Assembly (NCBI RefSeq): GCF_032062105.1
Contig: NW_026935377.1
Coordinates: 62,001 to 126,000 of the forward strand
DNA from: Saccostrea cucullata
Lineage: Eukaryota
Length of the DNA: 64,000 nucleotides
Reading direction: 5' to 3'
Shown here: positions 1 through 64,000 of the stretch, in pieces
Numbering within the stretch: the first letter of the stretch is position 1
Layout: every line of letters begins with the position of its first letter
Made by a program: the position numbers and the translations under genes
Notes under the pieces: model-generated
Seen by the model: only the letters and a program-made list of their open reading frames with translations
The model's database searches: none
What the model was told of the DNA's origin: nothing

Positions 1-304
1 AACATAAAATATAAAACCATTTTCTTATATGATAAATATTAAGAAATGTGATAAAAACTACCATCTTATCATAAAATAAGCAAAATAACGCAAATACACA
101 AACTCACTATGAATTATCAAGGCACGTAATGTCATAAAAGATGCCTACCGTGAAATGCAAAAGCGCAATTTAATATCATAAATTAAATTATCATAAGTGT
201 CCTACAAAGGGTTTTTAAAAACTCTTTTTCATGAAAACAGCAAACAATAAAATACAAAGACAACGAACGTATCGTAATCACAATAAAAGGACCATTTTAA
301 CAAT

Positions 305-560
305 ACAATTTCTCGAGCAAAGCAAACAAGGACCACTAAAACATCAGAGTTGGGATCATGTGCCATGGAGGAGTAAACATCCTCTGTTAACCTGTCTCCC
401 CGCATTTTGCTCATTGTCATGGTAGGAAAAACGAAAAGAAATCCATAGAAGTGCCAGTTTATAAATACAAGGCTAACAATTAGTATGAAAAACTTTAGTC
501 TGCATTTGACTTAATGATAAACGTTTTTATGCCTCCTATGAGAAATATCAGCCTGACAGA
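305..560 (-). mobile_element. Old Penelope-like 3' end remnant
   Basis: GAGCAAA...ACATCAGAG.TGGGATCA.GTGCCATGGAGGAGT matches the ends at 21510, 33180, 42240 and 50350. Confidence 0.55.
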
Positions 561-1880
561 GCAGTAAAAAACAACCAAACATAGAGATGCAGTTTTGTCG
601 ATTATGTCATTTAATTGAATGACATAAAGTAAAATGTATAACAAATCATGAAGGGGGATCACCTAATATTAAGCAATACTGTATACATGTACATATGTGA
701 AAGGTACAAGTGTGATCTCCCTGAGACTGACTAGAAATTTACATGCAGTGAAAATATCAGATTACATGTAAATATGCATAAAATATACCATACTTGAGTT
801 AATCCTTGGAGGGGTCCAAACAATTGCGCCAATCCTAGAAACGTACAACAAGTTATAATAAAAATACAAATTTTGATTAGAATGCAAAATAATACAAAAC
901 TAAAACCCCAAGAAAAGGGTGGGTGGTGGGGTTTTTTTCCCCACCGCACTACCAGGCTAACAAAAATGGCGCAACAAAAACAAGGATTTTGATTGCGTTA
1001 AGATCAGTAAAATGCACCAAGGGTTGCGATTTCGCAATGAAGGATTATATAATAATTGCTCTGCGATAAAGGCGCATATGCGACAGACTGCGCTGGGTTG
1101 TGCGGGATTATCCGAAGGTGTAAAAATTAACAATTCTCATCGGGGCATAAATTGAATTATCTGTGATAATATTGTTTTGTGTGGTGGAACAGTAGAAAAA
1201 ATACTCCGTGGGCATAGCACGACTGAAATAAATTGGTTCTAATTGTTCACGATAACAGTAGGGATTTACATTGCGCAGTAGATTATGCATTGATTCATGG
1301 TCAGGAAAAAAAAATAGAACATTTGACCTATGTAGATTAAAATGTAAGTGAGAATCCTGGGATTATACCATATGAAGGTGTCACATGTTTAGGTGAAAAA
1401 TCCAGAGTATCGGAGGATGTCCTCTTTTGACCAACTGCACAGTTGTTTGAAAGAGATGATAAGGATTACTGATAAGAATATAAACGTTAACAGGATTTCC
1501 AACCAGAAAACTGACAATTAACATTTAGAAAATCCACTCCTTACCCCGGAAGAATAAATCTCAAAATTATATTGTTCAATATATTAGAAATTTATTGAAA
1601 TTGAAATCTATCTAAGCAACAATATTCATTTTATGTATCTCGTTATGATTCCATGTTCTTCTATGTCACAGAAACTGTATTGTAAAAAAAGGTTTACAAA
1701 AATGAGTAGACACATTTTTATAAAAATCGATTTTCCATTTTTACTTACCCTATTTGTGATGATAAGTGGTAAGGCTAGATTGAACAATTTTCATACAGAA
1801 ACATAATAACCTGAGGTCACAGGCGGCTATTCCTTCATGTAAGTTGTCACGAAAATCATGGCAAACAACATCATACCATC

Positions 1881-4290
1881 ACATTTGTCCAGCACAGACT
1901 CACTGGTAGAGTCAGCTGCATTTAGCAGCATTTGTCCAAGGCAGACTCTCTGATAAACTCAGCGGCTTTGTCCAGCACAGGCCCTCTGGTAGAGTCAGCG
2001 GCATTTAGCGGCATTTGTCCAAGACAGACCCTCTGGTAGAGTCAGCGGCATTTAGCGGCATTTGTCCAAGACAGACCCTCTGGTAGAGTCAGCGGCATTT
2101 AGCAGCATTTGTCCAGCACAGGCCCTCTGGTAGAGTCAGCGGCATTTAGCGGCATTTGTCCAAGACAGACCCTCTGGTAGAGTCAGCTGCATTTAGCTGC
2201 ATTTGGCCAGCACAGACCCTCTGGTAGAGTCAGCGGCATTTAGCGGCATTTGTCCAACACAGACCTTCTGGCAGAGTCAGCGGCATTTAGCGGCATTTCT
2301 ACAAGACAGACCCTCTGGCAGAGTCAGCGGCATTTAGCGGCATTTGTCCAAGACACACCCTCTGGCAGAGTCAGCGGCATTTAGCGGCATTTGTCCAAGA
2401 GAGACCTTCTGGCAGAGTCAGCGGCATTTAGCGGCATTTGTCCAACACAGACCCTCTGGTAGAGTCAGCGGCATTTAGCGGCATTTGTCCAAGACAGACC
2501 CTCTGGTAGAGTCAGCGGCATTTAGCGGCATTTGTCCAAGACAGACCCTCTGGTAGAGTCAGCGGCATTTAGCGGCATTTGTCCAAGACAGACCCTCTGG
2601 TAGAGTCAGCGGCATTTGTCCAAGACAGACCCTCTGGTAGAGTCAGCGGCATTTAGCGGCATTTGTCAAACACACACCCTCTGGTAGAGTCAGCGGCATT
2701 TAGCGGCATTTGTCCAAGAGAGACCCTCTGGTAGAGTCAGCGGCATTTAGCGGCATTTTTCAAACACACACCCTCTGGTAGAGTCAGCGGCATTTAGCGG
2801 CATTTGTCCAAGACAGACCCTCTGGTAGAGTCAGCGGCATTTAGCGGCATTTGTCCAAGACAGACCCTCTGGTAGAGTCAGCGGCATTTAGCGGCATTTG
2901 TCAAACACACACCCTCTGGTAGAGTCAGCGGCATTTAGCGGCATTTGTCCAAGAGAGACCCTCTGGTAGAGTCAGCGGCATTTAGCGGCATTTTTCAAAC
3001 ACACACCCTCTGGTAGAGTCAGCGGCATTTAGCGGCATTTGTCCAAGACAGACCCTCTGGTAGAGTCAGCGGCATTTAGCGGCATTTGTCCAAGACAGAC
3101 CCTCTGGTAGAGTCAGCGGCATTTAGCGGCATTTGTCCAAGACAGACCCTCTGGTAGAGTCAGCGGCATTTAGCGGCATTTGTCCAAGACAGACCCTCTG
3201 GTAGAGTCAGCAGCATTTAGCGGCATTTGGCCAGCACAGACCCTCTGGTAGAGTCAGCGGCATTTAGCGGCATTTGTCCAACACAGACCCTCTGGCAGAG
3301 TCAGCGGCATTTAGCGGCATTTCTACAAGACAGACCCTCTGGCAGAGTCAGCGGCATTTAGCAGCATTTGTCCAAGACACACCTTCTGGCAGAGTCAGCG
3401 GCATTTAGCGGCATTTGTCCAAGAGAGACCTTCTGGCAGAGTCAGCGGCATTTAGGGGCATTTGTCCAAGACAGACCCTCTGGTAGAGTCAGCGGCATTT
3501 AGCGGCATTTGTCCAAGACAGACCCTCTGGTAGAGTCAGCGGCATTTAGCGGCATTTGTCCAAGACAGACCCTCTGGTAGAGTCAGCGGCATTTAGCGGC
3601 ATTTGTCCAAGACAGACCCTCTGGTAGAGTCAGCGGCATTTAGCGGCATTTGTCCAAGAGAGACCCTCTGGTAGAGTCAGCGGCATTTAGCGGCATTTGT
3701 CAAACACACACCCTCTGGTAGAGTCAGCGGCATTTAGCGGCATTTGTCAAACACACACCCTCTGGTAGAGTCAGCGGCATTTAGCGGCATTTGTCCAAGA
3801 CAGACTCTCTGGTAGAGTCAGCGGCATTTAGCGGCATTTGTCCAAGAGAGACCCTCTGGTAGAGTCAGCGGCATTTAGCGGCATTTGTCCAAGACAGACC
3901 CTCTGGTAGAGTCAGCGGCATTTAGCGGCATTTGTCCAAGACAGACTCTCTGGTAGAGTCAGCGGCATTTAGCGGCATTTGTCCAAGACACACCCTCTGG
4001 CAGAGTCAGCGGCATTTAGCGGCATTTGTCCAAGAGAGACCTTCTGGCAGAGTCAGCGGCATTTAGCGGCATTTGTCCAAGACAGACCTTCTGGTAGAGT
4101 CAGCGGCATTTAGCAGCATTTCTCCAAGACAGACCTTCTGGTAGAGTCAGCGGCATTTGTCCAAGAGAGACCCTCTGGTAGAGTCAGCGGCATTTAGCGG
4201 CATTTGTCCAAGACAGACCCCTCTGGTAGAGTCAGCGGCATTTGTTCAACACAGACGTTCTGATAAAGTCAGCAGCATTTTTCCAAGACA
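1881..4290 (+). repeat. 47-bp GC-rich tandem satellite, about 50 units
   Basis: Unit GACCCTCTGGTAGAGTCAGCGGCATTTAGCGGCATTTGTCCAAGACA (period checked 2027 to 2074), with an internal 10-bp duplication AGCGGCATTT. Confidence 0.97.
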
Positions 4291-4336
4291 GATCTTCATA
4301 TTTGTTGAAAAAATTAAACAAGGCTACTTATAATTC

Positions 4337-4800
4337 TAAAGTAAAGCTTCTTCTGCATGTTGCTGTAATTGATGGAGTAAACACATTATTTTCTTTAATT
4401 GGTATTTTATTTTGCAACTTTTTATAAGTATAACTTAATAATTAATATGTTATACATGGGGTACTTCTAATTTATTAATAATAATTAGACAATCGAGCAA
4501 TATTAAATGCATGAAGCCAGATGTTTGACACCTTTTCCCTAATCATCTTCTGTTTTGTTATAATGGTGGTAATTTTGTCTGTATCTGACTGCAAGATATC
4601 AATAACTGTAAATTGCTAATCAGCATGATGGTTATGGCTAGTGCTGACCAAGATAAAGCTGTTAATTTTATTATTTTTAAAGATACTACCAAAGTACAAA
4701 ACATTATTTGTAGGCCTACAATTTAAACTGATATTTAAAATTTACCGGGGTAATATTTTTTGAATACTGGATATACCATCAAACCAGAAATGGAAAAAAA
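4337..4800 (+). repeat. About 460-bp direct repeat, copy A (copy B at about 10263-10720)
   Basis: Shared AAAGTAAAGCTTCTTCTG...ATGCATGAAGCCAGATGTTTGACACCTTTTCCCTAATCATCTTCTG...CCAAAGTACAAA. Confidence 0.9.
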
Positions 4801-5350
4801 ATAAATATTATTCAGTTCCTAGAGGCATAGTTATAGAGCTTCTCAAGCAAATATGTTTGTTTTTTTAATGTTTGACAAAAACAAATAAGCGTTTCATGTG
4901 AAAAAAATGTCTATTATCACTACCGGATATGTTTGATTGCTGTATAAATGAAAAAACCAAATACCATACTGTTTCAATTCCCCGAAGTTCATAAGAACGT
5001 GATTTGAGGGCTATAACACTGGATGATTAAATGTTAGAATTTAATACATATTAAATCTCGGCATTTGTCCAACACAGACCCTCTGCTCTGGTAGAGTCAG
5101 CAGCATTCCCTATGAGAATGATTGTAGGTCATGCTCATCTGCTTGGAGAAGTAAAATTAAAAGATAGTATACACCAATATTGTTAAAAGTCATTCTTGTG
5201 AGTTTTGATTGAAAATTGAATTAATATACTTAGCCTAGTAAGTTGTGTAAAGCGGTATGAACACTTCTTGTGAAATAAATTGTATATAATCACTACCGGA
5301 AATTTTTGCTTGCCGTATAAATGAAAAACCAAATAGATACTGTTTCAATT

Positions 5351-7204
5351 ACTACTTACTTACTTACTTACTTATGGTTACTTATGGTATTTTTCCAACA
5401 CAGGTCCTGTCAAGGTCCTCTTCGTCGGACTCCAAACTTGCTTTGTAACTACTTGGGTGACTACCGGTGTAATCGGTTCTAAAGTCTACTTTGTAGTTAT
5501 AGAGCACATCCTGGTCCTTCCAGAAGTTGTCTAGTCTATTCTTGAAAGTATTCAGAGTTTTAGCACTAACAACGTCTTCTGGTAAGCTATTCCATAGACT
5601 GACAGTTCTAACACTGAAGCTGAATTTTCTTATATTGAGTCTCGGTCTCTGTACAAACATCTTCTTGGAATTCCCTCTTCCTTGTTCCCTCATAACGTGG
5701 TCTCTCCTTAACTTGATAAAGTCTGCTGCTAATGGGTCGTACTTTCCACTTGTTATTTTGTACACTTCAATCATATCTCCACGGTGGCGCCTGTACTTCA
5801 GCGTTGGTAGCTTTAGTTTCTTCAGCCTTTCTTCATAGCTTAAATTTGCCAATCCTGGAATCTGCTTGGTAGCTCTTCTCTGCACTCCTTCAATCATCTC
5901 TATGTGTCTTGATTTGAAAGGGAACCAGACCGAACTCGCATAGTCTAAATGTGTCCTGACAAGTGTCTTATAAAGAGGAATGAAAGTTTCTTCATCCAAA
6001 TGTTGAAACGTTCGCCTTAACATTGCAAAAATAGAGTTTGCCTTTTTCACCTTCTCGCTTATGTGTCTGTCAAAGCTGAGTTGTTCATCTATGATGACTC
6101 CTATGTCTTTTTCCTCTTGTACCTTCTCCAGAGTGCGTCCTAACAGCTCATACTCAAAGTCTTGGTCTGGGTCCTTCTTTCCAATGTGCATGTGTTTACA
6201 TTTATCTGGATGGAACTTTAGGAGCCAGGTGTTACTCCATTCTGTTAGTTTCTCAAGATCTCTTTGAAGTGTCATTTTATCTTCCCTACCCTTAACTATG
6301 TTGAAGATTTTCGTGTCGTCGGCAAATAGGTACACAGTAGAGCTCACGATATCAGGGAGATCGTTGATAAATATAACGAACATTATCGGCCCAATTACTG
6401 ACCCCTGCGGAATGCCGGAAGTTACGCTATGCCATTTTGATGTTGCCCCGTTTATGGATACTTGTTGTTTCCTTCCACTTAGGTAGTTCCTTATCCAGTC
6501 TATAAGTTCTTTCCCTATTCCATATGCTTCCAGTTTCTTAAGCAGTCTGTTATGTGGGACAGTATCAAAGGCCTTCTGATAGTCCATGTAGATACAGTCA
6601 ACATCATGTCCACTGTCCAAAGCCTCTGTCCATTCCTCTAATACCCTTAACAGTTGTAATGAAGTTGATCTACCACTGATAAAGCCATATTGTTTAGTTG
6701 TAAAGAGGTTGTTGCTTGCAAAATGCTCTATTATGTGGTCCCTAACTAGTTTCTCCATGACTTTACACACCACTGACGTTAAGCTCACTGGTCTGTAGTT
6801 TCCTGCTATCGCCTTGTTTCCTTTTTTAAAGATCGCGCTAATACGTGCTGTTTTCCATTCTTCTGGAACTTTTCTCTCATCTATCGATTTCCTAAAGATC
6901 CTTGCTAGGGGTTCTGCTAGTTCCGCTCTTAATTCCCTCAATAGCCTTGGATGCATATTGTCTAATCCTGGTGACTTATCTGGCTTTAACAGGTTCAGTG
7001 CTTTGACAATTCCTTCCTCCAATATTCTTAATTCAGTCCATTCCTTCTTCATAGGGCGTTTGTCCAGTTCGGGTATGGCTTCCTCAGGTTCTTGTGTAAA
7101 AACACTACTAAAAAAGTCTGCTAAAATGTTTGCTTTCTCTTCGTCCACTTCTGTTTTATTGGACTTTGGATTTTTAGGGTCGACACACAGTTCCCCGATT
7201 CCCC
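5351..7204 (-). mobile_element. 5'-truncated CR1-clade LINE with an uninterrupted RT-encoding ORF2 fragment (5382-7148)
   Basis: RT motifs KSPGLD, NYRPVSLTS, DYQKAFDTV, GIPQGSVIGP, LFADD; 3' tail of (TAAG)n at 5351-5385; CAATT on both sides (5346-5350, 7205-7209); no endonuclease domain present. Confidence 0.92.
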
Positions 7205-7295
7205 CAATTTCCCGAATATTGATATGAACGTGATTGAGGGCTATAACTCTGGAAATTTCATGAATGATTAAATGTTAGAATTTAAATGCATTTTA

Positions 7296-9845
7296 AATCT
7301 TTTACGGAATAAGCTGCATGATTATGAAATGTATCCCATTTTAATATCTTTTACGGAATAAGCTGCATTTTAAAAAAATCTTTTACGGAATAAGCTGCAT
7401 GATTATAAATTGCTAACCTATCCCAGTTTTATATCTTTTACAAAATAAACTGCGTGATTTATAAAACGTTAACCTATCCCAGTTTTATATCTTTCACGGA
7501 ATAAGCTGCATTTTATATCTTTTATGGAATAAGCTGTATGATTTTAAAATGTTCACTTATTCCAGTTTTATATCTTTTACGGAATAAGCTGCATTTTTAA
7601 TCTTTTACGGAATAAGCTGCATGATAATAAAATGTATCCCATTTTAATATCTTTTACGGAATAAGCTGCATTTTTAAAAAATCTTTTACGGAATAAGCTG
7701 CATGATTATAAATTGCTAACCTATCCCAGTTTTATATCTTTTACAAAATAAACTGCATGATTTATAAAACGTTAACCTATCCCAGTTTTATATCTTTCAC
7801 GGAATAAGCTGCATTTTATATCTTTTATGGAATAAGCTGTATGATTTTAAAATGTTCACTTATTCCAGTTTTATATTTTTCACGGAAAAAGCTGCATTTT
7901 TAATCTTTTACGGAATAAGCTGCATGATAATAAAATGTATCCCATTTTAATATCTTTTACGGAATAAGCTGCATTTTTAAAAAATCTTTTACGGAATAAG
8001 CTGCATAATTACAAATTGCTAACCTATCCCAGTCTTATATCTTTTATGTAATAAGCTGCAAGCTGCATTTTAAATCTTTTACGGAATAAGCTGCATGATA
8101 ATAAAATGTATCCCATTTTAATATCTTTTACGGAATAAGCTGCATTTTTAAAAAATCTTTTACGGAATAAGCTGCATGATTACAAATTGTTAACCTATCC
8201 CAGTTTTATATCTTTTACGAAATAAACTGCATGATTTATAAAACGTTAACCTATCCCAGTTTTATATCTTTCACGGAATAAGCTGCATTTTATATCTTTT
8301 GTGGAATAAGCTGTTTGATTTTAAAATGTTCACTTATTCCAGTTTTATATCTTTCACGGAATAAGCTGCATTTTAAATCTTTTACGGAATAAGCTGCATG
8401 ATAATAAAATGTATCCCATTTTAATATCTTTTACGGAATAAGCTGCATTTTTAAAAAATCTTTTACGGAATAAGCTGCATGATTACAAACTGCTGACCTA
8501 TCCCAGTTTTATATCTTTTTTGGAATAAGCTGCATTTTTTATCTTTTTTACGGAATGAGCTGTATTTTACATCTTTTGCGGAATAAGCTGCATAATTACA
8601 AATTGCTAACCTATCCCAGTCTTATATCTTTTATGTAATAAGCTGCAAGCTGCATTTTAAATCTTTTACGGAATAAGCTGCATGATAATAAAATGTATCC
8701 CATTTTAATATCTTTTACGGAATAAGCTGCATTTTTAAAAAATCTTTTACGGAATAAGCTGCATGATTACAAATTGTTAACCTATCCCAGTTTTATATCT
8801 TTTACGAAATAAACTGCATGATTTATAAAACGTTAACCTATCCCAGTTTTATATCTTTCACGGAATAAGCTGCATTTTATATCTTTTGTGGAATAAGCTG
8901 TTTGATTTTAAAATGTTCACTTATTCCAGTTTTATATCTTTCACGGAATAAGCTGCATTTTAAATCTTTTACGGAATAAGCTGCATGATAATAAAATGTA
9001 TCCCATTTTAATATCTTTTACGGAATAAGCTGCATTTTTAAAAAATCTTTTACGGAATAAGCTGCATGATTACAAACTGCTGACCTATCCCAGTTTTATA
9101 TCTTTTTTGGAATAAGCTGCATTTTTTATCTTTTTTACGGAATGAGCTGTATTTTACATCTTTTGCGGAATAAGCTGCATGAGTACAAAATGTTAACCTA
9201 TCCCAGTTTTATATCTTTTACGGAATAAGCTGCATTTTTAAAAAAAATCTTTTACGGAATAAGCTGCATGATTACAAATTGCTAACCTATCCCAGTTTTA
9301 TATCTTTTACGAAATAAACTGCATGATTTAAAAAACGTTAACCTATCCCAGTTTTATATCTTTCACGGAATAAGCTGCATTTTATATCTTTTATGGAATA
9401 AGCTGTTAGATTTTAAAATGTTCACTTATTCCAGTTTTATATCTTTCACGGAATAAGCTGCATTTTAAATCTTTTACGGAATAAGCTGCATGATAATAAA
9501 ATGTATCCCATTTTAATATCTTTTACGGAATAAGCTGCATTTTTAAAAAATCTTTTACGGAATAAGCTGCATAATTACAAATTGCTAACCTATCCCAGTT
9601 TTATATCTTTTATGGAATAAGCTGCATTTTTTTTATCTTTTTTTACGGAATGAGCTGTATTTTACATCTTTTACGGAATAAGCTGCATGAGTACAAAATG
9701 TTAACCTATCCCAGTTTTATATCTTTTATGGAATTAGCTGCATACTTATCTCTTTTTACGGAATAAGCTGCATTTTATATCTTTTACGGAATAAACTGCA
9801 TGATTACAGAATTTTAACCTCTCTGAATTTTATATCTTTTACTGA
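7296..9845. repeat. AT-rich satellite with higher-order structure, core ATCTTTTACGGAATAAGCTGCA
   Basis: Core recurs with short or long spacers; marker TGTATCCCATTTTAATATC recurs mostly at about 303-bp intervals. Confidence 0.95.
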
Positions 9846-10262
9846 ATATTGGCCATAATAAATATATTTCTAGATTCTCATCCCTGCCCACCTAGAATTT
9901 ATACCCTGCCTCGATTTTTTTCTTTGTCTTAATTCTCATCGAGATCGGTATTCATCTACCATTCTACTTTCGTTTTAAATCCTGCAAAGTTGACAGTTGT
10001 ACATGATAGTGTTGACTGAAAAGACAGTAATTGCTGTAATACGTAGAAATTTTAAACAAGGGTCATTGGTTGAAGAAGATTGGCGATGATGTGAAGTAAG
10101 AGATAATTGAACCTTTATCACGACTTTTATTTGGGTATTGTTGTAGATAAAATTACACTGATTGACCAATAGTTTTGTAGATTTTATTTATTGCTCAGAG
10201 AGTTTATTTGTTGAATAAATTAAGACACACCTACTTATAATGAGATAATATTGAAGCATTCT

Positions 10263-10720
10263 CAAAGTAAAGCTTCTTCTGTTACTGTAATTTATGGAGT
10301 AATTACACTATTTTCTTTATTTAGTACATTTGTATTTTATTTGACATATTTTCATAAATATAACTTAATAATTAATATGTTATACATGTTGTACTTTTAA
10401 TTTATAAGTAATAATCAGATAATCGAGCAATATCAAATGCATGAAGCCAGATGTTTGACACCTTTTCCCTAATCATCTTCTGTTTTGTTATAGTGGTGGT
10501 AATTTTGTCTGTATCTGACTGCAAGATATCATTAACTGCAAATTGATAATTAGCATGATACTTATGGCTAGTGTTGACCAAGATAAAGCTGTTAATTGAA
10601 TTATTTCAAATATACTACCAAAGTACAAAGAGCTCTTTGTACAATTTAAACTGATATTTAATTACTGGGGTAATATTTTTTTAATAATACTGGAAATACC
10701 ACCAAATCAAATGAAAAAAA
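10263..10720 (+). repeat. About 460-bp direct repeat, copy B
   Basis: Colinear with 4337-4800. Confidence 0.9.
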
Positions 10721-10860
10721 ATATATATATTACTAATTGAGAAAGTCCCTGTCGTTAAGGAAAAGCAAATATTATTATACTATTTAAGTATCTTTCATAC
10801 ATAAAATTGTAAACCATCTCTCCATTAATTACTGTATATCAGTAAATCCATGGAAAAAGA

Positions 10861-11662
10861 ACAGAAGGTCTGTCTTGGACAAATGCCGCTAAATGCCGCT
10901 GACTCTACCAGAGGGTCTGTCTTGGACAAATGCCGCTGACTCTACCAGAGGGTCTGTCTTGGAGAAATGCCGCTAAATGCCGCTGACTCTACCAGAGGGT
11001 CTGTCTTGGACAAATGCCACTAAATGCCGCTGACTCTACCAGAGGGTCTGTATTGGACAAATGCCGCTAAATGCCGCTGACTCTACCAGAGGGTCTGTCT
11101 TGGACAAATGCCGCTAAATGCCGCTGACTCTACCAGAGGGTCTGTCTTGGACAAATGCCGCTAAATGCCGCTGAATCTACCAGAGGGTGTGTCTTGGACA
11201 AATGCCGCTAAATGCCGCTGACTCTACCAGAGGGTGTGTCTTGGACAAATGCCGCTAAATGCCGCTGACTCTACCAGAGGGTCTGTCTTGGACAAATGCC
11301 GCTAAATGCCGCTGACTCTACCAGAGGGTCTGTGTTGGACAAATGCCGCTAAATGCCGCTGACTCTACCAGAGGGTCTGTCTTGGACAAATGCCGCTAAA
11401 TGCCGCTGACTCTACCAGAGGGTCTGTCTTGGACAAATGCCGCTAAATGCCGCTGACTCTACCAGAGGGTCTGTCTTGGACAAATGCCGCTAAATGCCGC
11501 TGACTCTACCAGAAGGTCTGTCTTGGACAAATGCCGCTAAATGCCGCTGACTCTACCAGAAGGTCTGTATTGGACAAATGCCGCTGACTCTACCAGAAGG
11601 TCTGTCTTGGAGAAATGCCGCTAAATGCCGCTGACTCTACCAGAAGCACTGTCTTGGACAAT
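10861..11662 (-). repeat. Same 47-bp satellite in inverted orientation, about 17 units
   Basis: TGTCTTGGACAAATGCCGCTAAATGCCGCTGACTCTACCAGAGGGTC is the reverse complement of the 1881-4290 unit. Confidence 0.97.
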
Positions 11663-12517
11663 TGCCCCACCCACCAACCCATTTCATCTCATTTCGTGAC
11701 TTCTTACATGAAGTATGAACCGTCACAGGCACTTGTTTCGGAAATAATTTTTAACCATAGTATTAGAATAACACATGTTATTATTATGCTATTGGTTAAA
11801 AAAAAACTGCCTGTGCCTGAGGTATCCCAATGTTATCTTTAAATGAGCATGTGAAATTAAATCAAAACCATAATTCATACTTATGCAATATTTAAATTTC
11901 ATTTCATTAAAAAAATTCCAGATTGTTAAAATAAGTTATTTTCTCAGCCGCTCATGACAATGTTGACCCTTGACCTTTAAATTTGATTTCAAATGAAAAG
12001 CACGACATTTAACTTGGAACAGTGAATATTTTAATGTTTAAATTGATCAGGAATTCCAGCACAGGATTTTGATTAGCAGAGGAACAGCCTTATTGCAGGT
12101 TTGTGTTTTTACAAACACATATTATCTTCACTCTGTTTGGAACACATGACTGAGGTTAAAATTGCACGCCCGCGTGGTGTAGGGGTAAGAGCGTCGGCTT
12201 TGAAGTACCAAAGTTAGGAGTTGGTCCTTGCCTCGCGGGTTGAATCCAAATTTTGGACACCAACGCTGAGATGTTCTCAAATATGAGATTTCTCAGAAAA
12301 TTTGAGTTTTACCTCATCGAACTGTGCCACGAAACAAATATTTTTTCAAAAACTCAGACTAGTCTTTTGTGTGTTTTCCTCAAGTCTTAGATTTTTTCTT
12401 ACGTCTGAGATTTTTCTCAAACATGCATGCCACTAACGATTTTTCCGACTCAGCTAACCGAAAGAAAAATCGAAGATATATCTTGAAATTGAGGTAAACG
12501 GACTGAATTCCACTATA

Positions 12518-13892
12518 CAGTCGTTTGGCCAGTTCCGGATTTTGGCCAGTTCCGAATAATTAGTAATTTAAGGACTGATAATTAATATATTCAACGGTGT
12601 AAAAATAAATTGATTTCTATGGTAAGAAGGCTTATTCATGAGTGTTTGAATTATGTGAAGTTTTGATTTTTTGCCCTCAGTTTGGTTTCGTTATCGTACT
12701 TGAAACAGTCGACATTCTTTTACAATGCAACAAATCTGAATCACCGCGACGCGTAAGTCTGCAGAAAAACCTCTGTAGATGCATAAATTTTTCACATAAA
12801 ACAACGTTCTAGGTATCAAAAGTAAGTTTGATATGTACTCTAACATATACTAAAAACTTGTCAAAAATAAATATTTAGAACACTGGAGGATATCGAAATA
12901 TTTTCGTGCTCTTATTTTACCAGTTCCGAATACCCATTTTAAACACTATTATAAATTCACTCTTCGATGTTTTCTTCATTGTAAACGTGACTTATTCTAC
13001 CCCCGCTTGAAAAACAGGAAGAAGCGGTATATAATAATGGGATGTTTGTCCATCCATCCGTCTGTACGTCCGTCCGTCCGTCCGTCTAGCTGTACGTCCG
13101 TCCGTCTGATATGCTCTGGGGTATCCATTTCTTATCCGCAACCCCTCTTCTACCACTGAATGAAGTTTAATGAGGCTTCACAGAATTTAATGAGTCTTTC
13201 ACAGAATCTTTGTTTAACAGTGCCAAAGTTCACCTATTTTATTTTTGGATCTGTTACATAATTTGGGCTCCCTGAGAAAAACATAGATACTGCCATTCTT
13301 TGTAATATTGAAAGGTAGATCCATCTCTTGTCCGCAATTCCTCCTATACCACTGAATAAGATTTAATGATACTTTCACATATTCTTTATTGCATTGTGAC
13401 ATTGTGACCTATTACTTTACTTTTTGATCTGACATTTATTTCGGGTCTCCCAGAGTAAAACATGGACTTTGTCCTAAATAATCATAAAGGAGGCGTCGGG
13501 TATCATTAAAACGAGCTCAGTGCCCACAGTACCTCTAGTTTCTCTTCAACCTTTGGAAATACAAATAATTTATTGGTAAGCAATTAATTTAACTTTTCTT
13601 AGGCATGCCAATGGATAACGTCTGGGACGTATATTTTTAAATTTAGGGTTGAATTGAATAAGAATCTCTAGGGTATCCGGAACCCGTCGGCTTATTCGTA
13701 ACTGGTAAAATGGACACCTATGGTAACTTGCGAAATAAATTTTTTTGAGGGAAGGCTGAACTTTTATGAAACAATATTTAATTCCACGAGTCATCGAACT
13801 ACCTTGACAAAACACTTAGATTTTGAAATAATTCCTAATATATTTGTAGCACCGTCGAATCGGTTTCTTATTCGGAACTGGCCAAATAACTG
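12518..13892. mobile_element. Non-autonomous Tc1/mariner-like DNA transposon carrying a nested Helentron-like element
   Basis: TIRs CAGTCGTTTGGCCAGTTCCG / CGGAACTGGCCAAATAACTG, flanked by TA on both sides. Confidence 0.75.
12993..13540 (+). mobile_element. Helentron/HINE-like non-autonomous element
   Basis: TACCCCCGCTTGAAAA hairpin start, (GTCC)n microsatellite, internal tandem unit, end CAGTACCTCTAGTT; inverted family member at 26092-26394. Confidence 0.7.
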
Positions 13893-13919
13893 TACTAGGA
13901 AATGGAAAGGAGTTTCTTT

Positions 13920-14100
13920 GAGTCAGACCGTATAAACCGAGATCCTGTGTCGCAGTATGTGTTGACTTGAAAAAGATCTCTCCCTGCTCAATGGCCCTCA
14001 GTGCTGAATATTGGTATCAATTTGCATCTCTCCACTGGCAAGTGATGGCGTCTCCATATGAGTGAAAAATTCTAGAGAGGGACGTTATACAATAAACAAA
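13920..14100 (+). mobile_element. tRNA-derived SINE, 5'-truncated copy
   Basis: Shares body and 3' end CTCCATATGAGTGAAAAATT...GGGACGTT with copies at 24955, 37720, 42886 and 44255. Confidence 0.65.
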
Positions 14101-14135
14101 AAATGAATTAGTCATACTTTATTGAATAAAATAAC

Positions 14136-17100
14136 TTAGTGACTGCATCTACAACGGCCGTCGATACAATGTTCACGATCATGAGCATGTGGACATCTAT
14201 CGTGACAATCGTTTACGTTCGTGCAGGGTCCTGGAAATTAGAATTCACTTATTTCATTGTCATTCTCCATATTATAATTTTAAAACTAGATTGAAATTTC
14301 AGTATTTTTTATATCGTTCATAATACGTTATATGTTGAGTTTACGGAAAAAGAAAAAAAAAGTCTACCTCCACCGTGGGCTTCATGGGTGCATGTACACT
14401 CCCTGTTTACGCAGTGAAGTTCATATCCAGGAAAACATGAAGTCAGTGTACAGTCCGCATGATCGGAGCAAGTCTCGGCATATACTAAAAGTAAAAGAAG
14501 AGATTGAATGATGAAGGGTAAAAAATAATTGAAAATTTATTCAATCATTGTTCTTCAAATATCGTCTGTCTGTTAAGGTGAGGTTTCCATTGCGCAATAC
14601 TTCTAAATAAAATCAAGCGTATTTACTGTTTTAAAGCAACTTTTTTTTCAATTAATTAACACAAGTTAACAAAACTAAGAAATCACAGGTTGAAAAATTT
14701 AATTACAATTTTTTATAACTGATTTCTAAAACGATTTTTCAACTGGTAGGTAGATTGACGTCGTAATACTGTGTTTTCGACGTTGTCATAAACTGCAACT
14801 ATTAAGGTAGGATTCTTCTCTGGTGTCTGACTAGACGAAATATTCAATGTATATTTGCTGATATGTCTTATATATTTTAGGTGAAAGAGATTTAAAAGAC
14901 CTTTATTTTTCTTTCCTCATCACAATTGTACAACTTTACCATATGTGAAAATAAGAAAAAATTAAATATAGGGCGCATATAAAAATAATTTAAATATCCT
15001 AAAAATTTAAGAAAAATAGAGAAAATTCGGATTAGCCAAAATCCATTTTTGTTAAACTATTTGTGTCAGTTTGGTAATATCATCTCATAGACCTTATATG
15101 GTGATATCTTCTTATGCAAAAAGAAAAATATTTAATCTTTTGAAATAGAAGACAGTATCGCATGGTTGGATGCAGTCATTTTTATTCTTAATGTCCAGGG
15201 AAAAGGTAATGACCTTGACCTGACCTTGACTCTAATATTGAACGGTCAAAACTTATCTAACTGATACCATCACTTAGTAATATTGTCTTCTTGATTCTGT
15301 GAAAATTTCATTAATTTTTAAATACAAGAAATACAGTTTTGTGTGAGAAGAATCCCACCTTAAAGAAGGGAAAACAAAAAATGTTACAGAAAAAGTATCG
15401 AATAGATGCTTTTGAAATTTAAAACATGGAAATTTGAGAATCTCTTGATCATTTATATCATATTTTGTACCTATCCTTTATATTCCGCCATATTTTGTAG
15501 TACTCTGTAAAAACAGGATAAATCATTAAATTATAAATCTTCATTTTTATACCATATATAACTTACATTAACTTCAGTGTACTTGCAAATTTTGGGGGAA
15601 ATCTAGCACCCAGGTATATTTAATGGACCGTTTCAAAATACAGGTACATTTACTGCAGGATTATATAGGAAAATGCCAATTTGTAGCACTTTAAAGCAAA
15701 TTACACAAATACTACAATAGACTTTTTGTTCAAACTATAATATTTGATGAGTAATACTATATTGTACATTATATGAAAGAAACACAAAATTCTACCATCT
15801 TGTTTCCAAAGGGTCCATATAAAAATGCTAAAAAACAAGCTAATTCAGAGAATTTGTGTCCCCCGCTTAGGGAAAAAAGAAGACAATGCGCAGTTGGGGG
15901 GGGTCGGATTTCCCCACCCACTGAATTTGTATAATTATTTAATGTATACATGTATATTAATGCAAATAAAAAATGCCAATATGGATATGAAGATTTGATT
16001 GCTTATTCTTTATTATGTGCATAAGAAAATTCTTTTTATATAGCATATTTATCACACTAATGTAATGATGATTTTATGAGTTTTTACAAGCCAGACGTCA
16101 TAACTTTTACATTTTACATGCTGAATGCTATCATTTAGTGGAAAAAAGTATTTTAAAAAAATTATATTACTTCCGGGATTCGAACCCGGGAGTTCTTACA
16201 TGTCAAGCGAGAGACATACCACTACACCACGGAGCCGCTTCGTATTATCGGAAGTTATATGCAAACATGAGGTCACATACATCTATATATTCACGTTCGC
16301 TATTGTCACAATTTTACACAATGCATGATGTTTAATTTAGCCTTTATTAAACAGTTCTAATAAGAAAAAAAAGTCCACCAACAACCTGTATAGTGTTTCA
16401 CACAGACAGAATGTATAAATTTACAACCTTGAACATTGACCTTTTGACCTCAAAATCAATAGGGGTCTTCCTTAGGCCACAGATAGTTATGCAAAATTGC
16501 ATTGCGAAAGCTCAAAGGGTTCTCGAGGTATCGCGCGGAAACGAAAGTGTTATAACAGACAGAATTTATTGATTTATGACCTTGACCTTTGACCTATTGA
16601 CATCAATATCTATAGGGTTCTTCTTTAGGCCACAGGGAGTTGCTATGCAAAATTTCATTGCAAAAGTGCAAAGGGTTCTCGAGATATTGTGCGGAAACGA
16701 AAGCGTTACAGACAGACAGAAAGACGGACAGATGGATGGGCAGACCCAAATTAATATCCCTTACTTTCGGTGAAAGTGGGGACTATAACGAATTTTCCTG
16801 GTTTTATAGAGTACTACAAAATATGACGGTCACAAAGGATTTATTAAAACAAAATAAAAATAATGGAGAGATTCTCAATTTTTTATGTTCACAATTTCAA
16901 GAGCGTATGTTTATTACTTTTTCTACCATGACATTTTTCTTACCCCTTTCTTTGAGGGCTTCAATTTATCATAACGTCAAAAACACACTATAACGAAGTT
17001 AACCTACCTATCCGTTGCAAACTCGGTTAAACATAAGTTTTTTTTTTGTAAGGTGTCTAGTATTTTCTAGCTACCGAAAATGAATATGACTAAATACTAG

Positions 17101-17211
17101 CTATAAAGAAAGACGGATTTTTAAAGTAAAATGCATTTTGTTAAATAGCTTTGTAAAGAGAATCTATATACCTGCAACAACACAAATGGCTAGAATGAGG
17201 ATTTTTTTCAT
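14136..17211 (-). CDS. Cys-rich secreted peptide 1 (cvSI/I84 protease inhibitor-like), 3 exons, 83 aa
   Basis: Exons 17211-17172, 14484-14368, 14230-14136; GT-AG phase-1 introns. MKKILILAICVVAVYAETCSDHADCTLTSCFPGYELHCVNRECTCTHEAHGGGPCTNVNDCHDRCPHAHDREHCIDGRCRCSH*. AATAAA at 14123-14118. Family name is from recalled similarity, not a search. Confidence 0.9.
14806..15359. mobile_element. TTAA-flanked TIR element (Kolobok-like, non-autonomous) in intron 1 of gene 1
   Basis: TTAA-GGTAGGATTCTTCTC ... GAGAAGAATCCCACC-TTAA. Confidence 0.75.
16172..16237 (-). pseudogene. tRNA-like sequence (pseudo-tRNA or SINE head)
   Basis: A box TGGTGTAGTGG and B box GGTTCGAATCC, but the anticodon stem does not pair. 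Confidence 0.5.
16380..16790. mobile_element. Helentron-like element in intron 1 of peptide gene 1 (related copy at about 37570-38280)
   Basis: Two GACCTTTGACC-containing tandem units, GACA/GATG microsatellite, terminal hairpin CCCTTACTTTCGGTGAAAGTGGGG. Confidence 0.6.
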
Positions 17212-17277
17212 CGCTATATATATGTCCAATCGCAAAGTAATTTGAGAACTATGTCTTGTTAGTTAGATTGCACCAAA

Positions 17278-17350
17278 TATATACCGTCTTAAGATTTGAA
17301 GAAGGCAAGGGTCATTGATAGAAGACTAATAGAGCGCAGCGCATAGATAA
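17278..17350 (-). promoter_or_regulatory. Gene 1 promoter module (TATA, GGGTCA, AGATAA)
   Basis: TATATA 17278-17283; GGGTCA 17309; AGATAA 17345. Confidence 0.55.
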
Positions 17351-19126
17351 AAAAAAAATGCTAAAAGTCATCTGCATGGCTGAGTTTTGTTCTCATAAGC
17401 CGAAATTACGTATTTTTATCATTGATTTGTTGTTGAAAATAAATGTAGTCTAATTTTCCCTTCCTTAATAATTTAATTTCACTTGACGTATCAAGCAATT
17501 TCATTGGCTGCTTCATTCAGAGGAACATATAATATTTTGTACTTGCCTACATCACAATGAGTTAAGTCAAAAACGTATTACTCCGCTTGATGTTACTTTT
17601 AAAATAATACTCAATTTGAAACCTTTTTCTGGAGGAAAAATTGTCTCATTGTCTACACTGAAATTAAATTATAAGGAATGAAGTTTATTTCGACTTATGT
17701 TATACGATATTATAACATAACTTGGGACAGTTTACGCTTTTTTAAAAACCGCTTCGCGGTTTCATAAAGCGTAAGCTGCGTATTAACTTCAACTTCTTTT
17801 TTCTTCAACTCCCCAGCTAAATCCTTGGCTGTCATCTGATTTGTAGCAAATAACTGTGAATCAAATTTAGACTGAAGCTCTGTAAATTGGGTATGTAAAA
17901 TGTTTACATCCTTTGAAAACGGTCAAGTTTTGCAGATTAAAGGCCATATGTCAGCAGAAGTGGTCTGCGTTATGAACAGTGCACAAACTTGTATGATGAC
18001 GTCTTTTACAAATTTTACAATTGAAATTAGACTGACATTCTGCAACACGATGTCTCCCTAAACAATTAAAGCACAGTTTGTCTCCTCTGACAATTTTCAT
18101 CCGATAATTGTGTTTTGTGTATCTTGTACAGCCACTTGAATGATGCGACTCTTTGACGTCATAGCATTATGACGTCAAACTTTGGTAAAAGTCATTGACA
18201 TGCTAAGTCAATGTAAATTAGAAAAGTACTATTGTCTATAATTCACAACAAGAGATCATTACGTCATGTCGAAACTCTCTCGGACGTTATCCTAATGAGT
18301 GAAACATTATATAAATGGTGCCTGTTTTGTAGGGTAACATTTGAAATTGACACCCCAAGGAAATCCATTGTCAACCGACGCGTCATGTCTGAATGTCTTA
18401 TTGTAATAGGACGTCAGCAAAAAAAAAAAAAAAAAAAACCCGTCGATCGTCTTTACGTTCATGTATAGAAAGCTTTCACACTCACCGGTTCACTAATCTC
18501 CTTATTGTTTGTTTGATACTCGAATTAGAGTCATTTATCATATATTAAAATTTCGTTATTTCTGGCTCGCAAGCATGTTTCCTACACTCGTAAGCATGTA
18601 TCGTCTGTCGTTTTGTTGTTTTCAAGTAAGCCATATCGGACGCAAGCTTTTATTGACGCCAAGTTAATTCCGGTTCTTTCAAACGCGCAACTGACGTTTT
18701 GAGAATTCTACGGTGAACCCTACGCGCATAATTTCCATGCATGTGGCATTACCGTTGTGTTACCCGTTGTCACGTGTGTTGCTAAGGCTCAGGGTAATCG
18801 AACGGATTGTTAACTGCGTCTAAACCAATCAGATTTTAGTATTTAACATGAAAGTATAATAATAATATTTGTTAAGGATGAAATAAAAATTGCTAGATGA
18901 TTAAAGATCAAAGAAAAAATCAAATTCAAAAATCAAATATGAGATGACATGTTTTAAAAATATGTTTACCTACCACATAACTTCATTTGAACTAGCTGCA
19001 GAACTGTAGCTCTCTGCATACGAAAATTCGGACGGATAAAGCAGAGAGCTGCAGATCCATGCGTTTTAAAAACCTTAGATTTACGCGGCGGATTTTTTGT
19101 CGCTCATTTCTCACGGGATTCTTTAA

Positions 19127-20063
19127 GGACGTTCGATCCTGAGTTTTCGAGTGGATTTTGGTCAGGTCCTTTATTTATAAAAATTTGCATCATTTTTAAG
19201 TTCTAACATTAAATCTGAATTCTACAGTGCAAATGTAACTATATTCAATGAAAAAACCGCGATTAAATGCCATTCAAGTAGAATTAAGCTAGGGACTATA
19301 TTTTGTGGCGGAAGGTATTTTAGACGAAAATGATCAATTTTTCCATTTTAAACTATAACAGTACTGTTAATTTTGGATTCCTATTTTTCCATCCTGGTTG
19401 CACACAAAGCTGTTTTTTGCAGTGAAATGTGTTATGCTGGTTCTGAAATATCTATTAAATTATTTCTGATGAATTCTATCAACAAAGTGTGACAAATATA
19501 GTAAATATATTCTGAAAATCCGGGAAAAAATATTGAGCCAATTTTAACGTAAAATTGACACTTTTTCAGTAATATCTGAAAATTTACATCATATATCCCC
19601 ACTTTTGATGTTCTTTTCTTAATATTCAAGATAAATTTGGCCTATTTGCTTAAAATCAGAAAAAGTTTGAGACTTTAAAATATTTTTTTAGCTTTTTTAA
19701 TTTTCAATGCCATAAAAATCACTTTTTATTAGTGCAGAAAGGTCAAATAATTGATCATGCGAAGCAATTTGAAACTTTTTCTTAGTCACAATTTTTAAGT
19801 GTCTTTTCTAAAACAAACTAGGAGTTCATTTTGTTTCATGCTTTAATTGGATACAAATATTGGAGGGAAAACGTCAAAAATGTAATTTTTAATTAAGACA
19901 CAAATTTCAGTGCAAAAAGGTCATATTAAATATACTGTAGCGCCAAAAGAAGCGTATTGACCCCCATTTTTTGATTTGAATTTTAATTAAGCTATGTATA
20001 TAGAAACTAAAAATATACTTTGCAAAAAAAGTTTAAGACTTTAAATATCAGGATCGAACGTCG
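19127..20063. mobile_element. TTAA-flanked TIR element (Kolobok-like, non-autonomous)
   Basis: TTAA-GGACGTTCGATCCTGA ... TCAGGATCGAACGTCG-TTAA. Confidence 0.8.
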
Positions 20064-21444
20064 TTAATATATTACTGAAACAACAAATCAATTCTGAAAA
20101 AGTTTTCAGGTCTTTTCCTTCAAAATGAAGACCTTTCCATCATTTTCAATTTATTCAGAATAAGTCATTCAAGCATGAAATGCGCGGTATTCAATGTGTC
20201 GGCACGGCCAGGTGTGTTATAGGACCAAAGACATCCAAAAATATGAATTCAATGCTTATATTTACATTTTAAATTGACTCAAAACATTGTATATTTTGGT
20301 TTTCTTAGAGTATTGAAAATGCATATAGTTCCCACTATGTATTCGAATGCGCGGTGACAAGGTTTCGCGTGTGTTATAGAGATTTGAACACCGTGGATTT
20401 CTAAAGGATTTCATAAAGACCATTACACTGAATGTAAATATAAATAGTTAATCAGGACTAAAACGCGTACATCTAGAAATTTCAGGGGTGATATTAGGTG
20501 TTTAGGAGGAGCAAACATCCCCTTCGATTGGTCAACTGGCCAAATCCGTCGTGAATCCCATGAACTATCCAGGTAGGTGGGTCAGTCTGATGTAAAATTT
20601 AGCATTATAAAAAAAGACCCTACAATTGGTAGGAAACACACTAGCCACTTACCAACAAAAAGCTGAGTACGCCAACGAGACTATGCAAACTTTTGGGGTT
20701 AAAGTGCATAGTTTTCTATGCATTTTATAAATACTCGTATCCTTACAGAGTCAGTACAAAATCTAGTTCAAAAAGTTTTAATTTTTACTCTTTCAAACCC
20801 TTATTCCAAAAAACTATTCAAATTGTAGGAAATACTGATCAAACACATAAATGAGTTTTACAGTCAAATTAAATGCAATACATAAACAGAATGTGTAACA
20901 TAACTGTGGGAATGAAGGTAGTTTTACTTGTACTACATGTGTACTACTGGAAGGTCATCTGTATCAAAATGTTAAACATAGGTTGGGTTCAGAGCCCCAA
21001 AAGATGTAAACTGTATATGAAATATCAGTTTTATGACTCCTTGATATTTTTAATGAAAAACGACAGAAAAGTGTTATAAAGATTATATATTTAGGTTGAG
21101 AGAAAAAAAAAGAATATTAGAAGCTACATTCTATGTAATTTTAAAAAAATTACCAACAAATGAGTTAGAATTTTTCCTTTTTTGGATATGAAGATTCCTA
21201 ACAAAGGAGATACGTCTTCGTCAGATATAACACGTCCATACTCACCAGCCTCGCTTACACACCCTACCTAATACATGTAAACACACGGATAACCGAGACT
21301 AAAACCGATATTTAACGCACAAATGACTTCTAGATCGGTAGACATATGTACTTTTGTCGTTATTGGTTTTGTAGATGTGTAACAATTAATTGATGAACCT
21401 TTTGATTTCAGGAGTTTGAAAATGATGCTACTTGTAAGGTGAAA

Positions 21445-22240
21445 CAAATGGAGATAACGAACAGTATTCAAGTTCAAAAGTCCATAAAACAATACAAAAT
21501 AGAAGCAGAGCAAACACGGACCTCCAAAACAACGGAAGTGGAATCAGGTGCCATGGAGGTGAAAGCATCTCCTGCTGACCGGTCACAACAGCCGTGTTCT
21601 CCTTGTCATGATCAGGAAATAACGGAAAAATCCGTCGTCAATTCAGTTTATAAGTAATAGACTAACAATTAGTATAAAAAAGTCAGGCAGCATTTGACTC
21701 AATGATAAATTATATTTGCTGACAAGGTCATTGTATCGACCATAAAACTTACGAAATTATGACTCTAAACGAGACAGCTGATATTCTTGTTTCGTCAACT
21801 TGTTTGTCAATACCTCGTTTTAGAAATTGTTCAAGTATGCTCTTGTATATCGAATCAACTGAGATATATAAACTCCGTATGCAGGTGATGAAGGTATATT
21901 GCTGCATAGGTAAGGAAAATTAACGATAGAAAAGTTTTAAAGTCATCGCACGTATCATAGAGGTTGGTTGTTAGATTACCACTAACGTCTTTTTCAAGTA
22001 AAATATCCAAATATGAAACAGATGAGTCAGACTCTGTGGTATCTTTTATTTCAAGCTCACCTGGATATATCGTATCGACAAAAGAATGGAAATTGTCATT
22101 ATTAATTGACAATTCGTCGTCGATATATATCTAATGTCGAGTTGAAGGCCACAGTGTTTTCTTCATTTCACGCATAAGATTTTGCACAAATTCTGCTTGT
22201 TCATATGAATACAAAAATATGTCTGCTAATAACGGAAGGT
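21445..22240 (-). mobile_element. Degenerate Penelope-like retroelement 3' fragment
   Basis: RT C-terminal region IKDTTESDSSVSYLDILLEKDVSGNLTT plus the conserved non-coding end; frameshifted. Confidence 0.75.
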
Positions 22241-22394
22241 AAAATTGTTCACTATACACTCTTTTGCAACGAAGCAAAATTTACTTTTCGACTACTCGTC
22301 ACATTAATATAAGCATTTCCACTGTTATACATAATAAGAATATGACAAATTCAAATTGTAAAAAAAACAACGTTAGTACATTTTGCATATTTAT

Positions 22395-23727
22395 CTAAAA
22401 GTGGGTACATCTGCACTGGCCATCAATGCAGTGGTGTTCACGTCCGTGGTCACATCGTCCGCCACAGTCGCTGGCCATAGTGCAAGCTGAAATAATAATA
22501 AAGATATTGAGGTCTCTTTTTCTGATTGGAAAATTCGACGCATAAGAGGTTAGAGCACAAAGCATACATTTAGATTTCCTATGTTCATGTCATGAAACTA
22601 CTAACCTCCATCGCCACCTGCTGCTGTGGTACATGTGCACTGATCTCTGATGCAGTGAAGCGTGGAGCCACCACCACATGTTGTGGCTGTGCAGTCACCC
22701 GTGTCTCTACATCTTTCGGCAGAGACTGTAAAAAATTGAAGATGAAATGTCTTAATGTTACTTTGTCCAATGTATATCTGTGTGATAGTTATAAATAAAT
22801 AAAAAGTTGTTAAAACTGTAAGAATTAAAAAAACACTAAAACTTGTCAGCAAAGTAAGTGTGCACAACAATACTATGATTTATTCAAAACTGTCTTTTCT
22901 TCTACAAAGCAATTTAGATTTGTCATGCATAACACAATATCTGACATGTTCTACTGTTAAATCGTATAATAAACGGTTATTACTCTCTGCTCACTTGCAG
23001 GGGCGTAGCTAGACAAAAATGATCTGCACGCCAAAAAAGGCAGGGGGTCTGGGGGCCGCCTTCCAAGAGGCCCCCAGTGGGTCCAGGGCGAAGCCCTGGT
23101 GGGGGCCCAGGGGGCGAAGCCCCTGGAAGCTCCTGGGTTTTCACGTTTAGACTGAACAAAATTTACGCAATTTTTAAATATATAACATATGCTACGAGAT
23201 GAAGTCAACTTCACGATATTTTGATTTATGACACCAAAAAATAATAGATCTATTAATATTTAAAAAATATTTATGTTTTTTTTTTTTTTTTTATAAAATC
23301 AAGTGCATTGTCTGAATTTTTGTGATTACTTTAAAAAGGTATTTTTAGTTCCATTTTTTGTCTAATTTTTAAATAATGAAATTAAAACAAAACAATTTCA
23401 ATCCAGCAAATTTAATTTCCCCAAAACGTGCGGCGTCATGTTTCATGTATTAACTATAGGTATTACATATATAACGTTAGGCCTGCAGGCATAGTAAGTT
23501 TACACGGAATCTTTTAGGAATTTAATTTTTTATATGACGATATAATCAATTTTTTAATAATAAATTTTATAAAAATGCACAGTAATTTTTTTTTGGACTA
23601 AAAGATGTGCACGCCATGGCGTGCTGGCGTATAGGCAGCTACGCCCCTGACTTGTTTAAAACTGTTCGCCACAGTAGTCATACATACCTGCTAAGACAAC
23701 AACAGCGAGAAGGAAGATAGCCCTCAT
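22395..23727 (-). CDS. Cys-rich secreted peptide 2 (cvSI/I84-like), 3 exons, 83 aa
   Basis: Exons 23727-23688, 22725-22606, 22486-22395. MRAIFLLAVVVLAVSAERCRDTGDCTATTCGGGSTLHCIRDQCTCTTAAGGDGACTMASDCGGRCDHGREHHCIDGQCRCTHF*. Confidence 0.92.
22998..23649. mobile_element. Non-autonomous TIR element with a 5-bp TSD in intron 1 of gene 2
   Basis: ACTTG-CAGGGGCGTAGCT ... AGCTACGCCCCTG-ACTTG; GC-rich subterminal block. Confidence 0.85.
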
Positions 23728-23785
23728 AATGATCTTTGATTGAATGATTCCACTGAAAGAGGATATAATACTTCATTTCTTTTCA

Positions 23786-23861
23786 TTTATATACCTAATA
23801 TAGGAGAAATTACCTTGAAACGGTCAGCTATTTAGCACGGATTACAGACACGTGCAGATAA
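23786..23861 (-). promoter_or_regulatory. Gene 2 promoter module
   Basis: TATATAAA 23793-23786; CGGTCA 23821; AGATAA 23856. Confidence 0.6.
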
Positions 23862-24781
23862 AACAAGGACGAATTATAATGTCCTCATGCCAAAGTGTAC
23901 CATTCAAAGTAAGCTTCAATGTGCACTTAAACATCGAATAATTTTTTTGAATACAATTAAAAATACGTTTTAGAGTTAAAATTGAAAAAAAATGTACTAA
24001 AAATAAGCATGTAGAAATTAAAGAGTATATTTAAAGTTGTAGTTTAACCACATCTTTGCATCATCTTCAGATTATAAAAAAAGATACTACAAAAATAGTC
24101 AGATTACTCCATACCATAGAATGATTGTATCATGCAAACATTTTTTTTAAAAATTGATTAAAGTCGGCATGTCTTCTAGTATATAAAAAGTAATTGATAA
24201 GTATGTTTGGTCACACATATTTTACATTAGTTTTTTGTGTATGTATTGCATGCATTGTATTATTTTTTCATGTATTCCAAGTTCTCTGATTGACTAGAAC
24301 ACATGATCAAGTATAAAACAGCATAAAGACTTGTGTTATTAATTACAGATTCTGATATGCATATCGACTTGATGTTTCTAAAAAATGGAAATAATTTTCT
24401 GCTAGCAGTAGCTACTGCAGTGTATGACTTGATGTTACTGAAAAAGAAAAATACTTAAACCCCTATTTTAAATCTGATGTTCTGTAATACAATAATCGGT
24501 AAGACGTAACTGTGCCTTGAATAACTTCTATTTTATATTGAAACATACTATAGATGTTTTCAAAAATCAATTCAAAACATAATAAAACAAATGTAGGCCT
24601 TTTGAATTATTACATTCCCTAAATTACTCTATTAATATATAGGAAAAACAATTACATTAAACAGCCCAAATTGATTTTGATCTATAGTCTCTAAGTGTTA
24701 AAAAAGACAAGAGAAAAACTTGTCTTCCTACCATTATTTTCAAATTTTGTTTTGTCAATCTTTGTAAAAAATGATATAACT

Positions 24782-24909
24782 AATGTAGCCCTTTCATTTG
24801 GTCAATCCATAGATATATCGACTTCGAAGAAAAGCATATTCGTGCTCGATCGATATGTTTTTCTGTGAAGTCGATATATCTATGGATCGACCTCATCACA
24901 GGCTACATT
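24782..24909. mobile_element. About 130-bp near-palindromic MITE-like hairpin
   Basis: AATGTAGCC...ATCCATAGATATATCGACTTC ... GAAGTCGATATATCTATGGAT...GGCTACATT. Confidence 0.7.
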
Positions 24910-24988
24910 TATATAACATTTTGAGCATGTTTTTATATAAAATACGTTATTGTGATATTGATTAATTGTATGTAGTTTAACGTCCCTG

Positions 24989-25019
<31 letters not shown>

Positions 25020-26091
25020 TTATCGTGAGAGATATTTTGAACATAAATTCTGGATGAAGAAAACGAAAAAGAGTTGTTATAAAGACGTCAATATATTCCT
25101 TTCGGGCAGCAATAGACGAGACCTAAGGTTGTAATTATTTTAATGGTTAAAAAAAAGTAAGGGGCGAAGCTTCCATTTGTGTCTATGAGGCAACTGCCTC
25201 AGAACATTTTCAGAACTATCCTCTTCCCATAATTAATAATACAACTGTACATTGCAGAAAATATTTTTAAATTTGTTTTTAAAAATTATGCATCTTTTTA
25301 ACATTTGAACAAATCTATAATTTGTTGTGGTTTCATATCAATATGTTCGGGATCAAAATTCATGAAATCGGGCTCGTTCTAGTTCTAATAAATCCTCAAA
25401 ATAGTTTTTGTGGGAAAATTTAAAAAGTATTGATCAGAACATAGACCAAAAGAAAGGGAGCAAAGTTGACATCTATTTTGTTGAAAAGACAAAAAAGACA
25501 GTATAGAATCGGCGTCAGATGGGCCTATTTTACAAAACCTATCAACTATAGTGAATATTCTTTATCCTTATACATGTACACATAGTTTCAAAATTAATTA
25601 ACACTACAAACCTGCTCCCATAAAATAACACAATTTTTTCTGTTACCAGTGATTCCCTATTTTTCACAAACAGATGAATATATTACGCCAACATAAGAAC
25701 TTTCAAAGCCTGAGCAGTATAAGGTCATTTTAAATTTACTCTATTGCATTCTCAGAAAACATGAATGCTTAAGTCTTCAATAATGAAAAAGGTAAAATTA
25801 CGGAATTTCTGTCCCGGAAAAGTATGATTTTCACATCACCCCCCCCCCCCTTATCCCCTGCCAGAAGTCCGCCGTTTTTCGTTTTAAAAAGCTGATGATT
25901 AATTTTTATTGAGCCTTTCATGAGAACTTTTATATATCTACAGTCCTATGGAATAGTACTTTTCTGTGATATCGATGGTCGAAGTTTGATAAGGGCAATT
26001 GTCTAGGGTCTTTAATTTGTCTGTGTAGAATTATGCGAAAAGTATGATATTTTTTTTTCAAAATATTTAAACACGAAGGCATTCTGAAAAG

Positions 26092-26394
26092 AAACTAGAG
26101 GTACTGTGAGCAATGAGCTCACTAAATAATACCCCCCGCCTCCCATATGAATATAATGGCAGTATCCATGTTTTCCTCTGGAAAATCCAAAATATATGTC
26201 AGATCAAAAAGTAAAATATATAGGAGGTGTACAATGGCAATATGTAATAAAGATTCTGTGAAAGTTTCATCAAATTTCCTTCAGTGGTTTGAGAGGAGTT
26301 GCGGATAAGAGATGGGTACCCCAAAGCGTAACAGACGGACGGACGGAAATACCGATTACTATATACCCTCCCACTTTTCAAGCGGGGGGTATAA
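26092..26394 (-). mobile_element. Helentron/HINE-like element, same family as 12993-13540
   Basis: AACTAGAGGTACTGTG...(GACG)n...TTTTCAAGCGGGGGGTATAAA. Confidence 0.7.
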
Positions 26395-26625
26395 ACATAA
26401 TATATGTACAATAATGCTAGAAATAAGCAGTGGTATTATTTGTATTTTAACCGAGTTGGTAGTTAAGAGCGTATGGTCCAGGGAAAAGATTTCCCACTTC
26501 TCAAATGATGTAATTGTCGAAATCTTGTCGAATACAACTTTAAATTTGCAACTCTCAACCATCAAGTTGTAACATCCTAATATGAGTGAAAGATTCTCTA
26601 AGGAACGTTTAACAAACAGATAAAG

Positions 26626-27010
26626 AACAAGATGTGTTTGTGAAACACTATGCGCCCGGCAGCAACAAAGTTCGAAAAAAGCTATTTTTAGCATATAGGT
26701 CACAGTCAAGGTCCCAAGGTCATTGACCTTGGTGTCAATTCAAAGAACTTGATTAGTAGAATATGCATACTAAATATGAAGTCTCTATCTTTTATGGTTC
26801 AAAAGTTATGGCGAAGGTTAAATTTTACAGAAAAAAACTATTTTTAGCATATAGGCCACAGTCAAGGTCACAAGGTCATTGACCTTGGTGTCATTTGAAA
26901 GAGCTTAATTAGTGGAGTATGCATATCAAATATTAAGTCTCTATCTTTCATGGTTCAAAAGTTATGGCGAAGGTTAAAGTTTGGGGACAAACAAACAGAC
27001 AGACAGACAG

Positions 27011-27044
<34 letters not shown>

Positions 27045-27093
27045 AGGACAAAAACAATATACGCCTCGGATCTATCGATCCGGGCGCATAAAA
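26626..27093. mobile_element. Helentron/pearl-like element with about 2 internal ~155-bp repeats and (GACA)n
   Basis: Subterminal IR ATGCGCCCGG / CCGGGCGCAT, terminal hairpin CGGATCTATCGATCCG, GGTCAAGGTCA-type core repeats, GACA microsatellite at 26995-27045. Confidence 0.75.
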
Positions 27094-28634
27094 ATACTTT
27101 CGAATAAAGTTTATCGTCCTTGTTTTAGTCAGGGTGCACCTGAATTTTGATTTTAGATTCTACATTCAAAGTCAGATCCCTTTTACTGCATGTCTTTAGA
27201 AATCATTGTTATGATTAAAGCTTCCCTGAAAAAAGGTATCAACAAAAACGCAATTCTGATAAGAGACCAATATATAGTTATTTTTTGGGTCTAGATATAT
27301 AAATAAAATTAATTTCTAAAACAAAAAAAAATACAGAGTAGCTTTCAGACCTTAAACCAACCTAGATATATCAAAAAAGTGCAGTTAAGGTCATCAGGAA
27401 GAAGACACACAGAACAGTGACCAGATAAAGGGTCATACTCTAAAATGTAGAACCAGCTACGATACAAGAAAACACGAAATATGAGTCGTGTTGTTCCAAA
27501 TACCAGACAGAAAATTTAGTCATGTCTGAGAGGAGAACCACGTTTTTGTAGTTGATTGTTTCAGATTTTTTTTATATGCTTAGATTTGGTTTGTCTTATA
27601 ATTTTAATACAGTGTAGACATGTATATCTAATTTTTGTTGTTCGTTCTCGAAAAACTCATGGAGTATTTAAAGCTTGAAGCAGAAATTCAAAAAAAAAAA
27701 TAGTTTATCAAATTGTGAGCTGAGAAAACATGGACCAATGACAAGGTGAGTATATTTACGAGTTCATTTCTTATTGAAAATGCAACTGTCAAATATCAAA
27801 AGCTTGGACCTAAATTTATCGTGCGGAATTGTGGTATATAAAAGTTAAAAAGCTGTAAGTTTTAACGCTGTTGATTTTGGTAAAATTTTGTGAATTCAAA
27901 CTTTTCCAAATGTTCCTTGGATTTTTTAAGTATCTACGTCTAATTTACACAAGTTCAGGAATATATTGTTATTCGGTACTGAAGTACTGTTGAATTTTCT
28001 CCTTCACTACTGTTAATTTCTGAATGAGGAGTAAAGAAAGAGACTTGGTAAAACAATTATTGGAACCCTGTATATATCTTTGTTTGTAAGGATTTTTAAG
28101 AATCCTTTTAAGATTTCTTTTAGAAATATAGATAAAGTAATTCAAATTCATTTTGATTGTTTAGAATATCAGGATTCATTCCTTGATATCTGTTCAAAAC
28201 CTCTGGTAACACATGCTGATTTTTGTCTAAGAACATTTATTGGTAGTATAATTTTAAATTTAATATATCTTGAAAAATTATCAGTAAGTATGTCCTTAAA
28301 TTGATTAAACCAAGAATAATGTAAGCCCTCTGCAAAGTGGAAACATATATCTAATTGAATGTTTTCTTTACAAAGCCTACAAGGGCCTTCAGAGGACTGT
28401 AAATCAAAAATATAGTGATAGATGAAATATTGAGATAATGAACAGTATTTAAGCTCAAAAGTTCAATAAACAATACAAGATAATGCTAAATTGTCATAGA
28501 ACTTACGTAATGATGACTCTAAACGAGACTGCTGATATTCTCGTATTTACAATGCGTCGTCGATATATCGAAACGACGAAATATGAAATGTTAAGAAAAG
28601 CACACACAAGTTAAACCTTATTTTTTTAATTTCT

Positions 28635-29880
28635 TTAAAAATGAGTACATCTGCATCTTCCATCAATACAGTGATGCTGACGTCCATGATCACATCGTCC
28701 TTGACAATCATCGGCCCTGACGCAATCTGTAAGAAAATCAAGAAGATGAAGAAAACAGATATTGATCGATTTAAAAAAATCCCTGGACAGGGCATATACT
28801 CCAACCCCAGGTAATATCAGGTACGGGATCAGGCACCTAGGATCAGTAACTGATTCTTATTTGTTTATTCTTATTGTCAGAAATTTCACTAATTCCTATT
28901 TTGATATAATGAAAGGTATACCTCCATCGCCACTGGCTGCTGTGGTACACGTGCACTGATCATTGACACAATGAACTGTGGACCCCCCGGTACATGTTGT
29001 GAGTGTACAGTCCCTCGTGTCGTCACACCTTTCTGCGGATACTGTAAAACATTGTATGTAATGGCAGTTGATTATAGAACAAATCATGCTGTAATACATT
29101 AAAACTGTATCTAACAGTAGTTAATTAAAATTATATCTAACAGTAGTTAATTAAAATTGTATCTAACAGCAGTTTAGTAAAATTGTATCCAACAGCAGTT
29201 TATTTTCAAGGATTCATACTGTAAAACATTAAAATTGTATCTTAAAGCAGTTAATTATAAAACAATTAAATCATGCTGTTAAACATTAAAATTGTATATA
29301 ACAGCAGTTAGTTATAGAACAAATCATGCTCTAATACATTAATATTGTATTTTAAAACATTTAATTAACAACGAATCATACTGTAAAATTTCATAATATT
29401 GTATTTGACGGCACTTATTAATCAAACTACGGAGGCTCATTAAGGACCAATCGGAAATATTTTTGTGAATTTGATATGAAAAATTGGCGAATTTGTTATA
29501 ATAAATTTAATTCGATATAACAGTTTCTTTAAATTAGTTATGACGAATTTAATCTAAAATAACTTTTTATTGATATCGTTATATCAAAAAAAAAAATTAT
29601 AATAAATTTAATTCGATTAAACCAGTTCTAAAATTAGTTAAAATACATTTTAAATTCGTTTATACAAATTCTATTTGTTATTACAAAGTCAACATTCAGG
29701 GCCTACAGAATTTACAAATTTAAAGAAATCATTTTTGCAATATATACTTTTAGACTTCTTGATCTGCAGCCAATTTGTTTGCCTTCTCCTGGTTTTTCAT
29801 TCTGTGAAAACATATTGCACAAAATTATCACAATACAAACCTGCAACAACAACCAATGCGAGAATAAAAACAACCTTCAT
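28635..29880 (-). CDS. Cys-rich secreted peptide 3 (cvSI/I84-like), 3 exons, 83 aa
   Basis: Exons 29880-29841, 29041-28922, 28726-28635. MKVVFILALVVVAVSAERCDDTRDCTLTTCTGGSTVHCVNDQCTCTTAASGDGDCVRADDCQGRCDHGRQHHCIDGRCRCTHF*. Confidence 0.92.
29075..29400. repeat. Degenerate ~30-bp minisatellite in intron 1 of gene 3
   Basis: Repeated AAAATTGTATCTAACAGCAGTTAATT-like units. Confidence 0.7.
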
Positions 29881-29948
29881 ATTTCCTCTTTTCTTCACTG
29901 ATTGTTGTGAACAAAGATAATTTAATTATTAATTTCTTCTCAAGTATA

Positions 29949-30025
29949 TTTATATATATATACCTTGAAATAATTTATCTTGCAAAGGTCAGGAAATCAG
30001 AAAGTTTAAGGCCGTGCAGAGATAA
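29949..30025 (-). promoter_or_regulatory. Gene 3 promoter module
   Basis: TATA run 29949-29962; CAAAGGTCA (AGGTCA at 29986); AGATAA 30020. Confidence 0.6.
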
Positions 30026-31437
30026 AATCAATCACGAAACATAATGTCGTGCTTCTCGAAAAGCAGGAATAAAAACTATGGCATGTATATATATGAGGTA
30101 CTTATCTGTAGTTTTTCATATTATGAACATATCTTCAATATTTGTAATGTAAACAAGGAATAAAAGCAAGGAACTGCAGTAGTCGATTAAGGTCTAGTGT
30201 AAATATATAAAATTTATTTCGCTATATTTATATATGAAAATGATAACGTTTATGTACTCGACATCGATAGCCAAACGAGTTACTTTATCTGCCAATGGAA
30301 AGAAAGCATTTTCTATTCAAATAGAAAAAGAACTGTAAAAAAAATTGTGTTTTTCTTTGACTAAATCATAAAAAAAATGCGATGTGATTTTTTCCTTTTT
30401 TTCCCCCTCCAATTTGAATGAATGGAAAATGAAGACCCGAACAGCATTGAAATTCAGTGTGATAATCATAACCTTTTGATTTATATGTAGCACTTCAGTC
30501 GACAGGTGCTGTCGCACTTAATATTTGTATTTCATTTTTCCGAATCGGTCGCTTGGCGCAGTGGTTAAGGCGTTTGCTCTATATTAAAAAATTCTCAAAA
30601 GGGGCGCTTCACAAAATAATTGTCCAATTTTAGTGAATTTTTGTAAAAAAAAAAAAAAAAAAAGCTATTATTTTCAATTCCCATATGAACTGTACTGTAA
30701 AGTATCTGCTTTAAGCAGATTAGAATTTAAGAAAGACTACCTGATCTTTATGGAATGGTTTCAGCTGACAAAGCTCTTTGTTTGCAAGGCTTATTTTAAC
30801 CATTTCATTTTAGAAAAGAAGCGAGAATATATTCCTAATCTTGTAACCCAATTTATTCTCTCAGTCCCTATTCCTCAGAGTCACGTTTTGAGTTTAAATA
30901 CTTTAATAATTCCGGTAAACGTGAGTGAACTTAAGTTTCAAATCTATACTGAAATTCGATATCTCATAAAAATATAAAATCAATACATGGAACGCTACAG
31001 AAATGCATACCTTGTGGATGATAAATTGAGATAACGAATGGCATTTAAAATCAAAAGTCCATTGAAACCATAGAAAGCGTGAGCAGAGCAAACAGTGCTG
31101 TTGATATCATTGGCTCTCATACTAAATTTGATACTTATAGTCCAGATAAATAGATAGATGACAGGAAATACTTACTCTTTCCAGGCACATGAACTCACCT
31201 CATTTAGAATCTTAAAGATTTAATAAAGTTCTCAAATTTGGGGAATAATAGTTGTATTCTAGGCATATTGTGGAAAATAAGTTTTCTTATCTAGATATGT
31301 CATGGTCATTATTTATCAAAACTTTTTAAGATATGAATTATTTTCAGTTCTTCAGTTTTATTTCTATAATTTCTACAGGTCAATATACAATGAATCAGAC
31401 ATGTGACAACTCGTTAAGGTAGACGAATTTATTTCTT

Positions 31438-32782
31438 CTAAAAATGTGTACATCTGCATCGACCATCAATACAATGGTGCTGGCGTCCATGATCACAACG
31501 TCCGTGACAGTCATTGGCCATGGTGCAAGCTGTGGTAAAAAAAAATGAATTAATTTACCAAATTATTCAATGAAGTGCTATGCGGAGAGAGCTTTTAAAT
31601 TACTAAATAAAATATCTATTTAAAGCATAAGTATGTCGTAAGTATAAATTTTTGAAAATTTTGAAGGAAACTAGACGACTTTGGGATTTTTAAAAAGATT
31701 TTTATATTTAAAAAAAAAATCTTAACCCTCTGAAACATCAATCTAGGATTAAACTTGTCTATCGATTGAGAGAAAACTGCTAAAAATACTAAGAAAATAG
31801 GGACGAGTCGGGTGCTTATACAATAGAAAGTTGGTAAAAATTGCAGATTCTAAGATTTCTTATTTCATAGTTTCAATTATTTTCAGCAATACTAAATACC
31901 CAGTATGTCGTATCAAGTCACATACCTCCATCACCACTTGCTGCTGTGGTACACGTGCACGTATGTCCAATACAATGGAGGGTTGATCCGCCCCCGCATG
32001 TAGTGGCTGAACAGTCATCCGTGTCATCACATCTTTCAGCGATGACTGAAAGACATTGAATTTCAAAACAGAGGCTTAGCAATTGCATAGCTGTTTATTT
32101 CATGTCTACAGGCCTAAAATAACTTGAAACGTAAATTAATTTTCTTGTAATTATCTGGTGATTTAACTAATATTTCGTTTGACTTTCAATACACTCACTA
32201 ACAACATGACATGCGCTTTAACATTGATTCAATAGACTTAATTGGAATTCTTTGGAAAATATAACTAGCATTATCATTTCAATAAAGTAATATTCAAACT
32301 TAAGATCAAGAGAATATTGAACAATGACTACAAAAAAGTTCAACTTGTATATTCCACACGATATATGAATGTATCCCTTCAGATAGGCATACCACACAAA
32401 TATGCTTAATTAACTAAATTACAAACTAATTAATGCAAATGCATGATAGAAAAGGAAATTTATCTTTTTCACAATTAAAGAATTTTTTAAATTTAAAAAT
32501 GAAACAATCCAAGATACAAATACATATTTAAATAAATTCTTTAAATGAAGAAAGAAATTAATGAGTGTACATTAAAAAAAAATCTTTATGTCATGGAAAC
32601 CATATTTGCAATGTTATTACAATGCTGCAAAAAAACTTCTTTGTAAATGTTCAAATCTTATTCAGTATTGTACCTTCTTCTGAATTGTCTTCTGAGAAAA
32701 CAATTTGTAAATATTAATCTACATGTAAGTAAACACAATTACCTCCGACAACAACGACAGCGAGAATAAAGATGGCCCTCAT
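31438..32782 (-). CDS. Cys-rich secreted peptide 4 (cvSI/I84-like), 3 exons, 83 aa
   Basis: Exons 32782-32743, 32045-31926, 31529-31438. MRAIFILAVVVVGVIAERCDDTDDCSATTCGGGSTLHCIGHTCTCTTAASGDGACTMANDCHGRCDHGRQHHCIDGRCRCTHF*. Confidence 0.92.
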
Positions 32783-32840
32783 GGTGATCTTTGCTTCACT
32801 AAATGTTGTGAATGATTATATATATGGCCAATTCTTTTCA

Positions 32841-32916
32841 CTTATATATCTTCTCTGAACTAAATTATCATGCAAAGGTCATCATTTCAGCACATAACTT
32901 TGTCATGTGAAGATAA
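32841..32916 (-). promoter_or_regulatory. Gene 4 promoter module
   Basis: TATATAAG near 32841; CAAAGGTCA (AGGTCA at 32876); AGATAA 32911. Confidence 0.6.
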
Positions 32917-33109
32917 AAATAAGCACGAAACGTAATGGCGTGTTGCTGGAAAAGCAGGACATGAATAAAGGTCTTCAGACGTTCAGCTTTGGTGGTGATT
33001 AAATGGGTCCATGACTGTTTTATCAGTAACATGCATCATTTGAGAAATCGTTTGCATGTAGAGCAAGCCCTTGCATATTAAGTCTTCTGAAGACATAAAT
33101 TTCCTATAT

Positions 33110-33840
33110 GAAGGATATGGAGATAACGAACAGTATTCAATCTCAAAGTCCATAAAACAATTCAAAATAGGAGCAGGGCAAACACGGACCTCCAAAACAT
33201 CAGAGGTTGGATCAGGTGCCATGGAGGAGTGAGCATCCCCTGCTGACCGGTCACACCCGCCATGTGCTCCTTGTCATTATCAGGAAATAACGGAAAAATC
33301 CGTCGTCAGTTCAATGTATAAATAATGGACTAACAATTAGTATCAAAAACGTCAGTAGCATATGACTCATTGATAAATTGTATTTTGCTGACAAGGTCAT
33401 TGTATCGCCATAGAATTTACGAAATGATTACTTTAAACGAGACGGCTGATATTCTTGTTTCATCAACTTGTTTGTCAATAATTCACCTCGTTTTAGAAAT
33501 TGTTCATACGTAGAGCATGCTCTAGCGTATCGAATCAACAGAGATATATATACTCCGTATGAAGGTAATGAAGGTATATTGCTGCACAAGTAAGGGAAGC
33601 TGACGATAGAAAAGTTTAAGTCATTACGTTTATCATATAGTTTGGTTGTTAGATTACCATTAACGTCTTTTTCAAGTAAAATATTCAAGTATGAAACAGA
33701 TGTGTCAGACTCTGTGGTATCTTTAATTTTATCTCAAGCTCACCGAGATATATCGTATCGACGTAGGAATGGAAATTACCATTGTTAATTGACAATACGT
33801 CGTCGATATATCTAAAAGTCGAGTTGAAGGCCACAGCAAG
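33110..33840 (-). mobile_element. Penelope-like retroelement 3' fragment
   Basis: FRYIDD motif and LTTKLYDKRNDLNFSIVSFPYLCSNIP...LIRYARAC; same family as 21445-22240. Confidence 0.8.
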
Positions 33841-34952
33841 TATATAGGTGATAAGGGTTTAATGCTGCGTAAATGAAAGAAATGAATGAAAAGTTGAAGT
33901 TATCCCATTAATCATAAAGAGCGATCCAATCAGTGAAAGTTTAGGCTTAACTGTTTATAATAATAAATAAAATACATAACTTAAATATGAATAAATATCA
34001 CCCACTGGACTCTTAATCAGCTAAGCTCAGAAAAAAACCCCGCTCATTCTCAATAAAAAATTCAAGTCATTTACGTTTTTGAAATCAGTAAACTTTGCAG
34101 GTTAATTTTTTGAAGGCAAAACTTTTGAGCAATAATATATTTTACTTGAGACATTTCCGTCTTATCAATAAATAGAGCTCTCGGCGGGTGTGAAAGGTCA
34201 ACGAGGGATGCTTACTCCTCTAAGGTACCTCAGAGAATTTTTAGGATTGATAGGGCAGAACAAAATAATTTTATAATTAATTATAAAATCTTTAATAATC
34301 GAATGTCATCAACGCAATTTGAAATGTGAAACCCTCCCAAATGGAAAAGAAATCTAACAAAATTGTTTCAAAATATCTTCAAACCCCTACCAAAACATAC
34401 TTTTATATTTTCTTTGTATGTTTTGAAAGTGTTGCATATAACGAAACATCAATGCAACACTTTACAGGATGGGGGTGGCATGGTATTTTGGTAATGTTTC
34501 ATTTCAATGTTGGTGTTTTATTAATGTTTCATCACACTCTGCAAAATGAAATTGCAGTTTGAAAGTATTTCGTTACACTTGTCTGCATCAAAGTAATATT
34601 TTTTAGCATTTCATTTGATTAACAGACATTTTTAGGGTTGAATTATCTCGGAGCTGTAAAAGCTTCAAAGAACAACATGTCTGTTTACAACCTGTGTTAG
34701 ACTAGAATTTGCGCCAATTTTCAAACCACCAGCACTAGGTCAGAGAGAAATAAAGAGATTGGTGAAAGGACATACAAAGTGTTAGTATATATATTGATCC
34801 CTGATTGGAAAAAGCAAAATCAGGATGAATCTGGATATAAAAGAGGTATTTATTGCATGACATAAAGTTCTTTTTACTGGACTACAGTAACCTTCAATCT
34901 GTGAATGTGGATGTGTATATGGCCTGTTTTTATTAGGTTTTAATTTATTCTA

Positions 34953-34953
34953 A

Positions 34954-34990
<37 letters not shown>

Positions 34991-35405
34991 CAAAATTTAT
35001 AGAGCGCCTTATATAATAAACACAATTACTCTAAAGCGCTGTACAACATAGTTAAAATACATTCATAAATACAACATCAAGAATAAAAATTTTGTTGAAT
35101 AGCATAAGAAAATAAAATTAAGTATTGATAACCATATTAAAAATAAAAAATATTTCTGCAAAATGATGATTAAACGATATCAAAACACGAAAAGAGAAAA
35201 CTGCATACAACAGAGCATAAGAAATTTAAGAAGATTAAAAATAACCAAATATTTAAGGTCAGAAATCTTTAAAAATAAATAAATAAATAACTAAATAAAT
35301 AAAAACAGTCTATATTTGACACTTAAAAATAAAAATTTAACCGAATGCTTCCCTAAAAAGATGAGTTTTCAAATGTTTTTTAAAAGTGTTCAAAGATGGG
35401 CATAA
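34953..35405 (-). mobile_element. 3' end of an L2-like LINE with a (TAA)n tail
   Basis: Minus-strand PSLNTFKKHLKTHLFREAFG* at 35399-35337, then an AT-rich UTR and the (ATT)n run at 34953-34988. Confidence 0.7.
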
Positions 35406-37719
35406 AACCAGATGACCTTTAATCCATATACTAGCTTAGATCAGTTTTAAGCATTGGATTAAGTGATGAATTATAATACTTGAAAATTCTGTGAAAATGT
35501 ATGTGATTGGAGAAGTGGCCAATGACTTGAGAATTATATCTCTTATACCAAAGGAATTTAACTGCAGAGAATTGATAAAAGAGAGTGAACTTGCATGGTG
35601 TTTTTAAATGCTGGAATGGTGTACAATTGTCTATTGAACCATAATGTCAATCCTGGAATTCAAAATACTGTGAAACAAGAAGTGTTTATAATGTTTCAAA
35701 ATGAGACTGTGTTTAGATAATTTCAAAGACTTGTGGATTTGTTAATCATGATTTTAAAAAATTCAAATTTAGTGGTTAATTGATGATTTGTTACTTATGA
35801 TTTCTTAGTAGTTTGTTAGAGTGTTTTGTTAGCCTCATTTGCATGTGATTTGCTATATTATTGGAATACTTTCAAATCACAGTGTTTTGTAAGTAGTTTG
35901 TTAGAGTGTTTTATTAGTAATTTGTTATAGCGTTTTGTTAGCTCATTTGCATTTGATTTGCTATACTATTGGAATACTTTCAAAACACAGTGTTTTGTTA
36001 GTACTTTGTAATAGTATTTTGTTTGCCCTTTTTTTCATTTGGGTATATTTTGCTTTTAACTTTAAAAATTCCATTTAGTTGTAAAAATACTTTTTCTAAA
36101 GAAAAAATCAATACAATGTCAGGTTTGTATATGTTTATCACCACGCGTTATTTATTATCCCGACATCTTTTTGACATTGCTTTTCAACATTAAGTTTCAA
36201 TTTCTTTGCAAATCAGTTTCACCTCATACATGCTTCTTTTGATTATATTTTACTTTCACTTTGCACCAAAGCATGCATCTTTATTAAGTTGGTTTTATTT
36301 TTTAAAAAAATTATGTTTGAAGTGTACATAAAATAAATGCGAAATATTTAAAGGTTTCTGAATCAAATAAAAATGAGTATTTAAAAGAAACATCACAACA
36401 ACGCCAGTTTATTCTTTCTTAGCAGCGATAGACAAAGCTTAGCGTTGTGTTTAGTACATTTTAATATTTTGAAAAGTGTTTCATAAATCTGAATGATATT
36501 TTAAAGCAAAAGTCAAAAAGATTGAGTATTTATATGTACATGGAGCACTAGTAACATGAAATGCTTGATCAACCCCGACGTACACTACTGTGGGATCATT
36601 TTAATACGTTGAGGCCAACATTCGTGGACATGCAAGATTTAATTGGTTTCTGGAAACATTTTTTCTGGGTAAATTGTACGTATAGAAGAATTATGTTCAC
36701 AACATAATTGTTCTTGGGGATTTTATTCGTGGATTAAGGAAAATCCACGAAATCCATGAACACTGGTCTCCAACAAACTCTGATGATTAAGGAGTCTACA
36801 TTCTTTAAATATATTTAAATTTGCAAAATGTCTTTGGAGACTTTCAGTTCAGAAAACTAAACGCATATATAAATGTGACGATATGCAATTCGTAGGGAAA
36901 CCAGGACAGTGACCGAATAAAGGGTTATGCTCTTATATTCAGACAAGTGTTGCTATAAGGAAACACGAAATATCTATCGTGTTGTTCCAAATACCAGACA
37001 GAGAATAAAGTCAGGAATGATGTCATGTCTGAAAGGAGAAACATGACTGTTCAAATAATACAGTTCATTGTTTCAGTCTGCCTTTACTTTAGGACTTGGA
37101 AGTGTTGGAATCAACATTCATCACAACTTTTTTCCGTTTTCGAAAGATTATTTACATATTTAAAGCTCCTAACGTAGATTTTTGAAAATCTGAAAAAAAA
37201 TATCTAACGCTATACTTAGTTTATTGATATGTTTAAAATTGTGCGCAGAACAATAAAAAGCGATAAACACATAATAGTAGGAATCAAGTGACATTGAGGA
37301 GAAAGCATTCCTTGTCGACCGATCACAACTGTCGATCATCAGGTACAGGGAAAAATCCATAATACGTAGATATAAGACTCTCATTATAGATTCTGATAAA
37401 TTGTGTTCATATTCTTTATCTTTTTTCCTTTAAAAATCATTGACTTTTATTCTTTTTATGCATTCTAATTAAAAAAATTTGTGTCCCATGCTTAAATGAT
37501 AAAAACAGTCTGAGGATCGAAAGGGAGTGTTCAAGATATAGGGGACACCCTTAAGAAAGGGCGGGCGGGGTCATAGGGAGTCATGTTATACAAATTCATT
37601 GCAAAAGCTCAAAAGCCCGGAATTGGAACATTTCCACAGGGAGGAATGTATGATTTTTTGACCTTGACCATTGACTTTTCGACCTCAAAATGAATATTGT
37701 TCATTCATAGGTCATAGGG

Positions 37720-38066
37720 ATTGATTAATTGTATATTATTTAACGTCATATTCGAGAATTTTTCACCCATATAGAGACGTCACCGTATGCAGGTGAAGGG
37801 CTTCAAATTTAGACCTACAGTATACTCGATACTTAAGGCCATTGAGCAGTGAGGGTTATTTATCTGGCCAAATCCTACCTTGACATGGGTCCAACGTTTT
37901 TAAGGCCATATCCGAAAGACCTGTGGCTTCACTTCTAATGCCGAGCGCTTGGCGAAAAAACAGTCACTACCATCTATGTTAACGTCTTAGGTTTGACGCG
38001 GTGCTGCGAACGAGAATCGAACCCGGGCCTCCCGATCACGAAGCGAACGCTCTAAAACTGACCGCT
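37720..38066 (-). mobile_element. tRNA-derived SINE nested in a Helentron-like element
   Basis: B-box-like GGTTCGATTC on the minus strand near 38020 plus the family body. Confidence 0.65.
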
Positions 38067-39889
38067 TTAGGGATTTATAACCTTGACCTTTCTCCCAAGA
38101 ATCGATAGGATCTCCTTTAGTTCATAGGGAATTGTGATGTAAATTTCATTGCAAAAGTTCAAAGGTTTCTCGAAATATGGCGAGGAAATGAAAATGTTAC
38201 ATGCAGGCAGATAGATATGCAGCTAGACGGAAGGACAGATCTAAATTAATATCCCAAACTGATAATGAAAGCGAAGATTAAAAGAAAGATTTTGTCGTTT
38301 TTTATGGAGAGGGTTAATTTTGAAGAGAATGAATCTTCTGAATAAATGAAGTCAGTGATGTCAGATGAAACCTAACTATAAAAACAGAGAAAGTGGACAT
38401 ATTAAAGACACCAAAGCAATAAGCACGCTAACTCTCGATTCCCAGTTTCATTTAATACTTTTCAATACTAATGACAATTTAGCCATTATATTTTGGTAAA
38501 ATACCAAGAAAAGGTCAATAGTAATAGATTAATAATTTCGATAATAATATTAAATATTAATGAGCTCTTATTTCCAATTCTTTTCATAAGAGAATAGACG
38601 GTGTTTTCTGTTAAAATCGTGCTTTAAAGCATGCACCACAAGATTTTCAGATGCTCTAAGATTAGGATAAATGTTCCTTTATATCATGCTTATGAAATCG
38701 AAGATATATGATTGTTACCATACAATTTTCTGATAGTAAATACTTTGAAATTTTAGAAGTTTTCTAGAAAAAAATGAGCATTTTTTTCTTTTTTGTCTGT
38801 AAACATACCCCCCCCCCCCAACCTTAAACAATTCCAACTTATATTAAAATACAATGTAAATGTGTTATTTATCTTTTTTTACCAAAACAAGCTTATATAC
38901 AAGCTTACAACAAGCTTATATAGCTTAAGTAATGTTTTGTGAAAATTCTTCAAGAGCAATAGGACAACACTTTCAATAGTAAAATGTTCTTACCACGGCA
39001 AATAATTATATGATTTTTTTGTGTGTATATATTTCGATCATTAAAGTTTCTTCTTGATTGTCAAACTACTCATTTTTTTTTCTAAAAAGCCTGTTTTTCC
39101 TATGAAACTACGGTCATGTTTGCTACAGAGTTACACAAAGGTGTAGAGAAAGGAGAATGTTAAAATTAATGAAATTTGGCACTAAGCAAAAAAGAAATAT
39201 ATATAAATGTTTTAAAGTCACTGACCTGACTCAATCTTTAATAATACAGATTCAAAATTCTTTTACTTCTTCTCTCTTGTGTTTCAGTTCATAAGCAATG
39301 GACACAACACGGGACTGCTGATATACTAAATTCACCAACTTAATTTTTAATAGCTTGCCTGTTTCTAGAAAGTGTTCATTTTCAACACAGGCTTGAAGAT
39401 TATCAAATGATAGAATATTTCTGAATATATCTAAATATTGAAATAAAGGCCACAATAGGAGACCTGTTCTTTTTTCAATAAATTCTGCGAATATTAGGTT
39501 TTCTCTGTCACTGCACGACAAAAACGTCATCGTCGTTATGACGCTATTTCGACGCTATTTTATTATCTTCCTCACATCTTTTTATACCTCTTGTATCCTT
39601 TTTCAGTTAAAAGGTAATTTTACTAACCCGTTTTGTTATAAAGCATCTTGTTTTGCATTGTAGTAAATCATTTTGATTTTGGCGAATCTTTCCCAAAATT
39701 CATTCTCTTTTACACAGATCTTCTGAATATAATTTCAGGTGACATCCGAAATATTAAGAGGCATTGGTATATAGAATTTTGCTGATTGTGTTATTATTAA
39801 AGGTTTTGACTTTACATTTGGATCAACAATAAGTGAGACAAATAAGATAAATAAATCAAGTAAGAAAGTGGAAAGGTAGATTTATTTCT

Positions 39890-40760
39890 TTAAAAATGAG
39901 TACATCTGCACCGACCATCGATACAGTGGTGCTGACGAGCACCGTCACATCGTCCATGACAGTCACTGGCCATGGTGCAAGCTGTCATAAAAAGAAAGAA
40001 AAAAAAATCTAAATCCTCATAAAACCTGTATCTAGAATTAATCTTGTCTAAATATTTTAGAGAACAATGCTTAAAATTACAAAGACACAAAAAGTTATAG
40101 AAAAAAATGTTATTTGGTTGAAGATTTTACAAAGAAAGTTGGTAAAAATGGCTGATACTTCCGTTTACAATGTAATACTTTCTAATAAGAGTTTCATAAT
40201 TTTCAAGAAAACTTAATGTCCAGTATGACGTATCGAGTCATCTACCTCCATCGCCACTTGCTGCTATGGTACACGTGCACAGATGTCCAATACAATGGAG
40301 GGATGATCCGCCCCCGCATGTAGTGGCTGTACAGTCACCTGTGTCACTACATCTCTCAGCCGTGACTGCAAACAAAGGTTGTTAGCAATTATATAGCAAT
40401 TCATTGAGTCTACAGGACTATACTAATATAAAGCACAGTTCTGTACATAAATGTTCTTGTGGTCACGTGACAAAGGTAAGATTTTCTTTAACTGTAAATT
40501 CACATAATTTACCTTGCAATAATATGTGAATAAAAAATAAATAATCTGTTTAAATATGGTACAACAATTTTGTAAAATGATTTATATATAAGAAAAATGT
40601 TTGTAATAAGTAAATACATTGCTATAGGAAAACCTTGATCATTGACAGTCAAAATTTTGATTGTATCTTCTTCAAGAGAAAACATATAACGGATATGCTA
40701 ATCACAGAATACACACATACCTGCAGCAACAACGACAGCGAGAACAAAGATGGCCTTCAT
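39890..40760 (-). CDS. Cys-rich secreted peptide 5 (cvSI/I84-like), 3 exons, 83 aa
   Basis: Exons 40760-40721, 40365-40246, 39981-39890. MKAIFVLAVVVAAVTAERCSDTGDCTATTCGGGSSLHCIGHLCTCTIAASGDGACTMASDCHGRCDGARQHHCIDGRCRCTHF*. Confidence 0.92.
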
Positions 40761-40808
40761 GGTGCTTCACTAAATGTTGTGAACGACATTTTTGGTGATT
40801 TTTTTTCA

Positions 40809-40883
40809 CTTATATATCTTCTCTGAAAAAATTATCTTGAAAAGGTCAGATATTTCGCACATAATTCTGTCATGTGAAGATAA
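40809..40883 (-). promoter_or_regulatory. Gene 5 promoter module
   Basis: TATATAAG near 40809; AGGTCA 40843; AGATAA 40878. Confidence 0.6.
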
Positions 40884-41859
40884 AAATAAGCACGAAACAC
40901 AGTGTCGTGTTGCTTAAAAAGCAGGACAAAATTAAAGGTAGGCTTATATGATATTATCGGGCTTCACAATTTGTTTCTTTATTTATTTTCATATAACATT
41001 TAGCTTTTGTAAATTTTTATTGTCAATAATTTGTTTACTTTTTAGAAAAAGGATTCAATGACATTCTAATTGTAAATCAATTTGAAAGAACAATTTTTCT
41101 TTTGAAGCAAACAAGTAGATGTAAATATGCTATAAGTAAAAAAAAAAAAAAAGAGCAACAAAGCAATATTGCTCGATATTGTATTAAAAACAATATTAAC
41201 ATTTATTTAATTTTTTTGATATTTATTTGTTATTAAGATTATTTACATCTTCTGCTTTTTGAACATGTCTAAGTAACCACCTTACAGTTGACTCGTCTAA
41301 AAACAATATTTTCTCTATATTATGAGAAATAAAATTTTAATTTCAGATAGTATGTTTTTTTTCTGGCTTGACTTTTAACATGTAAAAATACTCCTACACA
41401 TTGTGTGCTTTTTAAATAGAAAATCAAAAATCTCCCTTCAAATTTATTTAATTTCAACAAAGGTTGAATTCTCCGAAGGACCGGTCTCTACCTTCCACGG
41501 CTCGATTTAAACCCGTAACGGTAACGAAAGGATCAACTCCTTACATCGCGACTCTAGAGTAGACGCTCTTACTACTTCACATTGTGTTATCTAGCCTCTA
41601 ATATCTTTTCAAAGGATTCTTTTCAAAACGTGTTTCAGATTTTAAAACATTTGTCAATCTAGTAAACAGAAGTTGATTGACCGAGTTACTGATTTATCTC
41701 TATATGTAATTCCTAAACTTTCCAAAATTCGATAAAAAGGAGAGTCCTATAATAAAGTATAATGGTCTTTTTGGAATTCCTATACGTTCAAAATATTCTC
41801 CTTTATTAGCTAAAAATTGGTATGAAACAGATATGAACAAATTTTATGGTATATTTGCC

Positions 41860-42880
41860 ATGAAGGTCATTTTAACGACTATAGGATTTATGAAATACTG
41901 ACTTTTAACAAGCTTTTTGACTTCCCTGAAATATCAACTTTTATGTTAGTGTCCTGCCTTGGTTTAAAAATGTAATCCTCCTCAAAATATGCTCTTGAAT
42001 ATCGAATAAGTTGGGAAATATTTAAATAGGGAAAGTTTACGATGGAAAAGCTGGTCGTCATAAACTTTTGCATTTATTTAAAATAAGTGTTTGTAGTCAG
42101 TAAAACTTCTTCAAATGAAAAAGATGAACGAGAACCTTCAGGAGTGCTGTGCAACAATATGTTCTAGAAATTGTGTAATGAAATATATAGAGATAACAAC
42201 AGTATTCAAGCTTCAAAATAGGAGTAGAGCAAACAAGGACCTCCAAAACAGTAGAGGTGGGATCAGGTGCCATTGAAGAGTGTGCATTACTTGCCGACCG
42301 GTCATACCCGCCGTGCTCTCCTTTTCATGATCGGGAAATAACGGAAAAATCCGTCGTCAATTCAGTACATAAATAATTAGTATGAAAAACGTCAGTCAGC
42401 ATTTGACTCAATGATAAATTGTATCTGCTGACAAGACTTTTCAACTTTATATCCAACAATATCCTACGATAAATTAAAGTTGAGGCTTTTTGGCAGCATT
42501 GAAAGCTTCTTTTTCAATAAAAATGGAACTCATAAATCTAATTACTTTATCGTTGGTTGTTTACAAAATTACTTTAAAAAAAACATTCTGAGTCTACACA
42601 CAAGTACTCTGAAGTTGATATTAAAAAGATGCTTGGGTTTCTGATGCACAATGGTTTTCGGAGACCAGGCCTTCCAACAGTTTATTGAAATTCCCAATTC
42701 CGCTCCGTTATCAGCAGGCCTGTTTTTATATTCATGTAAAGCACAATACGTTCAAAAAATCTTATAGATGAATAAAAGAATACGCTGTGACTTCCAACTT
42801 AACTTTTAGATATATCGACGACGTATTATCAATTAACAATATCGACGACGTAATGTCGACGTAATGTCAATTAACAATAC
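41860..42880. mobile_element. Rearranged Penelope-like fragments in both orientations
   Basis: Minus-strand FSIVNFPYL / SQLIRYSRA and 3' end (42185-42435), followed by a plus-strand RT piece ending FRYIDD (about 42806). Confidence 0.65.
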
Positions 42881-42885
42881 ATTCG

Positions 42886-42918
42886 TTTGTTTGTTTGTTG
42901 TTTAACGTCCCTCTCGAC

Positions 42919-42949
<31 letters not shown>

Positions 42950-43185
42950 TGCCCATTGAGTACTGCAAATTTTGTCCTAAACTACTACTCGGTACTTAAG
43001 GCCGTTGAGCATGAAGGGATCTTTTTCGTGCCATACCTACTGCGACACTTGGCCTCGGTAATTTGGTTTCATCCGAAGGATCTGTCTCCACGTCCCACAG
43101 TGGGATTCGAAACCAAGACTTAAAGATCAACTGCTTATTTTGCGACTCTAGAGCAGACACTCTAACCTGTGCCAATACGATGCAA
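42886..43185 (-). mobile_element. tRNA-derived SINE
   Basis: GGTTTCGAATCCC B-box-like head, family body and (AAAC)n tail. Confidence 0.65.
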
Positions 43186-44254
43186 TACATTTGTTGTCTT
43201 CATATATATCATGTATGAAATCTCTAGTCTATAGTCAATAAGTCATCCATACAAAATATTGCATACTCTCTGATATCTTTATCGAATGAATATATGTGGA
43301 TAAATAAATAAAAATCATTACTATTAATTGGATGTTAAGTTGAAGGCCACTGTAAGAGTTCCTTTTCCTTCTCTCCTTCTGTAGAGTATGTTAAAAAGAA
43401 TTCGAATAAAGTCTGCTTGGTAGGAATATAAAATCAAAGTACTGAAAGTACTCATGGGAGTCGAACATTGTTAACTGAAAAATCTCACAGGAAGTATAGG
43501 AACAGTTTCATGCTTTCAGATTCAAGTCAGCTAGAACTGATTTGTTAGAGATACAACACAAAACATTAAAAATAATTTCTATTGTATTTGAATAGCCAAG
43601 AACATGGGACTGCTCTTAAATTAGCTGCAGAACTGTAGCTCTCCGAAAAAAAAAGATTTTGACAGACGGGAGAGCTACAGTGCCATCCATTGAAAAAACT
43701 GTATATTTATTGCGTACTAACAGTTAAGTTTAGTTCTGGATTTATTCTATCTAATACTTACCTCAACAATTTGACCAAACCAAACAAACAACGCCCACCA
43801 CCTAAAAAATAATTTTTCCAAACTCGAAAATACTATTTTGTGGGTAGGTTTCAAACTTCTTTCAGTACCATTTATTACTCAAACTCAAACACTAACCTTA
43901 TGTTTCTGAAGCATTTGAATCAAAACACCCCTGCTCTCTTTAGAATGTGTACAAGATACTGTGTCCCAAAAAACAAACAAACACTCTTTATATTCGATGT
44001 TACCATCACCAGACACTAGATTGTCATTTTTCTTCCTCTGATTAAAACAAGTATTTGCTATTCTCTTTTGGGTATGAATGTTTCTTTTCGGACACAATAA
44101 TTAATTTTTATAGAACTCCGTGCTTATCTATTTTATCAAATGTATCTATCTTTATAACTTAATCATCAAGTTTTGTTATTCCATAATCCATAATTTTAAA
44201 TTTAATTTCAAGTAATTTCTATATAGAAGTAAGTATCTGAATACTTCACATTTT

Positions 44255-44550
44255 GTTTGTTTTACGTTCGATAATTTTTCAATCATATTGAGACACTACC
44301 ACTTGTCGATGGAGCTAGCTACATGTAAGTCTACAAATTTTTACCTATACACGGCACTCAAAACCATTGAGTAGTGAGGGATCGTTTTGTGCAAGCAGAT
44401 ACAGCGACATGGGATTTCGGTTTATATGGTCTCATCAAAAGAGTTTATCTCCAAATGCATCCCACAGGATTCGAACCTGCGACGTAAGGATCAATTAACA
44501 CCTTACTTTGAATCTCTAGAGCAAACTATTTTAACAACTGCGCCACGCGA
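44255..44550 (-). mobile_element. tRNA-derived SINE, degenerate
   Basis: A-box-like TGGCGCAGTTG and B box GGTTCGAATCC on the minus strand; family body. Confidence 0.6.
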
Positions 44551-45936
44551 GTGACACTTAAAGTTTGTGATTTTGATTTGATTCAAATGTAATTAAAAAT
44601 CAGACATAGTTTAACGAGCTACTACAAGAAAAAAAAAACAGTTGTAATCATGAGGAACGATCTTTCTTACAGATCGATCATTTGGATTATTATACCATTG
44701 TATCCGTGCATACGCATGTATTCATTAATTCTAACTGTTTTAATTATATAATAAAATCAAATGATACATTTTATAAGGTAATACTACATGCAAGTACATA
44801 CACATTTTTGAAGTTCAGATTTGGTGTTGTACACGTGACCAACTGAATGCTGATAAATTCATGAAATTAAGGATGCAAAATTAATGTCATTTGAAATTGT
44901 GAGATCGAATATCAACAAACTTTAATGCTATTATTTTTTCCCTTTACCAATAAAAATATATCATGTATGACAAAATCAGTCTAACAGATCATTTTACTTG
45001 TCAGAGCAAATAAATATCTGACAGTGATATTTTCCGCAGTATTTTTTTTTTTAAAGAAACGTTGTTCTGTCTCTTTATTGCTGAAACAAATCGAAAGAAG
45101 TTGGATTAAACTTAGCGTTCCTTTGACCTTACATCTTTGTTTACATTTCTATATTTAGACAATCGCGTCATTGTCAAACCAGTTAGACCAGTTGTTGCTC
45201 CTTGGATGACCTCGTACTTTTTGTAATGGAATGAAAGGACCGAATGATAAATGACGGAAAACTGGGACCTTTTTTTCATATGGAAATCAAAATTTACGTG
45301 TCATTTCTCAAGAGAGATGACAAAAATATGCTATTCAAATTAAGTTAAATAAAATTCTATTTCATTTACTTTCAAATCATTTATGAAAATTAGATTAGTT
45401 CAGAAAAATGAGATGGACTGTTTTTATTGCGGAAGTTTCTTCGAGTTTATATAGACCGGTACGAGTTTGTATGGAATATCACAGGGGAGTAAATTGGCCG
45501 ACACAGAAACACCACGACGGCCGCTATATAATTCATTGTAAAATTACTGCGCTAGAAACCGCGTGACGACCTAGGGAGTTTGAACATAAAACTCCCAAAA
45601 ACATATTGGATGAAAAAAAGAACAAATTAATGTCCATGAAAATTCCAACAGATTGTTTTTGAAAGACATGGCCATACAAGATTACACAGATATTACTGAT
45701 GAGGAACAGCAGCATCTATGTTTAAGTCTATCAGCTTGAGGGTACTTATTTGTAGAATCAGAATGATTAAAATTAGATTAGGACACCTCTGTTGTGTCTC
45801 TGCTTTATCTGGAAGTCATTATGACTTCGGTCAGAGGTAAATGTAAGTAGGGAACTATGCATACCGATAAGGATTATTTGCGACAATTGGTACAACTTAA
45901 TAAATCAGACTCATAGAAAAATATAAATTTATTTAT

Positions 45937-47011
45937 TTAAAAATGAGTGCATCTACATCTGCCATCAATGCAATGGTGACGTCCACCGTGGTCACATCTT
46001 CCATGGCAGTCGTCAGCCATGACGCATCCTGCAACAACAATAAAGAAACATTATTTAAACTTTTCATAAAACAAAGGTACCTTTACTCTGTTGGTTAGAC
46101 TTTAAAAAATAGGGAAACACACAGAGTAAATTCGGTACGAACCTCCGTCGCCAGTGCCAGCTGTGGTACAGGTACATTGGTGGTTAACACAGTGGAGCTC
46201 AGAGCCGGAAGCACAGGAAGTGGTGGAGGTGGAGCAACTGGATGTGTCTCGGCACATCTCAGCAGAAACTGATAGGATATCAAAATTAAATGTTGATACA
46301 GATTTATTTTAGGTGGTAAGTATGCATACGCATACATGTATATATATTTCTCTATATCACGTTTGGAAAGAATATAACATTGTGCGAAAGCTTCTTTGAC
46401 ACAAAAATATCAGAAAATTTCCTATAAATATCCAAAGTCATGCAGGAAAATTTATGAACAGTTTAGGAAACTTTGCAGAACTACGTAAAGATGCATTTTA
46501 TACACAAAACAACATTATGATATCTAAAACACACTGTTGTCTTTGTTCAGAATTTGCGGTTTAAAAAATTGAGAGCTTTAAAAAAAATTTTTAAAAAATT
46601 ATATATATTTCTCTATATCAAGTTTCGAAAATTTCCTATAATTATCCAAAATCATGCAAGAAAATTTAGGAACAGTTTAGGAGACTTTGCAGAACTACAT
46701 AAAGATGCGTTTTATACACAAAACAATATATATACATGATATCTAAAACACACTGTTGTCTTTGTTCAGAATTTGCAGTCTTTATATTGTTTATTTAAAT
46801 AAGCTTAATTAAGTTTCGTGAAAATGAAAATTTTTGCTCACGCACAGATCAAATATAGAGTTTATAACGAACATAATATACAAATACAATCTTATCCATT
46901 TTATTCAATTAATATAATTATAATAGTCGTCTTTTCATTTATATATAATATTTGTAGAAAAAACAATTTACCTGCTACAATAACGACGGCCAAAACAATC
47001 AGAGTTCTCAT
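45937..47011 (-). CDS. Cys-rich secreted peptide 6 (cvSI/I84-like), 3 exons, 85 aa
   Basis: Exons 47011-46972, 46268-46143, 46028-45937. MRTLIVLAVVIVAVSAEMCRDTSSCSTSTTSCASGSELHCVNHQCTCTTAGTGDGGCVMADDCHGRCDHGGRHHCIDGRCRCTHF*. Confidence 0.92.
46340..46780. repeat. Local ~200-bp tandem duplication in intron 1 of gene 6
   Basis: TATATATTTCTCTATATCA...ATCTAAAACACACTGTTGTCTTTGTTCAGAATTTGC occurs twice. Confidence 0.75.
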
Positions 47012-47074
47012 GATGGTGAGTTTGGACTGATTTGAAGATTAGATGTCAACTATTGTTATCGTTAGAAGCGGGCC

Positions 47075-47139
47075 TTTTATATAAGGAGAGCATTCAGAAA
47101 AGTCAGGCACACAGTTCCAAAATTCAAACCCATAGATAA
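47075..47139 (-). promoter_or_regulatory. Gene 6 promoter module
   Basis: TATATAAAA near 47075-47083; AAGTCA 47100; AGATAA 47134. Confidence 0.55.
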
Positions 47140-49050
47140 AACAAGAACACGTCGTGAGATTCCATATCTGTCTGTCGTGATTAAACCGATTTTCTTTTAA
47201 TTTCGTAGATAGAGATGTTCATACATTGAGTCGAGGAAAGTTCATTTGATATGGCGATTTTGCAATCTTAGCTATAAAATATCTAAACATGCAAATTAGA
47301 CCTAAAAATTGTTCTCATATTTGTCATTTAATCATATCTTAACTTTTTAGAATTTTATTTCACACCGTTCTCTCGTTTTGATAGTATTTGTCATGGACTG
47401 CTGTCTATGACAATATCTGTAATAAACCTTATTTATGAAAAAATAAACACAAACCATGCAGTACCGGACACGTTTAATATGATATATACGGTATACTGAG
47501 ACATACTCCTAGAAAATACTGTTGATAAATGACAAATATTGAGTTTAATTGTTAAATTTGTCCAAAAAAATCCTTCTGATTATTTTTCTTTCATTAAGGT
47601 ATTCCTCGATACATGTAGTAGTTTATTTTAATGCAAAGTAGAAAACATCTTTTATTTGAATTTTTTTTTATATACTTTTGATTTATTGGATAGACTTTGG
47701 TGGAAATCCACGTTTCCTTCTGTTAGCTTACAAGTAAAAATATCAGGTTATTTGTTTGAAAAAATATACATTTCAGAAGTTAAAATGCCATTTATTCAAA
47801 ACAATCATAATTTCTATCTCTAAGGGTTCACTTTCAACAAAAGCCTTATTTTATCAAAACTACAAATGATAATCTCTATGTACATGTATTTCAGACATTT
47901 TCTTTGAAATAAAACAGTGATAGAAAAATCTATAAATAATAGGAATCTGTGATCAGGGCAAAAAACATAGACCTCTGGAAATTCCAGAGATTGAACCAGG
48001 TACCCAGAAAGTATAACCATCCTCTGCTGCTCGGTCAGACCCGTCAGGAGCCCTATATATCAATCAGATAGACAGAACATTAATTCCGAAGCCATCTTTA
48101 GTTTAAAACAAAGACCTTAATTACAGCTGGTGACAACTGTTATAAAGCAGGCAAGCCAAAACAATAATAATAATTCTTGAGATACATTTGCTTACAAGAT
48201 CATTATGAGGACTATAGAAAATTCGAGGAGTTGACGAGGTTTTTTTCTTATATAAAACCCCCTGTAACATCAATATTTCTGTTAGTAGCCCGCCTCGGTT
48301 TGAATATTGATCGCACTCAGGACATTTTCTTGAGTTTTGAATATAATGGAAGATTTTAAAAAAAGAAAAACAGGTGATAGTAGTATTACATGCTATAAAT
48401 AGAAAGATTAGGACGTTAATGTTACTAGCTTTGGTGGTAATTAGTTTTTTTTCAATAGTTTTCGCGAATATGCAATGTAATGTTGAAGTTTGTTTTGAGA
48501 TTTAGTAGTTGAATTCCTTAATCTTCTGTTTTTGTGCTATCATGGCAAGTTGAAATGTTAAAGATAGTATTTCTACGTCTCCTTCCTATGCAAAAAGTTC
48601 ACATAAATTCCATGCGAATTCAATATAAATTTATGCGAGTCAATTTTTCCTGTGTCCTTTGCCAACTGGTTACACCTGCCATGTACTCCTTGTCATGACC
48701 AGGAAATAACGGGAAAAATAGACATATTGTATTTTGTTTCATTTCTTAGAGACATTTTAAAATTGATTAACTGCAATTAGAATAAAGCCCTTTGGATGTA
48801 AAAGTATTATTGTAAAAGCTTCCTGTATATTCTTCGGTTTTTAATTAATATATAAGATAATATTTTTTTTCAACGGGACTTCAACATTTCCCGTTGAGAA
48901 CCTTTAAGTGACTTTTAAAATATAATGATGATTTCTGAATAATACTAGAAGACATGCTAACTTTATTCCAGTTTTTATTTATTTATTTATGATGATCACA
49001 GCAACTACTAGTATATAAGACAAGAACATAGTGCAATGTTAATTGATGAA

Positions 49051-51987
49051 TTACAAGATAGTACATCGGCAATGTCCGTCAATACAGTGATGCTGGCGAC
49101 CAAAGGTGCACCTGTCGTGACAATCTGACGCCATGGTGCATGTTGCTAAAAATAGATGATTTGAATAGATCATAATTAAATGAGCCATAATTATACATTA
49201 TCAAGTATTTTTTTTATATAATTTTAAATTATGCTTAATAACTCTTTTATGTTGAATAATTGATGAAAAGAATATTACATACATTATAATCCCATTATCT
49301 ACAGTTACACCATATTGAAATCATAATGACGTCATTCTATATTTAGACAGTACAGTATTAAGGCCTACCTCCGCCTGCTGTCGTGCAGGTACACGTGTGG
49401 AAGATACAGTGTATTTCGGACCCAGTTCCACAGGTTGTGGTTGTGCAGTCGTCGTGTCGCCTGCAGTTCTCCGAATAGACTGAAACACAAGTGTTAAACA
49501 ATCATTCAATGTCATTCAGGTATAGAAGTTTTTATGCGTTTATGACAATCTTCTTTATCTGTTGAATTACTGCGTAAAGGGTAGTATAAGATGATCGGAT
49601 CAATCATGAAGGGGATACATAATTGCACAATATTACTTCTACAATGTAGTAAACATGGAAGGCAGATGCCCAGAATTGAATAAAATGCAATGAAGCTCAT
49701 TAATGATGTACTTTTATATCAATAATTTAAAACTTAAAATTGTAACATATACAAACAAAAAGATCTATAGAACAAAATGTAAGTTATATATTTTTGAATT
49801 TAAAAAAAAAATATTAAGGTCTAGTTTATCTGCAAACTTATGTAAAGGAGAAAGTCCGAAAACTGTCATTTCTGTGAGAGAAAGAACTGTTTGAAGCCCG
49901 AAGGGATCCTACTTAAAACATTTTCTCTATTGTTAACTTGATAAACCGTCCCAGTTGATGACTATGGTTACGTAAAACACTTGCTTGTGCAGAGAGTGAG
50001 GGGAGAAACAAAAGAGATGAAAATATTGCTATATTGTTTAACTTGAAAGATTCAGGTAAATTTAAATAATAACTCACTTGATCTCTGATTACTTCCAATG
50101 AAAAGCTTCAAGAGAGAAGCTCATCTGATGGAGAAAGTGATATATATTTCTCCAAAACATACATGTCAAAGGGTGTTAAATACTCTATTTAAAGTAGGTA
50201 GACACAAGCGAAACCTGCAGGTATGCAGAATCTGAAGTTGGTGTTCATGCTTGACCAAAACTATAATAAATCATTGTGAGAAGGATATGGAGATGGCGAA
50301 CAGTATTCAACATCAAAGTCCATAAACAATACAAAATAGGAGCAGAGCAAACACGGACCTCCAAAACATCAGAGGTGGTATCAGGTGCCATGGAGGAGTG
50401 AGCATCTCCTGCTGACCGGTCACACCCGACGTGTGCTCCTTGTCATGATCGAAAAATAACGGAAAAATCCGTCGTCAATTCAGTGTATAAATAATGGACT
50501 AAAAATTAGTAAGAAAAACGTCAGTCAGCATTTGACTTAATGATAAATTGTATCTGCTGACAAGTTCATTTTATCGACCATACATCTTAGGAAATGATGA
50601 CTTTAAACGAGACTGCTGATATTCTTGTTTCATCAACTCGCTTGTCAATAATTTACCTCGTTTTAGAAATTGCTCATACGTAGAGCATGCTCTTGCGTAT
50701 CGAATCATCTGAAATGTATACACTCCGTATGCAGGTGATGAAGGTATAATGCTGCATAAGTAAGGGATGTTGACGATAGAAAAGTTAAAGTCATCGCATT
50801 TATCATATAGCTTGGTTGTTAGATTACCATTGACGTCTTTTTCAAGTAAAATATCCAAGTATGAAACAAATATATCAGACTTTGTGGTATATTTTAATGG
50901 TCTCCTGGATATAAAGAATAATAAGGATTTAAGGGACACTATACGAAACGTTCTTTGAGAACAAAAGCGGCGACCCGCTTGTATGAAAGTGAGATTGAGG
51001 AACAGCTAATAACTTAGAAAAACGGGCCACAAATCTGTTACAGTTTGAACCTATAATTGAACCAACAACGAACAGCAACAGACAGTAAATGAAATAATTC
51101 TTGGAAATATGGGGGATTCAAAGGATGGCAAGTGTATGAAAAAGATAAAAATTTGTGATCCCTGCCCCAAAAATAATTCCACCTTCAGTGCATCTAGTGA
51201 GATTATCATTTAATGAGGAAATATGCCTTTCTCTTTTAAAATCTAAATTGCTGTTGGATACATATATTTTTAAACGTTCATTAATTTGATCTACTACGTC
51301 AGGCTTTCATGTACAAATATTGTGAAGAGGATAAGACGTATATTTGTTTATTAATAAACAAACTTCTGGATGTGGATGTTGTACATTTATTTTACATCAG
51401 AATATTACACATGTGTCTTCTTGGCAATAGGAATTGCCGTTTCCAAAAATGATATACTGTTGAACATTTCATATACAAATGTTTTATATTCATGAATAAA
51501 TGTGTATGAAATAGAAAATTCATTTTCTAATAAAGTTCAGAAAATATTTTGTATTTTCAACATTTAAAACGTGTACATTAAGTTACCTGTAATTGTACAT
51601 TAAGTTGGTTAAACGCTGTCGATATTTACAATTCGTTTAAGAATTATATGTACAAGTGATCAGAGGTTGATATTGAAAATATTTGAGTTTCTCATTAACC
51701 ATATGACTTAAGTTTTCGGAGTTGGGTCTTCCAATAATCTGTTGAAATTCCAGCGGTTTCTAACTGTGTTGCAATATAAGCATATCTGTTTTTGTACTCC
51801 TATGAAGTAGAATTCGCTCAAAAACTTAAGGTATGTTCTAAAATTTATATGCAATGCCCATCTAAAAATTTTCTTCATATTTTGAAGTTACTAAAACATT
51901 TCTAATATTTTGTCATCTTTACACTTCAAAATAATTAAGAAACTTACCTGCTGCGATCAGGACAGCCAAAACAAATAAGGTTTTCAT
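49051..51987 (-). CDS. Cys-rich secreted peptide 7 (cvSI/I84-like), 3 exons, 81 aa
   Basis: Exons 51987-51948, 49479-49369, 49145-49051. MKTLFVLAVLIAAVYSENCRRHDDCTTTTCGTGSEIHCIFHTCTCTTAGGATCTMASDCHDRCTFGRQHHCIDGHCRCTIL*. Confidence 0.9.
50280..50892 (-). mobile_element. Penelope-like retroelement 3' fragment in intron 1 of gene 7
   Basis: SYLDILLEKDVNGNLTTKLYDK...PAYGVY...IRYARAC. Confidence 0.8.
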
Positions 51988-54562
51988 GATTGAAGGCTCA
52001 GACAGACTGGTGGTCAAAACTGCATTGCATTCATTTATAAGGCAGAAGCAAATATAGATAAAAACCGTTCTTTTTTTGGAACACAAAGATAATATAATAA
52101 CATGCAATGAAATTTCATGAATATAAGACATACATGTTTGTCACGATCCATCTTCACATTTTTATAACTCACTTACCTCATAATGCATATTGGGGGAATT
52201 ACATGTACATATGATTCTCTCTACATTAGATTTTATTTTTTATAAACGTCTCTGCCTCTTTTTGTTACTTTTTCGTCAATCTAGCTATCCCTATTTATTT
52301 GTACATTATTTATTTGTACATAACTTTTATATCGGTGTAAGAAAAGTTTGTTTAAAAAAAAACACAGGGATTATCGGATTTGAAAATAAATCTTCATTTC
52401 ATACTTTAATAGAAGCTTTTAAAAAAATTAGTTTTATATTGCGCCATACGCCTGCAAAATATAATGTCCATTTCCTTGCATTTGATTTCATTTCATAACA
52501 TTCTTTTTGTACTGAAAATGTGTGTTTTCTCAAACGTTCAAAAATTGTCCAAAGATAACATAATAGGCATTGATATTTTGGTGAAAAAGGCATATGCTGC
52601 TATTGCTTAGTAAAAACACAAGATACTTACTCCTAACAGGCACCTGATCCCAGCTCTGAAATTTCCGGGGGTTGCTGCGTTATGCCATCTTTCCATAATT
52701 CTATAGTGTAGAATTTTCAGATCAATCAATATTTATTATCTTCACCTTTTACCTTAAAGTGGCGTGGCGGGGGGTGGGGTGGGGTGGCCATTTTCAGACT
52801 ATTTTGACCTCCTTAAGAAGAAGAGCCCCATATAAAGATATTAAAAAATGATCAAATTTTATAACTAACATGTATGAAATTTTTCTTTGCCAAATGATAG
52901 TTGACAGCTTAAGATATCATATCTAAAAAATTAAGTTAAATCCCTGGAGGTTAATTTGTTGACCCCCCCCCCCCCCCAGTCTCCTTAAAATCAATACAAA
53001 TTTGCAAAGATGGCGTTCAGTACAGATTCCTGAAAATTCCAGAGATGGAATCCGGTATCCATTCCCTGCAGACCAGCAACATCCACGCGAGTCCCATTGT
53101 GATACTAGTAATCAGTCAGTCTGTAGTCTGATTCAGTATGAAAAAAATTAAATATCTGAAAATGTATCTTCTGCATTTTTGCCTAATGGTGTAAATTCTT
53201 ATGAACTGCTGCTACTTGTTAAAATTGTTTTAAGCCATCTGTTTGAAAGAAAAAATGTGCTTTACCATCAATGTAAAGTACGAATCTATATCAAAATACT
53301 TAACGTTCTTTTATCCATTTTATACAAATAATTCATCCAGCTATAAATTTTGTAAAGATTAACGGTTGCATTTTTCATTTATAAAAAATTCCTCATCAAC
53401 GAGCTAAAAAGCATTTCATTATTTACTTTATAGGAAAAATCCAGAAGACTCTTCCTTATCTCTGTTAATCTATGAATTGAAGAGGAGACACTATGGATAC
53501 TATGCGGTAACAGATATTTACTTGTAATATGTATTTTTTTAGATGAGGATAGGATATTGTACAACTCAGGAAGTTCGATGTTCCTGTGGTTAAAATGAAA
53601 CAGTAGATCTAAAGTGTCAAGAAAAAGTAGTTCTGCGTTTGTCAAACATCCTAGTGGACTTTTTTCAACAGATTGATTTCCATCAAGAGGAGTAATTTAG
53701 TATTAATAAAGGAAACTCATAAATGAGTATTATGTGCCGTAATGCAAAGAATGAATCCAAAGCTAATTCTAGGAGTGTCATGACCAAGCCACGCCAGGAA
53801 ATAAAGAAGGAAGTTATTTTATTTACCAATTAAAAGTACATGCAAAACAAAATGTAGTGATAGTTAAGTCTTGCTTTTTATATAGTACATTAGTTTTATA
53901 TTTATAAGTTGTTCCAAATAATTTACTCAAGGGTTATGGTATTTGCATATAATGCATGTAAAGTAATTTCAGAGATAAAAATTTTACATGTATGTCAAAA
54001 ATCAATTCAATCATGAAATGATCTTCCCTGAGAATTCAGTTTTCTTTGTTCAAACGTTGACTTGAATATCTTCCATACGAATTGTTAGGTAATTATTTTA
54101 TTGCTGGACCAACTATAGAATTCTCCTTTTACAGGAACATAAAAAAATTCACACAAATGGTGTGTCACGTAAGTAGTCAAACCTAAGACTAAACAATGGT
54201 AATAATTAATCCTTTGCTAAGAACCATTATTTTAATTGAAAACCACGGGTCTTTCGGATGAGACCTTTTAAAGCAAAGTTTTGCTTCAGAACAAATGTTG
54301 GCACGATAGAATTTTCTCTTCAGAATGTCCCTGGGTGCAGAAAATAGGTCATTTGAAACTCTTAATCGGTATATGGTGACTATTTTGTTTGAGTAAGGCA
54401 TCCTCGAATGAGAGAATGAGATGTAAAAACAACAAAAAATTATATGGGATATTCATCGAAATTCATGAAGTTACGTTTAAGCATATGAAAAGAAAATGTA
54501 CAATCATTTTTTTAATAAATAAAAATGAAAGTCCAGTGACATTTTTATTGTGATGTTTTTAT

Positions 54563-55777
54563 CTAGTTTGCTTTACTGCAGTTTTTGAATAACTTTTTGA
54601 TCTCCGTTGTAAATTGATGGTCGAGAAAAGCATAGATGAATGGATTAACGATATTGTTAATGATGTACATTCTATAAACAAACAAAATACCAGCTCTTGT
54701 AGAATCAGAAAATGTCTCCCAAAATTCTAAATGTATCGCTTCAAGCAGCATGAGGATGACCTTTGGGATGTAGCAGATGAGGAAAAAGATACTGATTAGC
54801 ATGAACATCAGGGTAAACTTATAGACGACCCTCTTGTTGGTTTGTTCTTTTCTTAGTTTTGCACTTGATTTATACAGAACTGGGTTACCTCCAGGTGGCA
54901 CATATGTTGGACTATTCAATGTACCTGTTGACTGATGTGTATTAGAGGCAACTGAGCTTATTAAACTGTCTGCTTCAATAGAATTAATTCCAATTTCCGA
55001 GTCACTTTGCATGTTCTCACTACTGGAGACTCCAGTTTGTAAGTTTAAGTCAATTGCGTTGGGAAGGTTTTCAGTGGTCTCATTTCCTTTTTTCTTGCGA
55101 ACGGTTTTCTTGCGTTTGAAATGTTTAAGGATCGTATATCCTATTCTTGAGTAAAGACAAATAAGTGCAACAATAACAGATACGGTGGTTAGAACTGTAG
55201 TACTTCCAAAGATCAAAGATGCTGTTTTATTGACCGTTTTCAACCTGCTGCAATGGTATCCAAAAAGTCCTTCTTCCTTTTTAGAGAAGGGTGTTGATCC
55301 ATAGAAATAAGCCATTGGTAAGGCTAAGACAAATGCTACCAGTACTCCCAAGCAAAGGGCCAGTCTTTTCCATTTAAGTGTCATCTGTTTTCTGAAAGGT
55401 GTGCATACCTTTAAATATCTGTGCACTGCGATGATTAGAAGAAATAGAACCGAAGTAAAAGCTGGAAACGATCCAAGGAACCGGAAGAATTTACATAATA
55501 CTGTGTCACTGAATGTTACCTGCATCATGTTTAAAGCTATTGCAAAGCCAGCACAAGAAATGGAGGCTACTAGATCCACCACAGCAAGAAAAGGAATGAA
55601 ATACCTCTCCTCGTTATTGCCTTTCATCTTAAAACCGTAAATAAAAATAACAGTAACATTTCCAAGCAGACCGATAATGATGTATAAAGACAAAATCACG
55701 TTATTAACAACTAGTCCTCTTGCAAGCTCATTATTCCATTTTTCCAATTTCTCTAAAGAAGAAGTGGAGTTATTCAT
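54563..55777 (-). CDS. Intronless class A (rhodopsin-like) GPCR, orphan, peptide-receptor-like, 404 aa
   Basis: Seven hydrophobic segments; TM1 GLLGN, TM2 LAVVD, TM3 IAVHRY (DRY variant), TM6 FLICYIP, TM7 NPFIY; N-terminal N-glycosylation sequons (NNS/NST); long Ser-rich third intracellular loop. Confidence 0.92.
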   Translation of the reverse strand: MNNSTSSLEKLEKWNNELARGLVVNNVILSLYIIIGLLGNVTVIFIYGFKMKGNNEERYFIPFLAVVDLVASISCAGFAIALNMMQVTFSDTVLCKFFRFLGSFPAFTSVLFLLIIAVHRYLKVCTPFRKQMTLKWKRLALCLGVLVAFVLALPMAYFYGSTPFSKKEEGLFGYHCSRLKTVNKTASLIFGSTTVLTTVSVIVALICLYSRIGYTILKHFKRKKTVRKKKGNETTENLPNAIDLNLQTGVSSSENMQSDSEIGINSIEADSLISSVASNTHQSTGTLNSPTYVPPGGNPVLYKSSAKLRKEQTNKRVVYKFTLMFMLISIFFLICYIPKVILMLLEAIHLEFWETFSDSTRAGILFVYRMYIINNIVNPFIYAFLDHQFTTEIKKLFKNCSKAN

Positions 55778-56439
55778 TGCTATAGACTTATTACTGAAGT
55801 AAATGCAGGCCCTGATTCACCGATTACTCATTTATTTCGGATACCTCGCTGTGTGGTTTCCTTGTGGAGGAGGAAGCATGCAGGAAGTTTTTTTTATTTA
55901 AACGTTACGAAACATACATATAACAAAAAGTATATATAATGCAGTTTTGTACAGCTGTTGCACCTATAAATATCTGTTCTGGTATCAATGATGAAAATTA
56001 TTTGGATATGTGTGAACGTACACATTGTTTTACATTTTGAAAACTACTTAATATATATGTTTTGAAAATACAAGACCTATAATTCTTTTCGTGCTGACAA
56101 TCTACTGCAACAAAATTCTAAATCATCTGCGATGTTTTGTTGTATTTTTGAAAACATAATAAGGTTTTAAAATTTCCCTTTTCTTGCAGTGGAGTGGAGA
56201 AATGGGGGTTTAAAACGCTTTCATGATATGATATCTGAATTTCAAAACTCCGCTGACATTTTTCTGAATAGTATTTTGCAAACAAAGATACATAGCGGGT
56301 TCCAGTATATCCTCCTCAACCAAGCCCCTTTATTTACTCCTCACTAAGATATTCAAAGTAGTGAAGGAGAAACTTCAAGACAACAATATATTCAAGAAGT
56401 AAGGTAAATCAGATGTGGATCCTTAAAAATTCCAATTAT

Positions 56440-57312
56440 TTAAAAAGAAAAACATTTGGATTGTACACACAAATACACTTAAGTTGATATCAAAAAGATG
56501 CTTGAGTTTTTGATTGACAATATTTATGTGGTTTTTGGGGACCATGACTTTCAATAATCTATTTGAATTCCCAAAGATACCAATTGTTAGATAACCTGTT
56601 ATTAGCAGACCTATTTCTGTATTCATAGGAAGCAGACTTTGTTCAAAATCTTACACGTAAAAAGAAGAAAATACTTGCTTTGGCCCTCAACTCGACATTT
56701 AGATATATCGACGATTTTCCATTCTTATGTTGATACGATATATTCCCGTTGAACTTGGGATAAAAGATACCACAGAGTCTGACACATCCGTTTCATATTT
56801 GGATATTTTACTTGAAAAAGACGTCAATGGTAATCTAACAACCAAGCTCTATGATAAACGTAATGACTTTACAATCGTCAACTTTCCTTACTTATGCAGC
56901 AATATACCTTCATCACCTGCAAACAGAGTTTATATATCTCTGTTGAATCGATACACAGGAGCATACTCTACGTATGAACAATTTCTAAAACGAGGTAAAT
57001 TTTTGACAAATAAGTTGATGAGCAAGATCAGCTTTCTCGTTTTGAATCATCATTTTGTAAGTTCGTTCTATGGTCGATACAATGACCCTGTCAACAAATA
57101 CAATTTATCATGAGTCAAATGCTTACTAACATATAACTGTTAGTCCATTATTTATAAACTGAATTAACGACGGATTTTTTTCGTTATTTCCCGATCATGA
57201 CAAGGAGCATACGGCGAGTGTGACCGGTCGGTAGGAGATGCTCACTCCTCCATGGCATCTGATCCCACATCTGATGTTTTGGAGGTCCATGTTTACTCTG
57301 CTCATATTTTGT
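56440..57312 (+). mobile_element. Penelope-like retroelement fragment, plus strand
   Basis: FRYIDD at about 56698; ORF 56727-57113 with the same RT C-terminal motifs and the same 3' non-coding end. Confidence 0.8.
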
Positions 57313-58852
57313 GAACTTTTGATCTGCACACCCTCATAGTCAAATGGAGGCCGAATACGACATAATTTAAATTACAAAAATCAGCATTCTCAACTTTTTC
57401 TAGACGACTGAGGACATTCTGTAGATGTGCAATTAGGTCTTGGAACTTAATTTTTTACAGTAGGAATGGTAGTCAAAAAAGACACATTTCTTTATTTACA
57501 AAATATTAGTTCCCCAAACTCCACTTTAATTTAACGCAGTATCCGGTTCTTCTTTTGCAAGATGATTGATGGAATTCTGTAAATTCTGTTAATGTGCGGT
57601 TAGATTTTAGATTTTACATATTCAAAGTGGGAATCGTATTCAAAAAAGATACTCTTCTTTATTTTACAAAATATTGGTTCTCAAAATTTCACTTTTATGC
57701 AGTTACCGGCTCAGTTTGACTGGGGTAAGCAGAAGATGTGTGCAAACGGTCATGTAAATTTTGTTTTCACTCTGGTGATTAAATGGAAATTGGACGAAAA
57801 TTTTAAAACCATTAATTATCTACAATCTTCATATATTTTACACAATATATATATTCATAAACATATTTTCAGTTTCTAAAACAAGGTATGTTATTGACAC
57901 GTAAGCTGATGAATCAAGAAGACCATGAACACACAGCAAGTTTTACACCAGTACATTGCACTTACTTTTGGACCCCTAATGGCTAGCAAACACATATTCC
58001 GTTGGGGGTTAAGAAAATGTTCCGATCGTAATAATTATTACGATATGGACAATTACTTACCTCGAAAGGAAAAAAGCACTTTGGGTGTGCTTCTTCACAA
58101 TCCAATCAGATCTTTATCTATTGAGAGTTAATTGTCAAAAACCTGTAAACCAATTCTTCCGTACAAGTCTGTTGATCTTTTCCTGACCCACTGATCCCTC
58201 AAACGACCTAGACCAGCACAAAAGCTTTAAGCTACACAGTAAAGGGATTATCTGTTTTGTTAAACTTCATTGCCATTTGATCTAATTTGTTAGGTACCAA
58301 GTAAACGTTAAGCAAATATAATTTTATCTCTTGGTGTAGATTTTACAGGCATGCAAAAGTTGCATCCGGTTAGTAAATCAGCGAAAGTGAAAGCATTTTC
58401 TGCTCCATAAATTTTTATAATATATAATTATATTTTGGAACACTTGTAGCTCAGAATACTTCCTTGGATGAATCCTATTACTATAACTATATAATATTAA
58501 TATCCTTGGAAATATCTACATCAATACACATGCATCGAAATTCAGAATTCAAAATAGTCATATTGTCCCTCAACTTACAAAATTTTGTGGATATTAAACT
58601 ACTTTCTTCCTTCGCCGTCATTTATTGTCATATCAATATGTAATTTAATCATTCTTTAACCAAATGTTTGTTTTCTACTCTAAAAGAATTATAGTGTCAT
58701 GAAATCATGGATGTGGCCAAAATATTTCAGGCCACAAATGAAAACTCTTAAGATAGAAAGTCAAATCTTTTGCTATCTAAATATAATTTATTTCTCTAAA
58801 AAATGTTTTGTTTTGTTTTTTAAAAAGTACATCGACAATGTAGGTTGCTATG

Positions 58853-60028
58853 TTAAAAGTGGGTACATCGGCAATGGCCGTCAATACAGTGATGCTGGCG
58901 ACCAAAAGAACACCTGTCATGGCAGTCGGACAACGTGGTGCATGTTGCTAAAAAAGAATATTTGTTATCTTAAATAAATTGACTAGCAAAATTGATTACT
59001 TTGATACAGTTTTCTTTACGGTCAGATGATACAAACAAAGAATTGATGCCTGGATTGGTATATATTCATGGATTGGTATATATTCTTTGACCTTATTTCA
59101 TTGCAAAATTGATGCAAACAATAAATTTCTAGAATATCTTTAAATTGTAAAATTTCTGCGACATTCAAAATTCTACCCTTCTGAGACCATCCTTATTATT
59201 CTATAAAAATATTTTTCACTTCATTTTCCATCTTTCTGCAATTTTGAATAAAACTTACGCGGTGAAACTTATTCATTTTATTCATTAAAATATGACCTAA
59301 GTTATTATTTTCAAAATTTTTGACAAAAAGTTGTTTGTATCATCTGTCCTTAATATTTGTTTTTGTTTAAACCGTGAATTAATAAGTTTTTAAAAAATCG
59401 AACCACCTATCACAAGTGTTCTTAAATAAAACTGTATCTTCTTGCTATTGCCTAACCTCCGCTACTGGCAGCCATTGTGCACGTGCACGTGTGGAAGATG
59501 CAGTGTATCTCGGCCCCAGTACCACATATTGTGTTTTTACATTCTTCGTGTCGGTTGCATGTCTCAGAGTATACTGAAAAAATAGCGCATCAACATTTTA
59601 TTTGTTTTATCTTTTTTAAGTTGCTGGGATATTTTAAACGAGACCGTAAATATCCCTGCGTCGCGGACTTACTTGTCTATAGCCTGCCTCGTTTTAAGGA
59701 TGTTCATACGTAGATACATTCTCAACTGACAGATAAACTCCTTTATATGTGAAATTCTTATGTTGCTTTACTAAGAGAATTTATGTTTTTACAAAGTGTT
59801 GTTTCCAAGGAATTTTCAAAAAGAAAATTGACAAAGAAGTGGAAAAAGAGCTACATTGTTTTCTATAAAAAAAGAAAGAAAAAAGATCTACTTACTGGCA
59901 GAGTGTAGACTATCTTCTCATTTTTAAGAAAATATGATGGCCTCCTTTTACAAATAGCAGTATTTATCATAGCAATTCACATACATACCTGCTACAATCA
60001 GGAGAGCGAAAGCAAAGATGATTCTCAT
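58853..60028 (-). CDS. Cys-rich secreted peptide 8 (cvSI/I84-like), 3 exons, 83 aa
   Basis: Exons 60028-59989, 59573-59457, 58947-58853. MRIIFAFALLIVAVYSETCNRHEECKNTICGTGAEIHCIFHTCTCTMAASSGATCTTLSDCHDRCSFGRQHHCIDGHCRCTHF*. Confidence 0.92.
59020..59349. mobile_element. About 330-bp MITE (TTAA at right end) in intron 2 of gene 8
   Basis: TIR CAGATGATACAAAC / GTTTGTATCATCTG; second copy at 62299-62623. Confidence 0.75.
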
Positions 60029-61101
60029 GGTGTTGAATGTGTCTTTAAATCTTTCGTCTGTCTATTTACCTGTACGAGACATCAAGTCTTATAAGTAATG
60101 GTCAGTCTGTCCAGCGGTCAGAGGTCATCCGAAATGAGCACGCGCGAACTACTGTTGTACTATTACGGACTACTCTATATTATGAAATTCTGGGATTTCT
60201 CATGACTATTCCTGCGCAAGAACCTACCATTATCAATGAATGATGTAAACAAATCTGCAATAATTGATAAACTCAGACTTGTTTACTTATCAAGCAGACC
60301 TCATTTATGACCCCCGTAAGTATAATCAATATATAAACTTATTTTCGGGGAGTATAATGGGGTATTTCAAATTAGCTTCGATTTTTTTATGATAGAAAAA
60401 CGATCATTCATATCATTAATTGTATTTTAATTGTAAAAGGAAACCAGTATTCTCTTAAACAATATCTGATTTTCGCACTCTAGATGTACAGTTCTTTTTC
60501 ATCCTTACTAACAGATTAAAAAAATTATGTGTTTTTTTTCTCTATGATGAAAGTGAATATGGGAAATTTCGTTTCACTCTTCTATTTAAAAAAAAAATTT
60601 GAAATTGTACTTATTTCTGAGTTTGATATAAGTTTCATGCTTTAGACTTCAGAAAAGATTAGTGCCTTTGTATGAAAGAAATACATAATGAAATTGTTTT
60701 GTAGAGATTTCAAATGAGAGGAATGAGATGGGAAAGTAATGAACAGTAATCATGTTTAAAAGTCAATTGAAATGAAACACATTGTAAACAGAGCACACAC
60801 TGACCACTAAAACTTCAGGAAGAGTCTTCGATACATTTGTATTCTTCCAAATGACGAACTTTTGATTCATTAACTGTATATACAGGTTATTGTTGTTTTA
60901 CGATATTTATAACTGAAAAGCTTAATAGCACATTTTCAGTTTTCTTGCAATAGAGTCATCGTAATGATGGCCATCATTGGCTATTCTCAATTACTATGAT
61001 GATTTCAATTTTACTCCATCACACAGGAGATTCTTTCATACATTTTAACATTACAGCACAGTCTTTCTACGTAGATTTCTGTGGTTGCTTTACATGAGGA
61101 A

Positions 61102-64000
61102 TTAGGTTGCAAACATAGTGTGGCATAATAGCCCACATGCAGAACAGAAGATGATTGTGATAGGCACCAATGCAGCAATGATAGATGTGAAGAACCATTC
61201 TGAAAAACAGAATAGAAAACCCTACAATGTTTTAAAGTTGAAAACCTTACACTTTTTTTCTTTTTGGTACTCAAGTTTATAAGGTCTTGCAGAAAAAAAG
61301 ATGATGCCTAAAGATTTGTAAAATCATAGTCTCTTAGAAATAAAAGCTTACGTGGTGGTTTGTACACCGTCTGTTTTACTGGTTTTTTGATGTTCACAGT
61401 CAGAACGCCCTGGGCCCGATCCTCGGTATCATCACAGCACATGTACACCAGATAGGAGTTAAAGTCTTCGTACACAAACTTAGCGATGCTGGTGGTTGTC
61501 ACGTGGTACACGCTGGAGCCTGGAGGGTCATTGGTGACGTTGAAGTTAAAGGTCTGCGGGTGAGTATTGGACAATGTGCAACACACAGGGTCCCCGTATG
61601 CGTCGGTGACATTAGTGGTGTAAATGATTTTATTTTGGGGAGTGTCCTCCTCAATTGAGATAGAGTTGGGAAGAGAATGTATAAAGGGAGGCTGGAAAAA
61701 CCAACAGCATTCAAGTTAAAATTAAAAGTTTCCGAAATGTTTTTCTCCACATTGTAAAACGGAAAGGTCAAATAACTTTGAGAGCTCTTACCCAGTTTTG
61801 TGTGGCGATCTCGAGTAATATTGTGGCCTTATTATCGCATGAGTCCTCTGCATTTACTGTCATATGGTACATGTTCAGATTCCTTGACTGAATCAAGCGA
61901 CGTGTAGTTCTCAATCTTCCTGCCAAAAATATAATGAAATTATTTTAGTTTAAGTCGTGGAAGTTTTTGTTTTTAAATAGAAATAGTTAGGCTACCTCTG
62001 TTTTTACTATCCCCTACCTTTAGAATTCACTGTGAAATATGTCCATGTTTGATTGGGATCTATGGCGTCTGGCAGGAGTTGATACGTAACATCCTCCATA
62101 TAGTCCACTCCTTCCAATCGTAGATCCGCCACATAGCCTCCAGGTTCAATATGGTCCCTAACACTAATGTTCTGTGATGGGAACTGAATTGGGGTATCTA
62201 AATGTTTGAACACAGGGATGTTTCACTTTCATCTACTAATTATTACTGACAAAAAAATATACAGTGACAATGTTTTCAGACTCCCTCCGACTACGTAAAG
62301 TCAGATGATACAAACCAAAAATGGATACCTGGATTGATATATATTTCTGGGCCTATTTTTGCTGCAAATGATGCAAACAATAAATTTCTATAATATTAAG
62401 AAATTGTAAACCTTCTTTGATGTTCAAAGTTCTACCCTTCTGCAACCATCCATATTGATCTTTACAAATATGAAATATTTTTTACTTCAAATCCATTTTT
62501 TGTGAAAATTGGAATAGAAAATTAAAAACTACGCGGTGAAAATTGTCCATTTTACTCATTAAAACATGACTCAAGTTGATATTTACAATTCGTTTGACAA
62601 ATGTTTGTTTGTATCATCTGTCTTTAACTGAGCAAAGCTTTTGTTCATACTGTCTTCTAGTGTAAATTTTACAGCATAAGCCAGGCCGGACAGGACGGTG
62701 GAGTCTTTGTCCCAGTCAAACTCGGACCCAGCTGCCAGACTGCCCAGACCAGCAGCTTTCCTGGTTTTAGTAGGACACCCCGGGGAACCAACACAGTTTC
62801 CATACGTCACAACATTCTTAGAGAGGCAGCGCCTAGGTTTGGATAAATCGTTTCTTATATTTCTGCTTTGCTTTGTGACTATTATTCAAAATGATTTTTT
62901 TTCATCATATGATCAATTTTATTGCTCTGTTTAAGCTCTGTTGTTTTCCTAGATTATTTCTTTTTACTTAATTTCTTATTTTTTAATTTTCTTTGCTCTC
63001 CCAATTTGATATCAATTTTAAACCTGATATCAAATATACATGGATGCTTGAGCACTATTTATATTCTCACTCTAATACTTTTTACCATCCAATCAAATCT
63101 CCTGTTACAACAGCTATTCTTTCATTTTCCAACACAGAAAATTTTGTAGTATTGGCTCCTATTACGAAACAATGAAAAAAAGCTTTATATTAAACCCCAC
63201 AAACTTCAAAAATGCATAAATCTTTATCTTTTGTCTATTCGTATAGTTGGTAAAATAAATACAAACGAACCGTAAACTAGGATAGAATTGTATCCCACAA
63301 TTCTGTATTTGCCTGCAGCTGTCGGTCTCCAGACTATTAGATCTAGATAACCGGAAACAGAGTGGTGGATCTCCCATTCCGAGATCCGGCCGCAGCAAGT
63401 CAGGATGAAAGTTGTATCAGTAAATAGATACATTTTATCTACAAAACGACGCAAAACAAGATTTATATACAGATATGACAGAAAAAATCTAGATTTATGT
63501 AGAAAAGACTCACGACACTTACCAATGTCATTGTCTACACCAGACTTAAGGGAATTGAAGTCAGTGTACGACATTGATTTTCCCCCACATTCTAAAACAC
63601 ACAGAATGAAAATACTGTTAGTCTGTGAAGAAAAAAGATTTGATTTTTTTTTTACAAAACACGATGTATTTGAATAGTGTGTAAGGTAAGTTGCTGTGAA
63701 AATTTTCTGGATGATTTTACTTGTCTGTGGAGGCTTTGTGGTAGTTTGAGCTGCTGTCGTTGTTGTCATCTTTGCTGTAGTAGTTGTGGCAGCACTTGTT
63801 GATTGTGTCGTAGTATCAAGTAGTGTAGAAGTAGATGATATTGATATTGGCATTGCAGATCCAGATGTGATAGATTGGAATGTTGTCACAATTTTTGGCT
63901 CTGTTGTCGTTGTAGCTTGAGGTGTTGTCTCTGTCATTATCCCTGTTGTTTTTTCTTGTGTTGTTGTCAAAGTTGTTGATTCTGTTGATGATGTCGGTTG
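61102..64000 (-). CDS. 3' part of a multi-exon membrane protein: Thr-rich mucin stalk, Cys-containing extracellular domain, two cadherin-like repeats, C-terminal TM helix
   Basis: Frame-consistent GT-AG exons: >64000-63721, 63591-63523, 63438-63271, 63158-63086, 62832-62651, 62197-62018, 61919-61792, 61691-61352, 61199-61102. Cadherin-like motifs PPFIHSLPNSISIEED, TNVTDAYGDPV, YHMTVNAEDSCD. Ends QWFFTSIIAALVPITIIFCSACGLLCHTMFAT*. The 5' end lies beyond the window. Confidence 0.8.
62299..62623. mobile_element. MITE, same family as 59020-59349, in an intron of the cadherin-like gene
   Basis: Same TIR and colinear interior. Confidence 0.75.

Follow-up and report, generated by a model that had tools for sequence, protein, structure and literature searches.

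Inhibitors of MEROPS family I84 have been tied to the resistance of oysters against Perkinsus and bacteria, and both the activity and the induction of the cvSI proteins have been reported (PMC9198434, PMC4133350). The published cysteine array of the family is C-x5-8-C-x4-5-C-x7-9-C-x4-CTC-x6-23-C-x5-7-C-x3-6-C-x5-8-C-x4-C-x-C (PMC9198434). The I84 genes of the razor clam and cvSI-1 consist of three exons with two phase-1 introns and six cysteines per coding exon (PMC9198434). Tandem clusters with this exon layout have been described for the razor clam, in which 7 genes lie in 52 kb, 4 genes in 23 kb and 2 genes in 95 kb, and they are mentioned for the Pacific oyster (PMC9198434). The cluster of nine I84-like genes of Saccostrea cucullata analysed here is a known kind of locus, as such clusters are published and most of its genes are found in the public annotation.

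The window is a stretch of 64,000 nucleotides of contig NW_026935377.1 (positions 62,001 to 126,000), and its sequence contains no N. A previous reading, made from the sequence only, had proposed eight minus-strand genes of three exons (40, 111-126 and 92-95 nt) with GT-AG introns and 12 cysteines, and all of them were re-derived at the positions proposed, with open frames. The first gene, g1 (58853..60028; exons 60028-59989, 59573-59457 and 58947-58853), encodes 83 residues and is identical to XP_062580712.1, named 'uncharacterized LOC134242623'. It is followed by g2 (49051..51987; exons 51987-51948, 49479-49369 and 49145-49051; 81 residues, identical to XP_062580719.1) and by g3 (45937..47011; exons 47011-46972, 46268-46143 and 46028-45937; 85 residues, identical to XP_062580708.1), which carries a two-residue insertion between Cys2 and Cys3. 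The next four genes all encode 83 residues: g4 (39890..40760; exons 40760-40721, 40365-40246 and 39981-39890; identical to XP_062580707.1), g5 (31438..32782; exons 32782-32743, 32045-31926 and 31529-31438; identical to XP_062580705.1), which is the closest paralogue of g4 at a dS of 0.31, g6 (28635..29880; exons 29880-29841, 29041-28922 and 28726-28635; identical to XP_062580703.1) and g7 (22395..23727; exons 23727-23688, 22725-22606 and 22486-22395; identical to XP_062580702.1). The most divergent copy, g8 (14136..17211; exons 17211-17172, 14484-14368 and 14230-14136), is also of 83 residues and 80% identical to the syntenic XP_061170232.1 of S. echinata.

Exon 1 contributes 40 coding nucleotides in all eight genes, and from g1 to g8 exon 2 measures 117, 111, 126, 120, 120, 120, 120 and 117 nt and exon 3 measures 95, 95, 92, 92, 92, 92, 92 and 95 nt. 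All 16 introns are GT-AG and in phase 1. Shorter exon-2 donors (108-111 nt), which are in frame for six genes, were dropped because the conserved GAG|GT donor gives the RefSeq proteins. Searches used single exons and then the public proteins retrieved with them, while the joined coding sequences served only for frames, protein comparison and dN/dS. The resulting precursors have 81-85 residues. Their N-terminus, by inspection, shows a basic start, a hydrophobic core and small residues at -3 and -1 preceding an invariant Glu17, and all 12 cysteines lie beyond residue 16. The mature length of 65-69 residues after residue 16, as previously proposed, agrees with the computed peptides, which have 6.9-7.4 kDa and a pI of 5.6-6.5. 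The window contains the six-cysteine motif 16 times, whereas each of 20 shuffled versions contains it 0 times.

The array had been regarded as hidden, and small-gene annotation had been expected to under-call it. The first idea is wrong and the second is not supported: seven of the eight spliced models (g1-g7) equal RefSeq proteins of S. cucullata, and a reading as hidden or unannotated genes was rejected. For g8 no identical public protein was retrieved, in a homologue search that is lossy and missed two of its own queries. A ninth copy, g9, is annotated too, some 1.5-3.1 kb to the left of the window, so that the array spans about 63 kb and has nine members, every one of them intact and on a single strand. 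The eight intact genes in the window stand as described, a ninth adjoins them and a receptor gene interrupts the array. This intronless gene on the minus strand (54563..55777), between g1 and g2, encodes a rhodopsin-family GPCR of 404 residues (PF00001, E 1.7e-32); it is a neighbour and not an I84 member, and an orthologue with 79% identity occupies the same place in S. echinata. Apart from g9, no extra copies or pseudogenes were found within 114 kb, and about 20 further candidate genes lie on other contigs. Heavy insertion of transposable elements was borne out in part: a dispersed repeat of 0.6-0.75 kb, which recurs elsewhere in at least 40 copies that are 90-95% identical, sits in intron 1 of g2 and in four spacer places, but 14 of the 16 introns measure just 114-962 nt and the other two 2.5-2.7 kb.

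The nine genes almost certainly belong to family I84, as judged from their sequences, and the cvSI-like assignment made earlier holds on several grounds. The published cysteine pattern is matched by seven of the eight genes of the window and C-T-C is present in all eight; g3 departs from it by one residue (x6 between Cys2 and Cys3), a departure shared by its relatives from other oysters. Exon 1 encodes most of the signal peptide and exons 2 and 3 six cysteines each, with two phase-1 introns, and the mature peptides agree with the size and charge of the family (about 70 residues, 7-9 kDa, acidic). A profile built from seven window proteins scores scSI-2 (ATY73924.1) at 35.7 bits, hdhSI-1 (QPM65700.1) at 32.8 bits, mmSI-1 (UBF40520.1) at 29.1 bits and mgSI-2 (UBF40523.1) at 23.9 bits, and none of 1000 cysteine-preserving shuffles reached the scores of these four named members. 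Identity to them is 31-46%, and the cysteines account for about 18 points of it. A reading as a new family was rejected on this similarity. Neither cvSI-1 nor cvSI-2 was identified among the hits, so the presumed link to these assayed proteins passes through other members with names and through 'Cvsi-2-like', a name that NCBI assigned automatically. Pfam models gave no I84 match to the window pieces, with Nodulin_late and Toxin_2 appearing only under their curated cut-offs, and no ESM Atlas feature exceeded 0.80. The tree of the peptides is poorly resolved. The array genes are a separate, oyster-wide I84 subgroup, and each of the five other oyster species seen has close members of it.

The purifying selection proposed before is confirmed by paralogue dN/dS values of 0.09-0.32 within the array and by orthologue pN/pS values against S. 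echinata of 0.04-0.35 (0.04-0.12 in six of the seven pairs). No sign of positive selection was seen over whole mature peptides; a few pairs give values over 1 for module 1, where about 20 codons are compared, and these are not reliable. A search for RNA runs for positions 28500-32900 found none and RefSeq XP records are predictions, and the genes might on that account be chance or pseudogene remnants that are not expressed. This is exceedingly improbable in view of the eight open frames, the 16 canonical junctions, dN/dS far under 1 at near-saturated dS, and the intact orthologues of S. echinata. In that species gene order is kept, GPCR included; g4 and g5 of S. cucullata correspond to a single gene there, and two g7-like genes are present. 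Two RefSeq models of S. echinata were found to be likely chimeric at this comparison.

Upstream of six genes there is a common layout of TTATCT (GATA-like), TGAC(C/T) and TATA. Before g3 it lies at 47011..47139 on the minus strand, and it starts at 40883 for g4, 32916 for g5, 30025 for g6, 23861 for g7 and 17350 for g8. Across 114 kb and both strands it has six matches, all preceding these genes, from which the pattern was built. It precedes three of the seven S. echinata genes with exon 1 fetched, and none of four genes of O. edulis and C. angulata.

As for function, the precursor would be secreted and cleaved between residue 16 and the invariant Glu17. The mature peptide would fold as two modules homologous to each other, each encoded by one exon and held by three disulfides, with a flexible linker of 7-9 residues between them. 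It would bind and block serine proteases, most likely microbial enzymes of the subtilisin type, in gut or plasma. Protease inhibition is probably the function of these copies, by analogy with characterized members, and the role in host defence as subtilisin inhibitors would likewise be carried over from cvSI-1/2. It may block them through an exposed disulfide-braced loop, a mechanism for which the chances are slightly short of even, and no reactive site could be picked out in the array peptides. Copies would differ in target range via variable loops, chiefly in module 1. Strong conservation between orthologues is more in keeping with fixed targets than with a fast arms race. It could be argued instead that they are housekeeping inhibitors, directed at serine proteases that the oyster itself makes for digestion or carries in its plasma and not at pathogen enzymes. 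High orthologue conservation would agree with this; the GATA-like site would suit gut expression, and razor clam I84 genes are expressed mainly in the digestive gland and did not respond significantly to heat or ammonia stress (PMC9198434). However, family members are reported to be pathogen-induced and cvSI-1 to inactivate the Perkinsus protease (PMC9198434, PMC4133350), and both roles can coexist, so that an exclusively housekeeping role is improbable.

The two modules are homologous to each other (hhalign probability 95%), and the AlphaFold model predicts a compact hairpin fold with a pLDDT of 83 and helices of just 3-4 residues; no disulfide pairs were seen. Among solved folds, plant defensins, drosomycin and scorpion short toxins come nearest to this model, all as weak matches (best Foldseek E 1.3; VIA Z values of 4.1 and 2.6), and the cysteine spacing of module 1 is that of chickpea NCR13 (E 0.004; Z 2.6). 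Searches of the PDB by sequence and by fold gave weak matches only and turned up no I84 structure. Neither Foldseek nor VIA gave a significant match to the CS-alpha-beta superfamily, Toxin_2 and Nodulin_late stayed below cut-off, and a literature search found no paper tying cvSI to this fold. The predicted modules thus weakly resemble CS-alpha-beta folds, which is resemblance and not membership. A reading as venom toxins, with only a weak fold resemblance behind it, was rejected. With CS-alpha-beta peptides (plant defensins, alpha-KTx, ToPI1) and NCR13 the array peptides share a six-cysteine module, for which the model predicts a short helix and a beta-hairpin, and module 2 also has their C-x3-C and C-x-C spacing; they differ in having two tandem modules, the first with C-x4-C. 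On these likenesses the I84 homologues might act as tandem defensin-like antimicrobial or membrane- or channel-binding peptides rather than as inhibitors. This is unlikely, as every fold match is weak and the peptides are acidic (5-7 K/R vs 7-11 D/E each), whereas typical defensins are cationic; nor does the fold decide function, because the trypsin inhibitor ToPI1 (6mrq) shares it. Each mature peptide has 5-9 His, and a His-His-Cys is conserved in module 2, so secreted Zn- or Cu-binding peptides using His and Cys were also considered; this is very improbable, as the signal peptide and fixed cysteine spacing point to disulfides and the model is a compact hairpin. A more speculative proposal, tentative and on balance doubtful, derives I84 as two homologous CS-alpha-beta-like modules in tandem from duplication of a phase-1/phase-1 exon, and in it the conserved oyster subgroup of the array would be two-headed or have a function other than subtilisin inhibition.

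The general picture is unchanged, as the literature already covers both I84 and its expansion in tandem, and RefSeq includes the genes, but the full nine-gene locus with its orthologue assignments is useful to Saccostrea breeding and immunity work because I84 inhibitors are linked to resistance against Perkinsus and bacteria. Compared with named I84 members, the array peptides likewise have a predicted signal peptide followed by about 70 residues, 12 cysteines with C-T-C, three exons and an acidic pI, but they lack the Gly-rich C-terminal tail of scSI-2 and mmSI-1, their predicted signal has 16 residues instead of 17-19, and g3 carries six residues from Cys2 to Cys3. Proteins of other oysters are 57-95% identical and the gene order at the S. 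echinata locus agrees, the GPCR included, the differences being in local copy number (g4/g5 in S. cucullata, two g7-like genes in S. echinata). With the razor clam clusters the array shares tandem arrangement, identical gene structure and a low Ka/Ks (0.09-0.32 vs 0.16-0.57 in the clam; PMC9198434). It differs from them in having nine genes within about 63 kb, in having every copy intact and on one strand where the razor clam set includes two likely dead copies, in enclosing a GPCR gene, and in the upstream layout common to six of its genes, whereas no motif shared by all genes emerged from the razor clam study (PMC9198434).

Eight exon sets, recovered by a six-frame scan for Cys-rich stretches together with a motif search, lie on the minus strand and span 14136-60028, numbered from g1 at 60028 down to g8 at 14136. 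In every gene the first coding exon measures 40 nt, the second 111-126 nt and the third 92-95 nt, and all 16 introns are GT-AG and in phase 1. The frames are open, the predicted precursors (81-85 aa) carry 12 Cys beyond residue 16, and the window contains 16 instances of the six-Cys motif against none in 20 shuffles. The sequence-only reading had described this anatomy correctly, from the number of sets and the exon sizes to the intron borders, open frames and cysteines. It had also described heavy TE insertion in introns and spacers; repeats do burden the locus, but unevenly, just two introns being long. A 0.6-0.75 kb repeat, dispersed through the genome in at least 40 further copies, is found in intron 1 of g2 (50280-50913) and at four spacer places (21440-22233, 33109-33843, 42214-42435 and 56598-57312), and its relatives occupy different positions in the Saccostrea echinata locus.

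Members of family I84 are defined as peptides of about 70 residues with a signal peptide and 12 Cys in a stated array, encoded by three exons with two phase-1 introns, exons 2 and 3 bearing six Cys each (PMC9198434). This Cys array is matched by seven of the eight genes, g3 being off by one extra residue in one interval, and C-T-C is found in all eight. A profile search with cluster representatives returned 125 matches, including scSI-2, mgSI-2 and mmSI-1, while hdhSI-1 was found in a separate homologue search; the accessions of all four are in the list of PMC9198434. Queries in the searches were individual exons and public proteins. Against a profile built from the seven window proteins only, they score 35.7, 23.9, 29.1 and 32.8 bits, respectively, values attained by none of 1000 Cys-preserving shuffles, so that the likeness to named members exceeds Cys spacing. 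This similarity, together with the Cys array and exon layout, bears out the family originally proposed, to which g1-g8 almost certainly belong. Among the retrieved proteins, P0023 (Magallana gigas K1QCB2, 'Teneurin-2'; 121 aa) has three six-Cys modules and represents an I84 gene with three modules or else a fused model, wrongly named in both cases. P0077, P0079, P0146 and similar proteins, unnamed, secreted-looking and 385-400 aa long, carry four similarly spaced six-Cys modules at the C-terminal end, which may be a chance cysteine coincidence.

The array is genuine and rightly placed in I84, but it is already annotated, and its kind already published. It had been thought hidden, yet seven spliced models have exactly the sequences of RefSeq proteins, the basis for assigning the DNA to Saccostrea cucullata: g1 (XP_062580712.1, unnamed), g2 (XP_062580719.1), g3 (XP_062580708.1), g4 (XP_062580707.1), g5 (XP_062580705.1), g6 (XP_062580703.1) and g7 (XP_062580702.1). 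None of the retrieved proteins is identical to g8, which shares 80% identity with its orthologue in S. echinata, XP_061170232.1. A g5 isoform, XP_062580704.1 (31438-32088, minus), starts inside intron 1 without the normal signal exon, and is probably an annotation of intron-retaining reads. A ninth copy, g9 (XP_062580706.1; locus L010, contig C17514:58871-60461, minus), lies on the same strand 1.5-3.1 kb beyond the window's left edge, separated from g8 by ~15.7 kb of repeats. Three further genes, one of them annotated, lie at 161.4-174.4 kb on contig C4330 (L015-L016) and belong to a second I84 subgroup, whose Cys8-Cys9 loop is longer. Further candidates lie on C21028, C23227, C14049, C1181, C14419, C13895, C14567, C10957, C22688 and others; judging by exon matches to about a dozen additional contigs, there may be ~30 candidate genes genome-wide.

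Modules 1 and 2, the six-Cys halves encoded by exons 2 and 3, can be aligned over all six Cys, and their profiles match with a probability of 95%, although the E-value is flattered by Cys richness. Since exon 2 is bordered by phase-1 introns on both sides, an old exon duplication would be a simple origin of the modules. In the razor clam the two modules have been remarked on, with emphasis on how they differ (PMC9198434). In the AlphaFold2 models (pLDDT 83 and 87) each has a beta-hairpin together with a very short helix. Comparison with solved structures yields weak matches throughout (Foldseek E no better than 1.3, Z no higher than 4.1), the nearest being to plant defensins, short scorpion toxins, NCR13 and a trypsin inhibitor, ToPI1. 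The latter is a serine-protease inhibitor borne on a defensin/scorpion-toxin-type fold (PMC10788795), and thus such a fold is able to carry this activity. None of the papers searched links cvSI to a fold of this type.

Small disulfide-rich inhibitors usually act through a substrate-like loop. Exposed residues vary most at 40-42, in the hairpin turn of module 1, and at 69-70 in module 2; as reactive-loop sites these are candidates only. The peptides would be secreted, cleaved ahead of Glu17 and held by six disulfides across the two modules, and by analogy with cvSI-1, reported to inactivate the Perkinsus marinus protease (PMC9198434, PMC4133350), they would bind microbial serine proteases tightly in gut or plasma. 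Defensin-like antimicrobial action is a rival, against which stands the acidic charge of the peptides (predicted mature masses 6.9-7.4 kDa; pI 5.6-6.5); others are metal binding and regulation of proteases made by the oyster itself. Inhibition of proteases is, on that analogy, the likely function.

Upstream of g3-g8, counting from the ATG, are TTATCT (-123 to -145), TGAC(C/T) (-88 to -111) and a TATA-like box (-56 to -82). The first two may represent GATA and nuclear-receptor sites. This triple is limited to these six sites in 114 kb, a partly circular count, as the pattern was drawn from the same genes; it precedes three of seven S. echinata genes and is absent from the O. edulis and C. angulata loci examined. 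Within the array lies an intronless rhodopsin-family GPCR gene (54563-55777, minus; 404 aa). Further left, two arrays of one 47-bp unit in opposite orientation (1882-4243 and 10862-11666; 95-97% complementary) bracket a reverse-transcriptase frame (5382-7148, minus; PF00078) together with a 28/83-bp satellite (7287-9848); the whole may be a mobile element of composite or nested structure. A Thr-rich open frame (63224-63970, minus), with no Pfam match, probably represents exons of the next gene.

Purifying selection, as first proposed, was confirmed. Of 28 paralogue pairs, 17 have saturated dS, and dN/dS is 0.09-0.32 in the remaining 11; outside the cysteines, module 1 varies more than module 2 (pN 0.40 vs 0.25). 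Over both modules, orthologue pN/pS, uncorrected and hence overestimated, is 0.04-0.12 in six pairs and 0.35 for g8. The sequence analysis thus establishes g1-g8 as intact genes of I84 type under selection. Gene order is the same in S. echinata, where the 91 kb fetched read g1, GPCR, g2, g3, one g4/g5-like gene, g6, two g7-like genes, g8 and g9; the GPCR orthologue there is just 79% identical, below most flanking inhibitor orthologues. Two S. echinata models, XP_061170233.1 (L021:10001-17943) and XP_061169972.1 (L022:10001-22963), join exons from two adjacent paralogues, the first switching within exon 2, and look like chimeric annotations. Close relatives of the array proteins are found in Ostrea edulis and three Crassostrea species, the tree being too short to settle deeper orthology. 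Conserved order, low pN/pS and oyster-wide relatives together indicate an old, stable array that has gained genes locally. The same evolutionary picture is presented by I84 genes of the razor clam, with seven genes within 52 kb and Ka/Ks of 0.16-0.57 (PMC9198434).

Follow-up and report, generated by a model that had tools for sequence, protein, structure and literature searches.

A GATA/half-site proximal promoter module conserved in seven tandem I84-type genes of the oyster Saccostrea cucullata

Phylogenetic footprints in the promoters of tandem paralogues are a general known class, and GATA factors together with HNF4 form a gut/liver programme in vertebrates, flies and nematodes. The GATA and HNF4 programme is not known to involve sites held 35 bp apart, and a literature search at the level of titles returned no title pointing that way. 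Among bivalves, the scSI clusters of the razor clam consist of tandem three-exon genes for peptides of about 83 aa, with a cysteine array matching the one described here; that study scanned 2 kb promoters and reported none of the motifs as common to all members (PMC9198434). In S. cucullata, by contrast, a proximal 200 bp revealed a cluster-specific module of a GATA site and a half-site, together with family-wide enrichment of GATA and CGTGA motifs. The window analyzed is a stretch of 64,000 nucleotides from contig NW_026935377.1.

The tandem array comprises nine three-exon genes (g0-g8) for predicted secreted 12-cysteine peptides; g0, a ninth paralogue, lies to the left of the window and was not seen in the preliminary description. 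By cysteine pattern and gene structure, the genes match the molluscan MEROPS I84 (cvSI-like) protease inhibitors. In an alignment, the gene models g0-g8 follow the I84 array CX5-8 CX4-5 CX7-9 CX4 CTC X6-23 CX5-7 CX3-6 CX5-8 CX4 CXC (C-X5-C-X4-C-X7-C-X4-CTC-X9-C-X5-C-X3-C-X7-C-X4-CXC in g2), with the deviation that g6 has X6, not X4-5, between the second and third cysteines; g1 has one additional Cys in its signal peptide. The three exons carry the signal peptide, Cys 1-6 and Cys 7-12, as in the I84 layout, and intron 2 of g5 is precisely spliced out in two contigs (run X1, one sequencing run, share 0.07). The contigs of this run leave the g5 promoter uncovered, and no RNA run was listed as holding the sequence. 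A protein search (exon 2 against longer proteins) gave six candidates, none of them scored and none a named homologue. Pfam returned no match above cut-off and only sub-threshold cysteine-rich families (Nodulin_late, Toxin_2), and Atlas matches (0.78, below 0.8) were uninformative. Inhibition of subtilisin-type serine proteases is the function predicted from the I84 pattern. The branching order within the array could not be settled with a protein tree that included outgroups, and a CDS tree nested g7 and g8 with g1, weakly (68%); these two may have lost the module described below or may have branched off earlier.

The six hexamers and six AGATAA sites that the preliminary description had placed upstream of g1-g6 are all found at the positions given there, with AGATAAAA at each of the six GATA sites (Table 1). 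Because the genes lie on the minus strand, the sense order is TTTTATCT, a spacer of 28-30 bp, TGA(A/C)(C/T)nTT, TATA and ATG. From g1 to g6, the distance between GATA and half-site is 36, 35, 34, 35, 35 and 34 bp. The same module occurs in g0 at -134/-100/-65, with half-site AGTTCA and a spacing of 34 bp, and is therefore counted in seven genes. In these genes the start of the TATA box is 56-76 bp from the ATG on its upstream side, and the half-site lies 31-35 bp from TATA except in g6, where the distance is 22 bp. The fixed spacing proposed earlier for all three elements thus holds between GATA and half-site (34-36 bp), whereas the distance from half-site to TATA varies (22-35 bp). When a pattern was built from the seven sites, which makes the count post hoc, it had 7 matches in 94 kb, all at promoters, versus 0.15 in Markov backgrounds; the module promoters are paralogous and so are not independent occurrences. 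The module is absent from g7, where two GATA sites were found and no upstream half-site, and from g8, where three TGACC sites, two of them making a DR1, were found and no GATA within 200 bp.

Table 1. Gene models and promoter elements of the array (positions in the window)
Gene	Feature	Position	Strand	Remark
g1	I84-type gene model	14136..17211	-	exons 17172-17211, 14368-14484, 14136-14230; 83 aa; predicted
g1	TATA-like box (TATATAT)	17277..17283	-	-72 from ATG
g1	second half, AAGGCA-A	17302-17308		precedes GGGTCA; only DR1-like member among module genes
g1	nuclear-receptor-type site	17306..17318	-	half-site GGGTCA 17309-17314 on +
g1	GATA site (AGATAAAA)	17345..17352	+	invariant 8-mer in 7/7 module genes
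g2	gene model	22395..23727	-	exons 23688-23727, 22606-22725, 22395-22486; 83 aa, 12 Cys
g2	TATA box	23786..23793	-	
g2	half-site, A-rich flank (AAACGGTCA)	23818..23826	+	CGGTCA at 23821
g2	GATA site	23856..23863	+	
g3	gene model	28635..29880	-	exons 29841-29880, 28922-29041, 28635-28726
g3	TATA box inside TA run	29949..29962	-	
g3	half-site (CAAAGGTCA)	29983..29991	+	AGGTCA at 29986
g3	GATA site	30020..30027	+	extra GATA sites 29975-29980, 29915-29920
g3	CGTGA motif (TCGTGAT)	30031..30037	-	11 bp upstream of GATA
g4	gene model	31438..32782	-	exons 32743-32782, 31926-32045, 31438-31529
g4	TATA box	32841..32848	-	
g4	half-site (CAAAGGTCA)	32873..32881	+	AGGTCA at 32876
g4	GATA site	32911..32918	+	second GATA 32865-32870; TCGTGC variant 32922-32928
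g5	gene model	39890..40760	-	exons 40721-40760, 40246-40365, 39890-39981
g5	TATA box	40809..40816	-	
g5	half-site (AAAAGGTCA)	40840..40848	+	AGGTCA at 40843
g5	GATA site	40878..40885	+	second GATA 40832-40837; TCGTGC variant 40889-40895
g6	gene model	45937..47011	-	exons 46972-47011, 46143-46268, 45937-46028; 85 aa
g6	TATA box	47076..47083	-	22 bp from half-site
g6	half-site variant (GAAAAGTCA)	47097..47105	+	AAGTCA at 47100
g6	GATA site	47134..47141	+	TCGTGA motifs 47152-47158, 47175-47181
g7	gene and promoter	49051..52146	-	ATG 51987; GATA 52056, 52087; TCGTGAC 52140-52146
g8	gene and promoter	58853..60143	-	ATG 60028; DR1-like pair 60115-60127; third half-site 60099

TTTTATCT is invariant in all seven module genes, and the TGA..nTT columns are conserved in 5-7 of 7, compared with mostly 3-5 of 7 in the flanks. 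Between the motifs, 16 of the 21 spacer pairs have alignment scores that do not exceed those of shuffles (p 0.146 or more), and every one of the 11 pairs that involve g0 or g1 is among them; the promoters of g2-g5 align in part. Divergence at four-fold sites is 0.38-0.65 among the module genes, with the exception of g4/g5 (0.18). Neutral simulations run at the measured divergence produced an invariant run of at least 8 in 0/20,000 cases; with divergence lowered to 0.6 times that value, the share was 0.13%. Inheritance alone is therefore insufficient, given the unalignable spacer pairs, the four-fold divergence of 18-65% and the simulations. The earlier claim that the arrangement persists where its surroundings do not align is upheld to this extent: the motifs are conserved footprints and not leftovers of duplication, and the module is a real, ordinary phylogenetic footprint. 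As in other tandem-paralogue footprints, short motifs have outlasted a saturated spacer and the module is confined to one array. It differs in an apparent constraint on the length of the spacer (P about 0.01), and in the apparent turnover in two members, GATA-only in g7 and DR1-only in g8.

Outside the array, the module was found in none of the 17 unlinked I84 paralogues. Genome-wide counts, taken for exact pattern variants only, were 22 versus 36, 20 versus 16 and 11 versus 31 in reversed controls, with no clear excess, and 42 loci retrieved elsewhere included no convincing promoter and no reuse of the spacing; rare reuse in other variants may still occur. It was also absent from six lysozyme and carboxypeptidase promoters, these being the loci among 21 with a credible first exon; alpha-amylase-family matches, membrane-anchored or with unclear first exons, were excluded. 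Molluscan actins have an intron immediately before the ATG, and actin promoters were for this reason left out as controls. The module is a local family trait of one array and no genome-wide code, and since g7, g8 and the 17 unlinked paralogues lack it, it is dispensable for an I84 gene.

WGATAA near the core promoter, conserved in 7/7 module genes, is by itself far more widespread. It occurs in 16/17 unlinked I84 promoters, compared with 38% of background tiles and 3/15 HSP20 promoters (Fisher p 3e-5). Its position in the unlinked I84 promoters is free, both orientations are used, and these promoters have almost no 11-mers in common. The half-site is no commoner in unlinked I84 promoters (9/17) than in HSP20 promoters (8/15). 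A (T/A)CGTGA motif, overlooked in the preliminary description, is enriched in the family, unlike the half-site: CGTGA occurs in 13/17 unlinked I84 promoters versus 13% of tiles and 2/15 HSP20 promoters (Fisher p 5e-4; family-wise p 0.002 against dinucleotide shuffles), mostly as TCGTGA and ACGTGA, an NCGTG core with T or A first. Within the array, exact CGTGA lies within 200 bp in only three of the seven module promoters (g0, g3, g6). Pax, TFE/USF half-sites or XBP1/CREB3-type sites would fit this motif. So would bHLH-PAS:ARNT elements: TCGTG and ACGTG are the cores for NPAS4 and SIM/HIF with ARNT, both are contained in the family motif (T/A)CGTGA(C/T), and CGTGAC is part of the NPAS4 and SIM1 elements used as models (PMC12774657). 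This likeness is one of sequence resemblance only.

The digestive gland is the main expression site of razor clam I84 genes, and 14 'Cvsi-2-like' genes are in the list of hepatopancreas-enriched genes of the Pacific oyster. By analogy with these relatives, the array genes would be expressed in the digestive gland. Of the co-regulation cassette for digestive-gland expression that had been suggested, the tissue would thus fit the family; a general cassette is not supported, given its absence from the unlinked paralogues, g7 and g8 and the lack of a clear excess in the genome-wide counts. We consider it probable that the seven genes share a GATA/half-site proximal promoter module that derives from one ancestor, is kept by selection and serves digestive-gland activation through a GATA factor and a nuclear receptor. 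The module would descend from a single ancestor of the seven tandem I84-type genes and would have been retained because binding of the two factors there switches on the TATA promoter in cells of the digestive gland. GATA is probably the driver across the family, in many genes joined by a factor that would bind (T/A)CGTGA at no fixed distance, and the half-site is probably the array's own second input. Candidate receptors are HNF4, COUP-TF/RXR, NR4A, ROR-like/NR1P and NR2E-like. Against this reading, searches of the Pacific oyster hepatopancreas-enriched list turned up no entry under the names GATA, HNF4 or hepatocyte nuclear factor, and the entries called nuclear receptor are two, ROR-beta-like and NR2E1-like; a transcription factor need not be tissue-enriched to act there.

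A possible alternative, if on the unlikely side, is that the motifs are functional yet independent, and that their equal spacing reflects descent with too few indels fixed in 29 bp. With an indel rate of 0.117 per substitution, measured on local repeats (only six repeat-copy pairs, half of which compare one set of three copies), a spacer range of at most 2 bp has P = 0.011-0.012; plausible parameters give values of P from 0.0003 to 0.27, and allowing for three intervals brings it to about 0.03. Intron alignments of distant paralogues gave spurious AT-rich matches and were dropped as a source of the indel rate. Descent alone gains from the range of P (0.06-0.27) reached if indel rate or divergence lies below the estimate, from the shift of about 11 bp between half-site and TATA in g6, and from the free placement of GATA in unlinked paralogues. 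It has to contend with the central P of about 0.011, with a spacer whose sequence is saturated but whose length is retained, and with the range in TATA-to-ATG distance in the same genes. The constraint on spacer length, which may be moderate, is weaker than the conservation of the motifs.

It is unlikely that the module is a rigid GATA and HNF4 (DR1) composite in which cooperative binding depends on the 35 bp spacing. It is fair to read one of the two conserved motifs as a site of GATA type and the other as a half-site of nuclear-receptor type, and a GATA plus AGGTCA-type site upstream of digestive-organ genes is reminiscent of the endodermal programme. CAAAGGTCA in g3 and g4 and CAAAGTTCA in g0 resemble the 3' half of an HNF4 site together with its spacer, HNF4 ChIP peaks contain CAAAGGTCA about as often as CAAAGTCCA, HNF4 tolerates a weak 5' half-site, oysters have a single HNF4 gene, and the spacer is confined to 28-30 bp. 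However, the HNF4-type DR1 assigned earlier to g3 and g4 is not supported: the HNF4-specific CAAAGTCCA is present in 0/7 module sites and the 5' half-site is poor in 6/7, a second half being recognizable among g0-g6 only in g1 (the DR1 of g8 stands outside any module). The array therefore differs from the endodermal programme in its lack of the HNF4-specific motif and, mostly, of a second half-site. In binding arrays, COUP-TF2 and RXR were favoured on probes that carry AGGTCA as the 3' half-site. The spacing is not constant but has a range of 2 bp, it is not reused at the 42 loci elsewhere, and 35 bp is long for direct contact of two factors.

Also conceivable, but quite unlikely, is an inducible immune or stress module in which GATA would provide competence and the half-site or the CGTGA site induction. 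I84 genes are reported to be upregulated by pathogens, the CGTGA motif carries the NPAS4 and SIM/HIF cores or permits the XBP1/CREB3-type reading, and XBP1-like is in the hepatopancreas-enriched list; the half-site might be read as an NR4A site, which is AAAGGTCA. Against induction, expression in the razor clam digestive gland is high without challenge and unaltered by heat or ammonia. Neutral remnants of tandem duplication or gene conversion, picked post hoc in AT-rich DNA, are a very improbable source of the module and are largely refuted by the conservation analysis and simulations, for although every module gene belongs to the tandem array, the promoters of g2-g5 can be aligned in part and genome-wide counts are near or below control, the invariant 8-mer never arose in the simulations at the measured divergence, g0 is an out-of-sample confirmation, and unlinked promoters with hardly any 11-mers in common are also enriched in GATA.

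As a concept, the conservation of footprints among duplicated promoters is ordinary. A more far-reaching proposal, which we regard as tentative and rather doubtful, is a digestive-gland promoter grammar for oyster I84 genes, composed of family-wide GATA and a (T/A)CGTGA bHLH-PAS-type site and, in the array, of a spacing-locked (34-36 bp) GATA/nuclear-receptor composite that has outlasted near-complete turnover between its sites. If true, this would be a compact 140-bp tissue-specific promoter, and a ligand-sensing receptor could tune the output of an anti-parasite inhibitor. Levels of I84 inhibitors are linked to Perkinsus and Vibrio resistance in bivalves (PMC9198434). The natural variants (TATA about 11 bp closer in g6, GATA-only g7 and DR1-only g8) are candidates for regulatory variants in breeding. 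The 140-bp module is a candidate small reporter promoter for the digestive gland, and may serve as a test case for GATA-receptor spacing in a mollusc.

The eight tandem genes of the window (GC 33.6%, in a genome of 1.17 Gb), g1-g8, each have a 40-nt exon for the signal peptide, followed by two exons with six cysteines each, which together encode 81-85 aa. The same cysteine array, exon layout and tandem clustering, shared with a ninth paralogue, g0, are described for protease-inhibitor family I84 of MEROPS in the accessible part of a razor clam study (PMC9198434). Because protein, Pfam and Atlas searches returned no named homologue, the assignment is based on cysteine pattern and gene structure, by which these genes appear to match the I84 type. 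In run X1, a sequencing run of recorded type "DNA?", two contigs join 39981 to 40246 exactly as predicted for intron 2 of g5, and one of them also lacks intron 1, the gap there being 359 bases (355 predicted) with 4 letters in between. From these joins, g5 or close paralogues are present in spliced form. Over 39850-41100 the run yields intron-less g5 contigs and one contig whose loose end matches g4, so that the run is probably RNA-derived. A GPCR gene is located inside the array, between g7 and g8, and the LINE fragment lies between the 47-bp satellite arrays, together with a 28/83-bp satellite that is AT-rich (7287-9848).

Features of the window and its left flank
Feature	Position	Strand	Remarks
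47-bp GC-rich satellite arrays	1882-4243 and 10862-11666	opposite orientation	51 and 18 copies
LINE-type retrotransposon fragment	5382-7274	minus	630-aa open frame; reverse transcriptase domain PF00078, E 3e-38
g1-g8, ATGs	17211, 23727, 29880, 32782, 40760, 47011, 51987, 60028	minus	
(T/A)CGTGA(C/T) motif	30031, 47152, 47175, 52140		
Rhodopsin-family GPCR	54563-55816	minus	single exon; PF00001, E 1.9e-32
135-aa frame	61308-61715	minus	cadherin-type extracellular exon-like by eye; sub-threshold Pfam matches only
g0, ninth I84-type gene	G000:C17514 about 58868-60600 (L001:6868-8600)		just left of the window

The preliminary description placed a GATA site, a nuclear-receptor-type half-site and a TATA box at fixed spacing in six promoters, and all of its site coordinates proved correct. 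In sense order the module reads TTTTATCT, a 28-30 bp spacer, TGA(A/C)(C/T)nTT and TATA. The GATA-to-half-site distances in g0-g6 are 34, 36, 35, 34, 35, 35 and 34 bp, those from half-site to TATA 35, 31, 33, about 35, 33, 32 and 22 bp, and TATA lies 56-76 bp from the ATG. The full module of g0 (GATA at -134, TGAACTTTG at -100, TATA at -65) confirms the pattern out of sample, albeit from within the array; its half-site is the variant AGTTCA, a standard form according to the available text of PMC3384313. The g0 promoter may resemble that of g1 further upstream. In g3, g4 and g5 a second, oppositely oriented GATA (29975, 32865, 40832) lies downstream, 11 bp from the half-site start, a position that is changed in g2. 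The initiator-like words TCAGT, TAGTT or TCATT were seen by eye 29-34 bp past the TATA start in g0, g1, g4, g6 and g7. The module is absent from the g7 and g8 promoters: g7 shows two GATA sites without any half-site upstream, and g8 has a clean DR1-like pair with a third half-site (60099-60127) and no proximal GATA, a possible regulatory divergence of this clade.

The module motifs are clearly under constraint. Module genes differ at 0.38-0.65 of four-fold degenerate sites (16-34 sites per pair; g4/g5 is the exception at 0.18), with a mean corrected distance of 0.89, and spacer alignments are no better than shuffles in 16 of 21 pairs, including all 11 with g0 or g1; they are clear in three pairs among g2, g4 and g5 and marginal in g2/g3 and g3/g6. 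TTTTATCT is identical in all seven genes, and an invariant run of at least 8 anywhere in 260 bp arose in 0/20,000 trials of a substitution-only neutral model and in 0.13% at 0.6x divergence. The GATA-to-half-site spacing is probably, not certainly, constrained as well. With 0.117 indels per substitution and gap sizes from six local repeat-copy pairs (43 gaps), the probability of a spacer range of at most 2 bp is P = 0.012 for a star tree and P = 0.011 for the CDS tree (0.0003-0.27 across the parameter grid); since three intervals were open to choice, about 0.03 is fair. The calibrating repeats (21400-22150, 33070-33800, 42196-42436, 50240-51000) form a dispersed family that carries degraded, retroelement-like coding remnants.

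Seventeen promoters of unlinked I84-type paralogues were assembled (L004-L011, L055-L056, L059, L060, L064), with first exons assigned by signal-peptide pattern (less surely for C21028c and C18790p). The set leaves out C20843, C14049 and C10957, which are near-identical copies, and the divergent loci of C6378. The C6378 loci (L062, L063) hold several divergent cysteine-rich exons each, with I84-like spacing and one with a stop; they are possibly multi-domain relatives. None of the 17 has the spaced module, the nearest approach being C21725, with TTATCA and TGACCT 36 bp apart and at least 136 bp upstream of its TATA. Within 200 bp, WGATAA occurs in 16/17 (38% of 1088 background tiles), GATAAG in 11 (7%), CGTGA in 13 (13%) and the half-site TGA(A/C)C(T/C) in nine (26%). 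Compared with dinucleotide shuffles, both GATAAG and CGTGA reach a family-wise p of 0.002, and GGTCA is not a top word (z 1.9). Of 15 HSP20 control promoters (heat-shock-element-like words in 9), 3 contain GATA, 2 contain CGTGA and 8 contain the half-site (Fisher, unlinked I84 vs HSP20: GATA p 3e-5, CGTGA p 5e-4). As GATA and CGTGA but not the half-site are enriched, GATA and (T/A)CGTGA at free spacing are the family-wide signals, the half-site being particular to the array. Within the array, g0, g3, g6 and g7 carry an exact CGTGA; g4 and g5 have the variant CGTGC 11 bp upstream of GATA, which is also where g3 has its CGTGA. The (T/A)CGTGA(C/T) motif, missed previously, resembles bHLH-PAS:ARNT sites.

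The co-regulation cassette proposed in the preliminary description is not borne out as a general one by these 17 promoters, nor by exact-pattern searches of the genome. The exact GATA + TGACCTTT pattern gave 22 matches genome-wide against 36 for the reversed control (three are g3-g5), the pattern with TATAA 20 against 16 (two are g4 and g5; g0 and g3 lie just beyond the allowed TATA gap) and the TGAACTT variant 11 against 31; these patterns detect exact variants only, and show no clear excess. Among 42 outside matches fetched (19/19, 15/18 and 8/11, respectively, repeat copies dropped), TATA lay within 45 bp in 2 of the 19 GATA + TGACCTTT matches, a hydrophobic or long ATG frame was near 6 of the other 23, and one of the 42, within TGACC-rich sequence, had a first-exon appearance. 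Six credible lysozyme/carboxypeptidase first exons (21 loci; tissue of expression not known) have no module upstream, with GATA in two and CGTGA in two.

Every factor assignment for the module and the CGTGA motif is a candidate only. In the available text of PMC3384313 the HNF4-specific motif is defined as CAAAGTCCA, AGGTCA 3' half-sites are preferred by RXR and COUP-TF2 on arrays, and CAAAGGTCA is about equally frequent in HNF4 peaks. The earlier HNF4-type DR1 reading is not clearly supported: CAAAGTCCA is found in 0/7 module sites, and the upstream half of the receptor site is poor except in g1. Among the 43 receptors of the Pacific oyster, one is an HNF4, one an NR4, four are of type NR2E and eleven of type NR1P, by the accessible part of PMC4070562. 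The hepatopancreas-enriched table of 1527 genes for this oyster (PMC8149454, as available) holds 14 Cvsi-2-like genes (FPKM 58-3122 in hepatopancreas; at most 3.5 in muscle, palp, gill, haemolymph and mantle; some male-gonad signal) together with rows for ROR-beta-like, NR2E1-like and XBP1-like; none of its rows is named GATA, HNF4 or PAS domain. The NPAS4 core is TCGTG and that of SIM/HIF is ACGTG (PMC12774657, in part).

The literature searched (most subscription papers lie outside its coverage) holds no prior description of the module, a new example of an element of an ordinary kind. The only related work found there is the razor clam study, whose accessible text reports no motif common to all I84 members in 2 kb promoters (PMC9198434), whereas here an array module and family-wide GATA/CGTGA signals lie within 200 bp. 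Most likely, a GATA factor would confer digestive-gland activity on I84 promoters generally; an ancestral array promoter would have had a receptor site set some 35 bp nearer to TATA, and this pair would then have been preserved in seven of the array's genes. The order of the g7/g8 events is not fixed by the tree; that each promoter keeps one side of the module suggests subfunctionalisation.

What the first reader, a model, noticed from the sequence alone, without database searches (positions are those of the whole stretch)
22395..22725. One cysteine module per exon: a tandem CS-alpha-beta-like domain pair on phase-1 exons
Seen in all eight genes: exon 2 encodes C-x5-C-x4-C-x7-C-x4-C-x-C and exon 3 encodes C-x5-C-x3-C-x7-C-x4-C-x-C, with two one-gene exceptions noted separately. 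Both modules have an invariant His before Cys4, and a Gly/Ala/Thr linker spans the junction. Established: CxxxC plus CxC with this spacing is the cysteine-stabilised alpha/beta signature of invertebrate defensins and short scorpion toxins (charybdotoxin C-x5-C-x3-C-x10-C-x4-C-x-C). Inference: the gene arose by exon duplication of a single defensin-like module. Exon 2 is symmetric (phase 1-1, length divisible by 3), so skipping it would give an in-frame single-module peptide.
Basis: partly seen in the sequence, partly recalled or inferred. Interest (0 to 1): 0.72.

Follow-up and report, generated by a model that had tools for sequence, protein, structure and literature searches.

The report
Oyster two-module protease inhibitor gene cluster
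These are eight neighbouring oyster genes of an already known family of small secreted protease inhibitors (I84); their one-cysteine-module-per-exon layout is real but published, and the only fresh point is that the second module is predicted to resemble a defensin or scorpion-toxin fold and the two modules likely arose by duplication.

Summary
Eight minus-strand genes (a ninth lies just outside the window) have three exons, two phase-1 introns and six cysteines in each of exons 2 and 3; RNA reads confirm the junctions of three genes, including the one in the finding. [quoted passage not shown] The CS-alpha-beta idea is half right. Only module 2 has CxxxC (8 of 8 genes; module 1: 0 of 8; family-wide 20 and 7 of 118). 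AlphaFold models of module 2 match mainly scorpion alpha-KTx peptides and defensins, but weakly (Z 2.0-3.5), and the helix stops at Cys2 instead of spanning CxxxC. Module 1's fold was not tested alone. The modules resemble each other beyond cysteines (7 of 5000 permutations), which supports internal duplication. No exon-2-skipping joint was among the 15 joints shown of 101, and exon 2 carries the predicted signal-peptide cleavage site. Known family, modest new structural lead.

The parts
23688..23727 (-). g7 exon 1 (coding part): first 13 residues of the signal peptide, ends in phase 1
   Evidence: RNA joint 22725/23688
22606..22725 (-). g7 exon 2, 120 nt, phase 1-1: last 3 signal residues (V-S-A), predicted cleavage before Glu17, module 1 and most of the linker
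   Evidence: RNA joints on both sides
22631..22711 (-). g7 module 1, C-x5-C-x4-C-x7-C-x4-C-x-C
22395..22486 (-). g7 exon 3 (coding part to the stop codon), starts in phase 1
   Evidence: RNA joint 22486/22606
22407..22484 (-). g7 module 2, C-x5-C-x3-C-x7-C-x4-C-x-C; predicted one-turn helix plus beta-hairpin, CS-alpha-beta-like
58853..60028 (-). g1, I84 gene (exons 60028-59989, 59573-59457, 58947-58853); identical to P0006
49051..51987 (-). g2, I84 gene (exons 51987-51948, 49479-49369, 49145-49051); identical to P0008
45937..47011 (-). g3, I84 gene (exons 47011-46972, 46268-46143, 46028-45937); module 1 has C-x6-C; 81 of 85 residues match P0007
39890..40760 (-). g4, I84 gene (exons 40760-40721, 40365-40246, 39981-39890); identical to P0004; junctions seen in RNA
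31438..32782 (-). g5, I84 gene (exons 32782-32743, 32045-31926, 31529-31438); identical to P0183; junctions seen in RNA
28635..29880 (-). g6, I84 gene (exons 29880-29841, 29041-28922, 28726-28635); identical to P0002
14136..17211 (-). g8, I84 gene (exons 17211-17172, 14484-14368, 14230-14136); module 2 has an 8-residue Cys3-Cys4 loop; 66 of 83 residues match P0017

Best explanation
These are expressed, tandemly duplicated oyster genes of the MEROPS I84 (cvSI-type) family, encoding 81-85-residue precursors with 12 cysteines, whose mature peptides are likely secreted and likely inhibit subtilisin-type serine proteases of pathogens. How it most likely works: the signal peptide (exon 1 plus three residues of exon 2) is cut before Glu17 (inferred from the V-x-A/S pattern); the ~67-residue, weakly acidic, His-rich product folds into two small disulfide-tied modules, one per exon, each a one-turn helix ending at Cys2 plus a C-terminal beta-hairpin (predicted); bonds are likely 1-4, 2-5, 3-6 within each module (inferred from the match to CS-alpha-beta peptides, not measured). 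Module 2 is a reduced CS-alpha-beta-like unit. In the model the last strand of module 1 sits where the first strand of plant defensins and long alpha-KTx peptides sits, so the modules may form one continuous sheet rather than two beads (predicted, pTM 0.60). The rigid scaffold would present a loop to the protease active site and bind slowly and tightly, as published for cvSI-1; which loop is unknown. The two modules likely come from one ancient duplication of a module exon, fixed before the bivalve families split, and the nine-gene cluster from later whole-gene duplications. The normal product has both modules.
For: [quoted passage not shown] The 12-Cys array, three exons, two type-1 introns, six Cys per exon and tandem clustering are the published traits of I84 (PMC9198434). 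The same exon boundaries recur in 3 of 5 divergent loci elsewhere in G000 in which both modules fell within the fetched stretch. Fold: a 75-sequence family profile gives 38 PDB sequence hits, all on module 2: NCR13 (E 0.0013) and 37 scorpion peptides (E 0.012-5.1). VIA-align of the whole model: 12 of 19 rows are CS-alpha-beta peptides on residues 42-83 (best Z 3.5, rmsd 2.2, 41 aligned). Module 2 alone: 7 of 8 rows (Z 2.0-3.0, 27-30 aligned); Foldseek TM 0.68, rmsd 1.7 to noxiustoxin. Duplication: hhalign of the two exon profiles gives probability 76%, E 2e-5; with Cys fixed, non-Cys similarity is reached by 1 of 2000 (19 close relatives) and 7 of 5000 column permutations (67 relatives); 14 of 118 relatives have C-x4-C in both modules; three- and four-module relatives exist (P0117, P0039, P0198).
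Against: Inhibitory activity is inherited from the family name; these paralogs were not assayed, and the names are automatic annotations. The type sequences cvSI-1/2/3 were not among my named hits, so no direct comparison was made; identity of g7 to a more distant 'Cvsi-2-like' protein is 35%. No fold match is significant: Foldseek E > 0.6, VIA Z at most 3.5 where the tool says Z under 8 may be a common arrangement. Pfam Toxin_2 stays under its cut-off (best 20.3 of 25.1 bits). An EGF-type protein was the best PDB sequence hit of the narrow exon 3 profile (betacellulin, E 0.003), and a complement chain gave the lowest rmsd for module 2 alone (1.3 over 27, Z 2.1). Module 1 was never folded alone and no row covers it by itself. 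The residues shared by the modules (Asp before Cys2, [VI]-[DN]-G after Cys4) are also seen in NCR13 and scorpion peptides, so they may reflect the fold rather than descent. PMC9198434 reads the two modules as differing in pattern and probably in function.
Confidence: 0.75

Rival explanations
1. One reading: two canonical, independent CS-alpha-beta defensin domains, with exon 2 skipping yielding a one-module peptide and with defensin- or toxin-like activity.
For: Module 2 has C-x5-C-x3-C and C-x4-C-x-C as in charybdotoxin (alignment); fold matches are to CS-alpha-beta peptides; the exon 1-exon 3 join is in frame in 8 of 8; module 2 alone is modelled with pLDDT 82; nasonin-6 is a precedent for one defensin domain per phase-1 exon (PMC2853521).
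Against: Module 1 has no CxxxC in 8 of 8; the gap is 3 in only 20 of 118 second modules and 7 of 118 first modules. No helix over CxxxC in either model. The peptides are neutral to acidic (net charge -1 to -5), unlike cationic defensins (recalled). His and Thr/Ser stand where alpha-KTx have Lys and an aromatic residue (the role of that pair is recalled). No skip joint among 15 of 101 joints shown, against 315 and 313 reads for the normal exon 2-3 joints of g7 and g5. Skipping removes the V-x-A/S|E cleavage site.
Confidence: 0.12
2. The fold is a generic small disulfide-tied hairpin (NCR13-like, EGF- or EB-like), reached independently; the CS-alpha-beta likeness and the likeness between the modules are convergent and say nothing on ancestry.
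For: Chickpea NCR13 has exactly the module 1 spacing and is the best PDB sequence hit; its compact isomer has 1-4, 2-5, 3-6 bonds with a short helix ending at Cys2 (PMC11637438), as in my models. Plant proteins and unnamed cysteine-rich repeat proteins with the same spacing score in the family search (P0143, P0132, P0103, P0104). All fold scores are low.
Against: Within I84 the two modules are adjacent, each on its own phase-1 exon, similar beyond Cys and vary in number (P0117, P0039), which duplication explains more simply. This rival concerns ancestry only; it leaves the I84 identity untouched.
Confidence: 0.35
3. These paralogs have left protease inhibition and act as metal-binding or shell-matrix peptides.
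For: 5-9 His per ~66 residues; His72 and Asp75 are the best-conserved non-Cys residues (67 and 68 of 75); one relative is named hic7 from a pearl mussel (its shell-matrix role is recalled).
Against: The purified family members are protease inhibitors and the genes respond to infection (PMC9198434, PMC9892467). His/Asp at these places can be structural.
Confidence: 0.1

Closest known systems
MEROPS family I84 (cvSI-1, cvSI-2, cvSI-3 of Crassostrea virginica; scSI-1 to 14 of razor clam)
   Same: Signal peptide, ~70-residue mature peptide, 12-Cys array with C-T-C, three exons, two type-1 introns, exon 2 holding the end of the signal peptide plus Cys1-6 and exon 3 Cys7-12, tandem clusters (PMC9198434).
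   Different: An oyster-specific subgroup with very regular spacing, His before Cys4 in both modules and a Gly/Ala/Thr linker; nine genes in about 63 kb; not assayed.
Short scorpion CS-alpha-beta peptides (alpha-KTx; Pfam Toxin_2), including the trypsin inhibitor ToPI1 (PDB 6mrq)
   Same: Module 2 spacing, C-terminal hairpin with C-x-C, weak whole-length sequence and fold matches. ToPI1 shows that this scaffold can inhibit a serine protease (PMC10788795).
   Different: Cys3-Cys4 loop 7 instead of about 10, no predicted helix across CxxxC, no Lys/aromatic pair, not cationic, two modules per chain, under the Pfam cut-off.
Nasonin-2 and nasonin-6 of Nasonia (repeated defensin-like domains by exon duplication)
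   Same: Repeats of a six-Cys CS-alpha-beta-like domain, one per exon in nasonin-6, phase-1 introns, no processing sites between repeats (PMC2853521).
   Different: Insect, 4-5 repeats, proposed antimicrobial; no sequence link tested here.
Six-cysteine nodule cysteine-rich peptides (chickpea NCR13, PDB 8ulm/7th8; Pfam Nodulin_late)
   Same: Spacing 5-4-7-4-1 identical to module 1; short helix ending at Cys2 plus hairpin; best PDB sequence hit.
   Different: Legume, single-module, antifungal and symbiotic; score under the Pfam cut-off (28.1 of 30.4 bits); common ancestry not shown.

Membership tests
MEROPS I84 | Signal peptide and mature peptide of about 70 residues | tested here: met
   81-85-residue precursors with a hydrophobic N-terminus and V-x-A/S before Glu17 in 8 of 8; judged by eye, no signal-peptide predictor was run
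MEROPS I84 | 12-Cys array CX5-8CX4-5CX7-9CX4CTCX6-23CX5-7CX3-6CX5-8CX4CXC (razor-clam form) | tested here: met
   7 of 8 fit every gap; g3 has 6 instead of 4-5 at Cys2-Cys3 (array)
MEROPS I84 | Three exons, two type-1 introns, six Cys in each of exons 2 and 3 | tested here: met
   8 of 8; RNA joints for g7, g5, g4; published trait
MEROPS I84 | Sequence likeness to family members | tested here: met
   Identical to proteins annotated 'Cvsi-2-like'; bivalve-wide relatives; the type sequences themselves were not compared
MEROPS I84 | Inhibition of subtilisin-type serine proteases | not testable with these tools
   Needs an enzyme assay; known for cvSI-1 and cvSI-2 as cited in PMC9198434
CS-alpha-beta (cis-defensin) fold | CxxxC motif in module 2 | tested here: met
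   8 of 8 window genes, but only 20 of 118 relatives
CS-alpha-beta (cis-defensin) fold | CxxxC motif in module 1 | tested here: not met
   0 of 8 window genes; 7 of 118 relatives
CS-alpha-beta (cis-defensin) fold | CxC on the last strand of a beta-hairpin | tested here: met
   In both modules of the AlphaFold model: strands 34-39/42-48 and 71-74/77-81; prediction only
CS-alpha-beta (cis-defensin) fold | Alpha-helix that carries CxxxC | tested here: inconclusive
   Both models give a one-turn helix ending at Cys2 and none over Cys2-Cys3; shallow alignments and Gly-rich sequences may under-predict it
CS-alpha-beta (cis-defensin) fold | Disulfides 1-4, 2-5, 3-6 within the module | not testable with these tools
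   The structure tool does not report pairings; needs mass spectrometry or NMR
CS-alpha-beta (cis-defensin) fold | Overall structural match to solved members | tested here: inconclusive
   Module 2: 7 of 8 and 12 of 19 rows are members, but Z 2.0-3.5; module 1 not folded alone
Scorpion alpha-KTx (Pfam Toxin_2) | Pfam gathering score | tested here: not met
   Best 20.3 bits against 25.1 (4 exon 3 peptides scanned of 8)
Scorpion alpha-KTx (Pfam Toxin_2) | Pore-blocking Lys before Cys4 and aromatic residue after Cys6 (feature recalled) | tested here: not met
   His and Thr/Ser at those places in 8 of 8
Nodule cysteine-rich peptides (Pfam Nodulin_late) | Pfam gathering score | tested here: not met
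   28.1 bits against 30.4 for P0004, although the spacing of module 1 equals that of NCR13

The most novel reading that the evidence does not exclude
The mollusc I84 inhibitors, which have no solved structure, are tandem cis-defensin (CS-alpha-beta)-derived proteins: one defensin-like exon was duplicated, the helix shrank, the two halves fused into one sheet, and the scaffold was turned into a subtilisin inhibitor, with further exon gains giving three- and four-module forms.
Probability: 0.4. Interest if true: 0.5.

Novelty: new member of a known kind. Interest (0 to 1): 0.3.

Why it matters
I84 inhibitors are linked to oyster resistance to Perkinsus and Vibrio, yet no structure, disulfide map or reactive site turned up in my searches. 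A defensin-like fold for module 2 and a common origin of the two modules would tie this mollusc-only family to a large known scaffold and give a concrete plan (single-module constructs, disulfide mapping) for finding which half inhibits. The gene layout itself is already in print, so the gain is a structural lead, not a new system.

Tried and rejected
Pfam: no family reaches its cut-off for 8 exon peptides or for P0004; there is no I84 model among the hits. ESM Atlas: best scores 0.75-0.78, at chance level; not used. Foldseek: no match under E 0.6; the top row for the whole model, Ascaris carboxypeptidase inhibitor (TM 0.23, rmsd 9.4), was rejected. No solved I84 relative appears in the PDB sequence searches. 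Module 1 was not folded alone, so the absence of a row for it means nothing. No protease complex was modelled, so the reactive loop is open. The full list of RNA joints for one gene was not obtained, so the exon-skipping test rests on 15 of 101 joints. Orphan or extra module exons: profile searches of the window and 30 kb of flanks found exactly nine copies of each exon and no remnant; a Cys-rich scrap near 708 was rejected as chance. P0001 (three modules, named 'Teneurin-2') was rejected as evidence for exon duplication: its first module has its own exon 3 in P0015/P0199, so it is likely two neighbouring genes joined by annotation. C-T-M-A in module 2 as a reactive loop: Met is not conserved family-wide, so it is left as a guess. 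Literature: searches found no paper assigning a fold or disulfide map to I84; most I84 papers are in journals that the library does not hold (one look-up failed), so this is weak evidence. Earlier findings of the scan: none.

Full report
Observation. A six-frame scan finds 16 six-cysteine modules, all on the minus strand, in eight pairs. Each pair belongs to a three-exon gene: 40 coding nt, then 111-126 nt, then 92-95 nt, with GT-AG introns, both in phase 1, and 12 Cys after the signal peptide. For the gene of the finding (g7) the exons are 23727-23688, 22725-22606 and 22486-22395. Exon 2 spacing is 5-4-7-4-1 in 7 of 8 genes and exon 3 spacing 5-3-7-4-1 in 7 of 8; g3 and g8 are the exceptions. 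The strict motif occurs 14 times against 0 in 60 simulated windows. A ninth gene with the same layout lies about 3 kb before the window. Profile searches of the window and 30 kb of flanks find nine copies of each exon and no extra or orphan exon.

Expression and splicing. Four RNA runs were laid on 22200-41000, which holds g7, g6, g5 and g4. Joints fall exactly at the predicted places for g7 (exon 2-3: 18, 285 and 12 reads in X13, X14, X15; exon 1-2: 13, 76 and 11, plus 78 in X14 placed 4 bases further), for g5 (313 and 372 reads in all) and g4 (49 and 53). No g6 joint is among the rows shown, and X10 shows none. Most reads are only 90-99% alike, so they come from other animals. The table shows 15 joints and hides 86; no exon 1-exon 3 joint is among the 15, the weakest of which have about 6-7 reads per run. 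If the table is ranked by support, skipping is at most a few percent of normal splicing; this is a bound, not an absence. Skipping would also remove the last three signal residues and the V-x-A/S|E site, which lie on exon 2 in 8 of 8 genes, so exon 2 is not a pure module exon.

Identity. [quoted passage not shown] This is MEROPS family I84. [quoted passage not shown] It reports slow tight inhibition of subtilisin-type proteases and of the Perkinsus protease by purified cvSI-1, citing papers that I saw only as titles. It says that disulfides are only speculated and proposes no fold. PMC9892467 (passages) links Cvsi-2 expression to dermo tolerance. The central observation of the finding is therefore already in print for this family.

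Is it CS-alpha-beta? A profile search of 1.84 billion representatives gave 194 proteins at E up to 0.001; of the 150 listed, 118 are clean two-module proteins and 32 were dropped as partial, long or irregular. In these the C-x4-C-x-C end is stable, but the Cys2-Cys3 gap is 3 in only 20 second modules (range 1-12) and 7 first modules (95 have 4). His before Cys4 is in 99 second but 19 first modules. So CxxxC is not a family trait. AlphaFold2 on g4 with 29 sequences (pLDDT 78.7, 83-90 over residues 21-80, pTM 0.60) gives each module a helical turn before Cys2 and a hairpin; there is no helix over C61-x3-C65. Module 2 of g7 alone gives the same (pLDDT 81.7, pTM 0.38). VIA-align against 48,161 chains lists 19 rows for the whole model, 12 of them plant defensins, drosomycin or scorpion peptides on residues 42-83 (best Z 3.5, rmsd 2.2, 41 aligned), and 8 rows for module 2 alone, 7 of them CS-alpha-beta (Z 2.0-3.0). 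The second look at Foldseek's 107 chains keeps 15 rows, all on residues 43-83 and, where the title names them, all defensins or scorpion peptides. None of this is significant by the tools' own yardsticks, but it points one way, and 30-residue domains cannot score high. Against it: betacellulin tops the narrow exon 3 profile (E 0.003) and a complement chain has the lowest rmsd. Module 1 was not folded alone. Its spacing equals that of NCR13, whose compact isomer has 1-4, 2-5, 3-6 bonds and a short helix ending at Cys2 (PMC11637438, passages); that pairing was itself taken from AlphaFold and checked by NOEs. My reading: module 2 is a reduced CS-alpha-beta-like unit (about 0.75), module 1 an NCR13-like variant of it (about 0.6), and neither is a canonical defensin. 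The whole-model alignments begin at residue 43, so the last strand of module 1 and the linker take the place of the defensins' first strand; the model thus suggests one joined sheet (prediction only).

Did the modules arise by duplication? The two exon profiles align with probability 76%. With cysteines fixed, the similarity of the other residues is reached by 1 of 2000 permutations in 19 close relatives and 7 of 5000 in 67 family members; it rests on Asp before Cys2 and [VI]-[DN]-G after Cys4. Relatives with three (P0117, mussel; P0198, clam) and four modules (P0039, oyster) exist; their exons were not checked. Three divergent loci elsewhere in G000 keep the same exon boundaries. Nasonin-6 is a published case of one defensin domain per phase-1 exon (PMC2853521, passages). 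Caveats: the shared residues also occur in NCR13 and scorpion peptides, so they may be fold constraints; a phase-1 intron near the end of a signal peptide is common in secreted-peptide genes (recalled); and plant and unnamed proteins with the same repeat score in the search. Duplication is likely (about 0.75) and old, since it is shared across bivalves.

Function. The mature peptides have net charge -1 to -5 and 5-9 His and lack the Lys/aromatic pair of channel blockers (role recalled), which argues against antimicrobial or toxin action. ToPI1 shows that a CS-alpha-beta peptide can inhibit trypsin (PMC10788795, passages). I commit to secreted serine-protease inhibition in host defence, inferred from family membership; the reactive loop is unknown. 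PMC6262176 (passages) does not mention this family.

Verdict. Real and expressed; a new cluster of a known family whose exon-module layout is published. Its strong form (two canonical CS-alpha-beta domains, skipping isoform) is not supported. Interest 0.3.

Noticed in passing
L009:8461-6868 (minus strand; G000:C17514, about 3 kb before the window): Ninth gene of the cluster, exons 40/117/95 nt, identical to P0013.
   Followed up: yes
window 39981 and 31926: 287 RNA reads join a g5-like exon 2 to a g4-like exon 3, against genome order. g4 and g5 are 85-89% alike in these exons, so a mosaic allele or paralog in the sequenced animals, or mis-mapping, is likely; gene conversion is not excluded.
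   Followed up: partly
P0181 and P0186; P0068 and P0198: Annotated isoforms in other bivalves: P0186 has the exon 2 part of P0181 with a different, g6-like module 2; in a clam, isoform P0198 has a third module that P0068 lacks. Module choice by splicing may exist, or these are annotation artefacts.
   Followed up: no
window 54566-55816 (-): Intronless 417-codon rhodopsin-family GPCR frame (7tm_1, E 1.9e-32) between g1 and g2, on the same strand.
   Followed up: partly
window 5385-7274 (-): 630-codon reverse transcriptase frame (RVT_1, E 3e-38), likely a LINE-type element.
   Followed up: partly
window 50574-51005 (-) and 56703-57110 (+): Two related open stretches that look like decayed retroelement pieces; no Pfam match.
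   Followed up: partly
window 61311-64000 (-), continuing into L010: Exons of a neighbouring gene with long Thr-rich, mucin-like stretches and a possible cadherin-like exon (likeness by eye, only a weak LapA hit).
   Followed up: no
G000:C1181 and C14049 (L021, L023-L025): A second, divergent I84 group in the same genome with a longer C-terminal tail and the same exon boundaries.
   Followed up: partly
P0104, P0149, P0174; P0103, P0132, P0143: Unnamed long cysteine-rich proteins ending in four 5-4/3-7-4-1 repeats, and plant secreted proteins with two to four such repeats, score against the I84 profile. The module may be far more widespread than molluscs, or convergent.
   Followed up: partly
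introns of g2 and g5: A 475-bp element, 90% alike, is shared near g2 and g5; several repeats in the cluster draw many unrelated RNA reads.
   Followed up: no
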